Part shown: piece by piece, positions 1 to 64,000 of the stretch
Numbering within the stretch: the stretch's first letter is position 1
Layout: each line of letters begins with the position of its first letter
Source: Candidatus Doudnabacteria bacterium
Lineage (GTDB): Bacteria > Patescibacteriota > Doudnabacteria > UBA920 > VMFF01
Direction: 5' to 3'
Length of the DNA stretch: 64,000 bases
Assembly: GCA_028286905.1 (NCBI GenBank)
Contig: JAQBQP010000002.1
Span: 309,458 to 373,457 of the forward strand
Made by a program: the position numbers and the translations under genes
The notes under the pieces: model-generated
Told to the model about the DNA's origin: nothing
The model's input: the letters and a program-made list of their open reading frames with translations, nothing else
Databases searched by the model: none

Positions 1-157
1 AATATAAAATGTGTTGGCTAAGATTGACGCAATATTGTGGATTTTTGTGAATAAAATTATATTTCGGTAAAAACCACCAAAGAAATCCGGCGATTACGAA
101 GAATATAATATAGAACAAAAGCTTTATAAGTCTAAACATGTATTAATTATACAGAAT

Positions 158-496
158 TTAGCGCTTGTCGTCATTCCACTGGTCTCTGATTCGATTCCAA
201 CGTTGTTTTAGATCAGATACGAAATCTTCTAATTCGCTATCTTTAATCTCATGCAGTTTCTTGTATTTTTCAGCAACGTCATCAACTGTTGAGTTATACT
301 TATCTACAGTCATGTCCTTTGCGTCACGAACTCGAGTGTTGATCTCATCAGACATCTCAGAAGTCCAGTTTTTTAAATCTTCACGATTTCTTTTTCCAGA
401 CTTTGGTGCTAAAAAAATCCCTGCAATTGCGCCTAAAGCAAAACCTAAGATTCCCAAGCCCACTGCTTTGCCATGATCATCATGCCTATGTCCCAT
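158..496 (-). CDS. YtxH-domain protein (Gly-rich N-terminal anchor plus coiled coil)
   Basis: 112 aa; N-terminal GLGILGFALGAIAGIFLAPKSGK followed by a charged coiled-coil segment typical of the YtxH family; paired with a DUF948-like neighbour as in Firmicutes ytxGH. Confidence 0.6.
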   Translation of the reverse strand: MGHRHDDHGKAVGLGILGFALGAIAGIFLAPKSGKRNREDLKNWTSEMSDEINTRVRDAKDMTVDKYNSTVDDVAEKYKKLHEIKDSELEDFVSDLKQRWNRIRDQWNDDKR

Positions 497-510
497 AGTA
501 TTCCTTTCGA

Positions 511-759
511 TTATTTTCTAAACATTTTTAGAATTTTCCCCAAAACGCTAACGCCAACGTTTGCCCCCAGGTACCTACCGTAGCTTTTTCCACTTTCAAT
601 TAAGCCTTCAATTTCATCAGCAATCAGATGAAAACGATAACTGAGCATTCGAATCTGTCGATTGATGCTAATCATAATAGCAATAAATACTATTAAGAGA
701 ATAACAAACCCACCAAAAGCGATTGAACCCAATATATAAAATATGTGTTGTGCTGTCAT
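511..759 (-). CDS. DUF948/YtxG-like small membrane protein
   Basis: 82 aa, single N-terminal TM helix followed by a helical region; adjacent to the YtxH-like gene. Confidence 0.45.
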   Translation of the reverse strand: MTAQHIFYILGSIAFGGFVILLIVFIAIMISINRQIRMLSYRFHLIADEIEGLIESGKSYGRYLGANVGVSVLGKILKMFRK

Positions 760-867
760 GCAAACAGTATAGTGCTAAAGCAGTTAAAAGGGAATTGTGC
801 AATTCGCTGGATACTGATAATATATACAGGCAAATTCTAAGCAAAATGATCGCATCGCAAAGATCGT

Positions 868-942
868 TGCCCGGTAGCCAAGTGGTAAGGCATGGGACTC
901 TGAATCCCACATTCGCAGGTTCGACCCCTGCCCGGGCAGCCA
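868..942 (+). tRNA. tRNA-Gln (anticodon CTG)
   Basis: Cloverleaf folded by hand: acceptor TGCCCGG/CCGGGCA, D-stem GCC/GGC, anticodon stem TGGGA/TCCCA with loop CTCTGAA (anticodon CTG), T-stem GCAGG/CCTGC with loop TTCGACC, discriminator G and encoded CCA. Confidence 0.85.
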
Positions 943-971
943 AAATGCAAGCACAAATAAAATTTTAATAT

Positions 972-1991
972 ATGGACTCACGACATTATCCGATATCGAC
1001 AAAGCTGCAGAATACTATATTTGCTTGGTTGCTTGCTTGGCCGATCATCGCGGTTTATGCTGATGGATGGCACCACCATCATCTAGAGATGGGTATGGAC
1101 ACTCTTTTTAACCCTTTTCACCTGTTCTTGTATGCAGGCGTATTTGTTACCGGATTGTATGTAGTGGCTTTGGCATATAGAAACATTCGACGCGGCAATC
1201 CCTTTTCGCACAGTCTGCCAAAAATGTACTTGCGGGCGGCATGGGGTATTATGCTCTTTATCGTTGCTGTTGCTTGCGACATTGGCTGGCATTACTTCTT
1301 GGGATTCGAAGAGAGCGTAGATGCATTGTTAAGTCCTCCGCATCTATTGCTTGCATTCAGCGGAATGTTGGTAGTCAGCTGCTTGCTTCGCCCTATTTGG
1401 CACAAGGAAAGAGAACGACTAGTAAAGCCGATTGTTCCGGTACTAGGGTTTACATATACTTACCTAATTTTTATATTTTTTATTCAGTACTGTCATCCAT
1501 ATTATGCTCAGTGGCTTTCGAGCGGAACGCCGGTAATTGGTGGAGTATCTTATATTCAGTCGGCGGCTTTGGCCGGGGGTATCCTGCGTACATTCATATT
1601 CTGCGCAATGCTTTTCTCGACCCTAAAATTTTTCAAGTTTCCTAAGGGAAGCTTGTTCGCAATTCTTATGGCGGAAGGTGTCGGGATTGGTTTAATGGGC
1701 GGGCAGTTTCAATTCTTGATTTCTGCTGCGATAGCGGGCATTTTCACGGAAATTGTATACCACTTATTTTACGAACGGTATAATAAACATATTTACCTGC
1801 GAATCTTTGGCTTTTTAATCCCTGCGGTTTTTTATGTGCCGTACATCGTAGTTTCATCATGGCAGGATCACAGCTGGTGGAGCATCCACATGATCGCCGG
1901 ACTAGTCGTGATGAATAGTATTGTCGGATGGCTGTTAACTTACTTAATCGAGCCGCCGAAGCCTCACGATTACCCAACATTGAAGGATTAG
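972..1991 (+). CDS. polytopic membrane protein of unknown function with a His-rich N-terminal segment (DGWHHHH)
   Basis: 339 aa with around 8 hydrophobic segments; no recognisable catalytic motif. Confidence 0.5.
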   Translation: MDSRHYPISTKLQNTIFAWLLAWPIIAVYADGWHHHHLEMGMDTLFNPFHLFLYAGVFVTGLYVVALAYRNIRRGNPFSHSLPKMYLRAAWGIMLFIVAVACDIGWHYFLGFEESVDALLSPPHLLLAFSGMLVVSCLLRPIWHKERERLVKPIVPVLGFTYTYLIFIFFIQYCHPYYAQWLSSGTPVIGGVSYIQSAALAGGILRTFIFCAMLFSTLKFFKFPKGSLFAILMAEGVGIGLMGGQFQFLISAAIAGIFTEIVYHLFYERYNKHIYLRIFGFLIPAVFYVPYIVVSSWQDHSWWSIHMIAGLVVMNSIVGWLLTYLIEPPKPHDYPTLKD

Positions 1992-2027
1992 CAAGATAGA
2001 TGGTATTTAAGAATTTATAAATTATTT

Positions 2028-2381
2028 ATGACTACACTAAAAATAGAGAATGGCAGTTTAGAAATTATCATTGAAGGCTTTGATAAGGTTTGGGCTTTAA
2101 AAAGTCGCATGAGTATTCCCTTGGCGCATATTCAAAGTGTTATTTATAATCCGGAAATCGCTCATGGTTGGTGGCATGGTTTAAGGCTGCCTGGTTCTAA
2201 TCTTCCAGGGGTTTTGACGGCAGGATCATTTTATCAGCACAAAGAGTGGGCATTTTGGGACGTACATAATCCTATAAATACCATCGTTATTACTTTAAAA
2301 GACGAACGTTATCAAAAACTAGTCTTAGAAGTTGAGGATCCACAAAAAACCATTGCGGAGCTAAGCCCTCTGCTATCTTAG
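2028..2381 (+). CDS. hypothetical protein (possible bacterial PH-like fold)
   Basis: 117 aa ORF, in-frame, no recognisable motif. Confidence 0.4.
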   Translation: MTTLKIENGSLEIIIEGFDKVWALKSRMSIPLAHIQSVIYNPEIAHGWWHGLRLPGSNLPGVLTAGSFYQHKEWAFWDVHNPINTIVITLKDERYQKLVLEVEDPQKTIAELSPLLS

Positions 2382-2444
2382 ATAGTTTCGCCAATCGCAA
2401 GGTTGGCTTTTATTTTGATATATTGATAAAGCACTGTAAATTTT

Positions 2445-2996
2445 ATGAAAAGATGCGTTTGGGTTTCTAAGGACCCGTTATATGAAAAATACCATGATAA
2501 AGAATGGGGTAGGTCAGTTCGAAATGATCGAAAGATTTTTGAATTTCTGGTTTTGGAAAGTGCTCAAGCCGGGTTAAGTTGGTTAACCATTTTGCGTAAA
2601 AGAGAAAATTATCGCAAAGCTTTTGCTGGTTTTGATCCCGAAAAAGTAGCTAAGTTTACCGCCAAAGACTTTAAACGTTTAATGCACGATCCAGGAATTG
2701 TTAGAAATAATCTAAAGATCAAAGCAGCAATTGGTAATGCTAAAGAATTTTTGAAAATTCAGAAAGAATTTGGAACCTTTTCAAAATATATGTGGAGTTT
2801 TGTCGGTAACAAAGTTATTAAACATAAGATTAAAAAAGCCGGGGATTACCTGACTACAAACGAAGAAGCGATTACTTTCGCAAAGGACCTTAAAAAAAGA
2901 GGTTTTAAGTTTCTAGGGCCAACCATTGTTTATGCATACATGCAAGCGGTAGGAATGGTTAACGACCACTCTGTCGGCTGCTTTTTAGCGAAGTAA
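2445..2996 (+). CDS. tag: DNA-3-methyladenine glycosylase I
   Basis: 183 aa; N-terminal C-x-W...DPLYEKYHDKEWG Tag signature and length typical of Tag. Confidence 0.85.
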   Translation: MKRCVWVSKDPLYEKYHDKEWGRSVRNDRKIFEFLVLESAQAGLSWLTILRKRENYRKAFAGFDPEKVAKFTAKDFKRLMHDPGIVRNNLKIKAAIGNAKEFLKIQKEFGTFSKYMWSFVGNKVIKHKIKKAGDYLTTNEEAITFAKDLKKRGFKFLGPTIVYAYMQAVGMVNDHSVGCFLAK

Positions 2997-3020
2997 GGAT
3001 TTATTTGATAAGCTATAAGT

Positions 3021-4277
3021 ATGCAAAAGAAATATGATTTAGCAGTAATAGGCGGCGGACCAGCAGGAATGATTGCCGCAGGCCGGGCAGCGGAGCTGGG
3101 TGCAAAAGTTATTCTGATAGAAAAGAATCCAAAACTTGGCAAGAAGCTTTTGATAACTGGCGGTGGACGCTGTAATATTACCAACGCTGAATTTGATGTT
3201 AAAAAACTAGTAGCAAAGTACGGACCAAAGGGCAAAGCACTTTTTGGTTCTTTTTCCCGTTTCGGTGTGGAAGACGCGATGGCTTTTTTTACAGAAAAGA
3301 ACCTGCCTCTAAAAGTTGAAGCAGAAAAAAGAGCTTTCCCTGTTAGCAATAAAGCTGAAGACGTTTGGAAAGTCTTGGTAGAATATTTGAAGAAAAATAA
3401 AGTAGAAATATTATACAACTCGCCAGTTAGCAAGGTGAACTTTGCTGGTAATAAAATTACATCGGTGCAAACAAAAACGGGTTTGATTAGCGCGGATAAT
3501 TTTGTCATTACAACTGGCGGCAAGTCTCGCCCGGAAACAGGTTCTACCGGCGAGGGCCTTGAATGGTTAAAGGAGATGGGCCATTCGATAGAAGAAGCAG
3601 GATCTGCTTTAGTGCCAGTAAAAATCAAAGAAGATTGGGTTAAAAACTTATCTGGTTTAAGTTTTATGAATGCAAAACTTTCCGTATTTCAGGATGGAAA
3701 AAAACAAGAGAGCAGAAGCGGCAAGCTTTTGCTGACTCATTTTGGTCTTAGTGGGCCCCTTGTTTTGAATATGAGCCAAAATATAGCAGAATTATTTAAA
3801 TATGGTCCGGTTCAATTGGAACTTGATATATGCCCTGAAATGGATTTAAGCGAGTTAGATAAAAAAACTTTAGACTCTTTGTCGAGATTACTAAACAAAA
3901 AAATAAAAAACAGTCTTGGTGAAGTCGTTCCTATTAAAATGATCGCTACTGTTTTGGAAATGACTGGCATAGATGGAGAAAAAGAAGTAAATGTTTTAAG
4001 TAGAGAAGAGCGCTTAAAAATTTTAAAACTAATCAAAGCTTTGCCGATGACAGTTAGCGGTTTCCTTGGAGTAGAAAAAGCAATTATTACTTCCGGCGGA
4101 GTATCTCTTAAAGAAGTAGACTTTAAAACCATGCAATCCAAGCTTTATGAAAATTTATACTTAGCCGGAGATATTCTGAACTTTGACCGTCCATCTGGGG
4201 GCTATAATTTACAAATTTGCTGGACCACAGGTTATATTGCCGGTCAGAATGCAGGAGTGCATAAAAACCTCGGCTAA
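3021..4277 (+). CDS. HI0933-family FAD-dependent flavoprotein (aminoacetone oxidase / BaiN-like)
   Basis: 418 aa; N-terminal YDLAVIGGGPAGMIAA dinucleotide-binding motif, TGGGRCN motif, C-terminal GYNLQ...GY motifs of the HI0933 family. Confidence 0.8.
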   Translation: MQKKYDLAVIGGGPAGMIAAGRAAELGAKVILIEKNPKLGKKLLITGGGRCNITNAEFDVKKLVAKYGPKGKALFGSFSRFGVEDAMAFFTEKNLPLKVEAEKRAFPVSNKAEDVWKVLVEYLKKNKVEILYNSPVSKVNFAGNKITSVQTKTGLISADNFVITTGGKSRPETGSTGEGLEWLKEMGHSIEEAGSALVPVKIKEDWVKNLSGLSFMNAKLSVFQDGKKQESRSGKLLLTHFGLSGPLVLNMSQNIAELFKYGPVQLELDICPEMDLSELDKKTLDSLSRLLNKKIKNSLGEVVPIKMIATVLEMTGIDGEKEVNVLSREERLKILKLIKALPMTVSGFLGVEKAIITSGGVSLKEVDFKTMQSKLYENLYLAGDILNFDRPSGGYNLQICWTTGYIAGQNAGVHKNLG

Positions 4278-4291
4278 GTTATAATAAGGGT

Positions 4292-4861
4292 ATGAAAATC
4301 AAATCAGCAGTATTCGTTAAGGGGGTTGTCGGGGAAGACGAAATTCTAGAAGATGAAGTACCTCAGGTTGCTTTTATCGGCCGTTCCAACGTAGGAAAAT
4401 CTAGCGTTATCAATTCTTTAGTTAATCGGAAAGACTTGGCAAAGTCCAGTTCTAAACCGGGAAAAACTAAAGAGATAAATATCTTTTTTATCAATAAAGC
4501 TTTTTATCTTGTAGATTTGCCAGGTTATGGTTTTGCCAAAGCTTCTTTAGAGGACCGCGATAACTTACGCAAACTAATTTATTGGTATCTTTTATATTCA
4601 AACGTCGATCACAAAAACGTTGTTTTGATTATCGATGCGAAGGTTGGTTTAACCGACTACGATAAAGAAATGCTGCGCAGGCTCGAGGATCGAGAAAAGA
4701 GAATTGTGATCGTAGCAAACAAAATAGACAAGCTTAAAAATTCTGAATATAAAAAAAGCTTGGCAGCTATCCAAGCTTTGGTAGGTGATCACAAAGTAAT
4801 TCCTTATTCTGCAGAAAAGAAAATTGGCATTGGCGAACTTACAGACGCGATGCTTAAATAG
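4292..4861 (+). CDS. engB: ribosome biogenesis GTP-binding protein YihA/YsxC
   Basis: 189 aa; G1 GRSNVGKSS, DLPGYGFA (G3), NKIDK (G4); family length. Confidence 0.85.
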   Translation: MKIKSAVFVKGVVGEDEILEDEVPQVAFIGRSNVGKSSVINSLVNRKDLAKSSSKPGKTKEINIFFINKAFYLVDLPGYGFAKASLEDRDNLRKLIYWYLLYSNVDHKNVVLIIDAKVGLTDYDKEMLRRLEDREKRIVIVANKIDKLKNSEYKKSLAAIQALVGDHKVIPYSAEKKIGIGELTDAMLK

Positions 4862-5177
4862 TATCAGCCCAATTTCCTAGCTGAGTTATAATCGATTTTA
4901 AGCTAGCGCCTTTATTGGTTAAAGCATACTCCACCTGTCTGGAATCGGGGTGGAGTGTTCTTGTAATTAGCTTGCTGTCGACCATTTCTTTTAAGCGCGC
5001 AGATAAAGCTCGTGGGTTGATGTCTTGAATGCCTTTAAGTAGTTCGTTGAAACCCCGCTTGTCGCTGCAAAGTTGGTGCAAAATTAAAATCGTCCATTTG
5101 CTGCCAATTAAATCGACCGCTTTATGAACTGAGCATAGTGGTTTTTGCAATTTGCTTTTGGATTTAAGTGCTTTCAT
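4854..5177 (-). CDS. HxlR-family winged-helix transcriptional regulator
   Basis: 107 aa; C-x...H...GxKWTxLIL HxlR signature, RFNEL, LSxRLKEM motifs. Confidence 0.8.
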   Translation of the reverse strand: MKALKSKSKLQKPLCSVHKAVDLIGSKWTILILHQLCSDKRGFNELLKGIQDINPRALSARLKEMVDSKLITRTLHPDSRQVEYALTNKGASLKSIITQLGNWADTI

Positions 5178-5240
5178 ATATTTTAACTATTGACACTATA
5201 CAAAGTATAGTAGATACTAAAAATATAGTCAAAGAAATTA

Positions 5241-5618
5241 ATGAAAGGTAAAAATTTAATGGAAACTCAAGAATTAGTAAAGAAACTGATCGAATATGTA
5301 AAGGCTGGCGAGAATGTTAAAGCGGAGCAAGAGCTTTACGCACCGGATGTGGTTTCCTTTGAACAAAATGGATATTCCGCGACTGGTTTGGATGCGGTAA
5401 TAGAAAAAACCAAGGGCGCAATGAATCACTTTGACGCAGTACATGGCGGCGGTGTTACCGAAGCTTATGTTGGCAAAGATAGTTTCTTGTTAATATTTGA
5501 TATGGATGTAACCCCAAAAGGTGGTGCTCGGATGCAAATGAGAGAATACGGCTTTTATAAAGTAAAAGACGGTAAGGTTATTGAGGAACATTTCTACGCA
5601 GATAAATTAGCACTATAA
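5241..5618 (+). CDS. NTF2-like / SnoaL-like small protein
   Basis: 125 aa; size and alpha+beta pattern consistent with the SnoaL/ester-cyclase fold; downstream of and divergent from the HxlR regulator. Confidence 0.45.
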   Translation: MKGKNLMETQELVKKLIEYVKAGENVKAEQELYAPDVVSFEQNGYSATGLDAVIEKTKGAMNHFDAVHGGGVTEAYVGKDSFLLIFDMDVTPKGGARMQMREYGFYKVKDGKVIEEHFYADKLAL

Positions 5619-5623
5619 ATAAA

Positions 5624-6190
5624 ATGAAAACAGCAATTATTCTCGGCAGTGTTCGAAAAGTTCGTCTTGGTGAACGCGTTGCCAAGTGGGTTTTAGAATC
5701 TGCGCGAGCAAAAAATATAGATATCGAATTGCTGGATCTGAAAGAATATCCGCTGCCGTTCTTTGATGAGCCAGAAAGTCCGATCATGTCAAAAGGTAAC
5801 TTTATTAATCCAGCTGCAATGCAATGGGGCGCCAAGCTTAGTGAGTTTGATGCATTTATTTTTGTTGCGCCAGAATACAATTACAGTTACTCAGGAGTTC
5901 TGAAAAACGCTTTAGATTATGTCTACGCTCAATTTAAAGAAAAGCCAGCTGCTATTATTAGTTATTCAGGCGGTCCTTATGCTGGCGTTAGAATGACACA
6001 GCTGTTGCGAAATCTTTTGACCGCTCAAGGTGCTGTAACACTTCAAGAAATTATTAATATTGCCAAAGCTCAAGAAGCTATTAACGAAGATGGTACGTTA
6101 GTAAATGAGCATTTTAAGGAAGCTTTGGATAAGCAGTTAAATTCTTTAAATAGCTGGCACGAAGTGCTTAAATTAAAACGCGCAAAGTAG
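5624..6190 (+). CDS. NAD(P)H-dependent FMN reductase (flavodoxin-like fold)
   Basis: 188 aa; MKTAIILGSVRK..., FVAPEYNYSYSGVLKNALDY motif typical of NADPH-dependent FMN reductases. Confidence 0.8.
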   Translation: MKTAIILGSVRKVRLGERVAKWVLESARAKNIDIELLDLKEYPLPFFDEPESPIMSKGNFINPAAMQWGAKLSEFDAFIFVAPEYNYSYSGVLKNALDYVYAQFKEKPAAIISYSGGPYAGVRMTQLLRNLLTAQGAVTLQEIINIAKAQEAINEDGTLVNEHFKEALDKQLNSLNSWHEVLKLKRAK

Positions 6191-6206
6191 CTAGAACGTT
6201 GAACAC

Positions 6207-6243
6207 AAAAAAATCCCGACCGCTTTGGTCGGGATTTTTAATT
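6207..6243. terminator. bidirectional Rho-independent terminator between the convergent FMN-reductase and helicase genes
   Basis: AAAAAAATCCCGACC-gcttt-GGTCGGGATTTTTAA: perfect GC-rich stem flanked by an A-run and a T-run. Confidence 0.8.
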
Positions 6244-6249
6244 TTGAAT

Positions 6250-7758
6250 TTATTCTGGCTTGATTTTAGCCCAGTACATTTTCTTTGCACGTTCTTGATC
6301 GGTTTGGCGCTTACCACGGCCGAAGCCTGGTTTACTGCCGAATGCAGGCTTGCTAGAGCCAGATCTGGATCCGTAGCTAGGCTTGCTGCCGAAACTTGGC
6401 TTATCGCCAAATCCTGGTTTGCTGCCAAACTGTTTATTACCAAAACTAGGTTTTGAGCCGTAGCTTGGTTTAGAACCAAAGGCTGGCTTGTCGCCAAAAG
6501 ATCTTCGTGGACCGCGGTCGTTTCTACGACCTTCTCCACCGCCACCAAAACCTCTGCCGCCGGCACCGCGCTGTACGGGTTGGGTAAAGGCTTGTGCAGG
6601 ATCGCGCTTTGGTAAATCTTTAACAGGGGATATAGTTAGAGATTTTTTTATTAAGCGTTCAATATCTTTAATGTCTCTTTGCTGGTCAGGAGTTGCAAAA
6701 GAAATTGCATGGCCGCTATGGCCTGCTCTACCTGTTCTACCGATACGGTGAACGTAGTCAGAAGCATTTTCAGGTAAGTCGTAGTTAAGAACTAATTCGA
6801 TGCCAACTACATCAATACCGCGAGCGGCAATGTCAGTAGCAATAAGAACTCTATACTTACCAAGCTTGAAACCATTTAAGGCTTCTAGTCTTTGGCTCAA
6901 AGATCTATTTGAATGAATTTCGGCTGCTAGTACGCCGATTGTTTTTAAATTCTGAGTAATTTTCTTCGCACCAAACTTTGTACGGACGAAAACTAAAATG
7001 CTGCCTTTGTAATCAGCGATAATCTTTTGTAACAACTGTGGTTTATCTTCCCGGTGTACAAAGAAAATCTCTTGAGTAACCTTAGCCGCAGTAGAACCTT
7101 GTGGTGCTACTTCGACGCGGATTGGCATTTGCAAATAGGCACTGGCAATCTTAACGATTTCAGGTTCCATAGTTGCTGAGAACAACATTGTTTGTCGTTC
7201 TTTTGGTAAATGCACAACAATCTTTCTAAGCTGAGGTGCAAATCCCATGTCTAACATTCTGTCCGCTTCATCTAAAACTAAAACGCTGACAGTGTCTAAT
7301 TTTACTGTTTTAGATTCAACGTGATCAATCAATCTACCAGGAGTAGCGATGATGACGTGCGGTTGGAATTTTAAATCTCTAATTTGACGGTGCATTGATT
7401 CGCCACCGATAAGCACAGCAGTTTTTAAACCAAGCGGTCTGCCAAGTTTTTGCAAAGCTTCATTTACCTGTACTGCTAATTCACGAGTTGGCAATACAAC
7501 TAAACCTTTGCCTTTAGTTGCAACTAATCGCTGAAGCATTGGAATACCAAAAGCTAAGGTCTTTCCAGTTCCGGTTTGGGCGATGCCCATGATGTCTTTT
7601 CCAGTGATAGCAATCGGAATTGACTGCTTTTGGATCGGTGTTGGGCTTTTAAAGCCTTGTTTATCTAAAATTTCTAAAAGCTTTGGCGCAATGCCTAAGC
7701 CATCGAAATTATCTGTGGAGCTAACCGTAGGGCTAGCAATCTCTTCTATGATATCCAT
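6250..7758 (-). CDS. DEAD-box ATP-dependent RNA helicase with a C-terminal FG/KP-repeat tail
   Basis: 502 aa; Q motif, AQTGTGKT, PTRELA, DEAD, SAT, HRIGRTGR motifs; C-terminal (F/Y)GSKPS repeats. Confidence 0.9.
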   Translation of the reverse strand: MDIIEEIASPTVSSTDNFDGLGIAPKLLEILDKQGFKSPTPIQKQSIPIAITGKDIMGIAQTGTGKTLAFGIPMLQRLVATKGKGLVVLPTRELAVQVNEALQKLGRPLGLKTAVLIGGESMHRQIRDLKFQPHVIIATPGRLIDHVESKTVKLDTVSVLVLDEADRMLDMGFAPQLRKIVVHLPKERQTMLFSATMEPEIVKIASAYLQMPIRVEVAPQGSTAAKVTQEIFFVHREDKPQLLQKIIADYKGSILVFVRTKFGAKKITQNLKTIGVLAAEIHSNRSLSQRLEALNGFKLGKYRVLIATDIAARGIDVVGIELVLNYDLPENASDYVHRIGRTGRAGHSGHAISFATPDQQRDIKDIERLIKKSLTISPVKDLPKRDPAQAFTQPVQRGAGGRGFGGGGEGRRNDRGPRRSFGDKPAFGSKPSYGSKPSFGNKQFGSKPGFGDKPSFGSKPSYGSRSGSSKPAFGSKPGFGRGKRQTDQERAKKMYWAKIKPE

Positions 7759-8022
7759 ATTTAACTAAAAATCCTGACCCGCGTCTTTGGGCCAGAATTT
7801 AGAATACGGCAGCAAAAGAAACAAGTCCTTAATGTATTTATTCCTTAATTAAATCACACTTTGAATATTTTGTCAACACTACACCCGCGAAACAAGAGAT
7901 TACTCAATATTATCTGAAGCAAAATTTGAGCCTATTCATACGGACATGTTCTTTAGCATATAGATAAGGCCGGCTTTGGCAATTAAATCGCTTAATTGGC
8001 CAGATTTAGCTAATATATAGGT

Positions 8023-8625
8023 ATGCAATTGACTACTACAGACAAAAAGCGAATAAACCAGTTTTATGGCCGTAAATTAAAAAAATTTGGACTAAAAGAC
8101 GCCCAAAGCGTGGATTGGGAAAGTAATAAAGACCAAAAGACCCGTTTTGAGATTTTATCAAAAATTGGTGATTTGAACGGTAAGAAAGTCTTAGACTTTG
8201 GCTCTGGTTTGGGCGGATTGTATGGATATCTAAGTAAAAGGTTTAAAAATATCAGCTACACTGGTATTGATGTAGTCTCTGTTTTTGTTGAGCAGTCTGC
8301 AAAGAAATATCCCAAAGCAAAGTTCGAATGCATTGAACTAAACGCAATAAAGGATAAATTTGATTACGCTTTTGCTGCGGGTTCTTTAACTTTCGATGTT
8401 GCAGGCGGCAAGAAGTATTATTTTAATCAGATTAAAGCAATGTATAAGCTGGCAAAAAAAGGCGTTGGCTTTAATATGCTGAACAAAGATTTTTTCGGTG
8501 AACATAAGGGTTATATAACTTACGATCCTTTAGAGGTTTTAGATTTTTGCAAAACTTTTGCAAAGCATGTTCAAATAATTTTTAACTATGTCGAAGGCGA
8601 GTTTACTGTTTATTTAAAAAAATAA
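8023..8625 (+). CDS. class I SAM-dependent methyltransferase
   Basis: 200 aa; VLDFGSGLGG motif I and downstream acidic motif II. Confidence 0.75.
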   Translation: MQLTTTDKKRINQFYGRKLKKFGLKDAQSVDWESNKDQKTRFEILSKIGDLNGKKVLDFGSGLGGLYGYLSKRFKNISYTGIDVVSVFVEQSAKKYPKAKFECIELNAIKDKFDYAFAAGSLTFDVAGGKKYYFNQIKAMYKLAKKGVGFNMLNKDFFGEHKGYITYDPLEVLDFCKTFAKHVQIIFNYVEGEFTVYLKK

Positions 8626-8637
8626 AATACTAGAAAT

Positions 8638-9273
8638 ATGTCAGATAATCAAACGATAATTTATATAGTTCGACACGGTCAAACTCAAATGAATACTGAA
8701 AACCGCTTACAGGGACGTGTGGATTCGCCACTGACTGAACTTGGAATCAAACAGGCGCAGGCCTTAGGTGAGAAGTTTAAAGAAATCGGATTTGATGCAA
8801 TTTATTCTTCGCCAGCGGGACGTGCTCGGGATACTGCTAAGCATTTAAAATTGGAGCGAGCTTTGGATGTCATGGTTGTAGATGATCTAGCTGAGAGATC
8901 CTTTGGCAGCAGCGAAGGTATTACTATGGAAGAATCGATGGTGTTATACAAAGATAAGCATGAGGAATACAGAGTTTTGAATACTGAGGAGCGAACAAAG
9001 TTTAAGTTTACTGAAGATAGCGAAAACGACATCGAGGTGGCGGAACGTTTTTTAAAAGCCTTGAAAACAATTGCCGAAGCAAATTATGGAAAAACACTGC
9101 TGATAGTTAGTCACGGCGGAACTTTAAGATCTGTGTTAGCAAGATTCGATCGAAATTATTATAATCGCCAAATGTACCAGATTAATAACACCGCTTGGGC
9201 AAAAATTAGTTACGACGGAGATAATTTTAAACTGTTAGAAATAGATGGAGTTGAAAAGAAAAATGATAATTAA
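8638..9273 (+). CDS. histidine phosphatase family protein (phosphoglycerate mutase-like)
   Basis: 211 aa; IYIVRHGQTQMN RHG motif, second His in VSHGGTLR. Confidence 0.8.
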   Translation: MSDNQTIIYIVRHGQTQMNTENRLQGRVDSPLTELGIKQAQALGEKFKEIGFDAIYSSPAGRARDTAKHLKLERALDVMVVDDLAERSFGSSEGITMEESMVLYKDKHEEYRVLNTEERTKFKFTEDSENDIEVAERFLKALKTIAEANYGKTLLIVSHGGTLRSVLARFDRNYYNRQMYQINNTAWAKISYDGDNFKLLEIDGVEKKNDN

Positions 9274-9814
9274 AAAAACAACTCAAGTAGGGAATCCGGT
9301 AATAAGATTAAAATCTAAACTGGTAAAAAATATTCAATCATCTGAAGTCAAGCGAGTTGTAAGAGATCTAACCGATTCGATGCGCCACCATAGTCTAATT
9401 GGCATGGCTGCGCCACAAATTGGCATTGGTTTAAGAATTTTCGTAACTGAAATTCGTCCAACTAATTTAAGAATCACGGTTGAAAAATCTGACGCGTTAA
9501 AAGTTTTTATAAACCCGAAAATCACATATTTTTCAAAGAAGATTTTTGGCGGTAAGAAAGTTAAAGGAGGCTTTGAAGGCTGTGGCAGCGTTGATGACGG
9601 GGGCATATTTGCTTCAGTGCCGCGCTCTACTTCTGTAATTGTGGAAGCCTATGATCTGGACGGCAAAAAGTTTATTTTGAAAGCAGAAGGTTTATTAGCC
9701 CGCGTCATTCAACACGAATATGACCATATCAACGGGATTATATTCTTAGATCGAGTTATAGATACTAAAACAATTTTTGAAAGAGAAGAATATCTTAAAT
9801 ACATAAAATCATAA
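9263..9814 (+). CDS. def: peptide deformylase (copy 1)
   Basis: GMAAPQIG, EGCGSV and QHEYDHINGI motifs (the three PDF motifs); start placed at MIIKK (the ORF track begins 18 nt upstream, overlapping the previous gene). Confidence 0.8.
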   Translation: MIIKKTTQVGNPVIRLKSKLVKNIQSSEVKRVVRDLTDSMRHHSLIGMAAPQIGIGLRIFVTEIRPTNLRITVEKSDALKVFINPKITYFSKKIFGGKKVKGGFEGCGSVDDGGIFASVPRSTSVIVEAYDLDGKKFILKAEGLLARVIQHEYDHINGIIFLDRVIDTKTIFEREEYLKYIKS

Positions 9815-9816
9815 AG

Positions 9817-11007
9817 ATGGAACCGTTAGCGTCCCAAATTAGACCGACTTCGCTCAAAGAATTTATTGGACAAGAGCATTTAGTTGGAGAAGGTAAACCC
9901 TTAAAAATTGCCATAGAAAATGGCCATCTTTTTTCTTTTATCTTGTGGGGACCGCCCGGCGTTGGTAAAACCACTTTGGCCAAGATTTACGCCCGTGCGG
10001 TAAAAGCGGATTTTTATGAACTATCTGCAGTTTCCGCCGGTAAGGACGACCTGCGCAAAGTTTTAGAAAGAAAGTTTATGGGTAAACCGCAGGTTTTATT
10101 TTTAGATGAGATTCATCGGTTTAATAAAGCCCAGCAAGATTTCTTATTGCCATATGTTGAAAGAGGCGAACTAACATTAGTGGGTGCAACTACTGAGAAC
10201 CCTTCCTTCGAAGTTATTCCAGCGCTGCTTTCACGCTGTAGAGTATTTGTACTGAACGAACTGAATGAAAAAGAGATGGGTCAAATTATTGATCGAGCTG
10301 ATTTTGATTTAGATAAAACTGCAAGGGAATGGTTAATCAACATGGCAAATGGCGATGCTCGCCAGCTCATAACAATGTTGGAAAATACATCAAAGCTTTA
10401 CAAAGATATTAATATTGCGAATTTAAACAGCACCCTGCAAGACAAATATTTACGTTACGATAAAAAAGGTGAAGAGCATTACAACGTCATTAGCGCGTAC
10501 ATTAAAAGCATGCGCGCTTCGCAACCGGATGCCGCACTTTATTATTTGGCGCGAATGATTGATTCCGGAGAAGATCCAAAGTTTATTGCTAGAAGAATGG
10601 TAATTTTTGCTTCTGAAGATATTGGCAATGCCCAGCCAACAGCATTAGTGGTTGCAAACGAAGTTTTCCGTGCGGTCGAAACAATCGGTTTACCAGAATG
10701 CGAAATTAATTTAGCGCATGGCACAGTTTACATGTGCCAGTGTGTTAAAGACAAGAGTTCTTATAACGCCTATTATGAAGCGCTCGCTGATGTGAAAAAA
10801 TTCGGCAATTTACCGGTACCGATGGCTTTAAGAAATGCGCCAACTAAGCTAATGCGCGAACTTGGTTATCACGAAGGCTATCAACAATACACTAAAGAAA
10901 GCTTATTACCAGAAAAATTAAAAACCAGAACCTATTTAGAAAATGGTGCAAAGAAGGTTAAAGTTCAAAAGAAAAAAACTGCTAAAAAAGACAACTCTCT
11001 TGGCTAG
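9817..11007 (+). CDS. rarA: replication-associated recombination protein A (AAA+ ATPase)
   Basis: 396 aa; GPPGVGKTT Walker [10 protein letters not shown] Walker B, C-terminal MgsA domain. Confidence 0.85.
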
Positions 11008-11030
11008 TTGCGAAGCAATGGCATAGAGTT

Positions 11031-11048
11031 ATGCAGGAGCGAAGCGAA
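11031..11048. repeat. 18-bp intergenic repeat GGAGCGAAGCGAACGGCC (copy 1)
   Basis: Identical 18-mer also present at 35775-35792 in another convergent intergenic region. Confidence 0.6.
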
Positions 11049-11062
11049 CGGCCTTTTGTAAG

Positions 11063-11557
11063 CTAGCTGACGCCAATTAAAATGCCAGCGGTAAATACTA
11101 ATGCGCCGCCAATTATTACTTGGAGCATTGATAGCCAGAAATTCATTTTAAAATAATGATAACGAATATAGGCAATGATACAAAGTTCAAAGCCAACAAT
11201 TAAATAGGCAAAATACAGAGCATGATTTAAATTGTGCAGTAAGAATGGCAGGGTATGCAGGATTCCACCTAAGAAAGTTGCTAAGCCTGTAATTGCTCCG
11301 CGGCTGACTGGGTGTCCGCGTCCGGTTAGCGCACCGTCATCAGACAGCCCTTCTGCAAACGCCATCGAAATTCCGGCGCCGACCGCAGCGGATAATCCAA
11401 CTAAAAATGCAATATGCGGCTGTTTGGTCGCAAACGCCGCCGCAAAAATTGGTGCCAGGGTCGAAACCGAACCATCCATTAAACCGTTTAAGGCCGGTTG
11501 AATTTTTTGTAAAACAAATACCTGGCTTTCGTTATGTCCTAAGGAGTTTTCTGCCAT
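11063..11557 (-). CDS. VIT1/CCC1-family membrane protein (short form)
   Basis: 164 aa; [18 protein letters not shown] and Gly-rich TM helices reminiscent of the VIT family. Confidence 0.5.
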
Positions 11558-11618
11558 ATTGGTGATAAAATAGCTAAAAATTTAATACTGGATTTATTCT
11601 AGCTAAATTTGCTATAAT

Positions 11619-12536
11619 GTGTCTATGAGTAAGATTATTCTCTATTATAAATACGTTCGTATAGACAACCCCCAAAAGCTCGCCGGACAACAAGAATTGA
11701 TCTGCAAAAAGCTAGGCCTGAAGGGCCGTATTTTAATTGCGGAAGAAGGAATCAACGGAACTGTGGAAGGCGCGGATGTTGCGATCCAAGAATACATCGC
11801 AGATCTCAAAAGCCATCCGGAATTTACTGATATGAATGTTAAAATTAGCGATGGCGTTGGCAAAACATTTCCAAAGCTTTCTATTAAAGTGCGCAAAGAA
11901 ATTGTTAGCAGCCATTTAGGCGCAAAAGATCTAAACCCAATCGAAGTTACAGGCAAGTATCTTTCAGCAGAAGATTTACATTCTTGGATTCACGACAAGT
12001 CCAAAGAATTTTACATTGTCGATATGCGCAACGATTATGAACAAAAAGGCGGACACTTTGCCGGGTCGATTTTTTCTGGGATGCAGAACTTTAGAGATTT
12101 GCAAAAAGTTTTACCGCGCTTAAAACACCTACAGAACAAAACAATTGTTACGGTTTGCACTGGCGGAGTTCGCTGCGAAAAAGCCTCAGGATTTTTACTG
12201 AAGAATGGATTTAATGATGTTTACCAATTGAAGGACGGAATTGTAACATATATGGAAAAGTTTCCTAATGAAGATTTCTTGGGAAAGCTTTATGTGTTTG
12301 ATGGCCGAGTTCTAATGGGCTTTAATTTAAATGACCCCCGACACGTAGTGGTTGGAAAGTGCGATAAGTGCGGCGAAACCTCAGAAAACTATATTAACTG
12401 TGCCGATCCGCTGTGTCACAATCATTTTATTTGTTGTAAAAAATGCGTTACTAAAAACGGCGAAGGCTTTTGCACTTTGAAGTGCAGAATAAAACATGGC
12501 ATAAGAAAATTTACTAAAGAGCTTAAAGGAAACTAA
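11619..12536 (+). CDS. trhO: rhodanese-domain tRNA uridine(34) hydroxylase TrhO (UPF0176/YceA)
   Basis: 305 aa; N-terminal YYKYV...L.GRILIAEEGINGT signature, central rhodanese with CTGG.RCEKAS active-site loop, C-terminal Cys-rich tail. Confidence 0.8.
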   Translation: MSMSKIILYYKYVRIDNPQKLAGQQELICKKLGLKGRILIAEEGINGTVEGADVAIQEYIADLKSHPEFTDMNVKISDGVGKTFPKLSIKVRKEIVSSHLGAKDLNPIEVTGKYLSAEDLHSWIHDKSKEFYIVDMRNDYEQKGGHFAGSIFSGMQNFRDLQKVLPRLKHLQNKTIVTVCTGGVRCEKASGFLLKNGFNDVYQLKDGIVTYMEKFPNEDFLGKLYVFDGRVLMGFNLNDPRHVVVGKCDKCGETSENYINCADPLCHNHFICCKKCVTKNGEGFCTLKCRIKHGIRKFTKELKGN

Positions 12537-14005
12537 TGGCAACTAATGATGTAATACTGCGCTTTAGCGAAGTATCTTTTGATTACGGGCATAATAAAGA
12601 AATTCTTGAAGAAGCATCTTTTTCATTGCGAACCGATTCAAAGATTGCTTTGATGGGACAAAACGGCGCTGGCAAAAGTTCAATCTTTGGTTTGATCACC
12701 GGACTTAATAAGCCAAAAGAAGGCGGTATTCATTTAACGCCTCGAGATGTTTCAATTGGAATTGCCCGCCAAGTAATGCTTGAAGAACACAAAGATTTAA
12801 CTGTTCGCGAATATTTTGAAACCGCTTTTACGGAAAAGAAGTATAATCTTGATAAATTAATCAAAGATGTTTTTGAAGTAGTTAATGCTGATTACCCCTT
12901 GGATAAAAAAGTTCGAGAATTTTCCGGCGGACAGCAGGCGCGCTTGTTGTTAGCATATGCTTTGATTCAAGATCCTGATATTTTGTTGTTGGATGAGCCA
13001 ACAAACAATTTGGACCAAACGGGCATTGATCACCTGACCACTTTTTTGATCATGTATCCAAAAACTGTTTTAATTATTTCCCACGATGCAGAATTCTTAA
13101 ACACCTTTACCGACGGAGTTTTATATTTGGATGTCCACACTCATAAAGTTGAACAATACACCGGAAACTATTTTGATGTGGTAGAAGAGATTGCAAACCG
13201 AGTTGAACGTGAAAACCTGCAAAATGCTCGAATGGAACAGAATATTAAAAAGTTAAAAGCCCAAGCAGAGCAGTTCGCACATAAAGGCGGAAAGCTTCGT
13301 GCAGTTGCTAAGAAAATGCGTGATGAAGCAGGGGATATGGAAGAAAATAAGGTTGAAGTCCGCAGGGAAGATAAAACCATTCCAGAATTTGAAATTCCAA
13401 TGCAGGAGTTTGAACCATTGTTTGACGGTAAAATTGTTACGATTAAATCTATTACTGCAATAAAAAACCATAAGCCGGTGCATAAAGAAGTTGATTTAGT
13501 ATTGCGTAAAAATACTCACTTGTTAATTGAAGGCCCAAACGGCATTGGTAAAAGCACTTTTTTAGAAGCCTTGGCAACAGGAAAAGCAAAAGGGGTAACG
13601 ATCTCCGCGGCAGTTCGAATTGGTTATTACAGACAGGACTTCTCCACTTTAAACTACGATCATACTGCTTTTCAGAGCTTGGACGAAGTAATGGATAAAA
13701 AAGATGAGCACATTTTGCGTTCTACCGCCGCAAGGTTTTTATTAGATGGTAAAATTCTTGAAACGCAAGTGCGCGCTTTGTCTGAAGGCCAAAAAGGGTT
13801 GTTGTCCTTCGCACGTTTGGTTTTGCAACGACCTGGTTTGTTAATTTTAGACGAACCGACTAACCATATAAACTTTAGACATTTGCCAATCATTGCGCAG
13901 GCGCTTAGCGAATATAAAGGCGCGATGATAATGGTTTCGCATATTCCAGAATTTGTGAAGCAGATTCGAATTGACGAAACTTTAAATTTGGGAAATTTGG
14001 TATAA
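12536..14005 (+). CDS. ABC-F family ATPase (two tandem ABC domains, no TMD)
   Basis: 489 aa; two Walker A sites (GQNGAGKSS, GPNGIGKST), two LSGGQ-like signatures (FSGGQQ, LSEGQK), two Walker B sites. Confidence 0.85.
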   Translation: MATNDVILRFSEVSFDYGHNKEILEEASFSLRTDSKIALMGQNGAGKSSIFGLITGLNKPKEGGIHLTPRDVSIGIARQVMLEEHKDLTVREYFETAFTEKKYNLDKLIKDVFEVVNADYPLDKKVREFSGGQQARLLLAYALIQDPDILLLDEPTNNLDQTGIDHLTTFLIMYPKTVLIISHDAEFLNTFTDGVLYLDVHTHKVEQYTGNYFDVVEEIANRVERENLQNARMEQNIKKLKAQAEQFAHKGGKLRAVAKKMRDEAGDMEENKVEVRREDKTIPEFEIPMQEFEPLFDGKIVTIKSITAIKNHKPVHKEVDLVLRKNTHLLIEGPNGIGKSTFLEALATGKAKGVTISAAVRIGYYRQDFSTLNYDHTAFQSLDEVMDKKDEHILRSTAARFLLDGKILETQVRALSEGQKGLLSFARLVLQRPGLLILDEPTNHINFRHLPIIAQALSEYKGAMIMVSHIPEFVKQIRIDETLNLGNLV

Positions 14006-14012
14006 TACCAAA

Positions 14013-14618
14013 GTGATACTAAAAAAACTTTTAAAAGCTTTTAAACTCATCGCCGCTTTATGCATAAGCGTTTATTTGGCATCTTTTGTTTATATTATCT
14101 CCTTTGCTTTTAAAGCAAATGTTCCAGACCACGCCGATGCTTTATTAGTACTAGGCGCAAAAGTTAATTTGGATAACAGCCCATCGCAGCCACTCTACGA
14201 AAGAACTAATGAAGCAGCCGTTTTATATGCCCAAAATAAAGCCGAATATATTATTACCACCGGTGGAGTTGGGCTTGGTTCAATCGCAGAATCTAAAATT
14301 GGTGAAAAGGTTGCCGAGCAAAAAGGCGTGCCTAAAGATAAAATTTTAGAGGAAGTAAGTTCTCATAACACCTTTCAGAACGTTGAAGAGGGTAAAAAAA
14401 TTGCAAAAGAGAAAAACATTAAATCGGTTATTGTAGTTAGTGATCGCTTCCATGTTGCTAGGGGAGTTTTGGTTGCTCGCTATTTTGGATTTGATCCGGT
14501 TTATTGGGATTTTCCAAGTGCTAGTTATTACAAAAAAACTGACCTAATTCGTAATTATGCCAGAGAAGCTTTAGCGATTTTGTTTTATGTGCCAAAGTTA
14601 TATTTAAGCAAGTCTTGA
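14013..14618 (+). CDS. YdcF/ElyC (DUF218) family protein, SanA-like, membrane-anchored
   Basis: 201 aa; N-terminal TM, ALLVLGA..., ITTGG, SDRFHVARG motifs of DUF218. Confidence 0.75.
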   Translation: MILKKLLKAFKLIAALCISVYLASFVYIISFAFKANVPDHADALLVLGAKVNLDNSPSQPLYERTNEAAVLYAQNKAEYIITTGGVGLGSIAESKIGEKVAEQKGVPKDKILEEVSSHNTFQNVEEGKKIAKEKNIKSVIVVSDRFHVARGVLVARYFGFDPVYWDFPSASYYKKTDLIRNYAREALAILFYVPKLYLSKS

Positions 14619-15533
14619 GCCGATAAAATCTTTGTGACCCAGAATAAAGTTAGTCGCAGTGGTAGTTGTTTTACCTTCTAGTTGCAATTCTAAAATTTCA
14701 ATCGAACCTTTTCCAGCCGCAACTATAATGCGGTTTTCATTTTTGTATACAGTTCCAGGAATACTCTGCTCTAGTAAATGCGAGGTTAAGGTAATTTTTT
14801 TTATCTTAAGTATTTGATCATTATAAGTGCTCCAGATCCCTGGCCAGCTAGAGTATGCTCGGTATTGGTTGTATATTTCCGCAGCGGGTTTGATCCAATC
14901 AATCTTGCCGTCTTCTTTGGAAATTATTTTACAAAAGGTTGCTTGGTCGTGATTTTGCTCAAGAGGGGTAATTTGATTATCTAAATATTGTGGAATTGTT
15001 TTTAAAATTAGCTTCTCGGACAACGTGTAAAGTTTATCTTCTAATTGTGCGTGAGTTTCATCTGGATCGATATTAATTTTTTCTTGCAGCAATATCTTGC
15101 CATGATCCATTAGCTGATCCATTAGCATTATAGTCACGCCAGTTTCTTTTTCGCCGTTTAATAAAACTGACTGAATCGGAGAAGGGCCTCGATATTTTGG
15201 TAATAACGACGGATGGATGTTAATTGCCCCTTGCTTTGCCAAATCTAGAATGTTTTGAGGAATTATTTTGCCATAAGCGATCACAACAAAAATATCAGCG
15301 TTTAAAGCTTTGATTTGGTTTAAAGCTTCTTCATTTTTTAACGATTGTGGTTTCAATACTTTGAAACCTAATTCTCCGGCTATTATTGCCACAGGGCTTT
15401 GTCGAAATTCTTTTTTTCTCCCAACTGCTTTGTCGGTTTGGGTTACAACGCCAACTATTTCAAATTGGTTTGAAAGCGCTTTAAGGATTTTTGCAGAAAA
15501 ATCTGATGTGCCAAAAAATAGGATCTTTGTCAT
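14604..15533 (-). CDS. fmt: methionyl-tRNA formyltransferase
   Basis: 309 aa; N-terminal FFGTSDFS, HPSLLPKYRG, SLIH-type motif, C-terminal Fmt domain. Confidence 0.9.
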   Translation of the reverse strand: MTKILFFGTSDFSAKILKALSNQFEIVGVVTQTDKAVGRKKEFRQSPVAIIAGELGFKVLKPQSLKNEEALNQIKALNADIFVVIAYGKIIPQNILDLAKQGAINIHPSLLPKYRGPSPIQSVLLNGEKETGVTIMLMDQLMDHGKILLQEKINIDPDETHAQLEDKLYTLSEKLILKTIPQYLDNQITPLEQNHDQATFCKIISKEDGKIDWIKPAAEIYNQYRAYSSWPGIWSTYNDQILKIKKITLTSHLLEQSIPGTVYKNENRIIVAAGKGSIEILELQLEGKTTTTATNFILGHKDFIGSRLA

Positions 15534-16060
15534 TTGGTTAATTTCCTTAAGATATCCGCTAAGAATCTGCAGTTTGCAAGTGCATCATGTTCTTTGGTTC
15601 TTTGTAATTTAAAGAAAGCTCCAACTGTTTCAGCAGTGGGGATTTTTTTGATGTTTTGCTTTGAAAGGTAAAAATAACTTAAAGTCCAAAGCTCTAAGAT
15701 ATGGTAGTCATATTCGTAAGAGATGCCAGTTTTTCTAAATGATTCTTGAAGAAAATTTACATTTATAATATTTTGACTGGAAATGGTGACATTGTAAGGA
15801 AATTTTTCTTTAAATGCAGTTATAACTGCTTTAAGATTTGGAGCTTTCATCCACATTTCTTTAGGAATTCCCAAGGTTTGAACGACTCGGTCATTTGTAG
15901 TTTGAGAAAAAGGATGTTTGATGTATGAATTGAAAGAGCCTTTTTCTAAAAGGTTGTCTTTATCCAACAAAATTGCGGAAAGTTGAATCGGAAAATCCTT
16001 GTAAGGATCAGGTCCGGTGGTTTCCATATCTATTAATAAAATGTCGCGAGCAAATTTCAT
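15530..16060 (-). CDS. DEDDh-type 3'-5' exonuclease (DnaQ-like fold)
   Basis: 176 aa; Exo I LIDMETTG, distal H-D motif (KEHDALAN); sits between def and fmt with 4-nt overlaps. Confidence 0.65.
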   Translation of the reverse strand: MKFARDILLIDMETTGPDPYKDFPIQLSAILLDKDNLLEKGSFNSYIKHPFSQTTNDRVVQTLGIPKEMWMKAPNLKAVITAFKEKFPYNVTISSQNIINVNFLQESFRKTGISYEYDYHILELWTLSYFYLSKQNIKKIPTAETVGAFFKLQRTKEHDALANCRFLADILRKLTK

Positions 16061-16545
16061 TATTTAGCTGTAATTAATTCCTGGCCTTGAGTGTACTTTT
16101 TAATTTTGTCGATGATTAAAATGCCGTTAATATGATCAATTTCATGTTGCAAAACTTTTGCCAACATTCCATCTGCCGCAGCAGTAATTTCTTTGCCAAG
16201 AATATTGTACCCTTTGAAAACAATATCTTCTGGGCGGGGCACAATGCCAAAAACTTTTGGAATAGACAAGCAGCCTTCTTCCATATCAGTCTTTTTCTTT
16301 GAAAATTTTACTACCTCTGGGTTAATTAAAACAAAAGGCGGTACACCCATTGTTTCCAAATCCACCACGATAATTGCGAGATCGTGGCCAACTTGGGGAG
16401 CTGCCAAGCCAATCCCTTCGGCTTTTTTTACCGTGTCGCCCATATCTTTAATTAGTTTTTTTACGGTTGGAGACAGCGGAAAACTAACCTGACGGGTTTT
16501 TTTGCGTAAAATCTTATTTGGGTATTTGATTATCGGCAGTATCAT
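16060..16545 (-). CDS. def: peptide deformylase (copy 2)
   Basis: 161 aa; GIGLAAPQVG, EGCLSIP and QHEIDHINGI motifs. Confidence 0.9.
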   Translation of the reverse strand: MILPIIKYPNKILRKKTRQVSFPLSPTVKKLIKDMGDTVKKAEGIGLAAPQVGHDLAIIVVDLETMGVPPFVLINPEVVKFSKKKTDMEEGCLSIPKVFGIVPRPEDIVFKGYNILGKEITAAADGMLAKVLQHEIDHINGILIIDKIKKYTQGQELITAK

Positions 16546-16807
16546 TCTTTGAAAATTCTTTTTTAATTAAGAACGCAAATAAGGCGCCAGGTTTTTTTGC
16601 TTTGCCGTTTTCGGTAACTTCACCGGCAATTCTTCGTAAAATTCCATGATCATATTTCTCCGCCATCTTCAGATAAAATCCGAACCTTCCTGGTTCGTTG
16701 AGTTTTTGGCTAAGTTCATCAGCCAGAAGATGGTTAGGGGAGTGTAAATACTGAGATTTTTGAGGGTTCGTCGCAAATCTCTTCTTTAATTGATCATTTA
16801 TTTCCAT
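16514..16807 (-). CDS. hypothetical small protein
   Basis: 97 aa ORF immediately upstream of def2; its 3' end overlaps the def start by about 30 nt; no recognisable motif. Confidence 0.3.
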   Translation of the reverse strand: MEINDQLKKRFATNPQKSQYLHSPNHLLADELSQKLNEPGRFGFYLKMAEKYDHGILRRIAGEVTENGKAKKPGALFAFLIKKEFSKNDTADNQIPK

Positions 16808-16831
16808 AGCGTTTATTGGTATAATTATACC

Positions 16832-18127
16832 ATGAATATTGAGCTGTTAGGTATTAAGGTAAACACCGAGCCGAAGAAGCAAATAATAGAGCAACTTCAA
16901 GCCAGAATCAGAAGTGGCCAAAAGAGTTTTATTGTTACGCCGTATTCGGAGTTTTTTTATCGCGGTTTTTTTGATTTTGATTTCAAGAAAATTTTAAACA
17001 AAGCAGATTTTTCTTTGCCGGACGGAATTGCAGTTCAGTGGATCGCTTATTATTTAAGCATTCCGTTAAAAGCCAAAAGTTTTTATGGCAAAGTTTTTGA
17101 AGCGATTTGGCAAGCAAAGTATTCCTTAGCACAAATTCTTTTTGAACCTGCAAAACTGCGGATGATAATTAAAGAAAAAATTTCGGGTGCAGATTTTTTT
17201 TGGGATCTTTGTCGGATTGCAGATCAAGACCAGCTGTCTGTTTTTTTGCTAGGAGGCTTCGGAGATACTTCTAACATGGTCGCTAAGGAAATAAAAAAAG
17301 CTTACCCGAATATTAAAATTGCAGGAATCTCTAATTCCGATCCGAACGACAAATCCTTAGTAGAAAAAATAAATAATGCCGACGCTGACATTTTAATGGT
17401 TGCTTTTGGTCCGCAAAAACAAGAACGTTGGATTATTGAAAATTTAGAAAGATTGAACGTTAAGATTGTAATTGGTTTAGGCGGAACTTTTGATTATATT
17501 GCTGGAAGGAAAATCCAACCGCCGAAATGGATTCGTGCAATTGGTTTAGAATGGCTGTTCAGGCTAATAACCCAGCCGAGTCGGTTTAAACGAATCTGGC
17601 AGGCTACATTTGGCCTAATACGCGGCACAGTGCGCTTTAAAGTCTATTCTTCAATGCCATTCCGCCCAAACGTTGTTGGTGTTATAATTAACCAACAAAA
17701 GCAGGTTTTCGTGGCAAAGCGGCTCTCTTGGGAGGATGCTGGTAAGTCTTTAAGAGAAGATCATTGGCAGTTTCCCCAAGGAGGCATTGATCTACACGAA
17801 GATCCAGACAAGACCATTATTAGAGAAATTGGCGAAGAAATTCACACTAAGCAGGTCGAAATTCTCGGGCGATCAGAAAAAACTAATACTTACTTTTGGA
17901 ACCACACTCTTCGACCTTTGTTTTTTAACCGTTTAAAGTTTAAGGGCCAAGAACAAATTATTTATTATTTGAAGTACACTGGTGCAGACGATGATATCAT
18001 TTTAGATCAGCAGGAATTTTGCGATTACAAATGGGTTGCCGTTGCCGATCTTCCAAAAATTGTGCATCGGTACCGCGAGGGTTTAATCAAAATAGTTATG
18101 GCAGAAATTGGGAGATATATTAAATGA
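16832..18127 (+). CDS. WecB/TagA/CpsF-family glycosyltransferase fused to a C-terminal NUDIX hydrolase domain
   Basis: N-terminal about 270 aa are collinear with B. subtilis TagA (FSLPDGIAVQW, FLLGGF, IKIAGISN, MVAFGPQKQERW, GLGGTFDYIAGR, LEWLFRLITQPSRFKR). C-terminal about 160 aa carry a NUDIX box GG-x5-E-x7-REIGEEIH. One continuous ORF; start set at MNIELLG. Confidence 0.7.
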   Translation: MNIELLGIKVNTEPKKQIIEQLQARIRSGQKSFIVTPYSEFFYRGFFDFDFKKILNKADFSLPDGIAVQWIAYYLSIPLKAKSFYGKVFEAIWQAKYSLAQILFEPAKLRMIIKEKISGADFFWDLCRIADQDQLSVFLLGGFGDTSNMVAKEIKKAYPNIKIAGISNSDPNDKSLVEKINNADADILMVAFGPQKQERWIIENLERLNVKIVIGLGGTFDYIAGRKIQPPKWIRAIGLEWLFRLITQPSRFKRIWQATFGLIRGTVRFKVYSSMPFRPNVVGVIINQQKQVFVAKRLSWEDAGKSLREDHWQFPQGGIDLHEDPDKTIIREIGEEIHTKQVEILGRSEKTNTYFWNHTLRPLFFNRLKFKGQEQIIYYLKYTGADDDIILDQQEFCDYKWVAVADLPKIVHRYREGLIKIVMAEIGRYIK

Positions 18128-19653
18128 CAGAGACAACTAAAAAAATTCGAACCAGATTTGCGCCAAGCCCAACCGGTTTTTTACACGTCGGCGGTTTAAG
18201 AACTGCTTTATTTGCCTACCTTTGGGCAAAGCATAATGGCGGAGATTTCTTATTGCGCATTGAAGACACCGACCAAGCTCGTTTCATTGACGGTGCAATA
18301 GAAAAGCTGGTAAGTGTTCTTACGGGTATGGGTATTGTTTATGATGAAGGGGTAGTAGTCGAAAGCGGAGAAATTTTGGATAAAGGGGATCATGGGCCGT
18401 ATCTGCAATCAAATCGTTTGGAAATTTACCAGAAATACTCAAAAGAGCTAGTAGAAGCTGGTCATGCTTATTATTGTTTTTGCGATGAGCAGCGCTTAAC
18501 AGAATTGCGCAAAGAGCAAGAAGCTTTAAAGCAGCCAACTCGGTATGATCGCAAATGCAGAAGCCTAAGCAAAGAAGAGGTTCAGAACAATTTCGATAAC
18601 GCTATGGCTTATGTGATCCGTCAGGCGATTCCCGAAGAAGGCCAGACCACAATTCACGATTTAGTTTATGGCGATATTGTTTGGGAAAATAAATTATTAG
18701 ACGATCAGGTTTTGATGAAATCGGATGGTTTCCCTACATATCATCTTGCTGTGGTAATTGATGATCACTTAATGGAAATTAGCCATGTTATTCGTGGAGA
18801 GGAATGGATTCCTTCCACGCCAAAGCATATCTTGTTGTACAAATCTTTTGGTTGGGAGCAACCGCAGTTTGCGCATTTGCCTTTGCTTTTAAATAAAGAT
18901 CGCTCAAAGCTTTCTAAGCGCCAAGGCGATGTGTCAGTGGAAGATTTCTTGGCTAAAGGTTATCTCAAAGAAGCTTTAATTAACTTCGTTGCTTTACTCG
19001 GCTGGAATCCAAAAACTGATCAAGAAATTTTTAACTTGCAGGAACTGATCGAACAATTTGAATTATCAAAGGTTAATAAGTCTGGACCGATCTTCGACAT
19101 AGAAAAACTTGATTGGTTTAACAATCTTTATATTCGCAAAATGAGTAATGCGGAAATAGTTACTGCAGTTTTACCATTTTTGAAAGCCGATGGTTTGATT
19201 GTTGATGAACTGCAATCTAAAAACGGTAAAAAGATCACCCAAGAATTCTTAGAATCAATTATAGAGATTGAAAAAGAAAGAATGAAAAAGTTTTCAGAGA
19301 TAGGGGAGCGAACGGCATACTTTTTTGAGCAGCCTAAATATAATCCTGAGCTTTTAATTTGGAAAAAAGCGAATTTAGTTCAAACCAAAGAAAATCTTTC
19401 GAATTTAATTGATTTTATACAAAATTTATCTGATTCAGATTTTAATTCAGTTTTAGAAATTGAAACTAAAGTTAAAGAGTTTATCGCTCAAAATAATTTG
19501 GATAATGGCTCGGTACTATGGCCATTAAGAGTAGCGCTTTCCGGGTTAGAAAAATCACCAAGTCCATTTGAACTGCTGTATGTTTTGTTCATTGGCTATG
19601 GTAAATTTGAAATTTTACAAAGAATAGAAATTGCACTTAAGCTTCTAACGTAA
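18124..19653 (+). CDS. gltX: glutamate--tRNA ligase
   Basis: 509 aa; RFAPSPTGFLHVGG (HIGH) and KLSKRQG (KMSKS) class I motifs. Confidence 0.9.
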   Translation: MTETTKKIRTRFAPSPTGFLHVGGLRTALFAYLWAKHNGGDFLLRIEDTDQARFIDGAIEKLVSVLTGMGIVYDEGVVVESGEILDKGDHGPYLQSNRLEIYQKYSKELVEAGHAYYCFCDEQRLTELRKEQEALKQPTRYDRKCRSLSKEEVQNNFDNAMAYVIRQAIPEEGQTTIHDLVYGDIVWENKLLDDQVLMKSDGFPTYHLAVVIDDHLMEISHVIRGEEWIPSTPKHILLYKSFGWEQPQFAHLPLLLNKDRSKLSKRQGDVSVEDFLAKGYLKEALINFVALLGWNPKTDQEIFNLQELIEQFELSKVNKSGPIFDIEKLDWFNNLYIRKMSNAEIVTAVLPFLKADGLIVDELQSKNGKKITQEFLESIIEIEKERMKKFSEIGERTAYFFEQPKYNPELLIWKKANLVQTKENLSNLIDFIQNLSDSDFNSVLEIETKVKEFIAQNNLDNGSVLWPLRVALSGLEKSPSPFELLYVLFIGYGKFEILQRIEIALKLLT

Positions 19654-19700
19654 TCGTGGTACAATAAAGGTACTTTCAGTGATATTTCTAGAGGCTTGCA

Positions 19701-20987
19701 ATGAACAAAAATAAAAAAAATCTTTGTACAAAAATTTTGGTATTTATCGGAGTAATGGGGCTGGTTTCAGCTCCTTTTGGCGTTTTAGCTGATACCAAAT
19801 CTGACATTGAAGCGCAAAAAGCCGTTAAACAACAAGAAATTGCACAGTTGGAACAGCAAATCAAAGATTATCAGAACCAGATTCAACAAAAAAGAACTCA
19901 AGGCGCTTCGTTAGCCAACGAAATTTCTTTGTACGATACCGAAATCAAATCAACTGAGTTAAAAATCCAAGCAACCCAAACGAATATGGATAATACCCAG
20001 TTGCAGATTGACGAAACCAAGGATGCAATTGCTCAAAAAAATACCCAAATTGAACAAGAAAAGATTTTACTCTCAGAATTACTCGTAACTTTGCAGCAAT
20101 ATGACAATACCTCAACAATTCAGATTGGTTTAGGTAGTAATAATTTTTCAGATTTCATGGACCAAGTCCAATATACGGAATCAGTGCAGGAGAAAGTTTC
20201 GTCTTTACTTCAGCAGATTAAAGATATCAAAGTGAAGCTTGAGCAAGACAAAACCGATTTAGAAACAAGCCTAGCTCAACTTACCCAATTAAGCGATCAG
20301 CTTAATCAAACTCAAAAGAGTCTTGATGATCAAAAAACTTCAAAACTAGATTTGTTAAATCAAACTAAGGGTCAGGAAAGTAAATATAAAAAATTACTTG
20401 TTAGCACGCAGGATGAAGAAGCAAAGGTTAACAAAGAAATTTATGATTTAGATAATAAAGCTTCGGGTTCAGTTACTAACAAAACGCTGCCTTCGGTACA
20501 TGGAATTTTAGCGTACCCAATTGTCGGAGTTTTAACTCAAGGCTATGGCAATACCGGCTTTACAGCCTTGGGATACAATTTTCACAACGGAATTGACTTA
20601 GCAGGCCCTGCAGGTACACCTATATATTCTGCAGCCGATGGTACAGTTGTTAACACTGGAACAGGAACGACTGCTTATGGAAATTGGGTGGCAATAAAAC
20701 ATTTAGCCGGGGGGAAGTTGGACCGTGATATTGTCACGCTTTATGGGCACATGCGCAAATTTGTTGTTTCGCCAGGGGAGGTAATGAAAAAAGGCGATTT
20801 GATTGGCTATGAAGGAAATACTGGAAACACTTCCAGGCTACTGTATGGACCAGATCGCGGTTATCACTTACATTTCACAGTATTTGATGCTAAAGGGTAC
20901 GGAGTTAAAGACGGTGCTTATCCAAAAATTTACGGACCATATCAAATCCCATATGGTTATACCTATGACCCTAAGGATTTCTTATAA
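19701..20987 (+). CDS. M23/LytM-family peptidoglycan endopeptidase with an N-terminal signal/TM and a long coiled coil (EnvC-like architecture)
   Basis: 428 aa; Q/E/K-rich coiled coil, C-terminal HNGIDLA...D...YGHM...HLHF M23 zinc motifs. Confidence 0.8.
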   Translation: MNKNKKNLCTKILVFIGVMGLVSAPFGVLADTKSDIEAQKAVKQQEIAQLEQQIKDYQNQIQQKRTQGASLANEISLYDTEIKSTELKIQATQTNMDNTQLQIDETKDAIAQKNTQIEQEKILLSELLVTLQQYDNTSTIQIGLGSNNFSDFMDQVQYTESVQEKVSSLLQQIKDIKVKLEQDKTDLETSLAQLTQLSDQLNQTQKSLDDQKTSKLDLLNQTKGQESKYKKLLVSTQDEEAKVNKEIYDLDNKASGSVTNKTLPSVHGILAYPIVGVLTQGYGNTGFTALGYNFHNGIDLAGPAGTPIYSAADGTVVNTGTGTTAYGNWVAIKHLAGGKLDRDIVTLYGHMRKFVVSPGEVMKKGDLIGYEGNTGNTSRLLYGPDRGYHLHFTVFDAKGYGVKDGAYPKIYGPYQIPYGYTYDPKDFL

Positions 20988-21032
20988 TTTGGTTTATTTG
21001 CTAAAATGTAGCTATATAAATTAGTTAAAATA

Positions 21033-22235
21033 ATGAAACAAAAATCAAAATCAAGAATGAAGTTTTGGATTCTAAGCATAGCTTTATTCAGTTCAACGCT
21101 TGCTCTTGTGCCTCAAAGGACCCTTGCTGTTAACTCTATTTTAAGCGGGCAAATTTGTACTCCGGATAACTCAACTGCTAATAGTGGCAACAACATAGCA
21201 CGCTGCGTAAATAATATTTACGCTTTTTCCATTGCGATTGGTGGCTTTGTGGCGGTGCTGATGTTTGTTATCGCTGGTTATTTTTACACCCTCGGCGGCA
21301 ATGAGAACGTTACTAAAGCTAAAGGCTTTATAAACTCCACAATTATTGGACTAATTTTATTGTTTGGCTCATTTGCATTATTGAATACGATTGATCCAAA
21401 TCTCACTAGTTTACCGGCTGTTACCGCGCCTGGTGTGAATTGTGATAGCCAAACAGACCCCGTTACTAAAAAAGTTTACAATTCATGCGACAACCCAGAC
21501 GAGTACGGACAACTACTTACAGGAACATCTGGAGGATCAGTTTTATGTACCATAGATAACAAAAACCTTTGTAACGATGCCATACCAACTCAGCAAGTGA
21601 GCACTCAAGACCGAGCTCAGTCAAAGCCTAATGCTAGCGAGGGAGGTGATGTTAATAACACCTTTGCTCTTTTCCCACCGCCTTTAAAAGGTAGGTTTAG
21701 TCAGGAAGACCCACGTTGGGGAAACAAATTATACGGTAATTGCGGAGATGGCAGTACGATAGGTAGTTCCGGTTGTGGACCAAGTGCAATGGCAATGGTA
21801 ATATCTCACTTTGGGGCATTAGGAAAGGTTACTTTGCAACCTCAGGACGCTCCGGCGGTCGCTAAAGTTGCAAAAGGTTATGGCAGCAATGTTGATCCTG
21901 GAATTATTGCTGATATAGGCGTGCAGTTAGGGTATAGAGTGTGCGGATCTGGAACAAGTTACCAGATGTTCACCAGTTTAGCAAAATATTACGGCTTGCA
22001 TGCTACACAAGTTGGCTCAATGGATGAAGCTAAAGCCGCTATGAAGAATGGTGATGTTATAATTGCCGCGATGGGCCCGGGTTACTTTACAACAGGGGGC
22101 CACTTCATAGTTTTATATAGTTACTCAGGAGATAAAATTTACATTTCTGATAGTGGCCCTCGCAATCGTACAATTGCATTAGATTCAACGGTTGAGCAAG
22201 AGCAACATTATATGGTAGCTATAGGAAAAAAATAA
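21033..22235 (+). CDS. secreted/membrane protein: signal peptide, VirB2/TrbC-like double hydrophobic segment, C-terminal C39-like (papain-fold) cysteine peptidase domain
   Basis: 400 aa; signal peptide, two TM helices separated by a short loop, then SGCGPSAMAMVISHF (catalytic Cys context of Peptidase_C39_2) and GGHFIVLYSYSGDKIYISD (His/Asp). Confidence 0.55.
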   Translation: MKQKSKSRMKFWILSIALFSSTLALVPQRTLAVNSILSGQICTPDNSTANSGNNIARCVNNIYAFSIAIGGFVAVLMFVIAGYFYTLGGNENVTKAKGFINSTIIGLILLFGSFALLNTIDPNLTSLPAVTAPGVNCDSQTDPVTKKVYNSCDNPDEYGQLLTGTSGGSVLCTIDNKNLCNDAIPTQQVSTQDRAQSKPNASEGGDVNNTFALFPPPLKGRFSQEDPRWGNKLYGNCGDGSTIGSSGCGPSAMAMVISHFGALGKVTLQPQDAPAVAKVAKGYGSNVDPGIIADIGVQLGYRVCGSGTSYQMFTSLAKYYGLHATQVGSMDEAKAAMKNGDVIIAAMGPGYFTTGGHFIVLYSYSGDKIYISDSGPRNRTIALDSTVEQEQHYMVAIGKK

Positions 22236-22236
22236 T

Positions 22237-22668
22237 ATGAAAAAAGTTTTAATAATAGGTTCGGTCGTTGTTATAATATTATTGGTGACTGTTCTGATCG
22301 TGTCAAAAAGAAAGGCTTCTCCCGTATCAAATAGCGCAGTTGGTAAAACAGATCAAGCGGGAAACAGCTCTGCAAGCAAAAGCCCTTCTAACGATTATGG
22401 AAATCAAAATGTTGAACCAGACGTAAAAGAAGGCGCCCCTTTAACTTCACCTGAACCTCCGCAAAACCCTAATTTTACTTGGACTAAAAAACTTCCTTAC
22501 AGAAGTCAGTATTATGATATTTATTATAATCCACCTTACGATATAACAATTGATTTGCCTACATCTTTTAGCCCGGCAATAAAAGACCGCTACCAGCAAG
22601 AAGCTTTGGATTGGTTAAAAGCTCAAAGTGCTCCCATGGACCAAATTAATGTAAATGTTTTAAGATGA
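22237..22668 (+). CDS. membrane-anchored hypothetical protein (N-terminal TM, Pro/Tyr-rich extracytoplasmic part)
   Basis: 143 aa; ATGA stop/start overlap with the next gene. Confidence 0.45.
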   Translation: MKKVLIIGSVVVIILLVTVLIVSKRKASPVSNSAVGKTDQAGNSSASKSPSNDYGNQNVEPDVKEGAPLTSPEPPQNPNFTWTKKLPYRSQYYDIYYNPPYDITIDLPTSFSPAIKDRYQQEALDWLKAQSAPMDQINVNVLR

Positions 22669-23237
22669 ACTCAGGCAATATTGAATTAACCCCTAGAACA
22701 ATTTGGGGAATCATAATTGCAATTTTGTTATCGTTTTTTTTGTATTTCTATCAGCATAATCCTCAAATTTTGGTCGGCGGTTTATTATCAGCCAATGCTA
22801 ACTGCACCGATGATCAAAGTTGCAATGTCGCAACTGGACCCAAGGGGCAAGTCGTAGGGGATTGTCGCGATTGCATAAAGGTTAAAGGCACAAAAGTGCC
22901 TACGACTGATGGAATAGGTGAGTATGTTGACGTTAAATTATTTGCAAAGTTAAAAAAACTTCGAGTATTAAACTCTAATTGGCGAATCACCGAAGAGTAT
23001 CCGCCAACAGTTCAACATTTAAATTTTTGTCACGGCAACGGAACTTGTGTTGACCTTGGTTTGTATCCAGAAAAGAGGACTGCAAAAAATCTTGATCAGC
23101 TTTGTACAGACGCCTTAGCCGCTGGGCTCACTTTAATAAATGAATATTCAGATAAAAATTTGCTGAGTGCAAATTCTACGTGTCCTGATTCAAATATTTT
23201 TGAAACTACCACAGGCGGTCATTTGCACGTGCAGTAG
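22665..23237 (+). CDS. membrane-anchored Cys-rich protein with a peptidase M15-like (VanY/hedgehog-type) zinc-binding signature
   Basis: 190 aa; N-terminal TM, SNWRITEE...H..G.CVD and C-terminal GGHLHV resemble the S-x-R...H...D / H-x-H motifs of M15 peptidases. Confidence 0.4.
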   Translation: MNSGNIELTPRTIWGIIIAILLSFFLYFYQHNPQILVGGLLSANANCTDDQSCNVATGPKGQVVGDCRDCIKVKGTKVPTTDGIGEYVDVKLFAKLKKLRVLNSNWRITEEYPPTVQHLNFCHGNGTCVDLGLYPEKRTAKNLDQLCTDALAAGLTLINEYSDKNLLSANSTCPDSNIFETTTGGHLHVQ

Positions 23238-23249
23238 GTCTCATTAAGC

Positions 23250-23534
23250 CTACAAAACCGCAGTATTACGAATACTTGACTTTTCGTCAAATTTGTAAGC
23301 TTTTGCTAAAATCAGTTTATCTTTACGTTTCAAGTTTTTAATTCTAAATTCTTCTCTAAGCGCAGATGATTTATTCTTCTGCGTTTTTATATAAACAAAT
23401 TTATTTGCCCCGTGGGTTTTTGTATACTTGGCACCTTTTCCTTGTTTATGAGCCAAAAGACGTTTGGCTATATTATTTGTAATTCCGCAATACAGAGTTT
23501 TATCGTTACATTCGAGGATGTATGTATACCACAT
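23250..23534 (-). CDS. GIY-YIG nuclease family protein (UPF0213)
   Basis: 94 aa; WYTYILECNDKTLYCGITNN...RL..H GIY-YIG core. Confidence 0.8.
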   Translation of the reverse strand: MWYTYILECNDKTLYCGITNNIAKRLLAHKQGKGAKYTKTHGANKFVYIKTQKNKSSALREEFRIKNLKRKDKLILAKAYKFDEKSSIRNTAVL

Positions 23535-23586
23535 AGGATTTGGAAAGGATTACAGGATGGTTTAAGTGTCTTAAGTATACCTGATC

Positions 23587-23630
23587 GTTACACGTGATGA
23601 AAAATGTATCACGTGGATGTGTCACGTGAT
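23587..23630. promoter_or_regulatory. cluster of three CACGTG palindromes (two as TCACGTG) in the upstream region of the GIY-YIG gene
   Basis: ttaCACGTGatg...atCACGTGgat...gtCACGTGata within 40 bp. Confidence 0.4.
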
Positions 23631-24039
23631 AGGTCAGAAGATTTTAGAATAAAAATCTTAATATCTTAATTACAAGTATATAAATAAATATTTATTTATA
23701 TAAACTATCGTTGATGAGATAAGCGTGAAGCGAGAACTACAAAGAAAGCTAAAGTATTAGTAGAAGTTAGTTATACATTGGTTATTTACAATATACCTTG
23801 TCGCATAAGCTACATTGTGCGACAAGGTAATATTATGTATATAGTACCTTTCATATACCTCCCCCATGGGCCCCAGGATGTATTAGACGTCGTAGTCGTT
23901 GAGCTCAAACTAAAACACATTGCGACGTGTTCTCGGATTATATGGTTTGGACCCTGGTTCCAATACCCGGCACGGGGCTTGTTTATACTTTAAGTAAAGA
24001 CATAAAAGTATGTAACAACCCTGGTAATTAAGATAGCTA

Positions 24040-24058
24040 TTACTTATCCCCTGGTCTA
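24040..24058. repeat. left copy of an imperfect direct repeat bounding the accessory island (TTACT-tat-CCCCTGG-TCTA)
   Basis: Matches 31742-31758 TTACT-CCCCTGG-c-TCTA; the GC-rich 8-mer core is rare in this AT-rich sequence. Confidence 0.4.
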
Positions 24059-24497
24059 GGCTTGTTTGAGAATTAAAATAAAACTAGGATACGAATATGT
24101 TAATCACACGACAAAATCCAAATAGTGGTAGACCACTTAGAGTTATCCAATCGATCGCGATAAAAAGACCGGTCGAATGGGTTTCAAACTCGGTTATTGC
24201 TCGAAATGCTCTGAACCACTAGTAATAAAGATATCGGATGCGGGGTGAGGTGTCTAAGATGTTTATTCAACCCGAAGTAATAGAGCCCCCAAGGTTTCGC
24301 GAATTCAGCGCCTTAAGAAGCAACTGGTCGAAGCTATGGGTGAAACCATTCCTGAACCTAAATTTTATGATGAGCAAACATAAATATTACAAATCTTATT
24401 ACTACGTGAGCTATTTGGAGTTGCCACAAGATTATGATCGCTATTATGCAACCAAAGCTTTTCCTTACCCTTTTCTTTTGAATACATAGCCTTTAAA

Positions 24498-24842
24498 TTA
24501 GAAAGGGATATCCTCTATTCGTATTTCGTCTTCAACAAGATCTGCTTCAGGAACTTTAACAGAGTACTTGCTTATCGCAGCCTGGTATAAACTCTCTGCT
24601 TGTTTCTTAAATTGTTCCTTATCGCTTATGAAATTATTTAATTTGTTGTACAAGTTCAGGTATATTATTTGATGTGCTTTATTGCTAAGAGATCGCTCGT
24701 CATATGGGTCCATTTCAAAATCTTCGTTAGAAGCTAAATTTAGCAAGGATGATAAATCCTCTCTAGTTATCCTGTCTATTTCAACGTAATTCTCCCCCGT
24801 TTTGTAGTAAGCTTTTCCGTTATTTATATGTAAATACTTCAT
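24498..24842 (-). CDS. hypothetical 114-aa protein, operon partner of the PHP-ATPase gene
   Basis: Start ATG 3 nt after the stop of the upstream gene (TAAATCATG); acidic, no recognisable motif. Confidence 0.5.
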   Translation of the reverse strand: MKYLHINNGKAYYKTGENYVEIDRITREDLSSLLNLASNEDFEMDPYDERSLSNKAHQIIYLNLYNKLNNFISDKEQFKKQAESLYQAAISKYSVKVPEADLVEDEIRIEDIPF

Positions 24843-24845
24843 GAT

Positions 24846-26894
24846 TTATTTTTTAAAATTATTGTACAGCTCATTTCGTAACGCGTATGCTTCCACTCCT
24901 GCTTCAAGGGTAGCGAGGAGGATTTCGTAACTATCTACCTTCTCCATCCCATCAGCAGTTTTGAATTCCTTATCCCCCGGCGATCCTGAAAATATTTTAT
25001 ACGTGTCCTTGTCTTGGAAAATTGTTCGCTTTGTATACAGAACATAATCAGGACGCATTAACATACCTACGGTATTGTTATGTGTAACTACAATTACGGG
25101 AAGCTCCTTAGAAATATCTTTGATCTCTTTGTTAACATTTTCTTTTAAAAAAATGTTGTCAAAAGAAGATTCGGGTTCATCTATCAAAAGCATCTCGTAC
25201 TGTCGGGCATCCGCCAACGACTTAAGTAAATTGAATTCTGATCTTTCGCCACCTGATACCTCCTTATCATATTGATTTAGAACCTTGTATGTCACCTTAC
25301 AAAAATATCTATATAATTCGCTTTTTTCTAACCGGTCGATATTTTTCAACTCCTCTAAAAATTGAATTGGTATATCATATTTGGAATATGCACTACTAAA
25401 TTTAACATTTTTATGACTTTCGTCAGAAAGTTCCCCCGCACCGTTGAACTTACGAGCTATTGATCTAATCTTAAACTTTCTAAAAGAGGTGTTTTCATCA
25501 ATAATAGTTTCCTTCATTACTGCGAGAGCGATCGCGTTAAATTTTTTAAATTTTTCTCGTTCTAATTTCAAATCGTAAAAGTCTATCTCATTATGTTCAA
25601 TAATTGGACTTGAGGTTCGATTTTTTAAATTTTTCTGTGTTTCGCTAATCAAATCATTTACCCAAACCTTCTTCATTCTTTCTTCTGTATCCTGGATAAA
25701 GCGCTCTTTTAAATCGTCTAAAAGAGCGGCTAGACTTTTTGGCTGTATATGTCTATTGATTATCTCCTCATAGACTTGGTCTTTCAGTAAAATTATTACT
25801 GCTGCAATTATATCCTTTAGATCTTCAGTCGAGCGGATCGGATATAGATTTTCAGTAAATAAGGCAGTGTTTGAGAATTCATCGTGTTGCTTTTGATTCA
25901 AAGCAAACTCCAATAAGGACTCAATATACCTATTTAAAATATAATTCGTCTCTCTTCTATCTATTGTTACTACGTCATTAACTACTAACTTAAACTCATC
26001 CAAATATCTTTCTCGCGTATTACTTTTTGCATTCTCAAGATTTTTTTGAAATTTTTCCTTATCGTCACTAATTAACTCAAACTGTTCTATATATTTGATA
26101 GATTTTTCGTCGATATCGTAAACCTTTTTAAGATTGTTTAATAAGTTGGTTTTACCTGAAGATCTTTCGCCTAAAACTATATTGAGCCCATTCGATAAAA
26201 TCTGTCCATCATTAAAAACCTGAAAAAAATCTTGGCTTCCTATATTAGACAAGAAAACTTTGGATTTATCCTGGAGTGCGATCTTTATAACATTCAGAGA
26301 AAGTTTTTCTGAGTTTGTTTTAATAAAGGTCTGCCTGCCCTGAAGCTCGGCGAGATTTAAGTCATGGCTTACTCGACAATCACTAAATAAAACAGGTGTT
26401 AATGGGAGGTCTTCCTTCATCAATCTGTTAAATTTTTTAGGACTGCTTACCTCACCGGTAAAAATACAGTCATTTAGTAACTCGAAGGCATGCTGGTTTA
26501 CTCTTGGTTTTTTATCGTAATGGGGAACGAGTAGATAGTCACTTAGATTTACAAATATTTCCCTTAGCTTATTTGCTTTAACAGTGTCATTATTTTGCAA
26601 TTCCGCAGTGATTAAATCACATTTTTGACTAAAATCCTCTAGGTTTATGTTTTCTGAGACAAGTAATAAATGTCCGTTTTCAAAATCAATTTCTATCCCA
26701 GGAAGAATTACCGCGTTTGGCAAATCTCCAGTTATTTGTTGGAATTGTGCTTTGTTAAATAAATTGTGGTTAGTGATGGCCACAGCATCTAATGAGAAGG
26801 AAGTAAGGTATTCTTTAAACTTATCAAGTTCAAACTCAAAATAAGCGTCTTTTTTGGTGGGTACTGTATGCACATGTAAATCGATTTTTTTCAT
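24846..26894 (-). CDS. PHP-domain phosphoesterase fused to an ABC/SMC-like ATPase (Ppl-like candidate defence protein)
   Basis: 682 aa; N-terminal IDLHVHT...AITNHN...PGIEI PHP motifs. Walker A LGERSSGKTNLL, ABC signature VSGGERSEFNLL, Walker B/D-loop MLLIDEPESSFD, H-loop VIVVTHN. About 340 aa lie between Walker A and the signature, as in SMC/RecF/OLD-type ATPases. Confidence 0.7.
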   Translation of the reverse strand: MKKIDLHVHTVPTKKDAYFEFELDKFKEYLTSFSLDAVAITNHNLFNKAQFQQITGDLPNAVILPGIEIDFENGHLLLVSENINLEDFSQKCDLITAELQNNDTVKANKLREIFVNLSDYLLVPHYDKKPRVNQHAFELLNDCIFTGEVSSPKKFNRLMKEDLPLTPVLFSDCRVSHDLNLAELQGRQTFIKTNSEKLSLNVIKIALQDKSKVFLSNIGSQDFFQVFNDGQILSNGLNIVLGERSSGKTNLLNNLKKVYDIDEKSIKYIEQFELISDDKEKFQKNLENAKSNTRERYLDEFKLVVNDVVTIDRRETNYILNRYIESLLEFALNQKQHDEFSNTALFTENLYPIRSTEDLKDIIAAVIILLKDQVYEEIINRHIQPKSLAALLDDLKERFIQDTEERMKKVWVNDLISETQKNLKNRTSSPIIEHNEIDFYDLKLEREKFKKFNAIALAVMKETIIDENTSFRKFKIRSIARKFNGAGELSDESHKNVKFSSAYSKYDIPIQFLEELKNIDRLEKSELYRYFCKVTYKVLNQYDKEVSGGERSEFNLLKSLADARQYEMLLIDEPESSFDNIFLKENVNKEIKDISKELPVIVVTHNNTVGMLMRPDYVLYTKRTIFQDKDTYKIFSGSPGDKEFKTADGMEKVDSYEILLATLEAGVEAYALRNELYNNFKK

Positions 26895-26995
26895 ATGGAG
26901 TTACGGCAAACAAAAATTACTAAACTTATTATGCTCTTTGACCATCTAATTTGCAACGATTTATTAAATTTTGATTAAATTCAAGTTTTTCCTAA

Positions 26996-27064
26996 CTCTC
27001 CCCTGTTTTAACTTACCCACAAGAAAATTGCCGTGATCGCTTGCGCTACAGTGTGCGAAACAAA
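26996..27064. repeat. about 68-nt imperfect direct repeat, copy A (upstream of the PHP-ATPase promoter)
   Basis: ctctcccctgtttt...gatcgcttgcgctacagtgtgcgaaacaaaagag is about 78% identical to copy B at 27389-27456. Confidence 0.6.
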
Positions 27065-27095
27065 AGAGTACAATATCTGAATATCGTACTCTTAC
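27065..27095 (-). terminator. Rho-independent terminator after the 65-aa ORF
   Basis: AGAGTAC-N14-GTACTCT hairpin followed by TTTTGTTT on the minus strand. Confidence 0.6.
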
Positions 27096-27118
27096 TGTTT
27101 ACAGGCGTATTCCCTAAA

Positions 27119-27316
27119 TCAAGGGTGTCTCCTCCTTCTGCTAGGTCCAATAGGCTCTTGGCTATGAGGCGCATGTCTAGACAACTCGACCCCTCTGCGG
27201 ATTGGGGCATATTCCTTGCGCGCCTGCTGCTCCGCTCGCCGTATCTCTTCTTGACCTTCGGGGGTATTGGGATCAGGAAATGGATACGCTTCCAAAATTT
27301 CCAAGTCGCTCGGCAT
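27119..27316 (-). CDS. small GC-rich ORF (65 aa), acidic N-terminus and basic C-terminus
   Basis: AAGGA SD 5-6 nt before the ATG; the stop is followed by hairpin AGAGTAC...GTACTCT plus a U-run on the minus strand. Local GC far above the host GC. Confidence 0.45.
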   Translation of the reverse strand: MPSDLEILEAYPFPDPNTPEGQEEIRRAEQQARKEYAPIRRGVELSRHAPHSQEPIGPSRRRRHP

Positions 27317-27388
27317 AAATTCCTTTGGTTGAGATAAATCAAGTATATTCCGAAATTTTTATAATGTCTAAAAAAGTTTTTTCTATTC

Positions 27389-27456
27389 TCTCCCCTGTTT
27401 TTAGTTGTTCACGAAAATGCCAGATCCCTTGCGCTACATTATGCAAAAAACAAAGG
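27389..27456. repeat. about 68-nt imperfect direct repeat, copy B (upstream of the 65-aa ORF promoter)
   Basis: ctctcccctgttttt...gatcccttgcgctacattatgcaaaaaacaaaggag; each copy abuts a minus-strand terminator hairpin. Confidence 0.6.
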
Positions 27457-27490
27457 AGCCCTAACATTGCTGTTGGGCTCCTTGTTTAAT
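27455..27490 (-). terminator. Rho-independent terminator after the ParB-like gene
   Basis: GGAGCCC-N13-GGGCTCC hairpin followed by TTTGTTTTTTGC on the minus strand. Confidence 0.65.
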
Positions 27491-27513
27491 GTCGGAAAAA
27501 ATTCCTCCTGCAA

Positions 27514-28500
27514 CTACCTGTTCGCTGCGACTCGGCTTACAATGCTCAGCACTCCGGGCGGCGCCTTCACTGATTGTCCGTCGATTGCCTCGTGCAGCTG
27601 CTGCATTTGGCTCTGAGCTTTCGCGATACTACGCAACATCCGCTGCTTGTCCTTGTCGTCCCTGTGTTCAAACATCTTCTTGAACTGGGACATTGGCATG
27701 TCCATCACGATCTTGGTATCGAGCGTCAGCCGATTCAGGAAGCTCTCTACTCGGCGATAGTCATCGCTGGGACGCATCCTACGACCGTCGACCTTCGCGC
27801 CGCCTCGCAGGCTCTGTAGTTGCTGCCCGATGTAGAACCGCGCTTCCTTCAAGTTCATGTCGCTGCCGATGATGTATCGAGCCATCTGCAACTGCCGGTC
27901 GAATGGAAACGGAACCAGCATCACTGCTGTATTGACTCCCAGCTGCTGGTCTTTCGGCAATTCCGGGTTTAGCAGTGCCTGAACTCGAGAGTCTAGCTTC
28001 AGCAAGCTGAGGTGCTTGCTGACCCAAGCGCTATCTCTAGCACATAGCGAGGCGAGCTCGCCTTGGGTACAGTTACCACGGTCTTGCTGCATCTTTTGCA
28101 GACCGAGCGCGACTTCCATGACAGTCATGTCTACTCTGCCGACATTTTCGAGGAACGCATGTTCGTGCTGCTTCTCTGGACTGCGACGCTCCGAGATAAT
28201 CGCCCGCAACTTGTAGTTGGGGTCGACTGCCCCGCTTGCGCGCCAGCGGCGTTCTCCGATGTTCAACCGGAAGCGCATACCCGGGTTTTTCGCGATCTCC
28301 TCTTCGGTCAGCACACAGACCTCTATCGGAGTATGCTGGCCCGTTGTTTTGATGCTGTCTTCCAATTCTTTCAACTCTATTGGATCGAAATACTTCCGAG
28401 GCTGAGTCGGATCTCGCAGAATCTCACTGCGGTCGATCTCCAGCACCATCCCAACGACTACATTTGAGTCTGAGTCCAATGTCCGCGACTTTCTCGGCAT
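27514..28500 (-). CDS. ParB/Spo0J-family protein (ParB N-terminal nuclease-like domain plus HTH), orphan with no parA partner, GC-rich
   Basis: 328 aa; NIGERRWRASG (ParB box II GERRWRA), ENVGR...(ParB ENLQR-like), HTH TQGELASLCARDSAWVSKHLSLLKLDSRVQALL collinear with the Spo0J HTH. AGGAGG SD 6 nt upstream. GC around 58%. Confidence 0.7.
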   Translation of the reverse strand: MPRKSRTLDSDSNVVVGMVLEIDRSEILRDPTQPRKYFDPIELKELEDSIKTTGQHTPIEVCVLTEEEIAKNPGMRFRLNIGERRWRASGAVDPNYKLRAIISERRSPEKQHEHAFLENVGRVDMTVMEVALGLQKMQQDRGNCTQGELASLCARDSAWVSKHLSLLKLDSRVQALLNPELPKDQQLGVNTAVMLVPFPFDRQLQMARYIIGSDMNLKEARFYIGQQLQSLRGGAKVDGRRMRPSDDYRRVESFLNRLTLDTKIVMDMPMSQFKKMFEHRDDKDKQRMLRSIAKAQSQMQQLHEAIDGQSVKAPPGVLSIVSRVAANR

Positions 28501-28572
28501 GCTATCCTCCTGGGACGGTAGCGTTATAAAACTAAGTAAATTATGCGCCTTATTTTAGGTAAAACAAATCTG

Positions 28573-28893
28573 CTACTGCTCAAGCCGATCTGAGACAAGT
28601 CGTGCGATCGCATTCGCTATTTTGTTCAAATGAGTTACTATTAAAAAATTTGGAATGTGTAATGTTGAAGACCCTGCTTGATCAGAATAATGCTCTCTTT
28701 TAAAATCTACTAAGATTTGCGTCGGGTTTAAATAATGCTGCAGCCCATCGACTTCTATGTTGAGTTTGATCTCTGGTATATAGATATCGACATGTTTATA
28801 ACCGTCCCAATGTTCAGTGAGTAAATTTATATTTCTTTTCCTTAGCGCAATAGCGAGACGTAAGGCTTGTTTAGTTCGGAAAATTTTTGGCAT
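28573..28893 (-). CDS. DUF559-like (Vsr/restriction-endonuclease-fold) small endonuclease-domain protein
   Basis: 106 aa; IEVDGLQH...D..R pattern of DUF559 endonuclease-domain proteins. Confidence 0.4.
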   Translation of the reverse strand: MPKIFRTKQALRLAIALRKRNINLLTEHWDGYKHVDIYIPEIKLNIEVDGLQHYLNPTQILVDFKREHYSDQAGSSTLHIPNFLIVTHLNKIANAIARLVSDRLEQ

Positions 28894-28923
28894 TGTTTAG
28901 CATTATTTAATGTTTCTTTCTAA

Positions 28924-29352
28924 TTATTCATTTAAAGCTTCAAGCATATCCTTTGCCATCTCCTGATCAGCATTTATAAGGTCCCCTAGCATCTCCTGTC
29001 TTTGTTCAAGCGTTAGCTCTGCCTGGTCATATTTTATCAAAAGATCTTGCACTGCTGGATCAACTGCCGCAGACAGCAAATTTAATCGATTAAGTTCTTC
29101 AGTCGCGGCTTGAACATAACCGATATCAGTCTTATAAACTTCGGTAACCTTAGCTATTCTTTGGCCATCCGCAAAGATGTATTTTACCGTAGGAAGTGAT
29201 TCCGCTTGGATTGCTTCTTTGAATAAAGTTAAGTCATTTTCTGAAAAGGTATTAAAAAAAGCAGTTCTAAAAAGTCCGGTTTCTGGAACAAAGGTTAAAA
29301 TGGCTCCGATTTTTAAATTATCTTGAAAAATAACAATGACTTTATTTTGCAC
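28924..29352 (-). CDS. hypothetical protein (142 aa), 11-nt overlap with the upstream HExxH gene
   Basis: ORF with host-like AT content; no recognisable motif. Confidence 0.4.
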   Translation of the reverse strand: MQNKVIVIFQDNLKIGAILTFVPETGLFRTAFFNTFSENDLTLFKEAIQAESLPTVKYIFADGQRIAKVTEVYKTDIGYVQAATEELNRLNLLSAAVDPAVQDLLIKYDQAELTLEQRQEMLGDLINADQEMAKDMLEALNE

Positions 29353-30340
29353 TGTGCACCTTTCGCTTAGATTTTTGTTTAGGCTGCACTATTTCGGAAC
29401 GGCGGCGGTTAGCTTTAGCCCAATCAAAATTCGGGTCATGCTTTTTTATGTAAGCTCGAAAAAGATCTCGATCCGCTTTTGGAATTGTGTAAATTTCATT
29501 AGTTAAAACCTTAGAGCCTACTTCTGCAAAGTATTCAGTTGCTTTATACTGTAGTTCTTTTTGCTTATCCGGATTGTTTATGCTTTCAACATAATCTGAC
29601 TTGTATCTGTCAGGTGATTTAACTCGTTGAATAATATCTTGTAAAAGTCGTAGTCTTTCTTCGGTGGGAACGGACCTTGCCCCATACCAATCCGAATTAT
29701 GCCAAATTTCGTGTAGAAGAGTAGAATTAATAATTCTGGAAGCGCTAAATGATTTGGTTGCTGAAATTTTAATCTCTTTAGTGCTGTAGTCTGCTACTCC
29801 ATCCGCATTTTTTTCTTCCAAATTATATTCTGAACTCATAAGCAGGTTCTGCTCAAAGGAAATAGAGTAAGTATTTTCTTCTAAGAATTTAGGTATGGTC
29901 TGCTCCATGACCGCAGAAATTTGTTGATTATTAACTGCCAGGGATTCGAAGCCAGTAACATGGACTTTGCGGTCTTCGCCTTCAGCTTTTATTTTTCTAT
30001 TTCCGCTCCATTCACGTATAATGTGCATATTTTCCAAATAATCGATCAGAGCAGTCCCTACTTCCTGACGCAATGAATCAGCTAATGGCTGTATGTCTCT
30101 ATTTATGCCTTTTTCATAAGCTTGCGCTGTTGCCGATCTCAGCACTTCACCAATTATTGGAAATTTTTCTATTCCTTGTTTCGCGGACCAAGTTCCGCTA
30201 ATTTCAAACAATATGTAAAACATGAGCCTGCCATGGCGGCCTAGGTGCTTAGTCGCAAATTTATTTAGACGATTGTTTAAATTATTAGCCTTATCGGCTC
30301 TTGAAGGTTCGTAATTTTCAGGAGAATATCTTTCTGGCAT
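29342..30340 (-). CDS. hypothetical protein with an HExxH zinc-metallopeptidase-like motif
   Basis: 332 aa; LLHEIWHNSDWYG contains HEIWH; no other family assignment possible by eye. Confidence 0.4.
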   Translation of the reverse strand: MPERYSPENYEPSRADKANNLNNRLNKFATKHLGRHGRLMFYILFEISGTWSAKQGIEKFPIIGEVLRSATAQAYEKGINRDIQPLADSLRQEVGTALIDYLENMHIIREWSGNRKIKAEGEDRKVHVTGFESLAVNNQQISAVMEQTIPKFLEENTYSISFEQNLLMSSEYNLEEKNADGVADYSTKEIKISATKSFSASRIINSTLLHEIWHNSDWYGARSVPTEERLRLLQDIIQRVKSPDRYKSDYVESINNPDKQKELQYKATEYFAEVGSKVLTNEIYTIPKADRDLFRAYIKKHDPNFDWAKANRRRSEIVQPKQKSKRKVHSAK

Positions 30341-30375
30341 GAATAAAGTATATCAGTTGGCATAAATTACTCCAA

Positions 30376-30404
30376 TTGCTAGGAAGCTTTAGTTTTGGTA
30401 TAAT
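30376..30404 (+). promoter_or_regulatory. sigma70-type promoter with an extended -10 (TTGCTA-N17-TGgTATAAT) for the 191-aa GC-rich gene
   Basis: -35 TTGCTA at 30376-30381, TG at 30396-30397, -10 TATAAT at 30399-30404. A 9/10 inverted repeat ATTCGTAAGG-N6-CCCTACGAAT lies at 30424-30452, between the promoter and the RBS. Confidence 0.6.
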
Positions 30405-30467
30405 TGATAATCGGTTCTATTCGTAAGGATATTCCCTACGAATCCCTCAAACCTCAAGAGGTGGCAT

Positions 30468-31043
30468 ATGCCTGTTTCGTGGCAAGTTATGCTCGTTGCT
30501 GTTTTGGTCATTTGGCCCGCAACCAAGTTGTACGATCGTTGGCAGCGCACTCAAGAAGTAAAGGAAAGCGAGCCGATTCCGAGTCCGGATGTCGTGGCGG
30601 TCTTCCGGAAATCCGAGGCTTTGCAGGTGTATGCCTGCAAACATTCCGGCCCGGAAACCTTTTCCATCTGGATCTATGGCCAGGAGCAGCAGTATTCAAG
30701 TGCGCCGCAGGCAGACCCGCTCTCACTGGTAACCTATACCACAAAGTGCCCGGAGTGCCTGCTGCGATCTTCCGAACAGTACATTCGGCGCTGCGCTGTT
30801 TGCGGCGGCCCGATCCTCGCTGGGGACAACGTTTCACTTCATGAGACCGCCGAGGAAGGTCTGCGTCTGGACATCGCCACCGAAGTGGCGCCGATGCAAG
30901 TTCTGGGTTGTGCCAAGCAGGAGTGCTGGCAAGGCGCGAACCTGCACGTTGGAATCTGGGATGGAGAGAAGGTTGTTCCATCTTATGGCGGTGGGACATA
31001 CAAAGAAACGCTCCTGGCGTTTCTCGCTACAGCCATTACATAG
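30468..31043 (+). CDS. GC-rich hypothetical membrane-anchored protein with a Cys-rich (CPEC...CAVC) zinc-ribbon-like segment
   Basis: 191 aa; strong SD AAGAGGTGG 4 nt before the ATG; N-terminal TM helix; overlapping ORFs on the other strand and in other frames are Arg-rich antisense artefacts. Confidence 0.55.
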   Translation: MPVSWQVMLVAVLVIWPATKLYDRWQRTQEVKESEPIPSPDVVAVFRKSEALQVYACKHSGPETFSIWIYGQEQQYSSAPQADPLSLVTYTTKCPECLLRSSEQYIRRCAVCGGPILAGDNVSLHETAEEGLRLDIATEVAPMQVLGCAKQECWQGANLHVGIWDGEKVVPSYGGGTYKETLLAFLATAIT

Positions 31044-31151
31044 GAGGAGTTTGCCGAGCATATAAAACATTGGTCGAAGTTGATCCAAACAAATGAGAGC
31101 CTGACCAGCTCTCTTTTCTTTTATTTCTTTATTATTTTTTTCAAACTAAAA

Positions 31152-31179
31152 GGAGCTGAATGCAATTGCAAGCAGCTCC
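31152..31179 (-). terminator. Rho-independent terminator after the two-gene GC-rich minus-strand operon
   Basis: GGAGCTG-N14-CAGCTCC hairpin followed by TTTTAGTTTG on the minus strand. Confidence 0.55.
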
Positions 31180-31208
31180 TCGTAGGTTGTAGTTCACACA
31201 CTTCTTGG

Positions 31209-31445
31209 CTAGTCCTCCCAGCTAATTCCGCTGGAGAGGCAGAGGCGGTGGGTTTCCACTTGCTCTGCCGTCATCTCCAAACGAAGCGGGAGCAAAGGTC
31301 GTGGCTGAACCTTAGGGGCGTAGAGCGAGCAGGATGTGTTACTGCACGGCTCGGAAATCAGCCGGGTCTGACCACATCTACTGCACAAGGCGCTCCTGAT
31401 GATGTGGTCATCGAAGGCCGCGATGCCCGTCAGGACCGCTTTCAT
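31209..31445 (-). CDS. GC-rich small Cys-containing protein (78 aa), translationally coupled to the upstream gene
   Basis: Start ATG overlaps the stop of the preceding gene (GAATGAAAGCG: ATGA overlap); followed by a terminator. Confidence 0.4.
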   Translation of the reverse strand: MKAVLTGIAAFDDHIIRSALCSRCGQTRLISEPCSNTSCSLYAPKVQPRPLLPLRLEMTAEQVETHRLCLSSGISWED

Positions 31446-31633
31446 TCGAACGGCAGCGGTGAGGCGCAGTGAGCACACTTCGCGCCATCGGGGGTCTGTT
31501 GACGACAGTTGCCGCACTGGATCTCCGGCCGCTGCGAAGCCGTCCGACTCACCGGCTCGGACGCTGGCCGTCCATTCGGAATCCGACTCGTCGAACGCAC
31601 GATCCTGGGTCCTTCATGCGAGGTTTCGGTCAT
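31442..31633 (-). CDS. GC-rich small zinc-ribbon protein (63 aa, C-terminal CGNC...CAHC)
   Basis: SD AGAGAGGG 5 nt before the ATG (MTETSHEG...); two CxxC pairs at the C-terminus. Confidence 0.45.
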   Translation of the reverse strand: MTETSHEGPRIVRSTSRIPNGRPASEPVSRTASQRPEIQCGNCRQQTPDGAKCAHCASPLPFE

Positions 31634-31741
31634 AGTGCCCTCTCTGGCCTGGTTGTTGTGAACTATTGATATCCCCCTGTGACTTGCACTTTCGTTTACT
31701 TTCTTGATTGTGCAATAAATCACGGAATAGTTCAAGCCCCT

Positions 31742-31758
31742 TTACTCCCCTGGCTCTA
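31742..31758. repeat. right copy of the island-bounding imperfect direct repeat, overlapping the PspC gene's 3' end
   Basis: TTACTCCCCTGGCTCTA compared with 24040-24058. Confidence 0.4.
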
Positions 31759-33409
31759 ATGTAGTTTGATCGTTTAACACCTGAGAAATTTTAGCTTTGC
31801 CGAAGTATACAGCGTTGCTAAAATCATTCAAGGTAATTTTCATAGTATTAAGAGCATTAATCCTTAAAGAAGCAAGGTCTTTACCAGAGACAACCGCATC
31901 TTTTGCAATAAAGTTCTGGCCATCAAAGTTAGAAGAATCTGCAGCTGAAAGAGCCAATGAGTCGGCGCTTCCATTTATGATGACATCGCCGCTATCTTTA
32001 ACACTAATATCTGCTTCTTTTGTTGTAACACCAAGATTTGCGGAAGCAACAGTGCCAACATTCAAAATAAGTTTATCGGTTTTTAAGTTTTCAGCATTGA
32101 ATTTTGTCCAGCCGTTCACATCTATTTCATCAATCTTAGGCATGGCTATTTCAACGTTTATAGTATTCCTACCGCCGCAAAAGAAACAGAATCTATGGTC
32201 TGATTTCTGAACGAACACTAAAGCATTATTTTTAACTTCAAAGGTTACTCGATCTAAATCAATTTGTCGGCCGGTTTCAGAAATATTGAATTTATCGCTT
32301 TGAACTAAATGGACGTGGTCGACCCCATGTAAATCTAATTTTGTAAAACCTTTAAGATCTATTGTTTTGGTTTGCTGCTGATATTCTGGACGGCTTTGAA
32401 TCTTATCAATATATGTCGGGCCAAAGCGAACCCACATAAATCCTGCGGCCATTAAGCCAATAAACCAAAGCCCTAATAAGCTAAACCCGCTCTTATAATT
32501 CAAAGCGTTTTTTCTAAACAATAATGTGACCGCAAGAAGCAGTACAAAAATTACAGGAATTAAAGCGATTAAATAAATTACAAATACTGAGAAGTAATAA
32601 TCTGGACCGCCGCTAATTTGGGCTAAAGGAAATTGAACATACGGTGAATGAGCATTAAACAGTAAATTTATTGCAGCAAACGTTATAGCGGCTAACATAC
32701 CCATTGCACCCAAACCGATAAATAATCCAATTAGCTTAGAAGCTATCTTCAGCGCTACTTTAAATAACACTCCAATTGCGGCCACTAGTTTTTCTAAGCC
32801 AGATCCGCCGTGGGTTTTAACGCGTTCTTTGAATTCATTCGCTTGAGTTTTTACAGATTTGATTTGATTATCAAGGTTGCTTAAGTTAATTGCTTCGCCG
32901 CGCATTTCCATTTTTTCAGTTGGAGTTTTCGCTTCAGGCAGGACTAGCCATAAAATTAAGTACAATAAAATTCCGCTACCGCCAAACAGTACAATAACTA
33001 TAAAAACTAACCTGACGATTAACGGATCAATGCCAGCATAGGCTGCCAATCCAGACGCAACTCCGGCAACGATTTTATTATCCGCATCACGCATAACTCT
33101 GCGGCCGCCAAATCTAGTTTGCTTGGTGGTGTGATCGGTGGATGAATCCGCGCCTTCTTGAAAATCTGCAGTAGTTCCCATTGAGGCAATTAAATTTTCA
33201 ACATCGTTTTCGCTGATAATCTTGCTTTTGCTATCATCAGAAAAATGCTCAGCAATTCTGCTTTCCATGTCTTTGATAATTTCTTCGTGGTCTGGATAAG
33301 AGCTAAAGTGTTTTTTGATGCTTTCGAGATATTGTTCAAGCTTGGCGTAAGCGTCCTCTTCAATATTGAATATTGTTCCGCCGATGTTAATGTTAATTGT
33401 TTTTTTCAT
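31742..33409 (-). CDS. PspC-domain membrane protein with N-terminal and C-terminal toastrack-like (DUF4097-like) regions
   Basis: 555 aa; central PspC motif (KIVAGVASGLAAYAGIDPLIVRLVFIVIVLFGG), several TM helices, beta-rich C-terminus. Confidence 0.75.
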   Translation of the reverse strand: MKKTININIGGTIFNIEEDAYAKLEQYLESIKKHFSSYPDHEEIIKDMESRIAEHFSDDSKSKIISENDVENLIASMGTTADFQEGADSSTDHTTKQTRFGGRRVMRDADNKIVAGVASGLAAYAGIDPLIVRLVFIVIVLFGGSGILLYLILWLVLPEAKTPTEKMEMRGEAINLSNLDNQIKSVKTQANEFKERVKTHGGSGLEKLVAAIGVLFKVALKIASKLIGLFIGLGAMGMLAAITFAAINLLFNAHSPYVQFPLAQISGGPDYYFSVFVIYLIALIPVIFVLLLAVTLLFRKNALNYKSGFSLLGLWFIGLMAAGFMWVRFGPTYIDKIQSRPEYQQQTKTIDLKGFTKLDLHGVDHVHLVQSDKFNISETGRQIDLDRVTFEVKNNALVFVQKSDHRFCFFCGGRNTINVEIAMPKIDEIDVNGWTKFNAENLKTDKLILNVGTVASANLGVTTKEADISVKDSGDVIINGSADSLALSAADSSNFDGQNFIAKDAVVSGKDLASLRINALNTMKITLNDFSNAVYFGKAKISQVLNDQTTLEPGE

Positions 33410-33779
33410 GGTTTTTGATTAAGGATTTTACTGATTCTGTTAATACTTGCCAGTTTTCGTTTAGTTGTTTGAGGTTCTCTCGCCCTTTTTCCGTTAAAGA
33501 GTAATACTTTCGCGGTGGTCCAGATGGCGATTCAACCCAGTTGTAGCTTAGAAGCTCGCTGCTCTTTAGCCGGCTTAGTAATGGGTACAAAGTCCCCTCT
33601 ACTACCAACAAGTTAGCTTGCTTCAGTTCTTTTAAAATATCTGACGCGTATACTTCATCTTTTGAAATTATCAATAAGATGCAGTATTCTAGCGTCCCTT
33701 TGCGCATTTGCGCCTTGGCGTTTTCTAATTGATTATCATTCATAGAATTAGTATAAACAAATAGTACCTTTCTTTGCAA
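33393..33779 (-). CDS. PadR-family transcriptional regulator
   Basis: 128 aa; LEYCILLIIS...YASDI...GTLYPLLSRL...YY.LTEKG PadR winged-helix signature. Confidence 0.85.
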   Translation of the reverse strand: MQRKVLFVYTNSMNDNQLENAKAQMRKGTLEYCILLIISKDEVYASDILKELKQANLLVVEGTLYPLLSRLKSSELLSYNWVESPSGPPRKYYSLTEKGRENLKQLNENWQVLTESVKSLIKNHEKNN

Positions 33780-33881
33780 GGTACTATTTTGTGGATAACC
33801 AATAGAAATAGATAATCCTCTAATGTTTGCGTAATATTTTAGGAAGATCTATCCTATAGGTGGTCTATTAAACTAAAAATT

Positions 33882-34229
33882 ATGAACCCTTTCTATAAGT
33901 GGTTAACTAACTTTATAGTTATAATAATCGCTGTGGTGCTCATACCGGGCATTCAAATAACTCAATATATATTCCCCGTTTTAGCAATCGCTATTCTTGC
34001 CAAAATAATTACCGGTTTACATCCAGATTTAATTGATAGTGATGCGGAGTTTCTAGAAATAGGTTTTTTCTTTATAAGCTTTCTGATAAATATGGTGCTG
34101 TTCATGGTTCTGACTACGGCGGTTCCAGGAATAAGATCGAACGGATTCGTGCCAAATTTGATTCTCGGTTTCATTACTGCACTTTCTACTACAATTTTAC
34201 ATACAAGATTCAAAAAAATCCCGAATTAG
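33882..34229 (+). CDS. DUF360/YvlD-family small 4-TM membrane protein (annotated in databases as phage holin superfamily IV)
   Basis: 115 aa; LIPGIQIT and VPGIRSNGFVPNLILGFITAL resemble B. subtilis YvlD LVPGFHVD / LPGFHISGF motifs. Confidence 0.6.
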   Translation: MNPFYKWLTNFIVIIIAVVLIPGIQITQYIFPVLAIAILAKIITGLHPDLIDSDAEFLEIGFFFISFLINMVLFMVLTTAVPGIRSNGFVPNLILGFITALSTTILHTRFKKIPN

Positions 34230-34237
34230 ATCGGGAT

Positions 34238-34936
34238 TTAGTTTTCAATAAGCTCTTTGACATGGTCGACTACTTTTAGGAACGATTTACTTTCTAACTC
34301 GCGTGGTCGTTCTAAGTGAAAGTTTACTTCTCGACGGATTTTTCCAGCTTGCATAATTACAATCCGATCTGCTAATTCCACAGCTTCTTCCACTAAATGC
34401 GAAACCATTACAATTGTAAGATTGTTCTGTTTCCATAATCGCAGCAGATCTTGGCGCAGCTCAATTGAAGTTTTTATATCGAGGGCGGAAAATGGTTCAT
34501 CCAATAGTAAAATTTTTCGGTTTACTACTAAGGCCCTAGCAATACCGACCCGTTGTCTTTGTCCGCCGGACAAGTCTCGCGGATATTTATGCTGGTGCTC
34601 TGAAAGCGAAACTTCTTTAATAGTTTTATCAATCAAACCCGTATCATAGTCTTTGCCAGCGGTTTTTAAAGGAAATTCAATGTTCTCTCGCACTGTCAGC
34701 CATGGCAATAGCGCGGCGCTTTGAAAAACCATCGAAACGTGATGTTCTTTTAATACTGTTCCGCGAGACTGTTTTAGCAAGCCGGCAATTACTTTGAGCA
34801 AAGTAGTTTTGCCGCTACCCGACTCACCTACCAAGCAAACAAATTCGTTTTCGGCAACACTAAAATTAATATCATGCAATATTGTTTTGCCGCGGTAGTG
34901 CAAAAATAAGTTTTCAACTTTTATCATACTATTCAA
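34238..34936 (-). CDS. ABC transporter ATP-binding protein (NitT/TauT-type)
   Basis: 232 aa; GESGSGKTT Walker A, LSGGQRQRV signature, LLLDEPFSALD Walker B. Confidence 0.85.
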   Translation of the reverse strand: MNSMIKVENLFLHYRGKTILHDINFSVAENEFVCLVGESGSGKTTLLKVIAGLLKQSRGTVLKEHHVSMVFQSAALLPWLTVRENIEFPLKTAGKDYDTGLIDKTIKEVSLSEHQHKYPRDLSGGQRQRVGIARALVVNRKILLLDEPFSALDIKTSIELRQDLLRLWKQNNLTIVMVSHLVEEAVELADRIVIMQAGKIRREVNFHLERPRELESKSFLKVVDHVKELIEN

Positions 34937-35759
34937 ATTTATATTTCTGGCTATGCTCGGTTAAAGGATGCCAGACTAAGCGATCCAAGGTAAAGATTAT
35001 AATTACTAACATTAGCAGCGAAGCGATAAATACTCCGGTGTCTCGCCCTGCGGAGGATGATAGTAAGTTCCCTAACCCGGGTAATCGAATTGAAATATTG
35101 CCGTAATTTATATATTCGGAAATAATAATAACATTCCAAGAAGCTCCAAAAGAAAGAATTGAGCCAGTCACAAGCGCTGGAAAGATTGCAGGTAAAATTA
35201 CTTTAAAAAATAATTTTGGACCTTTAGCATTATAAATTTTTGCTGCATCCAAAATATCTTGAGGAATTTGATGAAAGCCGCCGATTGCTCCAAAGAAAAC
35301 CGACCAGAAACAAGCAACAATCAAAACTATTTGTGCGGCTAGTTCCGGCATATGCAGATTTGCGAAGGTTACTATAATTAAAGGGAAGAATGCTAAGACC
35401 GGTACGCTCTGCAAAATATCAAAAACCGGCATTATAAAATTTTCTATTCTTCTGAATTTGATAATCAAAAACAAAAAAATCATGGTCATAAACAACCCAA
35501 TTGTATAAGCAATAGTGACACGGGTCAGTGTAAATAAGCCATATAACAATATTTGGACCACGCTGATACGCTGGTAGAAATCAATCAACGTTTGTGGATA
35601 GACTGACTGAAAGTTTGTAGCTAGTAAAGTACTTATTGCAATAATAATCATTATTGCTAACAAATAATAAAGCACCTTCTTATGCAAAGGTTTTTTATTT
35701 AGATGATGTTGTTCATGCCTGAAGTGATGCTGCATTTTTTGTGTTTGTTTTGACTCCAA
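34929..35759 (-). CDS. ABC transporter permease (binding-protein-dependent inner membrane component, NitT/TauT-type)
   Basis: 276 aa, 6 TM helices, EAA-like loop; overlaps the ATPase gene. Confidence 0.75.
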   Translation of the reverse strand: MESKQTQKMQHHFRHEQHHLNKKPLHKKVLYYLLAIMIIIAISTLLATNFQSVYPQTLIDFYQRISVVQILLYGLFTLTRVTIAYTIGLFMTMIFLFLIIKFRRIENFIMPVFDILQSVPVLAFFPLIIVTFANLHMPELAAQIVLIVACFWSVFFGAIGGFHQIPQDILDAAKIYNAKGPKLFFKVILPAIFPALVTGSILSFGASWNVIIISEYINYGNISIRLPGLGNLLSSSAGRDTGVFIASLLMLVIIIFTLDRLVWHPLTEHSQKYKFE

Positions 35760-35774
35760 AAATTGTAAGGTCTT

Positions 35775-35792
35775 GCCGGAGCGAAGCGAACG
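35775..35792. repeat. 18-bp intergenic repeat GGAGCGAAGCGAACGGCC (copy 2)
   Basis: Identical to 11031-11048; both lie between gene ends. Confidence 0.6.
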
Positions 35793-35801
35793 GCCGAAAG
35801 C

Positions 35802-36074
35802 TTATGGGTACATCTGTGTTCCGGCTTCGTCGTACAAATAAATTGCCAATGTTGGGCAACTTTGTGCCGCCAGCATTAAAGTATCGTCATCAACTGCGCT
35901 TACCTCTAATAAATCAACGTCTGTTTTTTCAGAAGTTTTAAGGTCGCCTTTTTGTAAGATAACGGCTTTGTTCTCATCATCCATCTGGAATACTTCGGGG
36001 TATACCGCCACACAGGATGCCGCACCAATACATAATTCGCGATCGACCATTAAATATTTTATCTTGCTTGCCAT
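35802..36074 (-). CDS. small 4Fe-4S single-cluster ferredoxin
   Basis: 90 aa; CIGAASC...CP cysteine pattern. Confidence 0.6.
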   Translation of the reverse strand: MASKIKYLMVDRELCIGAASCVAVYPEVFQMDDENKAVILQKGDLKTSEKTDVDLLEVSAVDDDTLMLAAQSCPTLAIYLYDEAGTQMYP

Positions 36075-36075
36075 A

Positions 36076-36357
36076 CTATCCTTTTAAATCGACGTATTTA
36101 ATGCTCTTCAGCTGCGGCAATGCTTCCATCAAAAATTTATTTAAAACAACTCCGTAAGTCATTGGCGCGATTGGACAGCCGGCACAGTGGCCGCTTAACC
36201 CCAAAACCAATTGATCATCGGTAGCCTTTAATATATCTACTCCTCCGCCGTGCGCTTTTACGATTGGCAAAATCTTAGAGATTTGAACTCTCGCAGCTTC
36301 TGCAACAGATTCGTTTGTAATAATGATTGGTAGATCTAACATGCTTTTATTATACAC
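36076..36357 (-). CDS. NifU-like (Nfu C-terminal domain) Fe-S cluster assembly protein
   Basis: 93 aa; HGGGVDIL...GHCAGCP motif. Confidence 0.75.
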   Translation of the reverse strand: MYNKSMLDLPIIITNESVAEAARVQISKILPIVKAHGGGVDILKATDDQLVLGLSGHCAGCPIAPMTYGVVLNKFLMEALPQLKSIKYVDLKG

Positions 36358-37535
36358 TATAATTGGCTTACTGTTCGAAGCTGTTTTATAATAGGAATCA
36401 TGGTTTTCAGAGTAAAATCTAAATCTTGTTTAGTAGTTTGGCGCCCTAATGATATTCTAATTGCCGACTTCGCATCCGTTTCGCTTCGGCCAATTGCAGT
36501 AATGACATGTGATGCGTCCATTGATGTTGAAGTGCAAGCAGAGCCGGTAGAAATTTCAATCCCTTTGGCATCTAAATAAAGCATTAAAGCTTCGCCTTCT
36601 GCATCGAGAACAGAAAAATTTATATTATTTGCTAAGCGTTTGATAGCGTCACCATTTAAAACCAAGTTTGGAATTGTTTTAAATGCCTGTTTAATAAAAT
36701 AATCGCGCAAAACAGTTAGGCGTTTATTTTCTTTTTGAATATTTTTCTCAGCAATTTCTAAAGCTTCTGCAAACCCGATAATAGCTGGAACATTTTCAGT
36801 TCCAGAACGCAAAGAGTTTTCCTGGCCGCCACCGTAGATAATTGGTTTTAATTGCAGTCCTTGGCGAATGTAAAGCAAGCCGATTTGTTTTGGTCCGTAA
36901 ATTTTGCTGCCGTTTATTGTTAGTAAATCAACTCCAAGTTTATTAACATCTAACGGCAACGCTCCTGCCGCTTGGCAAGCGTCGGAGTGAAAAAGAATCT
37001 TCGGGTTTATTTTTTTGATTGTTTTAGAAATTTCAGCAATTGGCTGAATTGTTCCAATTTCGTTGTTTGCATACATTACCGAAACCAAAACAGTGTTTCT
37101 TCTGATGGCTTTCGCGATATCGAAGGCTTTAACCAATCCATCTTGACCAACCGGGACAATCGTTACTTCTACTCCTTCACCTTTTAAAGCCGCGAAGCTT
37201 TCTAAGACCGCGTGATGCTCTATCGCCGAACAGATAATATGCGGTTTGTTTTTATTATGCGCTAAATGATTTCGAACTACCCCAAAGATTGCTAGGTTCA
37301 CAGATTCGGTGCCGCCCGCCGTGAAAATAATTTCTGACGATTTTGCATTTAAAACTTTTGCAATTCTTGCGCGTGCTGACTCAATAGCCTTTTTTGCATT
37401 CGCTCCATCAGAATACAAACTTGATGGATTGCCAAATTCTTTAGTCCAATATGGCGCCATCGCTTTAACAACCTTGTCGTCCAAATAAGTCGTTGCGGCA
37501 TGGTCTAAATAAATACGTCTTTTAATCTTTTGCAT
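36357..37535 (-). CDS. cysteine desulfurase (class V aminotransferase, NifS/IscS-type)
   Basis: 392 aa; RIYLDHAATT, PLP-lysine context SGSKIYGPKQ, active-site SSGSACTS. Confidence 0.85.
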   Translation of the reverse strand: MQKIKRRIYLDHAATTYLDDKVVKAMAPYWTKEFGNPSSLYSDGANAKKAIESARARIAKVLNAKSSEIIFTAGGTESVNLAIFGVVRNHLAHNKNKPHIICSAIEHHAVLESFAALKGEGVEVTIVPVGQDGLVKAFDIAKAIRRNTVLVSVMYANNEIGTIQPIAEISKTIKKINPKILFHSDACQAAGALPLDVNKLGVDLLTINGSKIYGPKQIGLLYIRQGLQLKPIIYGGGQENSLRSGTENVPAIIGFAEALEIAEKNIQKENKRLTVLRDYFIKQAFKTIPNLVLNGDAIKRLANNINFSVLDAEGEALMLYLDAKGIEISTGSACTSTSMDASHVITAIGRSETDAKSAIRISLGRQTTKQDLDFTLKTMIPIIKQLRTVSQL

Positions 37536-37564
37536 GTATTGATTATAACAAAAGCACCAGCAAT

Positions 37565-37885
37565 TTAATACAAGCTCTTAGCCTTCACGAACCCCTGCGC
37601 CTGTGCTGCTGCTTCATCAGCAAAGCAAGTCGGATCTTTTAATTTTGCATACCAGCTATCCCCTGGCAAATGGTATGTTTTCTTAGTTTTAGAAGCCTTG
37701 CCTTTGACCGGACAAGTTGGATCGATAGGTGCTTTTTTATATTGATTATAAAGCCTTACCGGAGTATAATTGTAATTAGCAAGATCAGTTTGTCTAAGCA
37801 ATAAACTGGCTGAGAAACCAAAAACAAAACCAACAACTATCGTTGCCAATCGTAACCCGTTCAATTTATTTAAAAACTTAATCAT
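37565..37885 (-). CDS. membrane-anchored sunset-domain protein
   Basis: 106 aa; N-terminal TM; C-terminal KGKASKTKKTYHLPGDSWYAKLK...CFADEAAAQAQGF matches the sunset-domain signature. Confidence 0.6.
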   Translation of the reverse strand: MIKFLNKLNGLRLATIVVGFVFGFSASLLLRQTDLANYNYTPVRLYNQYKKAPIDPTCPVKGKASKTKKTYHLPGDSWYAKLKDPTCFADEAAAQAQGFVKAKSLY

Positions 37886-37909
37886 TAGCTAAGTTCCAGG
37901 TCCAAAATT

Positions 37910-39175
37910 ATGCAATATGCATTTATCCTAGGGAGGGTATATACATTATCAATTGCCGAGCTTATCGAAGTTCTGCAATCTCATGATATTACTTTTAAAA
38001 TTTTAATCGTTTCAATTGAAGTTCTTATTATTGAAACCGAAGTTCAAATCGACCACGAAAAGCTTCAAAGAGAGCTTGGTGGAATTATTAAGATTGCGAA
38101 AATCATCGATTTTATCAAAAAACGCGAACAAGATTCAATTAACTTTGCGCTTCAAAATTATTTTAAACCTAGTAAATTAAAAAAAGATTATTTCAAAGAC
38201 TACACTGGCAAAAAACAATTTGGCTTAAGCATTTACCTGCTCGACCAAACTGTTAAAGCTTTCGGCGAACCGCGCCGCTTGGGAATGTTTATTAAAAAAG
38301 GTTTGCAAGATGAGGGCGCCTCAATTCGTGCTTGTTTGCCTGAATATAATTCCCTAGCATTGGCATCCGTGGTGGTAACTAAAAATTTGTTACTACAGAA
38401 GGGTGCAGAAATTATCGTTATTGCCGGAATTGATCGGGTTTATGTTGGCAAAACCTTGATTGTCCAAGATTTTGAAGATTATGGCCGCAGAGATTATCAG
38501 CGACCTATTCGAGATGAGAAACAAGGAATGATCCCCCCAAAAGTTGCACAAATTATGATTAATTTCACTCAAGCAAAAAAAGGATCTACTTTGCTTGATC
38601 CATTCTGTGGAATTGGAACAATGGTTCAAGAAGCGGTTCTTTTGGGTTACAAAATGGATGGGTCGGACATCGCCAAATTTGCGATTAATGGCAGCGAAAA
38701 GAATCTTGAATGGTTCAAAAACCGTTACAAAATACCGGCTGGTAAATGGAAGCTGGAAGTAGCTGATGCAAGGAAGATCTCAGAGGTCTTTAAGGGCGAA
38801 AAATTCGCTGCTATCGCAACCGAAGGCAGCCTTGGACCCATTTATGGTTCCTTGCCAAAACCGGCCTTGATGGAGCAAAATTTTGCCGAATTGACAGACA
38901 TTTGGCTGGACACCTTCAAAGAATTTAAGAAAATCCTTGAAAAGGGAGCCAGGGTAGTGGTTTGCTTCCCGGCCTACAAGTTAAATGACCAAGATTACAT
39001 GTTCTTCCCCGCCGTTGACCAAATCTTAGAATTAGGTTATTCTATACATGATCATTTTCCGGAAGCAGTTAAGAAAATCGCTCCGTTTCTTAAGGTTACA
39101 GAGCGCAATTCTATGATCTACGACCGCAAAGATCAGGTCGTGGCTAGAGAAATAGTCACGTTCATTAATAATTAA
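37910..39175 (+). CDS. putative RNA (guanine-N2)-type methyltransferase, UPF0020/Trm11/Trm14-like Rossmann MTase
   Basis: 421 aa; LDPFCGIGTM SAM-binding motif typical of N2-G/N6-A RNA methyltransferases; N-terminal domain unassigned. Confidence 0.5.
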   Translation: MQYAFILGRVYTLSIAELIEVLQSHDITFKILIVSIEVLIIETEVQIDHEKLQRELGGIIKIAKIIDFIKKREQDSINFALQNYFKPSKLKKDYFKDYTGKKQFGLSIYLLDQTVKAFGEPRRLGMFIKKGLQDEGASIRACLPEYNSLALASVVVTKNLLLQKGAEIIVIAGIDRVYVGKTLIVQDFEDYGRRDYQRPIRDEKQGMIPPKVAQIMINFTQAKKGSTLLDPFCGIGTMVQEAVLLGYKMDGSDIAKFAINGSEKNLEWFKNRYKIPAGKWKLEVADARKISEVFKGEKFAAIATEGSLGPIYGSLPKPALMEQNFAELTDIWLDTFKEFKKILEKGARVVVCFPAYKLNDQDYMFFPAVDQILELGYSIHDHFPEAVKKIAPFLKVTERNSMIYDRKDQVVAREIVTFINN

Positions 39176-39184
39176 CATAGCACC

Positions 39185-39466
39185 ATGGCACATAAGAAAG
39201 CCGGAGGCAGTACAGCCTTAGGCCGCGATAGCGTTTCCAAGAGACTTGGAGTAAAAATCTTCGGAGCACAGAAAGTCGAGCTCGGCAATGTAATTGTCCG
39301 ACAACACGGTAGCAAATTCAGACCTGGAAAAAACGTGCGAATGGGTGGCGATGGCACATTGTATGCAGTCGCATCTGGAGTTGTTAAGTTTAGCAACAAA
39401 AAGATCAAGCGCTTCCACGGAGGCCTTGCAAAGACCCGAATAGTGAACGTTATACCTGCGGCGTAG
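39185..39466 (+). CDS. rpmA: 50S ribosomal protein L27
   Basis: 93 aa; [16 protein letters not shown]...IVRQHG..F.PG.NV L27 signature. Confidence 0.9.
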
Positions 39467-39481
39467 TAGTACTACTTCCCT

Positions 39482-39510
39482 AAACCCCTCCCTTTGGAGG
39501 GGTTTTAAAT
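39482..39510 (+). terminator. Rho-independent terminator after rpmA
   Basis: CCCCTCC-cttt-GGAGGGG followed by TTTT. Confidence 0.8.
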
Positions 39511-39610
39511 TTCTGAACTTAAGCTTGCTAAAACATAAAAAATATGGTAGACTGTGAAAATAGTTTGGAACGCTCTGTTCCGACTACAAACTCTTTACAA
39601 AGGTGTACGC

Positions 39611-40156
39611 ATGAACGCTTGGGAAAAAGAAATGTACCCGCACGCCCACACCAACCCTCGTGAGAAGCGCCTAATGGAGCATGACCATATGGCGCGTGGG
39701 TTTCTTCTGTTGTGGGTATGCTTAGCCTTCGGGCTTTGTGCCTATCAACAGCAAAACAGCCCGTACCCCCAACTCTCCGGAGTTGGTGTAGTTATCGCGA
39801 TTGCTTGTTCGCTCTGGGCAGTAAGGTTGTTTCGTTCTGCGTATGTGCTCAGCAAGCATCGGGCGACGATCCTCAGGGAACATCAAGTGTCCGACATCCG
39901 TTTGGTGCATTCCCCGGATGCGAGCTGGAAGATCAACCAGCTCATGACAGAGATAACCTTGAAAAGCCTTCAGTACGACGCGATCTGCAACGATCTACAG
40001 GGCAAAGCGGATCCGAAAAGCGACGTTGATCGTGCCCTGGCCAAACAGGCAATGCAGGATGCCTATCGTCAGCATCACGACTACGTTCAAGCTCTAAAGG
40101 CTTTCCGTTACCTCGTCGCGGGACCCGTCAAGACATCCAAGGGCCGCAAATTCTGA
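39611..40156 (+). CDS. GC-rich hypothetical 2-TM membrane protein (181 aa)
   Basis: SD AGGTG 5 nt before the ATG (MNAWEKEM); upstream TTGCTA-N17-TAGACT promoter-like sequence; GC far above the flanks. Confidence 0.5.
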   Translation: MNAWEKEMYPHAHTNPREKRLMEHDHMARGFLLLWVCLAFGLCAYQQQNSPYPQLSGVGVVIAIACSLWAVRLFRSAYVLSKHRATILREHQVSDIRLVHSPDASWKINQLMTEITLKSLQYDAICNDLQGKADPKSDVDRALAKQAMQDAYRQHHDYVQALKAFRYLVAGPVKTSKGRKF

Positions 40157-40171
40157 CCATGGGAGTATGCC

Positions 40172-40414
40172 ATGCAATTCAGCGCAGATATCGAGATTGT
40201 CCGGAGGAACTGCGGCCGTGAACCGATCGAAAGCAATCGGGAACAAATTTCCGCAGCTCTGCGTCGGATGCGATTGTATCTGACCGGAATGCCGGAAATC
40301 GAGAAAAGCTCGGTGCGAGTCACTGATGCAATCGGAGTGCACGAGCAATTGTCGACAATCGCGGAAAACGCTCAGGCGACCATTCAGGCCGCCGAGCGTC
40401 TAGGCTACCATTAG
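40172..40414 (+). CDS. GC-rich hypothetical protein (80 aa)
   Basis: SD GGGAGT 5 nt before the ATG, 15 nt downstream of the previous gene; followed by two hairpins. Confidence 0.45.
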   Translation: MQFSADIEIVRRNCGREPIESNREQISAALRRMRLYLTGMPEIEKSSVRVTDAIGVHEQLSTIAENAQATIQAAERLGYH

Positions 40415-40457
40415 CCTACAACCTACAGGAGGTTGTATAACTCCATAGAAAACAGAA

Positions 40458-40500
40458 AAGAGCCCCAACGATAAAACGTTCGGGCTCTTTCTATTTTATA
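40458..40500. terminator. bidirectional intrinsic terminator between the GC-rich cassette and pyrG
   Basis: AAGAGCCC-N16-GGGCTCTT flanked by an A-run and a T-run. Confidence 0.65.
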
Positions 40501-40514
40501 TCTAAGATTCTTAA

Positions 40515-42203
40515 CTATTTTTTAACTTTTATCTTTGGCTTTTTAATTGCCGCTTTTACAAAACCATCAAACATTGGATGCGGGCGCATCGGTCTAGATT
40601 TATATTCAGGGTGAAATTGGCTGCCCATGAAAAATCTTTTTGTAGGAATTTCAATTATTTCAGCAAGTTTGCCATCTGGAGAAGTTCCTGAAAAAATTAA
40701 ACCTTCTTTTTCTAGTTGCTCGCGGTATTTGTTGTTAATCTCATAACGATGTCGATGTCTTTCAGATATTTTTCGTACTCCATATAAAGCCTCAGCCTTA
40801 CTGCCTTTTTTTAGTATGCAATCCCAAGCGCCTAAACGCATTGAACCGCCGTAGTCTTTTACTAAAAGCTTTTTTTCTTGGTCTGGCATAATATGCACAA
40901 TGTCATGTTTAGTAACTGTGTCCACTTCAGTACTATTTGCATTTCTTAGTTTTGCAACGTTTCGGGCGAATTCAATAGTTGCCATTTGCATGCCATAACA
41001 CAAGCCTAAAAATGGAACATCTTTTTCTCTCGCAAAACGAATTGTTTCAATCATTCCCTCAGTTCCCCTGCTGCCGAAGCCTCCAGGCACAACAATTCCT
41101 TCAAAGCCTGTTAAAACATTTTTTGCACCATCTTTTTCAACTCGAACCGCGTCGATCCAAGTGAGTTTTACTTGAGTTTTGTTAGCCCAAGCAGCATGCT
41201 TTAAAGATTCAATTACAGAAACGTAAGAATCAGCTAGTTCAAACTTGCCAGTACCAAAATATTTTCCAACTACAGCAATACTTAGTTCTTTTTTTGTAGA
41301 ACGGATTTGACGTACAAAGTTTCGCCAAGATTGCATATCCCTTTTGCGAGGCGCTATTTTTAGCTTTGCCAATATAATATCGCCGGCGTTTTGCTCTTCT
41401 AAAATCACGGGTACTTCATAGATTGATTTAACGTCCGGATTTGATAAAACTGATTTCTTATCAACATTACAAAACAAAGCAATGCGTTCTTTACGCTTAT
41501 CATCCATTGGTGTTTCGGAACGACCCACAATGATATCTGGTTCAATTCCCATTGAATTTAGCGTCCGAACCGATTGTTGAACCGGCTTGGACTTCATTTC
41601 ACCTAAGTATGATGGCGTTGGTAAATAAGCAACATGAATATGAATCATATCATCAGGGTTTCGAAGAGTCATGATACGGGTTGCCTCAAAGAAAATACCA
41701 TTTTGATACTCCCCAACTGTACCACCTAATTCGATAATAACAACGTCTGCACCTTTTCCGGCTTGGTAAAAACGCCGAATTATTTCATCAGTAACATGTG
41801 GGATTGCTTCAACGTCTTCGCCCCCGTATTCAAAAGCACGTTCTTTGCGTAAAACTTCCGCGTAAATTTGGCCGGTAGTTATATAGTTGCTGCGATAAAT
41901 AGGTTGATCAATAAATCTTTCGTAGGTGCCTAAATCTTGATCTGTTTCAATTCCATCGTCGGTAACAAAAACTTCGCCGTGCTCTTGGGGTCGGATTGTA
42001 CCCGCGTCTTGATTTAGATACATGTCTACTTTAATTGGCGAAACAGAAATGCCGCGTGATTTTAATATTGTAGAGATAGAAGCTGATGTGACACCCTTTC
42101 CAATACCGGAGATAACTCCGCCGGAGATAAAGATAAATTTTAAATTCTTTTTTTCTTTTTTAATTGTAGGGGTCGCTCTTTTTTGAATCTTCTTTTTTGC
42201 CAT
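40515..42203 (-). CDS. pyrG: CTP synthase
   Basis: 562 aa; N-terminal GGVISGIGKG synthetase domain, C-terminal GLCYGMQ glutamine amidotransferase Cys. Confidence 0.9.
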   Translation of the reverse strand: MAKKKIQKRATPTIKKEKKNLKFIFISGGVISGIGKGVTSASISTILKSRGISVSPIKVDMYLNQDAGTIRPQEHGEVFVTDDGIETDQDLGTYERFIDQPIYRSNYITTGQIYAEVLRKERAFEYGGEDVEAIPHVTDEIIRRFYQAGKGADVVIIELGGTVGEYQNGIFFEATRIMTLRNPDDMIHIHVAYLPTPSYLGEMKSKPVQQSVRTLNSMGIEPDIIVGRSETPMDDKRKERIALFCNVDKKSVLSNPDVKSIYEVPVILEEQNAGDIILAKLKIAPRKRDMQSWRNFVRQIRSTKKELSIAVVGKYFGTGKFELADSYVSVIESLKHAAWANKTQVKLTWIDAVRVEKDGAKNVLTGFEGIVVPGGFGSRGTEGMIETIRFAREKDVPFLGLCYGMQMATIEFARNVAKLRNANSTEVDTVTKHDIVHIMPDQEKKLLVKDYGGSMRLGAWDCILKKGSKAEALYGVRKISERHRHRYEINNKYREQLEKEGLIFSGTSPDGKLAEIIEIPTKRFFMGSQFHPEYKSRPMRPHPMFDGFVKAAIKKPKIKVKK

Positions 42204-42207
42204 GTGA

Positions 42208-42657
42208 TTAAAGTTTGTCTACTAGTTTAATTTTTGGAGTTGCGGTTAGTCCGTTGCCTAGTTTAATTTCTATTGTGTATTCGCCCAGCTGCTTTAAGTG
42301 CTTCGGCATTACTAGTTGGCTTTTCTGAATCTCTAGCTTGGTCTTTTCTTTAATTTTATTTAAGATTTCCTTTTCACTTACGGATCCGAAGATTTGACCT
42401 TTGTCGCCTACTCGGACCAAAATTGTGAATGTTCTTTTATCCATGTCACTTTTTATTTTGGAATTATATTCTTGTTCTTTTTTCTTTTTTGCTTCGTGTT
42501 GGTTTTGTTCATTTCTGATCTTGCTGAGCATTTGCTCATTGGCAACCACAGCATATCCTTTTGAAACTAGAAAGTTTCTGGCATAGCCATCATTGAATTC
42601 TTTTACCTCGCCTTTACGGCCGGTTCCGGGAAAATCTTTTATAAATACAACTTGCAT
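42208..42657 (-). CDS. rplI: 50S ribosomal protein L9
   Basis: 149 aa; MQVVFIKD..G.G.KGEV..V..GYARNFL N-terminal L9 signature. Confidence 0.85.
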   Translation of the reverse strand: MQVVFIKDFPGTGRKGEVKEFNDGYARNFLVSKGYAVVANEQMLSKIRNEQNQHEAKKKKEQEYNSKIKSDMDKRTFTILVRVGDKGQIFGSVSEKEILNKIKEKTKLEIQKSQLVMPKHLKQLGEYTIEIKLGNGLTATPKIKLVDKL

Positions 42658-42733
42658 AAAAGGTAATTAATTAAAAAACAAACCCCTCGTTCGACGAGAG
42701 GTTTATGGCTCTTTTCTATTATACACGATAATT

Positions 42734-43645
42734 TTAGACCCGCAAATACCTGCGAATCGCAATGGTGCTGGAGATAATCCCTAACAATAAAGCGATGCCT
42801 AGCTGCAATAGAAATATATGGCTTAGGCTGAATGCTGAAGTTTGATCGTTAAGCATAGTTCCAAGGTACAAATTCAGGCGCGGTAGTAAATAATTCAGGA
42901 TTGGAATAGTCATTAAAATAGTAATTATACTCGCTGCTATGCCATAAAGAATGCTTTCAACGATAAATGGCCAGCGAATATACCAGTTTGTTGCTCCAAC
43001 TAACTTCATAATTTCAACTTCTTCGCGACGGTTGTAAATAGTTAAGCGAATGGTATTAAAGATAACTAAAACGGCAATGAACGAGAAAATTATCGCCATG
43101 CCAACACCTAATTTTTTAACAGTATTTAAGACTCTTGAAAGTCGTTCAATAACCGTACGATTATCTTCAAAGTTCACTTTTTGAACATATGTTTGATAGT
43201 CTGGCTTGGCCAACTCGGTAGCGATTGCTGGATATTGATCCAAGCTTTTAGCTTTAATCTGTAAAGTTGCCGGCAAAGGGTTATCAGGTAGTTGCGCCAA
43301 TGACTCTTCAATTAGGGCGTTGCCAGCATGCTTTGCTCTAAAGTCGCTTAGCGCTTTATCTGCAGAAATGTAATTTATAGAAGCAACTTCAGGCATTGCT
43401 TCAAGATGGCTTTTTATGTTTAAAATTTGTGGTTCAGCAACCTTCCCCTTGAAATAGACGCTGATATCAACTCGCTCTTGAATGTTTTTTACTGCAACGT
43501 TCGTAACATTAAAAGTAATTAAGGTTAAGGTTAAAATTGAAAGTGTTATAACCATAACCAAAGTTGCTGCTGCAGAAAGCCAGAAGTTTCTCCAAAAATT
43601 TATCCAACCACTTTTTATTGCGCGATATAAGGCTAAAGATCCCAT
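42734..43645 (-). CDS. ftsX: cell division permease FtsX
   Basis: 303 aa; 4 TM helices plus a periplasmic domain; directly downstream of ftsE. Confidence 0.8.
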   Translation of the reverse strand: MGSLALYRAIKSGWINFWRNFWLSAAATLVMVITLSILTLTLITFNVTNVAVKNIQERVDISVYFKGKVAEPQILNIKSHLEAMPEVASINYISADKALSDFRAKHAGNALIEESLAQLPDNPLPATLQIKAKSLDQYPAIATELAKPDYQTYVQKVNFEDNRTVIERLSRVLNTVKKLGVGMAIIFSFIAVLVIFNTIRLTIYNRREEVEIMKLVGATNWYIRWPFIVESILYGIAASIITILMTIPILNYLLPRLNLYLGTMLNDQTSAFSLSHIFLLQLGIALLLGIISSTIAIRRYLRV

Positions 43646-43648
43646 ATT

Positions 43649-44326
43649 TTATAATTTATAATGTCCCTTGGCTTGATCATAAGCAACTCTGCCAGTTTCC
43701 ATTGTAACTACTCTCTTTTGGATTTTGTTTACAAGGTCTCGAGCATGCGTCGCTAAAATAACAGTTGTGCCAAGATTATTAATTTTATGTAGTAAATCTA
43801 AAATTTCGTAACTATTAATTTCATCAAGGTTTCCGGTTGGCTCGTCTGCAATAAGCAAGACTGGTTTGTGCGCTAAAGCTCTTGCAATTGCAACACGCTG
43901 CTTTTCTCCACCGGACATTTCTGCCGGGAAGTTCATAATTTTGTCTTTCAAACCAACAATTTCTAAAATACGCGGTACGTCTCGTTCAATTTTTTCACGC
44001 GCGTAACCAGCGACTTCCATTGCAAACCCAACGTTTTCAAACGCAGTTTTTTTAGGCAAAAGTTTTATATCTTGAAAAACTACTCCGATTTTTCTACGTA
44101 AATAAGGAATTTCTGTTTCAGACAGGCTTGCAATATCCACTTCATCGATTAGAATTCGACCTGAATCCAGTTTTTCTTCAGCAAAAATTAACTTCAGCAA
44201 GGTGGACTTGCCTGCTCCGGATTGACCAACAAGCGAAACAAATTCGCCATGGTTAATCTCTAAATTAATATCTTCTAAAGCTTTTTTGTCTTTGTAAAGT
44301 TTTGTTACGTTCTCGAATCGAATCAT
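43649..44326 (-). CDS. ftsE: cell division ATP-binding protein FtsE
   Basis: 225 aa; [30 protein letters not shown]. Confidence 0.85.
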
Positions 44327-44344
44327 AAATATATTATACCACAG

Positions 44345-45443
44345 TTAGATCGTAGACTCTAAATATTTTTCAATAAAATCATCCAAATTCCCATTTAAAA
44401 TTTTGTTTGGATCGGCAGATTCATAGTCAGTTCGATGATCTTTGACCAATTTATATGGGTGTAATACATAGCTGCGGATTTGATTGCCCCACTCTGGGCT
44501 GTGGAATTCTCCGCGCAATTCTTTTTTTTCTTTCTGTTTTTTCTCTTCTTCTACAACTAAAAGCCTGGCGTGTAAGATTTTCATGGCTTTTTCTCTGTTT
44601 TGTGACTGACTGCGTTCATTTTGGATCGAAACTTTAATCCCAGTGGGGATGTGGGTAAGTCGAACTGCGGAATATGTTGTGTTAACGCTTTGTCCACCGT
44701 GTCCAGAAGCGGTAGACACTTCCATTTTCAAATCTTTTGGATCAATTTTAAATTCTTCCTCTTGGTGCAACAGCGGCAAAACTTCTACAAGTGCAAAAGA
44801 TGTTTCTCTGGTATGTGCCGGGTTAAATTCTGACAATCTTACTAAACGATGCACTCCCGCTTCGCTTTTTAGATATCCGAAAGCATTGTGGCCGAATATT
44901 TCTATAACAACGCTTTTAACCCCGGCTTCTGAGCCTTTTGATAGTTCTAAAATTTCTGTTTTAAAATCTTTTTGTTCCGCAAAACGTAAGTACATTCGCA
45001 AAAGCATATCCGTCCAGTCTTGAGCATCAGCACCGCCTGCACCAGCATGAATTGACATAATTACATTGTGATCGTCATATTTCTTCGAAAAAAAAGCTTC
45101 TATGCGAGCGTGTCCGTATTTTTCTAGTAGCTCTTGGTAAGTTTTTTCTAGGTAAACTTTATCTTCGGCAGTAATAGTACCGCTTTTAAATTGTTCGCTC
45201 GCAAGCACAAAAAGATCTTCGGTTTCTTTATGCAAAGACTTCCAAAAATCAAAGGTTTGTTTTAAGTTATTGTACTGTTCTGATTTTTCACGCGCTTCAC
45301 TTTGGTTATTCCAAAACCCTTCAATCTGCATCTCTTTTTCAAATTGTTTTATTTTTGTTTCTTTTGAATCCAGCTCAAAGTCGCTCCTCGAGATTTGTAA
45401 TCTCTGCAAGCAAATTTTGAATGTTTTTTAGTAATTCGTGCAT
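44345..45443 (-). CDS. prfB: peptide chain release factor 2, with a programmed +1 frameshift (frameshift site at 45375-45380)
   Basis: The track ORF (354 aa) has SGHGGQSVNTT and NQIRSYVLHPY RF2 motifs but lacks the N-terminus. Upstream in the 0 frame, ATG at 45443 encodes MHELLKNIQNLLAEITNLEERL, then CTT TGA preceded by AGGAG (classical RF2 frameshift cassette), continuing in +1 as ELDSKETK... Confidence 0.8.
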
Positions 45444-45444
45444 G

Positions 45445-45903
45445 TTATTTGCCTTTTTGATCTTGTTCTTTAGCGGTCAAGAGTAGTTGGCTTAAATAGT
45501 CGTCTAACCCAGGCAAAGCGATAATGTCTTCTACGCTTGCCCACATAAAATCATCATGTTCTGCATCAAGCACCGGTTCGCCCTCGATCGGCGCCATATA
45601 AGTTAACCTTACCACATGTTTATCAGGCTTAATAATGTCTTGGGCTGCTAATAACATTGGATGATGCTTCAATTCCAATTTAGTTTCTTCAAAAATTTCT
45701 CGCTTTAGATTATCAACCACGTTTGTACCTGGTTCGATTCTACCGCCAACAATGTCCCAAAGATTTTTAACTTCTGGGTATTTTTCTTTAGAACGGTGCA
45801 CAATTAAAAACTTACCCTCTTGATTTCGTAATAATGCTTTAACTCCAACCTGAAGCACCATATTATTCTTCTGTTGCGGCACTGTGTCCGAATTTTTCAT
45901 CAA
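45445..45903 (-). CDS. NUDIX hydrolase
   Basis: 152 aa; GGRIEPGTNVVDNLKREIFEETKLEL Nudix box. Confidence 0.8.
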   Translation of the reverse strand: MMKNSDTVPQQKNNMVLQVGVKALLRNQEGKFLIVHRSKEKYPEVKNLWDIVGGRIEPGTNVVDNLKREIFEETKLELKHHPMLLAAQDIIKPDKHVVRLTYMAPIEGEPVLDAEHDDFMWASVEDIIALPGLDDYLSQLLLTAKEQDQKGK

Positions 45904-47575
45904 GCTGTCTTTCTTTTACTCTTTGCTTTGCTTCAGAGTCGGCTCGAGACCAATAATAATCATTGTGATCGACAAATTTCATCATCTCGCCTCGCCACTT
46001 GCTGCGTTCGCTAATTAGTTTATGCATTGCTTGAGCGGCTAAACGGTAATTTGGATGGCCTTGTGGCGTCGAACGCAACTCTAATAAATGCATTGCGGCG
46101 CGGTCATTCAAAGCAATGTTCCATCGAATGTAATGGCCGTGCAAAACTGCGTACTGCGCCATCTCCGGATCAACTTTAGACATCGCATCAAAAAGTTGAT
46201 CGGCTTTTTCTAAACATGCTATAACTTTATCTTCGAAGCCTGCAACAATTAATTCTTCTGGCATGTAAAAACCAATCTTAGTTGTGAATAATTGGCGCTG
46301 TTGAGTATTCATGCGATGCCTCTGCAGATCTTTGTAGGTACCGAAATTTATTACACAATCAAAGTTGTGCGAATAGCCATGTTCTAAACCGCGGCCAGGG
46401 CGATGCCTACGATTTTCTCTTTTTTGAATATAGGTTGAAATAATTTCTTCACGTTCCGCGGCATTCATAGTTCCAACTTTATCTCTGATTGTTTTGAGAG
46501 AAACATTGGTATATGGATAAAGCATGGTCGCGATTTCTTCAACGTCTCGAGCTTCTTGGATCGCTTTGCTTATACTTTCCGGACTTAACTGTTGGTCTTT
46601 TAATTTTTCAAAAATTAGTCCTTCTCCAAAATCCATCAGTTGGTAATCAGGCAAGCTCGCAGGAACTTCGGGTTTTTCGTTAGGAAACAATCTTTTGGCC
46701 AATGTAAACATTTCTTGGTTATACTTTTCTGCATACTCATCTTTTTTTGCGCGTCGAATATATTGCGGAATAATTGACTGTAAAGCGCTGCTAGTTTGTT
46801 CAGCAATCTTGTGCATTTCTGGCAGACGATGAGTCATCAAATTAGAAATAACGGTTTGATAAAACCTACCATTCGCAAACATTCCAACATTAGTTAAGGT
46901 ACCGACTGGCAGCAAAGCGCGCAAGGTATCACAAGCTTTGGCTCTTAAATCGAAGTTATAGGTTTGCTTAAAGTTTTTCTGATCTTTTTCATCAGTTAAA
47001 TCTGCCCACTTTTCTTTAACGCCATCGCCGTTAATGTCATATTCCGCCTCTTCTAGCTTTTTTAAATTAACAAAATAATCTTTCAATGGCGCTACTAAAT
47101 CTGCGTACGTTTGGAAAATAAAATCCATCGTTTCAATATATTGCTTGCCGAATACCGAATTTAAAATTGCGGGATCTTTGTAATAGAGCCAATTGCCGTC
47201 TGAATCTTTTTGATCGTACAAAACGTAACGGGTTGATTGTTCAATTGGCGAACCGCCAATGCGATGGTCTTCAATTTCTTTTGCTGCGAGCATTGTGATT
47301 TTTTCAAAAGAAACATGGGCGCCTTCTAACTCGCCTACCGAGTCATCGCCATAAGCAACTAGCACTCGCGCAATTAATTCGTCAGCATGCTGCGGATCGA
47401 TATTACCGTCTTGAATAAACTCTTTTAAAAGTACTTCGCGGAAGCCGCCCTTAGCACGAGAATAACGCGCGTATGCCGCGCCAGTCATTCCTTGCAAGTT
47501 TCTAATCGCAAAGATGTTGTCTTCCGTGGAAGTAACATACTTTTCTAAAATTTTCTTTTCTTCGTCTGTAAACAT
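45863..47575 (-). CDS. long ThyX-like (FAD-dependent thymidylate synthase-like) protein, possibly tandem ThyX domains
   Basis: 570 aa; C-terminal half has an RHRMNTQQRQ motif resembling the ThyX RHR-x7-S signature; genomic context (tmk, dut, dcd) supports the assignment; unusually long for ThyX. Confidence 0.45.
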   Translation of the reverse strand: MFTDEEKKILEKYVTSTEDNIFAIRNLQGMTGAAYARYSRAKGGFREVLLKEFIQDGNIDPQHADELIARVLVAYGDDSVGELEGAHVSFEKITMLAAKEIEDHRIGGSPIEQSTRYVLYDQKDSDGNWLYYKDPAILNSVFGKQYIETMDFIFQTYADLVAPLKDYFVNLKKLEEAEYDINGDGVKEKWADLTDEKDQKNFKQTYNFDLRAKACDTLRALLPVGTLTNVGMFANGRFYQTVISNLMTHRLPEMHKIAEQTSSALQSIIPQYIRRAKKDEYAEKYNQEMFTLAKRLFPNEKPEVPASLPDYQLMDFGEGLIFEKLKDQQLSPESISKAIQEARDVEEIATMLYPYTNVSLKTIRDKVGTMNAAEREEIISTYIQKRENRRHRPGRGLEHGYSHNFDCVINFGTYKDLQRHRMNTQQRQLFTTKIGFYMPEELIVAGFEDKVIACLEKADQLFDAMSKVDPEMAQYAVLHGHYIRWNIALNDRAAMHLLELRSTPQGHPNYRLAAQAMHKLISERSKWRGEMMKFVDHNDYYWSRADSEAKQRVKERQLDEKFGHSAATEE

Positions 47576-47585
47576 AAGATTTCAA

Positions 47586-48314
47586 TTATTTTGTAAGGAC
47601 TAGCCGGCGCACCAGATTCCAAATTTTATTATGAACTTGCTCAGGAGTTAATAATATTCCAGCTTCAAAGCATTCTACTAGTTTAGTATTTGGGAACAAT
47701 TCAACAATTTGTAAAAAAACTTTCTCTGCTCGTTTCAGGTGGTTTAAATCGGCTTCGTGAATATCCCGTTTTTTTCCTTCGGCGTAAGCTCGATCTTCCT
47801 TGGGTTTTTTGTCGACAAGCTTTTGAGCAACGCCAGCTGGAACATGCAAAATTAAATTCAAGTCTGGTTTTGGAATTTTAAAAACGTTGTATTCCAAGTT
47901 ATCAAGCCATTTAAAATATTTGATCCGGTCAGTATTATCGTCTATTTTACCGCCTTGGTGGCCGGCGTTGGCAGTAACATATCGGTTCGAAACCACTACC
48001 TTGCCCTCATTCAGCCATTGTCTAATTTTGAAACTAGCATCAAAGCGATCCACTGCATACATTACTGAAGCAACATAAGCGTCTACCTGTGAACCATATT
48101 TGCCATTTAGGTACTCTTCTACCAAGCCTGCCGATTTCTGGCCATATTGCGGAAAGTCAGCCATTTCAACTTGATAACCTTCTTTTTTAAGTGCTTCCAC
48201 TAAAAGTTTGGTTTGAGTTCCTTTTCCAGATCCATCAGTGCCATCGATAACAATAAATTTTCCTTTAATCTTTGAGTCATTTTCTTTTGGTTTGCTGTTG
48301 ATTCCGAATTTCAT
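47586..48314 (-). CDS. tmk: thymidylate kinase
   Basis: 242 aa; FIVIDGTDGSGKGTQ P-loop, DR(Y/F) motif, lid region. Confidence 0.8.
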   Translation of the reverse strand: MKFGINSKPKENDSKIKGKFIVIDGTDGSGKGTQTKLLVEALKKEGYQVEMADFPQYGQKSAGLVEEYLNGKYGSQVDAYVASVMYAVDRFDASFKIRQWLNEGKVVVSNRYVTANAGHQGGKIDDNTDRIKYFKWLDNLEYNVFKIPKPDLNLILHVPAGVAQKLVDKKPKEDRAYAEGKKRDIHEADLNHLKRAEKVFLQIVELFPNTKLVECFEAGILLTPEQVHNKIWNLVRRLVLTK

Positions 48315-48331
48315 ATAAAAATTATGACTTA

Positions 48332-48874
48332 TTAGATTAGGCCTTGCAAGGCTTGGTCAACTTTAACAAAAAGCTCGGCTTGATCGCCATTATTTTCAAT
48401 AACGATGTCCGCTCTATCTGCAAAAGAAGAAATGTTTCTTTCGGTAATTGCTTGTTCCAGTTCGATAAATCTTTCAAAGCTCGTACTCTGATCGTCGCTC
48501 TTTTCATTGCGCTTATGCTGTCTTTCGAATCTGGTTCTAATTTCTGAGCTAATAAAAATAATTTTATTATTCGGATATTTTCGGATATTTTCTAGCTCAT
48601 TTTCAAATCTGATTCCGGTGATAATTTCTAAATTAGAGTCATCAGCTTTTATTTTTTTATTTAAAGCATTAATCAAAACATTTTCTCCAAAAACATCTCG
48701 CAAGCTAACAAGCTTAATCGCGTTTTCTCTGGAATTAGGCAAAACTAAAATCTTCAACAAATCTTCTAAAATTTCCGAGTGCGAATGGTGTTTGCCGGAG
48801 TGCTTTTCGGCAATATATTTAGCGATAGTATCTTTTCCAGAAGCTTTCGCTCCAATTATTCCAATTACAATCAT
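48332..48874 (-). CDS. P-loop NTPase, putative (deoxy)nucleoside monophosphate kinase
   Basis: 180 aa; N-terminal IGIIGAKASGKDT Walker A; 4-nt overlap with a paralogous upstream gene. Confidence 0.5.
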   Translation of the reverse strand: MIVIGIIGAKASGKDTIAKYIAEKHSGKHHSHSEILEDLLKILVLPNSRENAIKLVSLRDVFGENVLINALNKKIKADDSNLEIITGIRFENELENIRKYPNNKIIFISSEIRTRFERQHKRNEKSDDQSTSFERFIELEQAITERNISSFADRADIVIENNGDQAELFVKVDQALQGLI

Positions 48875-49434
48875 AGATCTGTCGTTAAGAGTCTAGTTAA
48901 GAGCGCTTCGAATTGTTCTGGTGTAGATTCATTAGAAATTACGAAATCTGCTAACTGTTCCAGTTGCGCGATCTGCTTATCAGCCTCATGCGCTTCGCTT
49001 TTCAAAAACTCTTCATAAGTTTGCTCAGATTCGCCAACTTTTTCTTTTCGATTACGCATTCTTTGGTAACGAATCTCTGGCGAAGCTTTAATATAAATAA
49101 ATTTAAACCCTGGCAGTTGTCTTAAAAAATCTACTTCTTGTTTTTTTCGTAAACCATCAAAAAGAATAACATTTTTTTCTGAAAGCTCCGCGCGAGCTTT
49201 CAAGGCATTGGAGAGCGACTCTTCGCCAAAAAGTTCTTTGACCAAAACTCCCATTTGCTGCTCATTAAAACGGTTTTTCTCTAAATCTAAAATATCCAGC
49301 ATTTCATCAAGCAGTTTTGAAAACCTTAAGTGCTCTGCTTTAAACCTTTGTACTAAAAAATTAGACGCTGAGCTTTTACCAGAAAGCAACTGTCCGGCTA
49401 TTCCTAAATATAATTTATGCTTTTGATTAGACAT
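48871..49434 (-). CDS. P-loop NTPase, putative (deoxy)nucleoside monophosphate kinase (paralogue)
   Basis: LGIAGQLLSGKSS Walker A near the N-terminus; start set at internal MSNQKHKLYLG to avoid a 70-nt overlap with dut. Confidence 0.45.
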   Translation of the reverse strand: MSNQKHKLYLGIAGQLLSGKSSASNFLVQRFKAEHLRFSKLLDEMLDILDLEKNRFNEQQMGVLVKELFGEESLSNALKARAELSEKNVILFDGLRKKQEVDFLRQLPGFKFIYIKASPEIRYQRMRNRKEKVGESEQTYEEFLKSEAHEADKQIAQLEQLADFVISNESTPEQFEALLTRLLTTDL

Positions 49435-49870
49435 TAGTGTATCCTCCACTGCTGCCAAATCCCCCGCGTGACTGATCTTTAATATTTTCAGTTTCAATCC
49501 ATTCTACTTGATCAACTGGCAAAAATAAACCTTGCGCTAAACGATCGCCTTTTTTAACTTCAACCGGTTCGTCGCGAAAGTTATAAACGCTGATCCTAAT
49601 TTGGTCTTCTGGGCCGCAGTAATCCCGATCGACCACCCCAATACCGTTAGAAACCATCAAACCCTTCTTTAAAGGCAGGCTGCTGCGTGCTGCAATCAAT
49701 AAAAAATGGCCTTCAGGAGCCTGAATTATTAATCCAGTATCCAAAAGAACCAATTCTTTAGGCTTTATGATTTTATCTTCCGATGAGGCAATATCAAATC
49801 CAGCGGACTCTAAGGTGTGATATTGTGGCAATTCTACTGCTTTGTCCAGCCGAACGATTTTTGCTTGCAT
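49427..49870 (-). CDS. dut: dUTP diphosphatase
   Basis: 147 aa; ESAGFDI, GLIIQAPEG, GIGVVDRDYCG dUTPase motifs. Confidence 0.85.
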   Translation of the reverse strand: MQAKIVRLDKAVELPQYHTLESAGFDIASSEDKIIKPKELVLLDTGLIIQAPEGHFLLIAARSSLPLKKGLMVSNGIGVVDRDYCGPEDQIRISVYNFRDEPVEVKKGDRLAQGLFLPVDQVEWIETENIKDQSRGGFGSSGGYTNV

Positions 49871-49888
49871 AGGATTCTGTTAAACGCT

Positions 49889-50476
49889 TTATTTAAACTT
49901 TTCCCACTTATTGTTTTTGAAGTTTTTATAATATTGAGAAGCTTGCGGTTTGGTTGCGCCAAAATATTTACTCTTCAACTTCTTGTTGCCATAGGCATTT
50001 TGAGCTTTTGAAGACAGGGGAGTAAATGACAGCTGTGCGATCGGCATTTTGTAATATAAAATGATTGGCAAGTTTGCGATGTTGTGCAACTCCAAAGTCA
50101 TTTTCAATTTATTCCCTGGGTCAAGATAGCCAGCAGTTGCGTGGATAATCAAACCAACTCTCCCTAAGGAACTTTTTCCCTCTAATCTTCCAACCATGTC
50201 ATCCGCGACACCGACGGTTTCATAAGTCAGGCCTAAGGCGAATTCGCCGGGGTGAATAATAAAGGGTTTCTTCTCAGAAATTATTACACGTTCCATCATA
50301 TCATCAAGCGGCTGTTTTAAATCGATTGCAGTGTGGCCCTGGTTTTTAAAAACTAGGAACTCATTACCTAAGTGCAAGTCTACGGATGCCGGTTGGATCG
50401 AATCTGGAAATAAAGGTTCAATAGAAACTCTTCCGCTTTTAAGGGATTTCTTGATATCCACGTCTGATAAAATCAT
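49889..50476 (-). CDS. dcd: dCTP deaminase
   Basis: 195 aa; MILSD..I...L..G...IEP...IQPASVDL...F Dcd N-terminus, dUTPase-like fold motifs. Confidence 0.8.
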   Translation of the reverse strand: MILSDVDIKKSLKSGRVSIEPLFPDSIQPASVDLHLGNEFLVFKNQGHTAIDLKQPLDDMMERVIISEKKPFIIHPGEFALGLTYETVGVADDMVGRLEGKSSLGRVGLIIHATAGYLDPGNKLKMTLELHNIANLPIILYYKMPIAQLSFTPLSSKAQNAYGNKKLKSKYFGATKPQASQYYKNFKNNKWEKFK

Positions 50477-50562
50477 CTTTTTTACTTTTAATTTCAGTTT
50501 AATTTATATGACAATTGTAGCAGAAAATGCTACCCTTTTCTAGTATCTAACGGAGGAAACCA

Positions 50563-50733
50563 GTGCTACAGAATCGCGTGCCGATTATCCTGTCTGGGCC
50601 GACCAACCAGGAAACCCATTACTCCGCCTACTGTTTGGGAGCGTGGATGACCTTGTATTTGGCTCTCATTGCCTACCTGTTTCTTCGGGCCTTCCTTCGG
50701 AGATTGCCAAATTCTGAAAAGTACAAAAACTAA
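50563..50733 (+). CDS. GC-rich mini-ORF (56 aa, GTG start) encoding a single-TM peptide
   Basis: GGAGG SD 6 nt before the GTG; hydrophobic core AWMTLYLALIAYLFLRAFL; followed by AACCAACAG-N7-CTGTTGGTT plus a T-run terminator (50734-50762); GC far above the flanks. Confidence 0.35.
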   Translation: MLQNRVPIILSGPTNQETHYSAYCLGAWMTLYLALIAYLFLRAFLRRLPNSEKYKN

Positions 50734-50796
50734 AACCAACAGTGGGAGGCTGTTGGTTTTATGTTATCCATTGCTAGAATCAGACGAGTTTTAAAT

Positions 50797-51480
50797 TTAC
50801 ATTTTTACTTTAATACCAGGGCCCATTGAAGAGTTTACTGTAATTGTCATCACAAACTGCTTCTTAACTGTACTTGGTTTTGAGCCATTCAATGCATCGA
50901 TAAAAGTCTTTAAGTTTTCAATCAGCTTCGGTTCTTCAAAGTTTGCTTTACCGATGATTTGGTGAATATTTCCTGAATCATCATTTTTGAAGTTTACCTT
51001 ACCGGCGGAAATTTCTTTTATCGCGCCAGCAATATCTGTAGTTACTGTACCGTTCTTAGGATTTGGCATTAAACCACGCTGTCCCAAGATCTTCGCAATA
51101 GAAGCCATTTTAGCCATCATGGCAGGCTCAGCAACAGCTACTTCAAAGTCAGTTTTTTCGCTTTCTTTGATGCTCTTGATAAGTTCTTCGCCACCAACTA
51201 TTGATGCGCCAGCTTCTTTAGCGGCTTTTTCGTTAGTTTCAGTTACGAAAGCGGCAATTTTCTTGGTTTTACCTGTACCATTTGGCAAGGTAATACTGCC
51301 GCGTACTGATTGATCGGTTTTCTTTGGATCAATTCCTAATCGGATATGAACCTCAATGGAACCGTTAAACTTAGTGTTTGCAGTTTTCTTTGCCAAAGCA
51401 ATTGCTTCTTCGGGGCTATAAAATTTTGTTCGATCTACTTGTTCGCTATTCGCCTTTTGGCGTTTAGTAATTTTTGACAT
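50797..51480 (-). CDS. rplA: 50S ribosomal protein L1
   Basis: L1 signature KFNGSIEVHIRLGIDPKK..Q.VRG...LP.GTGK; start placed at MSKITKRQ (the ORF track extends 19 codons further upstream). Confidence 0.85.
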   Translation of the reverse strand: MSKITKRQKANSEQVDRTKFYSPEEAIALAKKTANTKFNGSIEVHIRLGIDPKKTDQSVRGSITLPNGTGKTKKIAAFVTETNEKAAKEAGASIVGGEELIKSIKESEKTDFEVAVAEPAMMAKMASIAKILGQRGLMPNPKNGTVTTDIAGAIKEISAGKVNFKNDDSGNIHQIIGKANFEEPKLIENLKTFIDALNGSKPSTVKKQFVMTITVNSSMGPGIKVKM

Positions 51481-51545
51481 ATCGTCCTTTCGACTTAGTG
51501 GTCCGCGCGTCGCTATTATAAGGCGGCGCTCCCACAATTAAAATT
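51481..51545 (-). promoter_or_regulatory. GC-rich structured leader upstream of rplA (candidate L1 autoregulatory leader)
   Basis: gggagcgccgccttataatagcgacgcgcggaccactaagtcgaaaggacg immediately 5' of the rplA ATG on the minus strand; unusually GC-rich for this genome. Confidence 0.35.
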
Positions 51546-51564
51546 AAATTAAACTCAAATTAAA

Positions 51565-51942
51565 TTATGCTTCTTTTCTTGCCAAGCTCCAGTGATACCA
51601 GAAAATCGGAATACTTACAATTAGAAAAGCTAGAGCTTGCGCAATATCCTGTTTTTTAGAGTTCTTTTGGTTCTCTAAATCAGCAGCGGCTTGCTCTTTC
51701 TGATATTCAGGATCACATACGACGTTCTTGTCTCCATTCGGTGTGCTTGGCTGTGCCGCGCACATTTGTGGATAGTTAACATATTGCTTTACGCCCAACA
51801 CGGATTTTAAACCCATGTTTACCAACATTGTTGCGCCGATAATAATTATTATCAGAGAAACCAGCGAAACTAGATACAAATAAGTTTTTTTCATCCAAGG
51901 CATGTTATTTTTTCTCCAATGATAGGAACTCTTTAATGTCAC
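51565..51942 (-). CDS. small membrane protein (N-terminal TM, C-terminal TM) of unknown function, NfeD-like position next to an SPFH gene
   Basis: 125 aa; overlaps the upstream SPFH gene by about 38 nt. Confidence 0.4.
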   Translation of the reverse strand: MTLKSSYHWRKNNMPWMKKTYLYLVSLVSLIIIIIGATMLVNMGLKSVLGVKQYVNYPQMCAAQPSTPNGDKNVVCDPEYQKEQAAADLENQKNSKKQDIAQALAFLIVSIPIFWYHWSLARKEA

Positions 51943-52663
51943 TAACAGTGCTCATAAATTGAGCTGGGAAAATAATTGTAGAATTCTTCTCGCTTGCTAT
52001 TTCAGCCATAGTCTGCAAATTTCTTAACTGTAAAGCAATCGGATGTGCCATCATAATATCAGCCGTATCTGCCAATCTTTGTGATGAGAGGTATTCACCT
52101 TCAGCCGCAATAATCTTTGCGCGTTTTTCTCTTTCAGCTTCGGCTTGTTTAGCCATTGCACGCTGCATAGACTCCGGCAATTCGATGTCTCGGATTTCAG
52201 TATTTACAACTTCAACACCCCAAGGCTCAGTATGTTCATCAAGAACTTTCTTGATTTCCATATTGATTTGGTCTCTTTCGCTTAGAATTTCGTCTAATTG
52301 AAATTTTCCAACGATGTTCCGAATTGAGGTTTGGGCAATCTGATCGATTGCGATTCTAACGCTTTCAATCGCCACAATGCTTTTAGTAACGTCGGTTATT
52401 CTGTAATATGCAACGGCAGAAATATCTACCGAGACGTTGTCTTTGGTAATAATTTTCTGCGGCGGTACTGGCAAAGTAACAGTTCTTAAATCTACTTTGC
52501 GAATTTTTTGCACGTACGGAATTAATAGGTTCAAGCCAGGTTCTCTAATTCCAACAATTTTACCAAACTGGAACACTACCCCTTTTTCGTATTGTTGGAC
52601 AACTCTTAACCCAGGCAGAACGATGGACAGCAAGACAAATACTATTATATAGATTATGAGCAT
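51905..52663 (-). CDS. SPFH/band-7 (stomatin/prohibitin-like) membrane protein
   Basis: 252 aa; N-terminal TM, band-7 domain with a C-terminal coiled coil (AEAEREKRAKIIAAEGE). Confidence 0.8.
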   Translation of the reverse strand: MLIIYIIVFVLLSIVLPGLRVVQQYEKGVVFQFGKIVGIREPGLNLLIPYVQKIRKVDLRTVTLPVPPQKIITKDNVSVDISAVAYYRITDVTKSIVAIESVRIAIDQIAQTSIRNIVGKFQLDEILSERDQINMEIKKVLDEHTEPWGVEVVNTEIRDIELPESMQRAMAKQAEAEREKRAKIIAAEGEYLSSQRLADTADIMMAHPIALQLRNLQTMAEIASEKNSTIIFPAQFMSTVSDIKEFLSLEKK

Positions 52664-52687
52664 GCTTTTTTAGTTTAAAAATTTCTA

Positions 52688-53116
52688 CTAAATAACGTCT
52701 ACGCCCATTGATCGCGCGGTGCCCGCAACAATCTTTTGAGCAGCTTCGATATCGTTAGCATTCAAATCCACCATTTTTCTTTCAGCAATTTCTTTGATCT
52801 GAGCTTTGGTAATTTTACCAACCTTTATTTTCAAAGGGTTTGCGGAACCTTTTTCCAAACCGATCATTTTCATAATCAATACAGAAGCTGGCGGAGTTTT
52901 CAAAATGAAACTGAATGTTCTGTCTTCATAAACAGTTACCACAGCCGGAACTGTGATATCGCCCATTGGCGCGGTCTTTTCATTGAACTCTTTTGTAAAC
53001 TGACCGATGTTGATACCATGGGGTCCAAGTGCGGTACCTACTGGTGGCGCAGGAGTCGCCTTTCCAGCTTGTAGCTGAATCTTTACTAACGCTTTAATCT
53101 TCTTTGGAGCTGCCAT
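52688..53116 (-). CDS. rplK: 50S ribosomal protein L11
   Basis: 142 aa; [25 protein letters not shown]...FTKEFN L11 signature. Confidence 0.9.
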
Positions 53117-53227
53117 TTCTTTTGCTGTAGTAGCCTCTTGATAGAGACGAGATTTCGATCGTAATCGAAACCGACTACCCTTTCTTTATTGCCTTTTTTA
53201 AGGCATTTAATTATGTAATATTATAGT

Positions 53228-53773
53228 TTAACTGCGTTTAACTTGCAAGAAGTCTAACTCTACCGGAGTTTCGCGGCCGAAGATGGAAACCAAGACCTTA
53301 ACCTTGCCTTTAGCCTCGTCTACATCAGAAACCTTACCTTCGTATTCTTTAAATGGTCCATCCATGATTTTAACTAAATCATTAAGTTGGAAATCCACTT
53401 TAAACTTAGGCTCTTCAACACCCATGCGCTTCTGTAAGAACTTAATTTCTTCTTCAGAAATTGGAGTTGGAATAGTTCCAGAACCAACGAATCCAGTTAC
53501 GTTAGGAGTGTTTCTTACAACATACCAGGAATCGTCTGTAACAATCATTTCGACAATAACGTAACCTGGGAAGATCTTTTCTTCAAAAGTACTTCTTTTG
53601 CCGTCGCGAATTTTAATCTTTTTTTCTTTAGGGACGACTACATCAAAAATTTTGTCTTCCATGCCCATTGATTCGATACGCTGCTTTAAGTTAAAAGCGA
53701 CGCTATCTTCGTAGCCGGAGTATGTATGTAGTACATACCAATGTTTTTCCCCTGTGACGTGTTGTCGTGACAT
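53228..53773 (-). CDS. nusG: transcription termination/antitermination factor NusG
   Basis: 181 aa; WYVLHTYSGYE NGN domain, C-terminal KOW (GPFKEYEGKV). Confidence 0.85.
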   Translation of the reverse strand: MSRQHVTGEKHWYVLHTYSGYEDSVAFNLKQRIESMGMEDKIFDVVVPKEKKIKIRDGKRSTFEEKIFPGYVIVEMIVTDDSWYVVRNTPNVTGFVGSGTIPTPISEEEIKFLQKRMGVEEPKFKVDFQLNDLVKIMDGPFKEYEGKVSDVDEAKGKVKVLVSIFGRETPVELDFLQVKRS

Positions 53774-53775
53774 AT

Positions 53776-54336
53776 TTATTTAGCGATTAAAATTAATGCG
53801 ATAACAATTAAAATTATTTCTAGGTAACCATTTCTTGTAAAATATTCTCTTTTAGCAACTGACCACCAATATTTCCAGAAGCCCGCAACGTTTACACTCT
53901 GATCTTTTTTATCTCCGGCATACTTCCTTTGATAATAAGAATCTGAAAGCGGATAAAGCTTTTTATTAAATGGCCAAGCCCACATTACCCCCCATTCAGA
54001 ATCTAAAATAAAATGGGTCCAAGAGCATAACCAGATTAACAGTCCTAAAGCTTTGTAGAACGGACTCGCGGCGAAAAAAAATGTCAGTAGTCCAGCAATC
54101 AGCCATAGAATTGGTGCATGAGTAATAAAAGTGCGATGGCTAACTTTCTGATTATCAATCCGTAAAGATTTAGTTTTAAAAAATGCGTAAAAGAAATCTA
54201 GATCTGGCACAAATGCAATAAAAATTCCGAGTAAAGTTAGAGTTGTGGTTTGTTCTGAAGTTAGAGAGTAATTTAAATAACTCAAAACCGCTTTGGAAAC
54301 GACATACCCGGCAGCAATGTGTCCAGGTGGCAACAT
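53776..54336 (-). CDS. membrane-bound metal-dependent hydrolase, YdjM-like
   Basis: 186 aa; N-terminal PGHIAAGY, multiple TM helices, conserved His/Asp/Glu residues; family call from pattern only. Confidence 0.4.
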   Translation of the reverse strand: MLPPGHIAAGYVVSKAVLSYLNYSLTSEQTTTLTLLGIFIAFVPDLDFFYAFFKTKSLRIDNQKVSHRTFITHAPILWLIAGLLTFFFAASPFYKALGLLIWLCSWTHFILDSEWGVMWAWPFNKKLYPLSDSYYQRKYAGDKKDQSVNVAGFWKYWWSVAKREYFTRNGYLEIILIVIALILIAK

Positions 54337-54521
54337 TATTGGTTAATTACCTTCTCTAAGATTCTGATCAACAAATAGTCTGCTCCGCCCAACACAACTG
54401 CAACTAGCACTGAAAAAACAATTACTGTAGCGGTGTATTTTAAAGTCTGCTCTTTAGTAGGCCAAACTACTTTGTAAAGCTCTGCTTTCACTTCAACAAA
54501 AAATTGAGTAACTTTTGACAT
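54336..54521 (-). CDS. secE: preprotein translocase subunit SecE
   Basis: 61 aa; single C-terminal TM; EVK.EL.KV.WP motif; position upstream of nusG. Confidence 0.8.
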   Translation of the reverse strand: MSKVTQFFVEVKAELYKVVWPTKEQTLKYTATVIVFSVLVAVVLGGADYLLIRILEKVINQ

Positions 54522-54635
54522 ATTTAGCGATTAATACTAATAAGTTTTTAAGCTTTTTTAAAAGGCCCGGGAGGCCTTTTGATATTTCGATTATAGCACA
54601 TATGCTCATACTTTAGCAACTTCTGTTTTTCAATC

Positions 54636-54664
54636 TTGACAAATAACTAATTATATTGTATATT
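54636..54664 (+). promoter_or_regulatory. consensus sigma70 promoter TTGACA-N17-TATATT driving the GC-rich secreted-protein gene
   Basis: Perfect -35 hexamer with 17-nt spacing to TATATT; about 70-nt 5' UTR to ATG 54731. Confidence 0.6.
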
Positions 54665-54730
54665 AATAAGATTTCTTTTCACCGCCCACGGAGGGCTAAT
54701 AATTTCACAATCTTGCCTAAGAGGTACGAG

Positions 54731-55579
54731 ATGACTAAGCGCATTCGTAATTTACTGTTGGCGCTGTCTGCCTGCTTCACGGTTCTAACGCCAGTCTCGG
54801 CATTCGCTCAGCGCGTCTACGTTCAGTCGAATATTCCTCCATTCGAGATCAACGGGTATATCTCGCTGGACGGCAGCAACTCGCTAACCAAGGGCGACAC
54901 CGCAACTGGACAGCTCGAAGGATTCATCGCGTTCCCGTTCAAGGAGAGCCTCGGCGCTTTCGCGAAGGTCCGTGCAGCTACCACCAATTCCAACGGCCGC
55001 TACTTTCGGACAATGGGTGGCATCGTCTTTGCTTTTGGCGACCAGGCCCAATTCGGGTTTGGCGGCGGCGAAGAGTTCCGAAACCGCAATTCTTCGGATA
55101 CGTGCGAGCGAGACACCCGTTTCACCTACAGCAACAACTACTGCTACGGCAGTAACTACGGTGGGTTCGATCGCAGCGCAGATGTCGTGATGGCCTACAT
55201 CTATACTCACGACAAGAACAGCCACTTTCGCGGCTCAGTGGAGGTTTCCCGGCTGAACGGCTATTACGGCTACAGCTATTCGTACAGCACGTACGACAGC
55301 AGGAATTCGTACGGCAGTTATTACGAACAGCCTGACGCCTACTATTATGACGCCGAATACATGTTCGCGATGTTTGGCACCGACCGCAACGGAACATCGC
55401 TGGGTGCAATGGCTCGGCGTCATACCGGCGTCGGCCCAAAGATCACGCTGAACATGGACAACTTCGTAATCGGCGCATTCGCAGGGTGGGACGCCGAACG
55501 TCCACAGCTGAACCCCGGCCACTCCACTGGCGCGGACAACCGGATGATTCTCTCAGTAAGCGCGATGCTTCGGCTGTAG
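54731..55579 (+). CDS. GC-rich secreted Tyr/Gly/Ser-rich protein (signal peptide, beta-rich; OMP-like composition)
   Basis: 282 aa from ATG 54731 (SD AGAGGTACGAG); signal peptide LLLALSACFTVLTPVSAFA-Q; Y/G/S/N-rich repeats; GC around 58%; followed by terminator CAGAGCACTT-N6-AAGTGCTCTG-TTTT at 55614-55648. Confidence 0.55.
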   Translation: MTKRIRNLLLALSACFTVLTPVSAFAQRVYVQSNIPPFEINGYISLDGSNSLTKGDTATGQLEGFIAFPFKESLGAFAKVRAATTNSNGRYFRTMGGIVFAFGDQAQFGFGGGEEFRNRNSSDTCERDTRFTYSNNYCYGSNYGGFDRSADVVMAYIYTHDKNSHFRGSVEVSRLNGYYGYSYSYSTYDSRNSYGSYYEQPDAYYYDAEYMFAMFGTDRNGTSLGAMARRHTGVGPKITLNMDNFVIGAFAGWDAERPQLNPGHSTGADNRMILSVSAMLRL

Positions 55580-55726
55580 CGCACGTTGTCGAGCAGATTG
55601 TGATGTCTCTGAACAGAGCACTTTGAAAGAAGTGCTCTGTTTTGATTTAGTCACTAAGCTTTATTTATTGACGTTTTAAATTGCTAAGTATAAAATAGCA
55701 AAGTACCAAACCCATACGGAGGTTGT

Positions 55727-56164
55727 ATGCTTTGTATACAGAACGGTAGTGCTGAAGACCGGGTTAGCCTGGCTGCGTCCATCCGCATCGGAATACGGAT
55801 GGACGTGGTGACCGAAGGCAAGGAAGCCTATCTCTACCGACCCTCGGTTGATATCGATAGGTACTGCGGCTGTGCGATGTTGATCGGCGCGGTAGGAAGC
55901 GTGGGAAACCTCGAAGAAACGATTTGTCGTTTCCGCACTGGCTGTCCGGGCAACCCGATCGATCGACTATCGCGAATCGTGGGGATTCCGAATGAGCTCG
56001 GACGAGAGGTGGAGCACCATCATCGTCTAGGCGTTAGCGCCTTCGAGATCGCGGAAGCGCTTGATTCGACACCTGTCGCCGCCAGAAACCTCACCCAGAA
56101 CAACGGCTTCGGTGGTATCACGGACTTGAGCCAACTGGGTTCACACGACCTGGCTTCAGCCTAG
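55727..56164 (+). CDS. GC-rich hypothetical protein (145 aa)
   Basis: GGAGG SD 4 nt before the ATG; upstream TTGACG-N17-TAAAAT promoter; followed by terminator AATACGCCG...CGGCGTATT-TTTG (56192-56230). Confidence 0.45.
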   Translation: MLCIQNGSAEDRVSLAASIRIGIRMDVVTEGKEAYLYRPSVDIDRYCGCAMLIGAVGSVGNLEETICRFRTGCPGNPIDRLSRIVGIPNELGREVEHHHRLGVSAFEIAEALDSTPVAARNLTQNNGFGGITDLSQLGSHDLASA

Positions 56165-56250
56165 GTTCAACCGTCTCGTATACAGAAAGCAAATACGCCG
56201 CCCTCTGAGATAAGAGAGCGGCGTATTTTGTTATTCGAGGGTGGACCTTC

Positions 56251-60802
<4,552 letters not shown>

Positions 60803-60811
60803 ATATAAAGT

Positions 60812-62383
60812 TTAGTAATAAGTGCATCCGTCCGCGGTACATAAGTAACCCTTCTTACCTGTTGGTGGGGTTTCTAAAGAGCTTTGTAGGGCAAAACCAT
60901 CTCTGGTAGGAGTAACGGAGTAAACATAGTCCTGATGTGTGGACGGGTCTAACGGCACATCGCTGATATATTTAGGTGCCAGATCCGTTTTCCAACTAGC
61001 TTGTAACGGATAAATTTTTTGATCAGGAGTGTTTTGATCAGCGTTATCGGAGGAATAATTTTCCAGCAAAGAAGCAATCTGCTCTAAATCGGCTTTACGT
61101 TGACTATCTCTCTGAATAACCTGTTCTTTGTTATAGGTGGTGGTGGCATTCTTAGCGCTAATTGAAATCGCTTGATTTTGCGTTTCAGAATAGTAACCAA
61201 GTTTGAAATCAGTTCCATTTGAAAGCACGGTGTAATTGTAAATAAATGGAGCAACGTTCTTTGGATCGGTGGTATTTATTGCTTGGTTTTGAATTAAAGG
61301 TTTGATTAGCTTAATCATTTCATCAAAAGTTGTGACGTTCGGATATTTAGAGTTACTTTGTTGATATTGTAATAATGCAAAGCTAATCTGTTTGATTGTA
61401 TCCGCTCTTTGAGTATCGCGATCCAATGCATCAGCTTGATTTGTAGGAGGAGAAATTACAATTAATCCACTTGGTTTGCCAAAATTCGTATAGAAATCTA
61501 CCAGGGCCTGGCCAATCGTTGTGATAGTAGGTTCATGTAAACCAAACTTTGCAATGTTAGCTGCGATTGTCGCTAAGTCTGCGTCCGTAAAAAGTTTTGA
61601 GCTAGTAGCGTTGTATTTTGTTTTTAATTCAACTGAATCTGGGTATTTCAAATTTCCTGAAGTATCGGCGTTTTGCGCATTAGTTGCAAAGATATTTACC
61701 TCGTCGCCGTCAGCTATACCATCCTTATCGCTATCAGCATTATTCGGGTCGGTTTGCCCTTGATATTCTTGAAGATTAGTTAAGCCATCATGGTCGGGAT
61801 CCGCCGCATCACCACAAACTGAATCGTCTACACAGGTATTACTATTAAAGTATTTCAATCTCCACTCCTTAGGGATTTGAGAAATCACCACAGGAGTTAT
61901 CGTGTCGCTAGAGTTATCTGGAATGGTTGAAGTGGTGTTTTCAGGAACATTAGTATTTGTGCTTACTGAACTGACAGCGGATTTTTTGTAGACTCCAAAA
62001 TAAGCATAGGCTGCGCCGCCAATAATTAACAAGCCGATAAGCGCCGCTAAGCCGATCCAAATATATTTTCTTTTTGTACCAGCCGGGTGCAGATTAAAGG
62101 AATTATCGTTGGCGTTTAAATTTGGGTCCTTTTCTACTAAATCTTCACGAGTCATTGTTGTTTCAGGTCTTTCTGCAAGAACTGGGGCAGCATAAGGCGC
62201 TGGAGTTGGTAATGGATTAATCAAAGACTTTGCCGGCTGTGCTGTAGAGGAGGTTGTAGCTACAGGTACTGGCACAGTTGGACGCACAAGCGGTGCTCCG
62301 CCAGATTTAAAATTGCCTCGAGGCATCGTTTTATAAACCAGGTCGTCAACATTGTTTGTATTTTGTGGTTCTTTTAGGTCCAT
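60812..62383 (-). CDS. membrane-anchored secreted protein with Thr/Pro-rich linker and thrombospondin-type-3-like Ca-binding Asp repeats
   Basis: 523 aa; TM at about residue 115; DPDHDGLTNLQEYQGQTDPNNADSDKDGIADGDE Asp-rich repeats; no catalytic motif recognised. Confidence 0.45.
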   Translation of the reverse strand: MDLKEPQNTNNVDDLVYKTMPRGNFKSGGAPLVRPTVPVPVATTSSTAQPAKSLINPLPTPAPYAAPVLAERPETTMTREDLVEKDPNLNANDNSFNLHPAGTKRKYIWIGLAALIGLLIIGGAAYAYFGVYKKSAVSSVSTNTNVPENTTSTIPDNSSDTITPVVISQIPKEWRLKYFNSNTCVDDSVCGDAADPDHDGLTNLQEYQGQTDPNNADSDKDGIADGDEVNIFATNAQNADTSGNLKYPDSVELKTKYNATSSKLFTDADLATIAANIAKFGLHEPTITTIGQALVDFYTNFGKPSGLIVISPPTNQADALDRDTQRADTIKQISFALLQYQQSNSKYPNVTTFDEMIKLIKPLIQNQAINTTDPKNVAPFIYNYTVLSNGTDFKLGYYSETQNQAISISAKNATTTYNKEQVIQRDSQRKADLEQIASLLENYSSDNADQNTPDQKIYPLQASWKTDLAPKYISDVPLDPSTHQDYVYSVTPTRDGFALQSSLETPPTGKKGYLCTADGCTYY

Positions 62384-62400
62384 ATTTTTATTTTAGTAAA

Positions 62401-63429
62401 CTAAAATTGATTAAGAAAACGTAAATCATTTTCAGCAAAAAGCCTGATGTCTGGAATCGAATATTTCATCAAAGCAAGCCTGCTTAAGCCGAAACCAAAT
62501 GCGAATCCGGTATATTCGCCTTGTTTATAACCGCTAGCCGCAAGAACTTTTTGATGAATCATACCGCAACCAAAAACTTCAACCCAACCAGTCTGTTTGC
62601 ATACGGAACAACCCTTACCTTTACAAACAAGGCAAGAAATAAAACCTTCTGCCGCCGGCTCAACGAAAGGAAAATATGAAGGAAGTAACTTGGTTTGAAC
62701 GTCTTTGCCAAAAACCTCTTTCATTACATAATCCAAGGTCCAAGCCATATTCGCGTAAGAAACATTTTTTCCAACCACAAATCCTTCCATGTATTGATAG
62801 GTATGTTCATGGGAAGCGTCTAGGCTCTCGTTTCTAAAAACTCTGCCCGGTAAAACCACTGAGAATGGGGGCTTATGTTTTTCCATGTAGCGTACCTGCA
62901 TATTAGAAATATGCGTCCGCAAAACAATATTTTTACCAGGATGTTTTTTTGGATGCTCGATGTCCATATAGAAAGTGTCCTGCATATCTCTAGCCGGGTG
63001 GTCTTCAGGAATGTTTAGAGCTTCAAAGTTGTAATAATCACTCTCAATTTCCGGCCCAAGTTGAACATCAAAACCCAAACCAAAGAAAATGTCTTCAATT
63101 TCTTTTTGTAACTGAGAAATTGGATGCATATGCCCCACCTCGGGCTTTATTGCTGGAATGCTTAAATCCACAAAAACATTTTTTTCTGTTAAAGTTTTCT
63201 CTTTTTCTGCCAATGTTTCTTCAATTTTTCTTTTAAGTTCGTTCAAAGAACCGCCAAATTCTTTCTTTTTTTCGATGCTCCAATTTTTTAGATCTTCAAA
63301 AAGCAAAGTAATTAAGCCTTCTTTTCGGCCCAGATACTTAGTTTTAATGTTCTGCAAAGAGCTTCCGTCTGCTATATTAGAAAGATCATGCTCAAATTCG
63401 TTTTGTAGTTTTTTTAAAGTATCAAGCAT
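62401..63429 (-). CDS. pheS: phenylalanine--tRNA ligase alpha subunit
   Basis: 342 aa; class II motifs (FRNE, GFAFGFGLSRL). Confidence 0.9.
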   Translation of the reverse strand: MLDTLKKLQNEFEHDLSNIADGSSLQNIKTKYLGRKEGLITLLFEDLKNWSIEKKKEFGGSLNELKRKIEETLAEKEKTLTEKNVFVDLSIPAIKPEVGHMHPISQLQKEIEDIFFGLGFDVQLGPEIESDYYNFEALNIPEDHPARDMQDTFYMDIEHPKKHPGKNIVLRTHISNMQVRYMEKHKPPFSVVLPGRVFRNESLDASHEHTYQYMEGFVVGKNVSYANMAWTLDYVMKEVFGKDVQTKLLPSYFPFVEPAAEGFISCLVCKGKGCSVCKQTGWVEVFGCGMIHQKVLAASGYKQGEYTGFAFGFGLSRLALMKYSIPDIRLFAENDLRFLNQF

Positions 63430-63805
63430 GAGGGTTAGCTGAAAGAAAAAATCCTTCCAGCATTATTAATGTAATTATAAAAATTATTTCCAACCACCAA
63501 TATAAAAGCTGGTGTGCTGACAAAATTAGCGATCCGACAATTAGCAGGGTCAGCCAGATTGACTGTCGAAACGAAGTGGACATTCTCTGAGAGTGCAGAC
63601 CTTCGTTTTTTTTGCCCCTAAACTGATAAAGAATTAAGGCACAGAAGCTAAAAATGCACGCCGCCAAACATAGATAAAATAAAACTAGCAAAAAAGCAGA
63701 AAGCTGTAGCGGGTCCGAAGTAAAAAAGAAAATCAAAGTAAAGATTAAAAAGATTACACCTACTACAAATATGGAGAGCAGTTGATTTCTAATGTTTTGA
63801 AGCAT
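63422..63805 (-). CDS. small polytopic membrane protein of unknown function
   Basis: 127 aa, 3-4 hydrophobic helices; overlaps the pheS start. Confidence 0.4.
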   Translation of the reverse strand: MLQNIRNQLLSIFVVGVIFLIFTLIFFFTSDPLQLSAFLLVLFYLCLAACIFSFCALILYQFRGKKNEGLHSQRMSTSFRQSIWLTLLIVGSLILSAHQLLYWWLEIIFIITLIMLEGFFLSANPHA

Positions 63806-64000
63806 GGCTTATAGCTAGATTATACCATATTTATGCCTATTTAATCCAATTCGGAAAACTCGCAGTCATGCTGGATCTTTGCATCAAGCTGCTTAAAGGT
63901 ATTATGGGCTACCGCATGGCGAATATCCTCAATCGTTTGCAACAAGCTTGCCTTTAACTCTTCAATCTCTTCAGTGGTCCCTAGCAATGGTTCGGATTTA

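Follow-up and report, generated by a model that had tools for sequence, protein, structure and literature searches.

The window, by which we mean the whole 64,000-nucleotide stretch of Candidatus Doudnabacteria DNA that was analyzed, contains two adjacent minus-strand ORFs that we call A (682 aa) and B (114 aa). Both are present in the ORF list as originally given, and A is identical to the protein JWO40_583 from a Candidatus Doudnabacteria MAG. The features of the locus, in the direction of transcription, are as follows (residue numbers are those of A).

26928..26956, minus strand: sigma-70-like promoter match TTGCAA-17-CATAAT (a weak consensus match only)
24846..26894, minus strand, stop codon included: PDC-M49A, a 682-aa fusion of a PHP phosphoesterase and an ABC/SMC-type ATPase (ORF; PADLOC PDLC04680)
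26250..26894, minus strand: PHP domain, residues 1-215 (metal-ligand motifs; AF2 model)
26070..26249, minus strand: N-terminal half of the ATPase head, residues 216-275, with Walker A (G242-T249) and the Q-loop (Q271) (motif positions)
25515..26069, minus strand: helical insert of ~185 aa, residues 276-460 (DSSP of the AF2 model)
25050..25514, minus strand: C-terminal half of the ATPase head, residues 461-615, with SGGER (547), LLIDEPESSFD (569), and H605 (motifs; alignment)
24849..25049, minus strand: C-terminal beta/helix extension, residues 616-682 (DSSP; NCBIfam NF045781)
24840..24851, minus strand: A-B junction TAA ATC ATG, with a 3-nt spacer (sequence)
24498..24842, minus strand: PDC-M49B, the 114-aa acidic partner (PADLOC PDLC04682; AF2 model; alignment)

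Both proteins match models in PADLOC-DB v2 over nearly their full length. A matches PDC-M49A (PDLC04680, E = 2.2e-232, residues 1-681 to profile positions 1-673 of 674), and B matches PDC-M49B (PDLC04682, E = 4.7e-31, residues 1-94 to profile positions 1-95 of 97). The gene order is also that of PDC-M49, with A followed by an adjacent B on one strand. The locus is a copy, in a Candidatus Doudnabacteria genome, of this already catalogued two-gene candidate. It is not an undescribed variant of Ppl, as the original prediction proposed, since PADLOC-DB already holds the A-B cassette as PDC-M49A/B. PDC-M49 was defined through "guilt-by-embedding" in restriction-modification (RM) systems, and the PADLOC curators kept it separate after known systems were excluded (Payne, Hughes, Fineran and Jackson 2024, bioRxiv 10.1101/2024.01.29.577857). 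Its defence status remains that of a computational candidate; most phage defence candidates still await validation (PMC12988326). The text of the literature we searched does not mention PDC-M49 by name. Compared to PDC-M49 as defined, the models, order, and adjacency are the same and we see no structural difference; the RM embedding that served as the criterion recurs, with type I systems, in some of our loci. What is different is the source, a MAG from the Patescibacteria (CPR, candidate phyla radiation), which lies outside the RefSeq set that defined the family.

At the junction, B starts 3 nt after A's stop codon, as predicted, and in the same frame. There is no purine-rich Shine-Dalgarno run ahead of B's ATG in the junction sequence, and translation of B is probably coupled to that of A. 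In 63 of the 78 other loci the two genes overlap, with the ATG of B 20 nt inside A; in the CPR clade, which includes our copy, the genes are instead 1-4 nt apart. The sigma-70-like match lies 34 nt upstream of A's ATG. (Promoter-like sites in this region are not enriched relative to shuffled sequences.) When the high-GC stretch and the leader were scanned with Rfam models, a single sub-threshold ctRNA-like match was returned and nothing more.

The original prediction also named ParB-like, DUF559-like, and GIY-YIG neighbors. A domain search of the window did find GIY-YIG (E = 5e-17), ParB_N with HTH_ParB, and a weak DUF559 match. Apart from the GIY-YIG and weak DUF559/mREase-like neighbors, Pfam and PADLOC identified no classical defence island markers in the window. 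A 65-aa ORF (26647-26844, plus strand) had been put forward as a possible component. It is antisense within A, and clustering the flanking ORFs of homologous loci gave no conserved counterpart, so we consider it a shadow ORF and reject it as a third component.

We then examined the domains of A. The original prediction described a PHP domain and a complete ABC-type ATPase; all of the motifs that it quoted are present, and their catalytic residues are conserved in 78 homologues. In the PHP domain, DLHVHT begins at residue 5, AITNHN at 39, and PGIEI at 65. The putative metal ligands follow the PHP pattern (HxH, D, H, E, H, H, D): H7, H9, D16, H43, E68, H75, H125, and D172. Across the alignment of the 78 homologues, H7, H9, H43, E68, H125, and D172 are invariant, and D16 and H75 are kept in at least 90%. 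The usual terminal DxH of PHP proteins is D172-x-R174 in PDC-M49A, and this arginine is invariant in the family. Because an invariant arginine replaces the last canonical histidine, the metal stoichiometry or activity may differ from those of textbook PHP enzymes.

The AlphaFold2 model of A (pLDDT 88.4) has the distorted TIM barrel of PHP proteins. When the predicted PHP domain is compared to known structures, the DNA endonuclease EndoQ is nearest, followed by other PHP nucleases and phosphoesterases. Sequence identity to EndoQ and to further nucleases of the PHP fold (RNase AM/YciV and the PHP exonucleases of PolX and PolC) is only 13-18%, and the domain differs from them in its fusion to an ATPase and in Arg174. 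Pfam's PF02811 does not match A at E <= 0.01; precomputed PF02811 matches exist for homologues that are 44-48% identical to A. A sequence search of the PDB with the PHP domain alone found no matches.

In the ATPase, GERSSGKT begins at residue 242, SGGER at 547, LLIDEPESSFD at 569, and VVTHN at 602. The elements are in canonical order and all are invariant: Walker A (242), the Q-loop (271), the SGG signature (547), Walker B (569-573), the D-loop (574-579), and the H-loop (605). The invariant residues across the 78 homologues are G242, R244, S245, G247, K248, Q271, S547-E550, D572, E573, and H605. Walker A and the signature are separated by 297 residues (250-546) and not by the roughly 340 that had been estimated; of these, about 185 (276-460) form the extra helical insert. 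The longest helix of the insert is 41 aa (385-425, by DSSP of the AF2 model). As modelled, the insert is a short arm or bundle and does not form the long, hinged coiled coil of SMC proteins.

A Foldseek search with the predicted model placed the ATPase head nearest to JetC (from Wadjet), RecN, and MukB, with the likeness limited to the head (TM 0.13-0.28). Sequence searches were less specific. Pfam's ABC_tran scored 23.1 bits, slightly under its cutoff, and searches of the PDB with all of A or with a profile found only generic ABC-ATPase matches at the C-terminus. Residues 566-680 match the end of NCBIfam NF045781 (positions 735-835 of 836, E = 7e-6), and the C-terminal extension resembles the C-terminus of Spaf_1101 family ATPases.

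B is acidic (pI 4.8), and so is its family (median pI 4.9, charge -7). PDC-M49B has 447 stand-alone representatives. The AF2 model of B (pLDDT 85) has three short strands (residues 2-21 of B), a helix (27-37), a long helix (55-93), and a disordered acidic tail (98-114). In the alignment, the motif DFEMD..Y...N.AHQIIY is invariant, and the acidic tail is found only in the Patescibacteria clade. A fusion in locus L028 keeps residues 1-44 of B, which include the N-terminal sheet and are predicted to contact A. B has no matches in Pfam, NCBIfam, or PHROGs, and a fold search against the PDB gave no match (best E = 1.4). Because B has no recognizable fold or domain, any role we assign to it is a guess.

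We next turned to the linkage of the two genes. Of 80 loci, 78 have a homologue of B immediately after A; they represent more than 10 phyla (including Patescibacteria, Bacteroidota, Proteobacteria, Planctomycetota, Omnitrophota, Firmicutes, and Spirochaetia), and the reverse look-up from B recovered A upstream. The partner that the original prediction described as obligate-looking is essentially obligate. Distances among A proteins correlate with those among B proteins (Mantel r = 0.88; 0 of 999 permutations), and A and B co-evolve. When all flanking ORFs were clustered, only A and B were returned, and with no conserved third gene, we reject a third component of the system.

The pair has a patchy distribution. 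It is present in 339 of 185,579 species genomes (~0.2%), scattered over phyla, and on 61 plasmid records, including pTEF2 from E. faecalis, where the two proteins are WP_002367824.1 and WP_002367825.1. Flavobacterium and Pedobacter have copies as well. The plasmid records include mobilizable and conjugative plasmids, where the pair adjoins transposase and resolvase genes, an Abi-family gene, and a RelE/ParE gene. Among 141 immediate neighbor proteins that were scanned, parts of type I and type III restriction systems are the commonest, and in three loci (L007, L008, and L010) the pair lies between hsdS and hsdR. A caveat is that defence genes are a minority of the immediate neighbors (roughly 6-10 of 141). 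Comparing the family to phage genomes with tblastn found no matches, so it is not phage-borne in that collection. Overall, A and B form a two-gene module that is self-contained and moves horizontally. A mobile anti-phage candidate, as originally proposed, is plausible, and a patchy, plasmid-borne, RM-embedded pair does not look like a housekeeping gene.

Several defence systems resemble A in part. Gabija (GajA), Septu (PtuAB), PARIS (AriAB), and mads (mad3/mad8) also combine a nuclease with an ABC-type ATPase that has an inserted helical dimerization or arm region, and PADLOC's HMMs for mad3 (E = 4e-6), AriA (2e-4), and mad8 (9e-4) match A weakly. In contrast to these systems, the nuclease of A is an N-terminal PHP domain in cis, not TOPRIM or HNH, and the second gene encodes a fold-orphan of ~100 aa, not a helicase or a nuclease. 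A has no TOPRIM, GajA, or OLD match in Pfam, PADLOC, or NCBIfam, and we do not place it in the OLD/Gabija GajA class. Another comparison is to Wadjet JetC, Lamassu LmuB, RecN, and Rad50-Mre11/SbcCD, to some of which the head is most similar. Given its model, A is not an SMC protein proper (such as SMC, MukB, JetC, or LmuB), as it lacks a long coiled coil and hinge (no helix of the insert exceeds 41 aa). Also, no kleisin or KITE genes accompany PDC-M49, and the nuclease is of the PHP type, not calcineurin-like or TOPRIM.

Does the pair belong to the Ppl family proper, as a divergent member with an acquired partner? The description of A as "Ppl-like" holds for domain composition but not for sequence or for the number of genes. 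Ppl is reportedly to be credited to Gao et al. 2020. None of PADLOC's Ppl models matched A, even with the threshold relaxed to E <= 10, and the search did pick up mad3, AriA, and mad8; we take it that PADLOC-DB v2 includes a Ppl model. The best curated PHP-ATPase family for A is TrlF (NCBIfam NF045780). The N-terminal part of A is homologous to it (E = 9e-18, residues 3-384 to profile positions 7-459 of 944), but at 64.4 bits A is far below the curated cutoff of 350. (In the literature searched, "TrlF" returned only unrelated acronyms.) Ppl joins a PHP domain and an NTPase domain on one polypeptide (PMC11482910), as A does, and it acts on ssDNA as a 3'-5' exonuclease that is inhibited by NTPs and senses 3'-OH ends (PMC12904381). 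NTP-inhibited nucleases have been reported for Ppl, Septu, and QatD (PMC13434339, PMC12904381), and PMC13434339 cites work on Ppl by Xu et al. (Mol Cell 2026). A nuclease that is restrained by nucleotides is, by analogy, a likely common logic (PMC12904381). However, Ppl is a single-gene system (PMC11482910, PMC12904381), while PDC-M49 has its obligate small partner, and, with Ppl compared by profiles and by description, the ATPase of PDC-M49A is set apart as an ABC/SMC-type head with a signature motif. The curators' separation of PDC-M49 from known systems points the same way. We consider it very unlikely that A is a true Ppl.

The combination of an ATPase head with a phosphoesterase nuclease also echoes Rad50-Mre11, and the pair could be a factor for DNA repair or recombination, either a single-chain analogue of Mre11-Rad50/SbcCD or a lesion processor of the EndoQ type. 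We doubt this strongly, because housekeeping repair genes are not so rare, plasmid-borne, or RM-embedded. The neighborhoods of the pair are completely variable, and its presence within type I RM operons is what led Payne et al. to select it. The corresponding division of labor, in which the SMC-like head recognizes DNA ends or lesions, the PHP domain trims them, and B is an accessory, is similarly improbable. An addiction module resembling toxin-antitoxin systems, which would stabilize plasmids or islands, seems to us unlikely. A would be the nuclease toxin, B a labile acidic antitoxin, and any effect on phages secondary. This would fit a tightly coupled, co-evolving two-gene unit with a small, acidic second protein, often found on plasmids beside transposons and other TA or Abi genes. 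But a type II antitoxin would not usually lie downstream and lack a DNA-binding domain, as B does, and A is a regulated ATPase of 680 aa rather than a minimal toxin. Furthermore, an addiction module overlaps with abortive-infection defence and does not exclude it.

Overall, we think it rather probable that PDC-M49 is a mobile nuclease-ATPase defence module that is gated by nucleotides and has B as a small regulatory subunit. A would be a metal-dependent PHP-fold nuclease joined to an ABC/SMC-type ATPase head with a short helical arm. B, with its translation coupled to that of A, most likely binds A. The pair most likely serves to defend cells against phages or other DNA that invades them. The PHP nuclease would be controlled by the nucleotide state of the ATPase, through ATP-driven dimerization of the heads or through NTP occupancy, and might be allowed to act only when the DNA is foreign or abnormal or when infection lowers the nucleotide pools. 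B may be a regulatory or sensing subunit that holds A inactive or targets it.

A more specific version of this proposal, which we consider unlikely, is that B represents a new type among the regulatory subunits of ABC-ATPase nucleases. The acidic fold-orphan would act as a "lid" or decoy that covers A's DNA-binding surface or its helical arm, and a phage factor or DNA ends would displace or titrate it, switching on an EndoQ-like PHP endonuclease. If so, PDC-M49 would be a mechanistically distinct class of defence with a dedicated protein trigger-sensor, at work in hosts that range from Patescibacteria (CPR) to enterococci.

The pair from Candidatus Doudnabacteria adds a Patescibacteria instance to a widespread, uncharacterized family of candidate defence genes. 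The picture of this family is now sharper: the partner is essentially obligate and co-evolving, there is no third gene, the PHP domain is EndoQ-like, and the head is like those of SMC and RecN proteins. As pTEF2 of E. faecalis is a clinically familiar plasmid that carries the pair, it offers a tractable experimental model. If validated, PDC-M49 would be another nuclease-NTPase immune module rather than a new category, with an unusual PHP effector and a regulatory subunit.

The window carries a new Patescibacteria (candidate phyla radiation, CPR) member of PDC-M49, a candidate system that has been catalogued but is uncharacterised. Both ORFs of the original prediction were found:

24846-26894, minus strand: A (PDC-M49A), a 682-aa ORF with a PHP domain and an ABC/SMC-type ATPase
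24498-24842, minus strand: B (PDC-M49B), a 114-aa ORF encoding the small partner

A and B are identical to JWO40_583 and JWO40_582 (from a 540-kb contig of a Candidatus Doudnabacteria MAG). In PADLOC-DB v2, A matches the PDC-M49A model over its full length (E = 2.2e-232) and B matches PDC-M49B (E = 4.7e-31). The PDC systems are 145 "phage defence candidates" that come from genes embedded in BREX, DISARM, and type I RM operons (Payne, Hughes, Fineran, Jackson; bioRxiv 10.1101/2024.01.29.577857). The supplementary cassette table of that preprint marks FAM_00021>>FAM_01695 and FAM_00021>>FAM_02682 as "Assign as candidate PDC-M49". Since the PADLOC-DB models and this table already list a PHP-ATPase with a small second gene, the pairing is not the undescribed variant that had been proposed. 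(Our literature search found no paper that names PDC-M49 in its text.)

We examined the linkage of the two genes in the best 80 loci from the 339 species genomes with a relative of A (the collection has one genome per species). An ORF that matches B lies directly 3' of A in 77 of the 80 (phmmer with the window's B, E = 4e-34 to 2e-13). With tblastn this rises to 78, so the partner is obligate, as originally predicted. In one of the two other loci (L052), the sequence stops 100 nt past A. The other, L028 from a Mucilaginibacter MAG, has a 239-aa ORF after A (8000-8716), which begins with the first ~44 residues of B and continues as a winged-helix segment (Csa3/CasR-like). Either B has been disrupted in this locus, or the ORF is a natural B-wHTH fusion. 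The arrangement hints that the N-terminal sheet of B is the part that is important for A. In the reverse direction, starting from homologues of B, the gene just upstream encodes a PHP protein of ~670 aa. All-against-all clustering of the flanking ORFs found that A and B alone are conserved. (By this clustering, ORFs that run antisense within A are shadow ORFs.) The pairwise identities of A and B are strongly correlated (Pearson 0.88; Mantel test, 0 of 999 permutations), which implies that they are inherited as a unit. The ATG of B is 20 nt upstream of the stop codon of A in 63 of the 78 loci; in the CPR clade, to which the window's copy belongs, the two genes are separated by +1 to +4 nt (TAA ATC ATG in the window). 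As we found no Shine-Dalgarno-like run before the window's B ATG, translation of the two genes is probably coupled.

The AlphaFold2 model of A (mean pLDDT 88.4, pTM 0.71, with 78 homologues as input) has an ABC-type head outside the PHP domain, with JetC of Wadjet, RecN, MukB, and cohesin/condensin heads as the top Foldseek matches. All of the predicted motifs are present (DLHVHT at residue 5, AITNHN at 39, PGIEI at 65, GERSSGKT at 242, SGGER at 547, LLIDEPESSFD at 569, and VVTHN at 602), but the spacing from Walker A to the signature is 297 residues, not ~340. In the model, ~185 of these residues (276-460) form an extra helical insert, and the rest is ordinary ABC fold. The insert's helices are at most 41 residues long. 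Unlike SMC proteins, it lacks a coiled coil and hinge; it is a short arm or bundle, like those of RecF, GajA, and PtuA-type ATPases. Across 78 homologues (44-61% identity to A), the PHP ligands (H7, H9, H43, E68, H125, and D172) and ATPase residues (K248, Q271, S547-E550, D572, E573, and H605) are invariant, which suggests that both activities are under selection. Canonical PHP enzymes have a terminal DxH, whereas the A family has an invariant D172-x-R174.

B has 447 relatives among 1.84 billion representative proteins (profile search), and the best 150 of these are all stand-alone proteins of 65-167 aa. B is acidic (median pI 4.9). The model of B (pLDDT 85) has a small three-stranded sheet, a short helix, the motif DFEMD..Y...N.AHQIIY (invariant in the alignment), and a long helix. 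A fold search of the PDB gave nothing better than E = 1.4 for B, and there was no family match in Pfam, NCBIfam, or PHROGs.

The distribution of A is patchy. The 339 species genomes (~0.2%) belong to Patescibacteria, Bacteroidota, Alpha-, Beta-, Gamma-, and Deltaproteobacteria, Planctomycetota, Omnitrophota, Elusimicrobiota, Firmicutes, Spirochaetia, Chloroflexi, Nitrospirales, and Fibrobacteria. The family is on 61 plasmid records (45 from Enterococcus, 9 from Staphylococcus, and 4 from Rhizobium), 48 of which are mobilisable or conjugative, and is absent from all 50,697 phage records. The top Pfams of 141 immediate neighbours are ResIII (6), DEAD (5), Methylase_S (4), and Helicase_C (4), followed by DUF2130, YgjP-like, EcoEI_R_C, and HSDR_N (3 each). 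This defence-neighbour signal is real but modest. In loci L007, L008, and L010 (Chitinophagaceae, Sediminibacterium, and Bacteroidia), a type I restriction-modification operon harbours the pair, with hsdS on one side and hsdR on the other; this is the "embedded" criterion that nominated the PDC systems. In the window, the pair (GC 0.31-0.35, versus ~0.38 for the genome) is part of a stretch of mosaic composition that also holds an orphan ParB-like gene with a GC of 0.55, a DUF559-like ORF, and a small GIY-YIG gene. The spread, plasmids, neighbours, and GC mosaic speak for A-B as a mobile accessory module rather than a housekeeping one.

This stretch has other unusual features. A direct repeat of ~80 nt (26986-27065 and 27378-27453, 79% identical, with cores TGTAGCGCAAGsGATC and AAAACAGGGGAGAG) has just two copies in the window, where chance would give 0.03-0.06. 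Read along the minus strand, a terminator-like hairpin comes before each copy and a gene start after it (that of A in one case, that of a 65-aa minus-strand ORF at 27119-27316 in the other), and the copies flank a ~390-nt cassette. The repeat could be a duplicated promoter/leader or an insertion scar. A strong 15-bp hairpin (23794-23829), in a gene-poor gap of ~960 nt between the GIY-YIG gene and B, is 65% identical to part of the repeat. The ParB_N + HTH_ParB protein (27514-28500, 328 aa) has a GC of 0.52-0.55 (genome ~0.38) and a sole other relative, 30% identical, among 5.8 billion proteins; it was apparently acquired from a foreign source not long ago. A 332-aa ORF (29342-30340) has an HEIWH (HExxH-like) motif, shares 11 nt with the beginning of the next ORF (28924-29352), and has no Pfam or PADLOC match, only a weak one to a PHROG of unknown function. 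The 1.3 kb at 30400-31750 (GC 0.50-0.61) is crowded with short ORFs that overlap one another on the two strands; we found no convincing gene or Rfam match there. A foreign insert that has decayed, or an RNA that has escaped recognition, may explain this stretch.

The pair had been described as Ppl-like. Ppl is encoded by one gene and combines an ATPase with a PHP domain (PMC11482910), and more recent passages of PMC12904381 and of PMC13434339 (citing Xu et al. 2026) describe it as a 3'-5' ssDNA exonuclease that is inhibited by NTPs and senses 3'-OH ends. A shares this domain composition, but it has an obligate partner, and its PADLOC matches include no Ppl model even at E ≤ 10. A does match generic ABC-ATPase defence models (mad3, 4e-6; AriA, 2e-4; mad8, 9e-4). 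In NCBIfam, the TrlF PHP-ATPase family scores 64 bits against a cutoff of 350, over residues 3-384 only, and the Spaf_1101 match is limited to the C-terminus. A and Ppl therefore seem to share only their domain composition, as PHP-ATPase fusions of one loose superfamily. Judging from the profiles and the published description of Ppl, A is apparently not a member of that family, and true membership is very improbable.

What stands of the original reading is a candidate defence pair with an obligate partner, and A-B probably does act in defence. A repair factor similar to SbcCD or EndoQ is quite unlikely, as both the distribution and the mobility of A-B speak against it. A toxin-antitoxin-type addiction module is also unlikely, and that reading overlaps with abortive infection. 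The evidence best supports a nuclease module that is gated by nucleotides, although we are less sure of the mechanistic details than of a role in defence. ABC heads dimerise around ATP, and in A such a head is fused to a putative PHP nuclease. We propose nucleotide control by analogy with Ppl, Septu, and QatD, characterised relatives by logic in which cellular NTPs keep the nuclease off and infection frees it (according to passages of PMC13434339 and PMC12904381); the result would be an anti-phage effect. Because B is stoichiometrically coupled to A, acidic, and co-evolving with it, B would most simply be a regulatory or sensing subunit that binds A. It is conceivable, if doubtful, that B represents a novel kind of lid or sensor protein that serves ABC-ATPase nucleases.

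Plasmid pTEF2 of E. faecalis (locus L081, NZ_CP046110.1 27573-29898) also carries the pair, mis-annotated as "histidinol-phosphatase" (A) and "hypothetical protein" (B), amid Tn552-like transposition genes, resolvases, an abortive-infection family gene, and a RelE/ParE toxin. This plasmid is a convenient experimental model for A-B.

Follow-up and report, generated by a model that had tools for sequence, protein, structure and literature searches.

In an uncultured CPR bacterium, represented by a Candidatus Doudnabacteria MAG, two neighbouring intergenic gaps contain copies of the same non-coding sequence of about 85 bases. The duplication is real, and the similarity of the two gaps is far beyond chance: the local alignment of the whole gaps, copy A against copy B, scores 42, versus 11.0 ± 1.6 (maximum 18.5) in 1000 shuffles. 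The reading that we favour, to which we assign a probability of roughly 35%, is that the copies encode sibling small RNAs of about 115–120 nt on the plus strand. All coordinates below refer to the window, i.e., the whole stretch of 64 kb that was analysed.

Extent, integrity and distribution of the repeat

The core of copy A extends from 26983 to 27065 and has a GC content of 46%, versus 26% in the remainder of its gap; the core of copy B (27374–27453) has a GC content of 42%, versus 21% in the remainder. Weaker homology continues beyond the core of copy A to about 26960, and the envelope of copy B determined by nhmmer comprises 27372–27458. Blastn against the window aligned the copies at 77–78% identity over 84–86 columns (E = 7.5e-9), and the MAFFT alignment of the copies including their flanks gave a mean column identity of 77%. 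The alignment of the two copies comprises about 85 columns with a single 4-nt indel. A repeat search of the window reported two pairs of segments, 26986–27025 with 27378–27417 (73% identity) and 27035–27065 with 27423–27453 (81% identity). The first-pass annotation of this DNA had described two imperfect repeats, about 78% identical and sharing blocks, and these were borne out at the places where it had put them.

The blocks shared exactly by the two copies comprise 14 nt and 11 + 4 nt. Block 1 (plus strand, CTCTCCCCTGTTTT; minus strand, AAAACAGGGGAGAG) is an exact match at 26996–27009 in copy A, and the 14-mer at 27388–27401 in copy B is identical to it. Block 2, also given on the plus strand, reads GATCGCTTGCGCTACA in copy A (27035–27050) and GATCCCTTGCGCTACA in copy B (27423–27438). 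Exact matches to CTCTCCCCTGTTTT and to GATC[GC]CTTGCGCTACA in the 64-kb window are located at the two copies only. Past the cores, local alignment revealed weaker homology of A and B through the AT-rich part to about the motif AAAATTT, and possibly to the start codons.

Self-BLAST of the window found no non-coding direct repeats other than copies A and B. The check for further copies, suggested in the first-pass annotation, covered the 64-kb window and 19 kb of extra flanks, in which nhmmer found no third full copy and only a weak partial match. This match, GCACAATGTAGC, may be part of a third copy, from around block 2. It is located on the minus strand at 23796–23832, inside a hairpin with an 11-bp stem, and its E-value of 0.2 is by itself not significant. 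The repeat is not an assembly artefact, since an independent assembly of SRR13312974 by Logan agrees with the window at every base from 23801 to 32316.

Nothing like the repeats appears in the public data searched. Blastn detected no homologues of the repeat in PLSDB plasmids or INPHARED phages. The two-block DNA pattern had no true match in IMG/VR or in 185,579 reference genomes, one for each GTDB species, all four of its matches in these collections being chance occurrences within coding regions. No Rfam family reached its gathering threshold over the repeat, and only a tRNA did so in the window. The proposed check of homologous loci could be made for the operon downstream of copy A, a candidate defence system of the PDC-M49 type. 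In 80 metagenome loci encoding PDC-M49A homologues with 40–59% amino acid identity, nhmmer and block searches found no repeat upstream of the gene; PDC-M49 systems therefore do not include the repeat as a conserved component. As a test of the repeat itself, conservation is not a fair one, because the genome has no close relatives: the flanking PspC gene reaches no more than 44% identity, that of its closest relative, and both the ParB-like gene and the 65-aa ORF next to the copies are orphans. The repeat, with its two copies, is private to one uncultured lineage.

Gene order and transcription signals around the copies

Read on the minus strand, the ParB-like gene is followed by hairpin B with its T-run, repeat B, an AT-rich stretch and the 65-aa ORF, and then by hairpin A with its T-run, repeat A, a further AT-rich stretch, the PHP-ABC-ATPase gene and a 114-aa gene. 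Each repeat copy is located between an intrinsic terminator and a sigma-70-type promoter candidate of the next minus-strand gene. The two repeat-bearing gaps are 224 and 197 nt long, while the median gap of the genome is 18 nt.

The last two genes constitute the candidate defence operon PDC-M49 (24498–26894, minus strand), comprising the PHP-ABC-ATPase of 682 aa (24846–26894) and its 114-aa partner (24498–24842). The operon had been described as defence-like, and its matches to PADLOC PDC-M49A (E = 2e-232) and PDC-M49B (E = 5e-31) confirm it as a defence candidate. Its nearest homologues are about 60% identical and are found in other CPR genomes. A literature search for PDC-M49 found no paper.

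The gene upstream of copy B (27514–28500, minus strand, 55% GC) contains ParB_N and HTH_ParB domains with a GERRWR box. A score of 79.9 bits for TIGR00180, versus a cutoff of 58.45, and PDB matches to ParB, Noc and KorB show that its product is a true member of the ParB/Spo0J/KorB family, so the adjoining ParB unit noted before does contain a ParB/KorB-family HTH gene next door to the repeat. The gene is an orphan and has no ParA partner; its single homologue, with 30% identity, is located within a normal ParA-ParB locus.

The putative coding sequence between the copies (27119–27316, minus strand, 53% GC) would encode 65 amino acids. It is likewise an orphan, with no homologues among 1.84 billion representatives, and its codon-position GC gives no clear coding-frame signal. 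The segment has no RNA-structure signal (z = +1.3 on both strands). A tandem-duplication model, in which it would be the decayed 3′ end of parB, was rejected, as no similarity was found at the DNA or protein level.

The GC content of the area is a mosaic, with 53% in the 65-aa ORF, about 55% in parB and 33% in PDC-M49, the genome having about 38%. Shine-Dalgarno sites of the GGAG type precede the foreign, GC-rich genes of this area, whereas most native genes lack a leader and have a TTGCAA-N17-TGnTATAAT promoter whose end lies some 6 nt ahead of the ATG.

The statement that each repeat abuts a terminator hairpin was confirmed for both copies on the minus strand (A, 27093–27064; B, 27483–27453), with a T-run after each hairpin. 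Terminator A (27064–27093) has a 13-bp stem, a 4-nt loop and the tail TTTTGTTT on the minus strand; on the plus strand its stem contains one A.C mismatch, and with the tail UUACUGUUU it is the weaker, mediocre version. Terminator B (27453–27483) is a GGAGCCC...GGGCUCC hairpin with the minus-strand tail TTTGTTTTTT, and was also flagged on the plus strand by the terminator scan, with the tail CTCCTTGTTT, which makes it bidirectional. A G+C-containing hairpin with a U-run was found for A by the minus-strand scan and for B by both the plus-strand scan and minus-strand folding (tail UUUGUUUUUU). As the 3′ end of a plus-strand RNA, hairpin B has a good tail (UUGUUUAAU) and hairpin A a mediocre one. 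Both hairpins can terminate in both directions, because A-runs are located upstream and T-runs downstream of each, although they terminate better on the minus strand than on the plus strand.

The PDC-M49 operon has its minus-strand promoter candidate at 26928–26956 (TTGCAA-N17-CATAAT), which is of the same type as the native promoters and is followed by a 33-nt leader; that of the 65-aa ORF (27342–27370) is TAGACA-N17-TATACT. The candidate sigma-70 promoters that had been placed between each repeat and the next start are thus present as consensus matches, at a number that is the level of shuffled sequence (2 in the region versus 1.8 ± 1.2 in shuffles). The distance of about 75–85 bp between the repeats and the start codons did not hold, block 1 ending 101 nt before the start in A and 71 nt in B. 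The part of gap A that corresponds to the copy-B promoter looks degenerate, and the separate native-type promoter with its leader is located beyond it.

Plus-strand signals were scored with a position weight matrix derived from 18 native leaderless promoters of the genome (consensus TTGCAA-N17-TGnTATAAT). The top-scoring native-type −10 of each gap is located on the plus strand, and the two occupy homologous positions. In copy A the candidate (26951–26980) comprises TTGCAA, an 18-nt spacer and TGaTTAAAT (26972–26980), scoring 5.8 bits (top 0.26% of the window); its TTGCAA is a perfect palindrome shared with the ATPase promoter, and its best register has no −11 A. Copy B has a perfect TATAAT (27360–27365) that precedes block 1 by 22 nt; its score of 8.2 bits is among the top 0.05% of the window, and a good −35 is missing. 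Both scores are within the range of the training set, 5.4–12.0 bits. A generic sigma-70 scan revealed no plus-strand promoter in the region, and the perfect TATAAT occurs in 75 copies in the AT-rich window.

Possible sibling small RNAs and competing readings of the repeat

In the favoured reading the repeats are paralogous copies of one intergenic module, and the GC-richer conserved core would be a non-coding transcription unit of small size that runs along the plus strand, against the direction of the flanking genes. Each RNA would start about 7 nt after its −10 (TGaTTAAAT in copy A, TATAAT in copy B), giving a putative RNA A of about 116 nt (26987–27102) and a putative RNA B of about 120 nt (27372–27492), with predicted ends. 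The transcripts would consist of an unpaired CU-rich 5′ segment (CUCUCCCCUGUUUU), a small hairpin UUGCG...UGCRA and an A-rich linker, with the 3′ end at the hairpin that serves the convergent upstream gene as terminator too. We infer the transcription of these RNAs, its strand, their ends and any target from the sequence. Two modes of action may be envisaged. The CU-rich segment could pair with purine-rich ribosome-binding sites, such as the GGAG-type sites of the GC-rich foreign genes, or the RNAs could act as counter-transcripts against the read-through RNA of the upstream gene, as repABC ctRNAs do.

The extent of the homology is consistent with this layout: the similarity of A and B spans the plus-strand unit from promoter to terminator, including AAATTTT with the −10 region, the core, and the T/A-run at the hairpin. 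In plus-strand folds of either copy the CU-rich block stays single-stranded and the small hairpin forms, with a change from U.G to U-A between the copies. The conserved blocks are strongly asymmetric and polypyrimidine, a feature more in keeping with an RNA or a promoter than with a dimeric DNA-binding site. The clumped identities, GC-richer cores and long gaps, discussed below, also count in favour of this reading. RNAalifold applied to the two sequences predicted 5 pairs, with the one U.G/U-A change and no compensatory pair, and the z-scores of the core (−0.3 to +1.2) give no thermodynamic indication of structure on either strand. The negative z-scores of the full units are due to the terminator hairpins, the sequences of which are not conserved between the copies. 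Target prediction for the CU-rich segment was unspecific, the ParB start region ranking 5th of 64 start regions. A duplicated small RNA, which the first-pass annotation had offered as an alternative to an operator, therefore fits the anatomy somewhat better than the operator does, owing to the plus-strand −10s and the bidirectional hairpin. Against it stand the missing structure signal of the core, the imperfect plus-strand promoters, the frequency of TATAAT in this DNA, the better termination on the minus strand and the unspecific target prediction.

Sibling small RNAs are exemplified by AbcR1/2, the streptococcal csRNAs and Listeria LhrC. A close comparison is with NmsRA and NmsRB of Neisseria, tandem siblings with about 70% identity and anti-SD motifs (PMC5362039). 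Like these, the copies described here occupy neighbouring intergenic positions within a shared identity range of 70–78%, would give RNAs of about 100–120 nt with their own predicted −10 and predicted terminal hairpin, and have a conserved pyrimidine-rich segment that is unpaired in the predicted folds. Unlike NmsRA and NmsRB, they are separated by a small opposite-strand ORF rather than being directly tandem, have no conserved secondary structure and no homologue elsewhere, and differ in their terminator hairpins.

The ctRNA gene of repABC systems is located in the gap after the ParB homologue repB and is antisense to the operon. The RNA predicted here resembles this ctRNA (RF00489) in being located in a gap downstream of a ParB-family gene, in running opposite to the operon, in its hairpin end, and in its complementarity to a read-through mRNA. 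It differs in that repA and repC are absent, and that the Rfam match, which is the best local one (ctRNA_p42d), reaches 25.2 bits versus a gathering score of 50, covers terminator hairpin B only, and lies on the gene's own strand.

The same copies could be a neutral relic, i.e., a terminator-to-promoter gap that was copied during the assembly of a mosaic island, for example when related mobile elements recombined or through unequal exchange, and that is now decaying without function. We regard this as possible but doubtful. It would account for the presence of only two adjacent copies in a patchwork of DNA with GC contents of 33%, 53% and 55%, in which all neighbouring genes are orphans or distant homologues, for the lack of conservation in any search, and for the degenerate promoter counterpart in copy A with its separate native-type promoter downstream. 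Simple segmental duplication would be marked by duplicated flanking coding DNA, and none was found. The distribution of identities between the copies can be read both ways. The longest identical run alone was equalled in 2–8% of permutations, depending on trimming, and is marginal in the trimmed core (P = 0.05–0.08), as expected of a relic, but the two longest runs taken together (14 and 11 nt) exceed expectation, being equalled in 0.2–2% of permutations (P = 0.002–0.02). Decay is also at odds with cores whose GC content still exceeds that of the surrounding gap by 20 points, and with the survival of such long gaps in a streamlined genome. Taken as signs of constraint, the clumped identity, the GC-richer cores and the long gaps are weak to moderate. 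No conserved micro-ORF was found on either strand of the repeat.

Alternatively, the blocks may be DNA sites of a shared regulator coupling the 65-aa ORF to the PDC-M49 operon, a reading that we consider unlikely. One candidate for this regulator is the orphan ParB/KorB-like CTPase encoded next to the repeats; another is a partner capturing it, as in KorA/KorB and BisC/BisD. Regulation of promoters on mobile elements by ParB-like clamps is documented (PMC11790492; PMC12409273), and here a ParB-CTPase-family HTH protein is encoded immediately upstream. Both copies precede good minus-strand promoter candidates, that of the ATPase being of the native TTGCAA-N17 type, and conservation is clumped into two blocks. 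As with the KorB operator OB of IncP plasmids and the bisS sites of BisD on ICEclc, a ParB-CTPase-family protein on acquired DNA would be combined with repeated sites at variable distances upstream of several promoters; unlike those sites, the blocks are asymmetric (PMC11790492; PMC12409273). The known sites of ParB, KorB, Noc and BisD are palindromes of 13–23 bp, whereas neither block is palindromic, no inverted repeat is common to both copies, and a parS/KorB/Noc-type site was rejected because no palindrome lies inside either repeat and no parS was found within 3 mismatches. The spacing of the blocks differs by 4 nt (40 versus 36 nt, centre to centre) and the distance from block to promoter by about 22 nt; together with the asymmetry, these differences do not favour a dimeric operator. 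The heptamer CTTGCGC, part of block 2, is found again in the 65-aa ORF and within an 18-bp near-palindrome of the parB-like gene, but its count in the window, 10, is close to the 9.4 expected. Near-palindromes of 18 bp are located in the parB-like gene at 28048–28065 and 28232–28249. Nothing similar to the repeat precedes the 80 PDC-M49A homologues, and no further copy precedes other island genes. For the shared operator, or UAS, proposed in the first-pass annotation, the anatomy stood, with terminator, repeat and promoter in the order described, while its function gained no support, yet was not refuted. A sigma-54 reading of the repeats was negative, as judged by eye on the sequence.

A highly improbable reading is that the repeats are att-like sites, the scars or targets of the insertion of small cassettes (the 65-aa ORF, PDC-M49) at a hotspot. 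It is suggested by the position of the direct repeats on either side of a compositionally distinct 392-bp unit of promoter, ORF and terminator, and by the weak third match to block 2, located at the far end of the PDC-M49 segment, where two Logan contigs meet with a 30-nt overlap. The break at 23801 proves little, however, since Logan contigs also break inside ordinary conserved genes (e.g., 56425–56454), and the copies are 22% diverged, with a third match that is not significant. Like integron attC sites, the repeats are imperfect direct repeats between successive same-strand genes, beside hairpins; unlike them, they have no R″/R′ cores and no overall imperfect palindrome. No paired RYYYAAC/GTTRRRY cores were found in 26880–27530 on either strand, and no integrase, transposase, recombinase or reverse transcriptase is encoded by any annotated ORF of the 64-kb window. 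The proposal that the repeat is a recombination site of a cassette is matched by neither a recombinase among these ORFs nor attC-like features.

Several other classes of repeated sequence were rejected. The template and variable repeats of a diversity-generating retroelement do not agree with the mixed mismatches between the copies (C/T 8, T/A 7, G/A 5, and others), and no reverse transcriptase was found. A dispersed repeat of the MITE, REP or BOX type does not agree with a count of two copies over the 64-kb window and its 19 kb of flanks, or with the absence of terminal inverted repeats. The sequence ...ACTAAAAACAGGGGAGAG may resemble a T7/T3-like promoter; no phage RNA polymerase gene is present.

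Implications for gene regulation in CPR bacteria

Next to nothing is known of gene regulation in CPR/Patescibacteria, because these organisms are uncultured and have tiny genomes. The window brings together native leaderless genes with TTGCAA-N17-TGnTATAAT promoters and foreign GC-rich genes that keep their Shine-Dalgarno sites. Since the host genes are leaderless, small RNAs pairing with such sites would selectively control the acquired genes beside the PDC-M49 operon. The full form of the favoured reading, which we consider quite improbable, is that the copies encode regulatory small RNAs, the first to be described from a CPR bacterium, acting either as a sibling pair on the Shine-Dalgarno sites of GC-rich foreign genes, the ParB-like gene among them, or as counter-transcripts gating read-through from the ParB-CTPase gene into the defence operon. 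At present the value of the repeat is that of a target for transcript mapping rather than that of a finding. If verified, a small RNA or an operator module at this position would provide a rare handle on the control of acquired genes, including PDC-M49, in CPR bacteria.

The PDC-M49 operon and the adjoining stretch

The operon of the PHP-ABC-ATPase and its 114-aa partner (24498-26894, minus strand) corresponds over its full length to the PADLOC candidate system PDC-M49, with E values of 2e-232 for PDC-M49A (24846-26894) and 5e-31 for PDC-M49B (24498-24842). There are more than 1000 homologues; the nearest (about 60%) belong to other CPR/Patescibacteria and to one Nanoarchaeota MAG. A literature search on PDC-M49 returned no paper.

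The stretch of about 960 bp extending from the PDC-M49B stop codon to the GIY-YIG gene (23535-24497) contains few genes. No convincing ORF was found in it, nor any match in Rfam, and its folding z-score is approximately -2.6 to -3.0 on either strand. Three closely spaced palindromes with a CACGTG core (about 23570-23640) are located directly upstream of the GIY-YIG start; the stretch also contains a perfect 26-nt AT palindrome (23677-23702) and a hairpin with an 11-bp stem (23796-23832), the loop of which is similar to block 2, one of the two blocks shared exactly by the direct repeats. In the independent Logan assembly of SRR13312974, contigs _19415 and _77788 meet exactly within this hairpin, and their overlap of 30 nt (23801-23830) indicates a branch point of the assembly graph. 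The junction could mark an edge of a variable segment; it may, however, carry little meaning, since the opposite end of _19415 breaks within an ordinary conserved gene (56425-56454).

The segment between the repeats and the parB-like gene

The GC-rich segment between the two repeats is spanned by three overlapping ORFs (27041-27342): two minus-strand ORFs, of 65 and 98 aa, and one plus-strand ORF, also of 98 aa. The codon-position GC content of all three frames is unlike that of the parB-like gene, and the 65-aa ORF may thus not be a genuine protein gene.

The parB-like gene (27514-28500, minus strand) itself contains the only two GC-rich 18-bp near-palindromes of the entire window, CGAGGCGAGCTCGCCTTG (28048-28065) and CCGCTTGCGCGCCAGCGG (28232-28249). 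CTTGCGC, present in block 2 of the repeats, also occurs in the second near-palindrome, which agrees with 27215-27230, within the 65-aa ORF, at 14 of 16 nt. By analogy with intragenic bisS or parS sites, the ParB-like protein could load at these two near-palindromes.

Native expression signals and GC-rich patches

In this CPR genome, native promoters have the form TTGCAA-N17-TGnTATAAT, with about 6 nt from the -10 element to the ATG, and are seen across the whole window (for example, at 11613, 16820, 36354, 37547, and 44338); native mRNAs appear to be leaderless as a rule. In contrast to the leaderless native genes, those of the GC-rich patches carry Shine-Dalgarno sites. These patches, with 53-64% GC in a genome of 33-38% GC, lie at 27100-27320, 27500-28500, 30450-31050, and 31150-31700, and further ones at about 39-41 and 55-56 kb. 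The ORFs in 30450-31700 overlap on both strands and have no family match. Two back-to-back hairpin terminators (31140-31190 and 31085-31115) separate the GC-rich small ORFs from a convergent 191-aa gene, and the first of them shares the outer stem AGGAGC...GCTCCTTTT with the hairpin terminator at 27453-27483 abutting the second repeat. The GC-rich patches are probably fragments gained horizontally.

Follow-up and report, generated by a model that had tools for sequence, protein, structure and literature searches.

An orphan ParB-like gene of foreign origin in a Doudnabacteria chromosome, probably encoding a stand-alone DNA-bound regulator

Introduction

The window analysed here, a 64-kb stretch of a 540-kb contig of a Doudnabacteria genome, contains a short GC-rich islet carrying a gene for a ParB-like protein of 328 residues. 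The islet lies beside a candidate defence system, and the question that it raises is what a ParB-like protein does in this position: whether it partitions DNA, serves the neighbouring genes, or is a mere remnant of a mobile element. We think it probable that the gene is a recent horizontal acquisition of an orphan ParB from a mobile element, and that its product is a stand-alone DNA-bound regulator, being neither a partition protein nor part of a defence system. A class of orphan ParBs spread by mobile elements has already been described, in passages of PMC12704722 (PNAS 2025).

Results

Composition and expression signals of the islet

The features of the locus are listed below in the order of the coding strand.

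28573..28893, minus strand: DUF559/Vsr-like endonuclease-fold protein, 106 aa (DUF559 E 0.003, below cut-off; mREase_II 2e-5)
28506..28511, minus strand: Shine-Dalgarno AGGAGG of the ParB-like gene, from the sequence, 5 nt 5' of the ATG
27514..28500, minus strand: orphan ParB-like gene, 328 aa, from the ORF call; NCBI MDB4940160.1, 'ParB-like partition protein'
27443..27483 (~27457-27479), minus strand: intrinsic terminator of the ParB-like gene, hairpin GGAGCCCAACAGCAATGTTAGGGCTCC and then a T-run
27378..27453, minus strand: AT-rich direct repeat copy A, with blocks TGTAGCGCAAGGGATC and AAACAGGGGAGAG, between the ParB terminator and the 65-aa ORF
27119..27316, minus strand: 65-aa ORF, hypothetical MDB4940159.1, from the ORF call, in the second GC-rich piece of ~225 bp
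27064..27093, minus strand: second intrinsic terminator, after the 65-aa ORF, with a 13-bp AT-rich stem and a T-run (z = -2.8)
26986..27065, minus strand: AT-rich direct repeat copy B, directly upstream of the PHP-ATPase promoter region
24498..26894, minus strand: PHP-ATPase (682 aa) and 114-aa protein, together PADLOC candidate PDC-M49 A+B (E 2e-232 and 5e-31)

The earlier note described the region as a GC-rich module of about 58% GC. The jump in composition is real, but the figure is lower: GC is 55.1% in the ParB-like ORF and 51% over 27041-28560, where the top 400-bp window reaches 55%. The fine GC profile places the onset of GC-rich DNA ~20 nt upstream of the ParB-like ATG. The islet consists of two GC-rich pieces with an AT-rich spacer of ~130 nt between them, so that the supposed module is compositionally non-uniform.

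The jump at the ParB-like gene sits at synonymous sites. GC3 is 0.68 in this gene and 0.34 in the host (range 0.29-0.48, n = 20 host genes), and codon preferences are unlike those of the host. The perfect AGGAGG had been singled out as unlike the host's signals, and so it is: AGGAG is found upstream of none of the 46 host genes. On the grounds of GC3, codon usage and Shine-Dalgarno style, the ParB-like gene is of foreign origin. As had also been noted, the islet has its own terminators, two in number and both consisting of a hairpin and a T-run (~27457-27479 and 27064-27093). The gene adjoins a terminus-like GC-skew switch rather than an origin; at this switch, matches to a dif-like site occur at chance level only.

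Three further GC-rich islets of orphan ORFs occur in the window, one of them apparently frameshifted. In the hope of tracing a donor, we searched with the 307-aa protein that islet 4 encodes, and found no homologue. These islets bear on whether the ParB islet could be an assembly artefact, that is, a contaminant GC-rich fragment mis-joined into the Doudnabacteria contig. The composition changes abruptly over ~1.5 kb, the protein cluster has one member from one contig, and no independent contig was found over the ParB islet. A mis-join would however require a pair of chimeric junctions, leading out of and back into one host locus, and both junctions are intergenic and carry coherent signals (Shine-Dalgarno sequence and terminators). 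Furthermore, an independent JGI metagenome assembly contains two of the three sister islets at 94-96% identity, their junctions being the same, and the pattern of a GC-rich ParB islet is seen repeatedly across many independent CPR assemblies. We find an artefact scarcely credible.

Domains, motifs and predicted structure

The protein matches Pfam ParB_N (PF02195) at 3e-10 over residues 20-120, with 40.4 bits against a gathering threshold of 26.3, which confirms the N-terminal homology expected in the earlier note. It also matches HTH_ParB (PF17762) at 9e-9, with 35.8 bits against 22.6, and the TIGR00180 domain model with 79.9 bits against a cut-off of 58.45. The AlphaFold2 model has a pLDDT of 91.3, and Foldseek matches it to ParB, Noc and KorB structures at ~1e-13, the first ~220 residues being the part that matches. 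The domain models and the nucleotide-binding boxes together place the protein in the ParB superfamily, defined by an NTP-binding fold and a helix-turn-helix (HTH). Box I (QPR, in QPRKYF) and Box II (GERRWRAS) are intact, while Box III reads ENVGR, the Gln of the canonical ENLQR being replaced by Gly; the GERRWRA box, the ENLQR-like box and the Spo0J-like HTH had been correctly recognised at the outset.

Five residues (P34, R35, G82, R85 and N119) are invariant among 102 family members, and all are kept in the 328-aa protein. The canonical GxxQP reads GQxxP in the subfamily to which the protein belongs, so that the catalytic Gln is shifted. The Glu of Box III is replaced in most subfamily members but retained here. 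Since Box I QPR, Box II GERRWRA and the Asn and Arg of Box III are intact, the nucleotide is probably CTP. We note that, according to passages of PMC12704722, the ligand of orphan ParB folds may be ATP or GTP rather than CTP, and nucleotide specificity is not predictable from sequence; given also the shifted Gln, the nucleotide and its hydrolysis are not predictable for the 328-aa protein.

The C-terminal half had been described as non-canonical. This holds for the last third of the protein only (~232-328), a tail of ~90 residues that is conserved within the subfamily and is modelled as a helical hairpin, for which the PDB contains no match. ParB_C (PF23552), which is present in the canonical relative P0002, gave no hit in the 328-aa protein at E up to 0.01. 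The model gives no indication of nuclease activity; its predicted architecture is that of the ParB/Noc/KorB clamp.

The partition question

A true partition protein, acting on the chromosome with a distant ParA or on an integrated or co-resident plasmid-like element, would be in keeping with the NCBI name 'ParB-like partition protein', with the 'partition protein' domain model TIGR00180, whose cut-off is passed, and with the best sequence and structure matches, which are to chromosomal ParB/Spo0J and Noc. The partners and sites of partition are nevertheless missing. The 64-kb window contains no ParA homologue, no deviant Walker A motif and no second ParB, and no ParA lies within 8 kb at any of the related CPR loci; the description of the gene as a ParB without a ParA stands within both of these ranges. 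The ParA-binding motif LG[RK]GL occurs in 0 of 102 aligned members, the 328-aa protein included.

Nothing in the 64-kb window matches the canonical parS (TGTTNCACGTGAAACA), even when up to 3 mismatches are allowed. Two GC-rich palindromes do lie within the ParB-like gene: one is AGGCGAGCTCGCCT (28050-28063), and the other, at 28232-28249, is palindromic at 16/18 positions. The density of palindromes near family genes is 0.45 per kb compared with 0.39, which is no enrichment, and we therefore treat both as chance occurrences.

The gene accordingly falls outside canonical ParABS systems on all four counts of ParA partner, LG(R/K)GL motif, ParB_C and parS, and it fits the definition of an orphan ParB in passages of PMC12704722 (an NTP-binding fold, encoded outside a parAB operon, without the ParA-binding motif). 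Its foreign composition and its location at a terminus-like skew switch rather than an origin also argue against partition, which we regard as very unlikely. The annotation of the record as a partition protein is probably misleading.

Relation to the neighbouring genes

The earlier note placed the ParB-like gene directly after the PHP-ATPase operon and before the DUF559-like gene. On the coding strand the order is the reverse, namely DUF559-like gene, ParB-like gene, 65-aa ORF and PHP-ATPase, and the ParB-like gene is upstream of the PHP-ATPase operon. The same note proposed that the ParB-like protein might be the DNA-recognition or CTP-switch part of a system with these neighbours; it would then sense or recognise DNA on behalf of a defence island, together with PDC-M49 and/or the DUF559-like endonuclease. 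The genes are indeed physically adjacent and on the same strand, and of the two copies of the AT-rich repeat of ~80 nt, one comes after the ParB terminator and the other before the PHP-ATPase promoter. ParB-fold proteins are moreover found in some defence systems, DndB being an example (passages of PMC12704722).

These points are outweighed by the others. By definition a PDC-M49 system consists of two genes, and the locus has them both as a complete pair; the ParB-like protein has no hit among the PADLOC models and does not qualify as an extra component. The two differ in compositional origin, with a GC3 of 0.32 (GC 0.34), at or below the host level, in the PHP-ATPase pair compared with 0.68 in the ParB-like gene, and two terminators separate them. 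The DUF559-like gene is host-like, with GC of 0.37. In 130 related loci (1.68 Mb in total), no homologue was found of M49A, M49B, the DUF559-like protein or two other neighbours, giving 0 cases of co-occurrence. The AT-rich repeat is likewise absent from the related loci and from metagenome contigs, and the metagenome contigs contained no close relatives of the PHP-ATPase with which the ownership of the repeat could be judged. We consider a role in defence with these genes highly improbable, and conclude that the ParB-like gene is functionally independent of the PDC-M49 pair and of the DUF559-like gene. As a candidate defence system, the PHP-ATPase pair stands apart from the ParB-like gene, and the two should not be merged.

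A subfamily enriched in Patescibacteria

We found 44 proteins with scores below 1e-30, whose matches cover residues ~15-307 of the 328-aa protein; at E below 1e-10 the hits number ~1,200. The conserved tail marks a subfamily of ~300-aa proteins whose members come chiefly from Patescibacteria (CPR) genomes and from phage contigs. Full-length or near-full-length relatives occur on ~19 IMG/VR contigs, where the neighbours include terminase, portal, Mu F, Mor or lysozyme genes; the locus of one relative also has a T4SS coupling-protein gene, a helicase gene and methylase genes. In collections of isolate phages and plasmids the similarity was merely generic and confined to the N-terminal domain and HTH, with no clear family member; one record (H20) has 89% coverage and an identity of 24%. 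In 15 of the 28 CPR loci the GC3 of the gene lies more than 0.10 above the local background.

A gene of the sigma-70 family is directly adjacent in 11 of 38 subfamily loci. Since an alternative sigma factor accompanies the gene in about one-third of the related loci, a role in transcription is suggested, and fusions of a ParB fold with Sigma70 are reported in passages of PMC12704722. The closest clade has a ~270-aa partner. A tblastn search at E up to 1 found no remnant in the window of either the sigma factor or this partner. The ParB-like gene may be a part left behind from a larger module.

We tentatively propose, as a possibility that we hold to be somewhat doubtful, that these proteins form an undescribed, Patescibacteria-enriched ParB subfamily: independent of ParA, with a hairpin of its own, a shifted Gln and a Box III that usually lacks Glu. 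Its members would be NTP switches linked to transcription through a functional coupling to alternative sigma factors, and phages or GC-richer donors would have supplied them to CPR genomes repeatedly, in the form of GC-rich islets the size of one gene. If this is true, the presence of four islets in a 64-kb window would imply unusually frequent capture of short foreign DNA by an ultra-small bacterium.

Import or relic

The idea that the islet is a relic of an integrated plasmid-like element is partly sustained. The occurrence of the family on phages and other mobile elements fits a mobile origin; no integrase, transposase or other mobile-element gene flanks the ParB-like gene. The gene might further be non-functional, a piece of stranded and decaying phage or plasmid DNA that is inert in its host. 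It stands alone without its usual partners (sigma factor or ~270-aa protein), its codon usage is poorly matched to the host, and it has beside it a 225-bp GC-rich fragment with a doubtful coding signal and, elsewhere in the window, the three GC-rich islets of orphan ORFs with their one apparent frameshift. Set against this, the ORF is full length when compared with the family, every invariant and nearly invariant residue is kept, and the Shine-Dalgarno sequence and terminator are intact. The composition is not ameliorated, which implies a recent arrival, and so the intact ORF is uninformative for or against decay. Overall we judge an inert relic to be unlikely.

Discussion

Comparison with known ParB-fold proteins

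The 328-aa protein shares with the orphan ParBs described in passages of PMC12704722 the NTP-binding fold and HTH, the absence of parA and of LG(R/K)GL, a divergent Box III and a link to phages and mobile elements. Since the ParB-like gene fits this already described class, the finding is real but fairly ordinary, and the gene alone adds one more orphan ParB to those surveyed. The words 'Patescibacteria' and 'CPR' do not appear in the text of the survey, and its passages searched by terms contain neither the tail nor the sigma-factor neighbours.

Among individual proteins, KorB of plasmid RK2, a CTP-dependent sliding clamp and long-range transcriptional repressor, has the same N-terminal fold and HTH, and the model superposes on the KorB-KorA complex 8qa9 with a TM score of 0.73 normalised to the target. 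By analogy, a regulatory rather than a partition role of the KorB type is plausible. The two proteins differ in that PF08535 scores 17.4 bits, under its gathering threshold of 22.3, and in the C-terminal domain; no KorA-like partner, IncC/ParA or OB-like operator was found for the ParB-like gene.

The best superposition is with Noc (7nfu, TM 0.66-0.68), the nucleoid occlusion protein of Firmicutes and a ParB paralogue that is independent of ParA. The Noc model TIGR04285 is the second-best NCBIfam match, yet it scores 76.7 bits with a cut-off of 315. Noc is native, arising from duplication of a resident parB, whereas the ParB-like gene is foreign, and the N-terminus of the 328-aa protein is not obviously a membrane-targeting helix of the Noc type. 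VirB of Shigella, which PMC12704722 also cites, is a CTP-dependent anti-silencer derived from a plasmid ParB, and is a stand-alone ParB-fold regulator on horizontally acquired DNA; the ParB-like gene may, by analogy, share this property of a stand-alone regulator on acquired DNA. We know of no H-NS-like silencing system in CPR.

Compared with chromosomal ParB/Spo0J, the N-terminal domain and HTH share 25-28% identity with ParBs of solved structure; the differences are that the ParB-like gene has no ParA, ParA-binding motif, ParB_C or parS, is foreign and is not proximal to an origin. RepB of repABC is excluded by a TIGR03454 score of 29.3 bits against 201.5, by the absence of repA and repC and by a sub-threshold match to the ctRNA (RF00489). 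This last match is of the ParB terminator, which resembles Rfam ctRNA_p42d with 25.2 bits against a gathering threshold of 50; we rejected a repABC ctRNA here because the score is sub-threshold and the strand is wrong, being the same as that of the gene.

Proposed mechanism and significance

In the reading that we prefer, a single intact gene with its own Shine-Dalgarno sequence and terminator would have entered an intergenic gap in a variable region of the Doudnabacteria chromosome. The gene would be expressed in this host, the HTH domain would bind a specific DNA site, and binding of nucleotide would close the N-terminal ParB domain as a clamp on the DNA. The conserved C-terminal helical hairpin would keep the dimer together, and the protein may then act as a lone DNA-bound regulator in the manner of KorB, VirB or Noc.

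The wider interest is in the subfamily. Being enriched in CPR, linked to sigma factors and recurrently GC-richer than its hosts, it offers a tractable handle on gene flow into Patescibacteria, and it bears on what ParB switches without a ParA do. Should the link to sigma factors prove functional, the principle of the ParB switch would extend to sigma-factor control.

The 65-aa ORF and the AT-rich repeats

The ORF for the 65-residue mini-protein of the earlier note does exist (27316..27119), with GC of 54.5%, although it is doubtful that it codes. It has no match in Pfam, NCBIfam, PHROG or PADLOC and no homologue, being a singleton in a database of 5.8 billion clusters, and its GC3 is 0.50 in its own frame compared with 0.63 in another frame; the lack of homologues and the higher GC3 out of frame together make its coding status doubtful. 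No counterpart was found among the ORFs downstream of 38 family members, and we therefore rejected the ORF as a conserved small partner, there being nothing like it near those 38 members or in the 5.8 billion clusters.

An integron-cassette (attC) reading of the ~80-nt repeats was also rejected: neither strand folds as a long attC-like hairpin, alignment gives two copies only in the window (families D6 and D12), and there is no copy in related loci or metagenome contigs. The repeat can also be written TGTAGCGCAAGSGATC ... AAACAGGGGAGAG.

The ParB-like protein and its locus

The sequence derives from a 540-kb contig of a Candidatus Doudnabacteria (Patescibacteria/CPR) MAG and is chromosomal. 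GC content is 39% over the window, and host genes have a GC3 of 0.29-0.48. Around the ParB-like gene every gene is on the minus strand, in the following coding-strand order:

28893..28573, minus strand: DUF559-like gene
28500..27514, minus strand: ParB-like gene, 328 aa
~27457-27479, minus strand: hairpin terminator of the ParB-like gene, then an AT-rich spacer
27316..27119, minus strand: 65-aa ORF, 3' of this spacer
27064-27093, minus strand: second terminator, then a second AT-rich spacer
26894..24846, minus strand: PHP-ATPase gene, 3' of the second spacer
24842..24498, minus strand: 114-aa gene, last in order

GC climbs to 50-55% (400-bp windows) between ~27.04 and 28.53 kb. The figure of about 58% in the earlier note is an overestimate: the ParB ORF has 55.1%, the 65-aa ORF 54.5%, and the whole interval to which it was applied 51%. 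The same note held the Shine-Dalgarno sequence of the ParB-like gene, an AGGAGG 5 nt 5' of the ATG, to be unlike those of the host; this contrast is real, because AGGAG lies upstream of none of the 46 host gene starts in the window, where any 4-mer core is found at 8 of 46.

The protein combines a ParB fold with a helix-turn-helix. Pfam matches ParB_N at residues 20-120 (40.4 bits) and HTH_ParB at residues 124-224 (35.8 bits), while the KorB domain scores under cut-off. The generic domain model TIGR00180 is the only NCBIfam model passed, with Noc, RepB and PRTRC-ParB far under their cut-offs. By sequence, the closest solved structures are H. pylori ParB/Spo0J (4umk), M. xanthus ParB, Noc and KorB. 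Alignments to these structures and to the family show Box I (QPR) and Box II (GERRWRAS) to be intact; Box III is ENVGR, retaining Glu, the invariant Asn119 and Arg, with Gly replacing Gln. The protein differs from canonical ParB in having GQxxP rather than GxxQP, and in giving no Pfam match to ParB_C.

AlphaFold2, given an alignment of 102 sequences, produced a confident model (pLDDT 91.3, pTM 0.83). Its first ~220 residues resemble ParB, Noc and KorB structures (E ~1e-13), and residues ~244-310 are modelled as two long helices with a short one between them. Taken by itself, this tail domain (modelled at pLDDT 83) gave no significant PDB match by profile search or Foldseek.

A conserved subfamily on mobile elements

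HMMER, run exhaustively against 1.84 billion representatives, returned 13,760 hits, of which 44 fall below 1e-30; apart from the protein itself, the best hit is 48% identical. Strong hits align over residues ~15-307, and the tail is therefore a conserved trait of a distinct ~300-aa subfamily. Only the last third of the protein (about residues 232-328), not the C-terminal half as previously described, is non-canonical. The subfamily consensus is RxPxDDYRxLxxFxxR...MFxxRxxxDR in the tail and ANFGR in Box III. Longer members have varied N-terminal additions, for example three HTH_31 domains or an SNF2 helicase.

By hand count, with one genome per species, ~25 of the 32 matches that are full-length or nearly so belong to Patescibacteria, among them Harrison-, Jorgensen-, Nealson-, Nomura-, Sacchari-, Pacei- and Doudnabacteria; a few others come from Lysobacterales, Bdellovibrionales and Oligoflexia. 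The family is carried on phages and mobile elements, in line with one option of the earlier note, a relic of an integrated plasmid-like element. Full-length or near-full-length members occur on ~19 IMG/VR viral contigs, at the GC content of the contig, with terminase, portal, Mu F, Mor or lysozyme genes among their neighbors, and one relative's locus also holds T4SS coupling-protein, helicase and methylase genes. In a neighbor-joining tree, which is star-like, viral and CPR copies are intermixed.

Recent foreign origin and further GC-rich islets

The gene is foreign and of recent origin. Its codon usage departs from that of the host, with a GC3 of 0.68 versus 0.34 for pooled host genes and reversed preferences (CTG over TTA, AAG over AAA, GTC over GTT). 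Across CPR loci, GC3 of the family gene exceeds the local background by >0.10 in 15 of 28 and by >0.20 in 6; GC-rich genomes outside the CPR show less of an excess (median +0.07, no value >0.20).

Three further islets of orphan ORFs are present in the window:

30400-31750 (30.4-31.75 kb): GC-rich islet
39500-40450 (39.5-40.45 kb): GC-rich islet
54650-56200 (54.65-56.2 kb): GC-rich islet

These are gene-sized, with 52-57% GC and a GC3 of 0.60-0.71 (host 0.34), and lie between housekeeping genes (L27, CTP synthase, gyrB). Their ORFs of 191, 200, 80, 307 and 145 aa have no Pfam, NCBIfam or PHROG match; several ORFs have SD-like sequences. Two of them, at 30.4 and 54.7 kb, are also found, AT-rich junctions included, in an independent JGI metagenome (contigs L129 and L130, 94-96% identity), and assembly chimerism is therefore unlikely as a general explanation; there is no independent copy of the ParB islet itself on record. 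We note that SD sequences, essentially missing in host genes, are present in several genes of the GC-rich islets.

Possible partners and function

The gene is an orphan, as had been proposed. No ParA gene lies within 8 kb of any CPR locus of the subfamily and the ParA-binding motif LG[RK]GL is found in none of 102 members, from which we conclude that the subfamily works without ParA. Clustering of neighbors gave a single recurring theme, a sigma-70-family gene of ECF or group-3 type, directly adjoining in 11 of 38 loci and at most three genes away in 13. In the clade nearest to the window protein after its relative P0003, a ~270-aa gene without a Pfam match lies upstream and is translationally coupled. 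This conserved upstream gene (~265-297 aa in related loci L124-L128, with a 4-bp overlap with the ParB start in L124-L126) is unrelated to sigma factors, and its product is a possible partner of the ParB-like protein. Neither a sigma factor nor the ~270-aa protein was found in the window.

The protein would bind nucleotide, probably CTP, and clamp DNA at a specific site, with the helical tail acting as a putative dimerization domain. By analogy with KorB, VirB and Noc, it may act as a regulator. The sigma-factor neighbors support a role in transcription, in agreement with the ParB fold-Sigma70 fusions reported in the searched passages of PMC12704722 (PNAS 2025). Those passages describe orphan ParBs as common, lacking the ParA-binding motif and linked to mobile elements, an established class to which this gene adds. 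Four features go unmentioned in them: the conservation of the helical tail, the enrichment in CPR genomes, the adjoining sigma-factor genes and the recurrence of GC-rich islets. These merit mention, on comparative evidence that is modest.

Neighboring genes and candidate sites

The PHP-ATPase (682 aa) and 114-aa proteins match PDC-M49 A and B, a PADLOC candidate defense system, end to end (E 2e-232 and 5e-31); PADLOC gave no match for ParB or the 65-aa ORF. The earlier note had suggested that ParB was a component of a PHP-ATPase/DUF559-like system. Against this, the M49 genes have a GC3 of 0.32 versus 0.68, two terminators intervene, and none of 130 related loci holds homologues of M49A, M49B, the DUF559-like protein or the 142-aa and 332-aa proteins. 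No close relative of the PHP-ATPase was found in metagenome contigs. The ParB-like gene is independent of PDC-M49; that the two adjoin is best explained by a shared location in a variable region. At ~23.2-24.5 kb, gene orientation turns from mostly plus to mostly minus and cumulative GC skew peaks, which suggests a replication terminus beside this region; a dif-like motif search at the skew switch gave chance-level matches only.

The 65-aa ORF is 'hypothetical' in the NCBI annotation, with no homologue, no match in Pfam, PADLOC, NCBIfam or PHROG, and no counterpart 3' of other family members. Its GC3 of 0.50 is the lowest of its three codon positions, against 0.63 in a neighboring frame; at 66 codons, this is suggestive at most. 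We consider it either a dubious gene or a remnant of foreign DNA, and not a ParB partner.

Both terminators are followed by a copy of an AT-rich direct repeat of ~80 nt, which places one copy ahead of the 65-aa ORF and the other ahead of the PHP-ATPase promoter:

27378-27453, minus strand: AT-rich repeat copy ahead of the 65-aa ORF
26986-27065, minus strand: AT-rich repeat copy ahead of the PHP-ATPase promoter

These ~75% identical copies are the only two in the window. The repeat matches no Rfam family, is absent from the related loci and metagenome contigs searched, and lacks an attC-like fold, so that an attC reading was rejected.

The ParB terminator hairpin (27443-27483, minus strand) has a sub-threshold Rfam match to ctRNA_p42d, the antisense RNA that accompanies repB, which encodes a ParB homologue, in repABC plasmids. 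Because the match reaches 25.2 bits versus a gathering threshold of 50 and has the strand of the gene, we rejected a ctRNA; the match is probably mere terminator shape. This terminator and that of the islet at 39.5 kb (40455-40495) share GAGCCC(N)AAC...GTT(N)GGGCTC, which hints at a common donor or terminator type.

A parS-like palindrome search of the 64-kb window found no canonical parS and two GC-rich palindromes within the ParB gene; around genes of the family, palindromes show no enrichment. The window has three CACGTGAT octamers, clustered in a 40-bp stretch (23591-23630, spacing 17 and 15 bp). The closest relatives of the ParB-like protein have no comparable cluster, and nothing ties it to this protein. 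It shares a CACGTG core with parS and looks like an operator; the gene downstream of it, at a distance of ~60-100 nt, encodes a GIY-YIG nuclease (23250-23534, minus strand; Pfam 5e-17). Within the islet at 30.4 kb, 31209-31735 (minus strand) holds two overlapping Cys-rich ORFs (97 and 102 aa, different frames) with CxxC pairs and no Pfam match, which look like a single frameshifted zinc-ribbon-type gene.

Follow-up and report, generated by a model that had tools for sequence, protein, structure and literature searches.

Probable accessory gene cassettes among housekeeping genes and beside a probable dif site in a Candidatus Doudnabacteria chromosome

Introduction

Cassettes of integrons mostly lack a promoter, terminate in attC sites and are arrayed beside intI. 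O-antigen and capsule loci are large biosynthetic clusters, usually lower in GC than the genome, whose alleles spread by recombination. Core genes can be separated by HGT hotspots or genomic islets, which are reportedly filled without mobility genes. We know of no IMEX described from Patescibacteria. The dif site and IMEX elements are defined in PMC5357621, and a phage moron is defined by its own promoter and terminator and a deviant GC (Hendrix/Juhala; review PMC3594210). Competence, homologous recombination and genomic islands have been described in Patescibacteria (PMC12455944).

The present study concerns a 64-kb window, the whole stretch of DNA analysed, on a 540-kb contig of Candidatus Doudnabacteria (Patescibacteria/CPR). 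Its five modules are M1 (27041-28560), M2 (30350-31740), M3 (39512-40495), M4 (50530-50795) and M5 (54620-56250). Like phage morons, the modules consist of one gene or a pair, furnished with a promoter and a terminator of their own, have a GC unlike that of the neighbours, are placed between genes adjacent in relatives, and often encode predicted membrane or surface proteins. Unlike morons, they lie in a bacterial chromosome among housekeeping genes and not in a phage genome, are GC-richer than the host, and two of them appear to be ancient and passed on vertically. IMEX elements and dif modules (PMC5357621, PMC9765430, PMC7399989) likewise sit next to a 28-bp 11-6-11 terminus site without their own integrase, leave degenerate dif copies around inserted DNA and accumulate in tandem beside dif. 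However, only M1 and M2 are found there, the flanking copies are weak, the 64-kb window holds no Xer recombinase gene, and no excised circle was seen. With HGT hotspots and islets the modules share accessory DNA amid core genes, sites that are empty in relatives, and the lack of an integrase or transposase, whereas the content of M3 and M5 is constant in the sub-clade, one cassette persisting and diverging in place. Surface-antigen loci, too, keep a fixed position between conserved genes, have an atypical GC, differ extremely between lineages and code for products related to the envelope, but the cassettes here are small and GC-rich, and their similarity ranking looks vertical. The modules resemble integron cassettes in being small, discrete and often coding for orphan proteins; attC, an intI array and promoterlessness are all absent.

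Results

Against the host baseline (250-nt windows, mean GC 0.383, sd 0.042), four of the five modules average 51-53% GC, compared with a 38% background. The values were 0.510 for M1 (peak 0.584, z 4.8), 0.531 for M2 (peak 0.640, z 6.2), 0.510 for M3 (peak 0.556, z 4.2) and 0.526 for M5 (peak 0.600, z 5.2). At a GC of 0.459, the composition of M4 is not clearly anomalous, since its z is only ~2. Thus, the GC islands of the original prediction stand for M1, M2, M3 and M5 (z 4.2-6.2) and are marginal for M4, and its figure of 55-60% GC fits the coding cores but not the whole modules. GC3 is 0.50-0.73 in module genes vs 0.29-0.44 in host genes. Module genes use CTG, CGG, CCG, TCG, ACG and GGG, codons that host ribosomal-protein genes avoid. 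The dinucleotide signature delta* of each module vs the host was 134-168, beyond the 95th percentile of equal-size host segments (125). Composition and codon usage of the modules are therefore foreign-like, as had been predicted.

The Logan contig SRR13312974_19415, from a second assembler, equals window positions 23801-56454 at 100% identity, its left end falling inside the probable dif site at 23801. A strain 94-96% identical to the window, in a second sample (JGI 3300064033), carries the M2 and M5 junctions, the identity being 95.8% over M2 and 94% over M5 together with the end of gyrB. These two observations argue that the modules are not assembly artefacts. Orthologous cassettes are also present in 5 other assemblies, and together with the Logan contig and the second sample they argue against engineered insertions.

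All modules appear to be protein-coding, and each is equipped with a promoter-like site, a Shine-Dalgarno sequence and a terminator. Apart from one ParB-family protein, every product is an orphan. The coding status follows from a frame-specific third-position and synonymous excess and from protein-level orthology of M5a/b and M3a/b across genomes. Structure prediction gave no usable model (pLDDT 30); the functions of the cassette products are wholly inferred. Shine-Dalgarno sequences (AGGAGG, GAGGTG, AAGGTG, GGAGG) are read 5-7 nt before each start. The three predicted hexamer pairs are likewise present, but promoter-like matches in these AT-rich regions exceed shuffles only modestly (36 vs 28.2, sd 5.2; 50 vs 34.9, sd 6.1). 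The predicted terminators do lie at gene ends, but the overall number of terminator-like matches equals chance. Placement at gene ends is informative and number is not. As also predicted, the insertions are intergenic with 0 host genes interrupted, and the host-gene terminators and promoters at module flanks are kept in relatives. The expected lack of transposase, integrase and terminal inverted repeats was confirmed: neither enzyme was seen, terminal inverted repeats and target duplications at the modules did not exceed chance, and no repeats common to different cassettes were found.

The island holding M1 and M2 has at its left edge a 28-bp site (23798-23825; TTGTCGCATAA-GCTACA-TTGTGCGACAA) of imperfect 11-6-11 dyad symmetry, which coincides with a GC-skew sign change and a switch in gene orientation. 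The 28-mer is exact in lineages L168, L169 and L172 and near-identical in L003-L006, and in L021 its central 6 bp differ. The DNA beyond the far side of the palindrome differs in every lineage, while the palindrome itself is kept. Judged from these sequence features, it is probably the dif site at the replication terminus. Two degenerate dif-like copies, R1 (27034-27061, +; 20/28 matches) and R2 (27422-27449, +; 18/28; right arm TTATGCAAAAA), keep the identical centre GCTACA and belong to a ~80-nt direct repeat (families D4 and D5). Since shuffled sequence scores 17-20 vs the full 28-mer, their significance rests on the right arm and centre; a 17-mer search gave 3 matches vs 0.14 expected, a number reached in 0 of 100 shuffles. 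Because R1 and R2 bracket one M1 cassette, the sequence suggests that cassettes of this island accreted through Xer recombination at dif. Neither the island's right end nor M3, M4 or M5 yielded a degenerate dif-like site. The distance from the GIY-YIG gene to the ABC-ATPase gene is 10.7 kb in the window vs ~1.4 kb in relatives, and the flank directly left of M2 in the JGI strain differs from that in the window.

In M1, a ParB-family protein of 328 aa with a GERRWRA motif (27514-28500, -; GC3 0.68; terminator hairpin ~27455-27490) scores 40.4 bits against Pfam ParB_N (cut-off 26.3) and 35.8 bits against HTH_ParB (cut-off 22.6), and it matches the PDB entries ParB, Noc and KorB as well as PHROG ParB-like families. 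Its best non-self homologue is 30% identical, and the gene is an orphan without an adjoining ParA gene. A 65-aa ORF (27119-27316, -; terminator 27064-27093), for which a gene was also called on the Logan contig, is a candidate gene, its GC1/2/3 of 0.62/0.52/0.50 not being typically coding; no homologue of it was found.

M2 holds a 191-aa gene (30468-31043, +) with the promoter TTGCTA-17-TATAAT at 30376-30404 and a terminator at 31095-31113, whose predicted product combines a Cys-rich domain with a transmembrane helix at the N terminus. Of its 17 differences from the JGI strain, 11 are third-position changes (11 synonymous and 6 non-synonymous codons), a bias that the alternative frames lack. 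Convergent to it runs a two-gene operon (31209-31633, -) with an ATGA stop/start overlap, in which a 63-aa zinc-ribbon protein (31442-31633, -) precedes a 78-aa Cys-rich protein (31209-31445, -); GC3 values of the operon genes are 0.67 and 0.73.

M3, in the rpmA (L27)|pyrG gap, has the promoter TTGCTA-17-TAGACT with a TGn extension (39525-39553, +), encodes M3a (181 aa, two predicted transmembrane helices; 39611-40156, +) and M3b (80 aa, C-terminal motif A[E/D]R[F/L]G[F/Y]; 40172-40414, +), and carries a bidirectional terminator (~40456-40492). A GC-rich two-gene cassette occupies this site in three related lineages, L168, L169=L170=L171 and L172, with M3a orthologues at HMM E-values of 1e-68 to 1e-76. 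M3a of L168 is down to about 0.41 GC, and the highest cassette identity is found in the closest host pair, L168-L172. In the outgroup L002-L006, the gap is about 97 nt and M3 is absent.

M5, in the secE|gyrB gap, has the promoter with the best match in the region (TTGACA-17-TATATT, 54636-54664, +; 11/12), followed by M5a (54731-55579, +), a 282-aa Tyr-, Gly- and Ser-rich protein that is predicted to be secreted (signal peptide ...VSAFA|Q; GC3 0.71). A second promoter, TTGACG-17-TAAAAT (55668-55696, +), precedes the 145-aa M5b (55727-56164, +), and a bidirectional terminator (56191-56228) is common to gyrB. In L085/L086, the site carries an island of GC 0.50-0.56 with its left junction shared with the window; M5a is 34% identical to its orthologue there (E 3e-39), and M5b 31% to that in L085 (E 1e-6). 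Of the codon changes between M5b and its counterpart in the JGI strain, 18 are synonymous and 15 non-synonymous. Outgroups have an empty site: gyrB and secE are 94 nt apart in L089, and 37-200 nt apart in the majority of 38 Patescibacteria loci. M4, in the rplA|dcd gap, is the weakest of the five modules. The unit at 50563-50761 (+) holds a candidate 56-aa membrane peptide with a GTG start and a GGAGG Shine-Dalgarno sequence, and its hairpin (50731-50761) also terminates rplA. It gave no Rfam match and a fold z of -1.26, and is an insertion relative to L085, where the gap is 59 nt.

The lineages that share the M3 and M5 junctions are ~73-77% identical in host DNA and near saturation at synonymous sites. 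Cassette proteins are 0.20-0.40 identical between lineages, as against 0.69-0.93 for host proteins, or 69-96% at the widest, and their similarity ranking for M3 and M5 follows that of the hosts. From these comparisons, M3 and M5 appear as old, vertically inherited, fast-evolving insertions. The comparison with relatives also upholds insertion as such, M3 and M5 being absent from the outgroup clade and M4 from L085. The original prediction named relatives with the modules in place and host-like codons as evidence against it: the sites proved identical, but codon usage is still non-host. Searches of viral, phage and plasmid collections, of 5.8 billion clustered proteins and of 1.84 billion representatives revealed no recognizable donor lineage, and no cassette had a close homologue.

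Discussion

We consider it probable, if not firmly established, that the modules are genuine, chromosomally fixed accessory cassettes of two classes, one at a dif hotspot and the other ancient and vertical. Class A would comprise M1 and M2, which share a variable island, some 8-10 kb long, that begins at the probable dif palindrome. There the host Xer recombinase may add cassettes, as with IMEX elements and dif modules; newer insertions (PDC-M49 defence genes and M1) would have displaced the older M2 from dif, and the two degenerate copies with an identical 6-bp centre would remain around one M1 cassette. Class B, M3, M5 and less certainly M4, would each have been inserted once in the sub-clade ancestor between core genes (rpmA|pyrG, secE|gyrB, rplA|dcd), possibly by illegitimate or flank-assisted recombination following DNA uptake, and then inherited vertically with very fast divergence. 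Their products may act at the cell envelope, either in attachment or in keeping phages out, and the constraint on them may be weak or diversifying. The mechanism called unknown in the original prediction thus has a candidate for M1 and M2, and none for M3, M4 and M5.

Several other explanations were weighed. A chimeric assembly, interleaved contaminant sequence or a synthetic construct, all raised originally, can point to the abrupt composition shifts and nothing further. The same sequence from two assemblers, the junctions in the second sample and the orthologous cassettes in 5 assemblies leave it virtually no probability, and we count it as refuted as far as the tools used allow. That the islands are structured non-coding RNA genes, with ORFs as a by-product of stop-codon scarcity, would fit the overlapping long ORFs in all frames of several islands, the promoter and terminator in each, and the way structured RNA genes stand out as GC-rich within AT-rich genomes. 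Yet Rfam gave 0 matches in the modules at gathering score and 0 at E<=1 in M4, the left part of M1 gave only a sub-threshold terminator-like match, and the fold z of M4 is unremarkable at the value given above. The frame-specific, synonymous-rich substitutions vs the JGI strain and the protein-level homology with indels, signal peptide and transmembrane helices make this reading hardly credible. Remnants of prophages, or phage morons that stayed behind in the chromosome, would account for the promoter, terminator and deviant GC of the moron definition (PMC3594210) and for the PHROG matches of ParB. They are nevertheless very improbable, as the flanks are housekeeping and not phage genes, the module proteins other than ParB have no match in PHROGs or IMG/VR, and the phage collection gave no DNA match.

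The original reading of five recent, independent captures from a high-GC donor by an element-free mechanism draws on the foreign-like composition, the absence of M3 from L002-L006 and of M4 from L085, and the lack of a close relative of M1 in homologue searches. Against it, M3 and M5 sit at identical junctions in diverged lineages, their divergence ranking tracks that of the hosts, M2 and M5 are common to the JGI strain, and the donor searches were negative. Since M3 and M5 were in place before lineages with near-saturated synonymous sites diverged, recent and repeated capture is not supported, and we regard it as improbable. A local sustained process could instead keep the cassettes GC-rich and fast-diverging, for example selection for GC-rich or rare codons or mRNA structure, gene conversion with a strong GC bias, or a GC-rich extrachromosomal element that diversifies alongside the host and repeatedly supplies replacement alleles. 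GC3 is still 0.52-0.71 in both lineages despite saturated dS. By an F81-type estimate on host fourfold sites, a crude model with few sites, at most about 0.41 of the compositional deviation is retained per lineage, so passive amelioration since the window/L085 split should put M5 GC3 well below the observed 0.62-0.71. This weighs against the two-class reading preferred above, which would need either a lasting force in favour of GC or a later replacement of alleles. The M3 pattern is alike in four lineages, ParB shows that the GC-rich pool includes a plasmid- or phage-typical gene, and GC-rich cassettes recur in L003, L006, L007 and, as the DGR target gene, in L008. However, no mechanism is visible, the window lacks a reverse transcriptase and a template repeat, the cassettes have no repeats in common, M3a of L168 has the GC that ordinary amelioration predicts, and the decay estimate is itself crude, so that we find this process unlikely. 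Small zinc-ribbon genes similar in build to that of M2 adjoin the dif-like site in L003, L006, L168, L169 and L172.

Composition and authenticity of the modules

The window comes from the chromosome of a Patescibacteria (CPR) bacterium, with rpmA, pyrG, rplA, rplK, nusG, secE, gyrB, and thyX among its genes. Its overall GC content is 0.394, and host windows of 250 nt average 0.383 (sd 0.042). The original prediction described five GC-rich modules, and four of them stand out clearly: M1 (27041-28560, GC 0.510), M2 (30350-31740, GC 0.531), M3 (39512-40495, GC 0.510), and M5 (54620-56250, GC 0.526), with 250-nt peaks of 0.56 to 0.64, i.e., 4 to 6 sd over the host. M4 (50530-50795), at 0.459 or ~2 sd over the host, is marginal. 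The GC3 of module genes is 0.50 to 0.73 vs 0.29 to 0.44 for host genes, and the dinucleotide signature of the modules exceeds the 95th percentile of host segments. Module genes use the codons CTG, CGG, CCG, TCG, ACG, and GGG. The host ribosomal-protein genes shun these G- or C-ending codons; therefore, translational selection does not account for the module codon bias.

An assembly chimera, contaminant interleaving, or engineered insertion had been proposed as an alternative source of this pattern. The Logan assembly of SRR13312974 holds a single 32,654-nt contig with 100% identity to window positions 23801-56454, which thus spans all five modules. Furthermore, a related strain in JGI metagenome 3300064033 (hereafter the JGI strain) carries M2 on one contig (95.8% identity) and M5 together with the gyrB end on another (94% identity). 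Within the reach of these tools, both an artefact and an engineered origin are excluded.

Each cassette has a promoter-like site, a Shine-Dalgarno sequence, and a hairpin followed by a T-tract, all of them consensus matches. The promoter hexamers and terminators that had been predicted are present at the positions claimed. Since promoter-like matches are only slightly more frequent than in shuffled sequence, and terminator-like matches are not more frequent at all, the evidence for these signals lies in their placement. No terminal inverted repeats or target duplications rise above chance.

Coding capacity and search for a donor

M1 contains a gene for a ParB-family protein and a 65-aa ORF. 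M2 encodes M2_191, a Cys-rich protein of 191 aa that has a transmembrane helix at its N-terminus; a convergent operon adds two zinc-ribbon/Cys-rich proteins of 63 and 78 aa. M3 (genes M3a and M3b) encodes one protein of 181 aa, which has two transmembrane helices, and one of 80 aa. M4 encodes a 56-aa hydrophobic peptide, and M5 (genes M5a and M5b) a Tyr-/Gly-/Ser-rich protein of 282 aa that bears a signal peptide, as well as a second protein of 145 aa. In the M1 ParB, the Pfam domains ParB_N and HTH_ParB both score over the cut-off, a GERRWRA box is present, and the PDB matches are ParB, Noc, and KorB. The M1 gene alone combines the N-terminal CTP-binding domain with GERRxRA and the HTH domain expected of ParB/Spo0J/Noc.

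Between M2_191 and its JGI counterpart, 11 of the 17 differing sites fall at the third codon position (11 synonymous and 6 non-synonymous codons); two alternative ORFs that overlap M2_191 show the opposite substitution pattern. The corresponding codon changes are 18 synonymous and 15 non-synonymous in M5b, and 8 and 8 in M5a. In the gyrB fragment, all 8 differing sites are in one codon phase. A reading of the GC-rich islands as structured noncoding RNA was also considered. The Rfam scan of the window found tRNA alone and nothing in M4, the M4 fold is no better than that of shuffled sequences (z -1.26), and the codon-phase substitutions likewise stand against it. The modules are thus protein-coding; the genes that are least certain are the 65-aa ORF in M1 and the 56-aa one in M4. 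A sub-threshold ctRNA_p42d match (25.6 bits vs a gathering score of 50) at the hairpin 3′ of the ParB gene (27443-27485, minus strand) is most likely just the terminator of that gene.

The proposed origin as foreign cargo from a high-GC donor keeps its compositional argument, but no donor emerged from protein, viral, phage, or plasmid searches. Pfam, PHROGs, and PADLOC searches matched no module protein except ParB. Four module proteins had no relatives in IMG/VR, a phage megablast gave no DNA match, and tblastn against phages and plasmids returned distant ParBs alone (identity ≤34%). Homologue searches with ParB and M2_191, and a full HMMER scan in which M5a was run against 1.84 billion representatives, recovered the query itself, its counterpart in the same-species strain, or the syntenic orthologue alone. 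Altogether, matches in the large protein sets were limited to the modules themselves, the JGI strain, one ParB at 30% identity, and one syntenic orthologue. A native GC-rich reservoir was sought with HMMs of M3a/b and M5a/b, which detected no homologue in 160 related loci, including relatives of 55 to 67% GC. An AlphaFold model of M5a, built from 3 sequences, had a pLDDT of 30 and was unusable. A PDB profile search gave no match.

M3 and M5 as ancient, fast-diverging insertions

The original prediction viewed the modules as repeated acquisitions. For M3 and M5, related genomes contradict a recent origin. The sole homologue of M5a occurs in two NCBI assemblies, L085 and L086, within the same secE|gyrB gap, and a 138-aa M5b orthologue follows it. 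This gap is a GC island there too (0.50 to 0.56 vs 0.39), and its left junction coincides with that of the window, a little beyond the secE promoter region. The host proteins of this locus are 60 to 96% identical to those of the window (GyrB 94%, NusG 96%); M5a and M5b are 34% and 31% identical to their orthologues. Elsewhere the gyrB-secE gap is short, with 94 nt in L089 and 37 to 200 nt in most of 38 Patescibacteria loci, and larger gaps are not GC-rich.

A comparable picture was obtained for M3 through the 90% cluster members of L27, which led to further lineages: L168 (the same genome as L085), L169 (identical to L170 and L171, from three samples), and L172. In all three, the rpmA|pyrG gap holds a two-gene GC-rich cassette whose genes are M3a and M3b orthologues by profile searches; in a set of about 170 loci, these orthologues are absent from all others. 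The cassette proteins have pairwise identities of 0.20 to 0.40 vs 0.69 to 0.93 for six host proteins. Identity peaks between L168 and L172, whose host proteins are likewise the most similar, and this ranking argues for vertical descent. In the next clade out (L002-L006; pyrG ~80% identical), the pyrG-rpmA gap is ~97 nt and holds only a conserved bidirectional terminator, and the insertion in the window starts directly after this terminator. Thus, repeated recent acquisition is replaced by ancient single insertions of M3 and M5 between core genes, inherited and diverging very fast. M4 is missing from L085 (59 nt in place of 266 nt) and is either younger or lost in that lineage. Cluster look-ups with NusG, L11, and GyrB toward the M5 site of the L169 and L172 lineages gave singletons only.

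In L007, a more distant relative (pyrG 75 to 77% identical), the pyrG|rpmA gap holds a different GC-rich single-gene cassette for a 118-aa membrane protein, whose LAQEFGY stretch has a faint likeness to an M3b motif; as a distant M3 homologue it was rejected, the hhalign probability of 3.8% over 17 columns being a hint only. The two GC-rich regions of L007, at 2335-2866 and 4695-5403, are this cassette and a second island near arfC. A GC-rich (0.50) lone ORF of 216 aa at 16931-17581 of L003, between the ABC ATPase and aminopeptidase N genes, is a further example, which shows that GC-rich cassettes occur commonly across these related genomes. In the neighborhood of M4 and M5, a Band_7 (SPFH) gene between DUF5671 and rplK (51905-52663) is an indel of host GC content; it is gone from L085 and L086, where a 37-aa remnant aligns. 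Beside M3 (38600-39466), GC3 is raised (0.4 to 0.6) in rpmA and in the UPF0020 methyltransferase gene, there in the 3′ half; it is not raised in L002-L006. An import tract was rejected as its source, because fourfold-site GC of the methyltransferase gene is likewise raised in the closer relatives L168 and L169; sliding identity across the tract was uninformative.

Retention of GC content in the ancient cassettes

In comparisons of the window with L085, dS has reached saturation (1.2 to infinity), and fourfold-site identity of host genes is 0.36 to 0.48, near the random expectation. At this distance, the GC3 of M5a is 0.71 and 0.63, and that of M5b 0.62 and 0.52, in the window and L085 lineages, respectively. 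M3 orthologues of four lineages have GC3 values mostly of 0.51 to 0.66; M3a of L168, with a GC content of ~0.41, looks ameliorated. A crude F81-type estimate from residual fourfold identity, which draws on few sites and on alignment at 30 to 40% identity, suggests that at most ~41% of the initial compositional deviation would be kept per lineage; accordingly, the window GC3 values would need impossible starting GC3. Either this model is too crude, or GC is actively maintained, or the alleles were replaced later. The GC-rich, non-host codon usage kept in ancient cassettes is so far the sole feature not yet covered by ordinary explanations.

If ordinary amelioration does explain the retention, these loci are old horizontally acquired islets of modest interest. 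A bolder reading, which we consider unlikely when taken as a whole, is that the sub-clade keeps small self-expressed operons at fixed intergenic sites near the terminus through an unrecognised locus-specific force. Such operons would evolve several-fold faster than any neighbor and hold GC3 at ~0.5 to 0.7 against an equilibrium of ~0.33, and the force could be targeted GC-biased conversion/hypermutation, selection that favors non-host codons, or a co-diversifying GC-rich episome that continually re-seeds the sites. The loci offer a clean test of amelioration theory in nature: foreign-like codons outlast near-saturating synonymous divergence, so its rates are inapplicable here or another force acts. 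The M3 and M5 operons may also serve as sub-clade markers and as test cases for the speed at which CPR accessory proteins diverge. The genomes of Patescibacteria are tiny, and these bacteria are believed to rely on other cells. Secreted, membrane, and zinc-ribbon orphans that evolve fast and have strong expression signals could plausibly mediate attachment or phage/host conflict.

M1 and M2 beside a probable dif site

A dif site has ~28 bp, with two 11-bp half-sites in imperfect dyad symmetry around a 6-bp center (PMC5357621). The 28-bp element TTGTCGCATAA-GCTACA-TTGTGCGACAA at 23798-23825, noticed because it is almost invariant among relatives, has this 11-6-11 arrangement, with 10 of 11 arm positions complementary. 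Within the 64 kb of replicon examined, most 2-kb bins up to 24 kb show a positive GC skew and most later ones a negative skew, and gene orientation switches from the plus to the minus strand at 23.2 to 23.5 kb; from both, the element probably lies at the replication terminus. The 28-mer recurs unchanged in L168, L169, and L172 and with another central 6 bp in L021; L003-L006 have a near-identical copy, next to the orthologue of window 22665-23237. In every relative it adjoins the same conserved gene, and the content of its far side is variable: a GC-rich zinc-ribbon gene pair with its own promoter and terminator in L003 and L006, another, different gene in L005, and a small zinc-ribbon gene in L168, L169, and L172, clearly GC-rich in L168. 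In L004, the far side (20075-20323) holds an ORF for a HicA-like toxin together with a partner of 127 aa.

The GIY-YIG gene and the ABC ATPase lie 10.7 kb apart in the window vs ~1.4 kb in L168, L169, and L172. The extra DNA comprises 660 nt of noncoding sequence, a PDC-M49 pair, M1, three genes of host GC content, M2, and pspC-padR-holin. The stretch at 23830-24498 (~660 nt) contains no ORF of at least 90 aa, is somewhat GC-richer than its surroundings, and had no Rfam match at E ≤ 1 except a chance snoRNA. Between the dif-like site and M1, the minus strand of 24498-26894 carries a candidate anti-phage pair of host-like GC, PDC-M49B (114 aa, E 4.7e-31) and PDC-M49A (682 aa, E 2.2e-232; a PHP-like-looking N-terminal histidine motif and an ATPase). 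Upstream of the GIY-YIG gene (23250-23534), three close CACGTG repeats (tcacgtg; 23585-23635) look operator-like.

Two degenerate dif-like sites on the plus strand, R1 (27034-27061; 20/28 matches) and R2 (27422-27449; 18/28), bracket the M1 65-aa cassette in the orientation of dif and share its center GCTACA. A 17-mer search gave 3 matches vs an expected 0.14, a count that no shuffle out of 100 attained; the full 28-mer scores of R1 and R2 lie at the upper edge of the shuffles, and the distal end of the island yielded no such site. In the JGI strain, M2 is shared from 30350 on, with unrelated AT-rich DNA to its left, and the end of the Logan contig falls inside the palindrome. Together with the conserved element and its variable far side, these observations fit a scenario in which the host Xer system inserted DNA at dif step by step, with no need of a further integrase, in the manner of IMEX/dif modules; M2 would be the oldest, most distal layer. 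No Xer recombinase was found among the translated ORFs of the 64-kb window, and no integrase or transposase domain in the scanned island proteins (a 142-aa ORF at 28924-29352 was scanned by PADLOC alone). We infer that M1 and M2 are accretions at the probable dif site, of which neither an excision product nor a distal dif-like site was seen. The insertion mechanism, unknown in the original prediction, would thus have a candidate for these two modules; at M3, M4, and M5, the best dif-like matches are at chance level. If true, the candidate dif with its adjoining insertion hotspot would extend Xer-exploiting integration to CPR bacteria, and Xer at dif would account for their integrase-free islands.

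Relation to known element classes

IMEX and dif modules (PMC5357621, PMC9765430, PMC7399989) share with this island the lack of an own integrase; as flanking sites, dif, R1, and R2 here all lie on the plus strand with the same center, but R1 and R2 match at only 20 and 18 of 28 positions. Phage morons resemble the cassettes in having their own promoter and terminator around one or few genes and a GC content unlike that of their neighbors (marginal for M4), but they sit in phage or prophage genomes, whereas the flanks here are rpmA, pyrG, secE, gyrB, rplA, and dcd. Transposons, IS elements, and MITEs would bring terminal inverted repeats, target duplications, and a transposase; the longest boundary repeats are 6 to 10 nt, in the shuffle range, and no transposase is present. 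Integron cassettes end in attC, have intI nearby, and are usually promoterless. In contrast, promoters are present here, there is no integrase ORF, and the repeat search found no imperfect palindrome or other common motif shared by the cassette ends. For a diversity-generating (DGR) target, a tblastn search of the window with the DGR reverse transcriptase and target from a relative returned no match below E = 0.39, and no internal repeats were found. L008 (3795-6985), a relative, carries a complete DGR inserted between prfB-like and ftsE genes, with a target, an Avd-like gene, and a reverse transcriptase. Its 417-aa target has a GC content of 0.52 vs 0.38, and the variable repeat at the C-terminal end corresponds to an Asn-rich template repeat further downstream.
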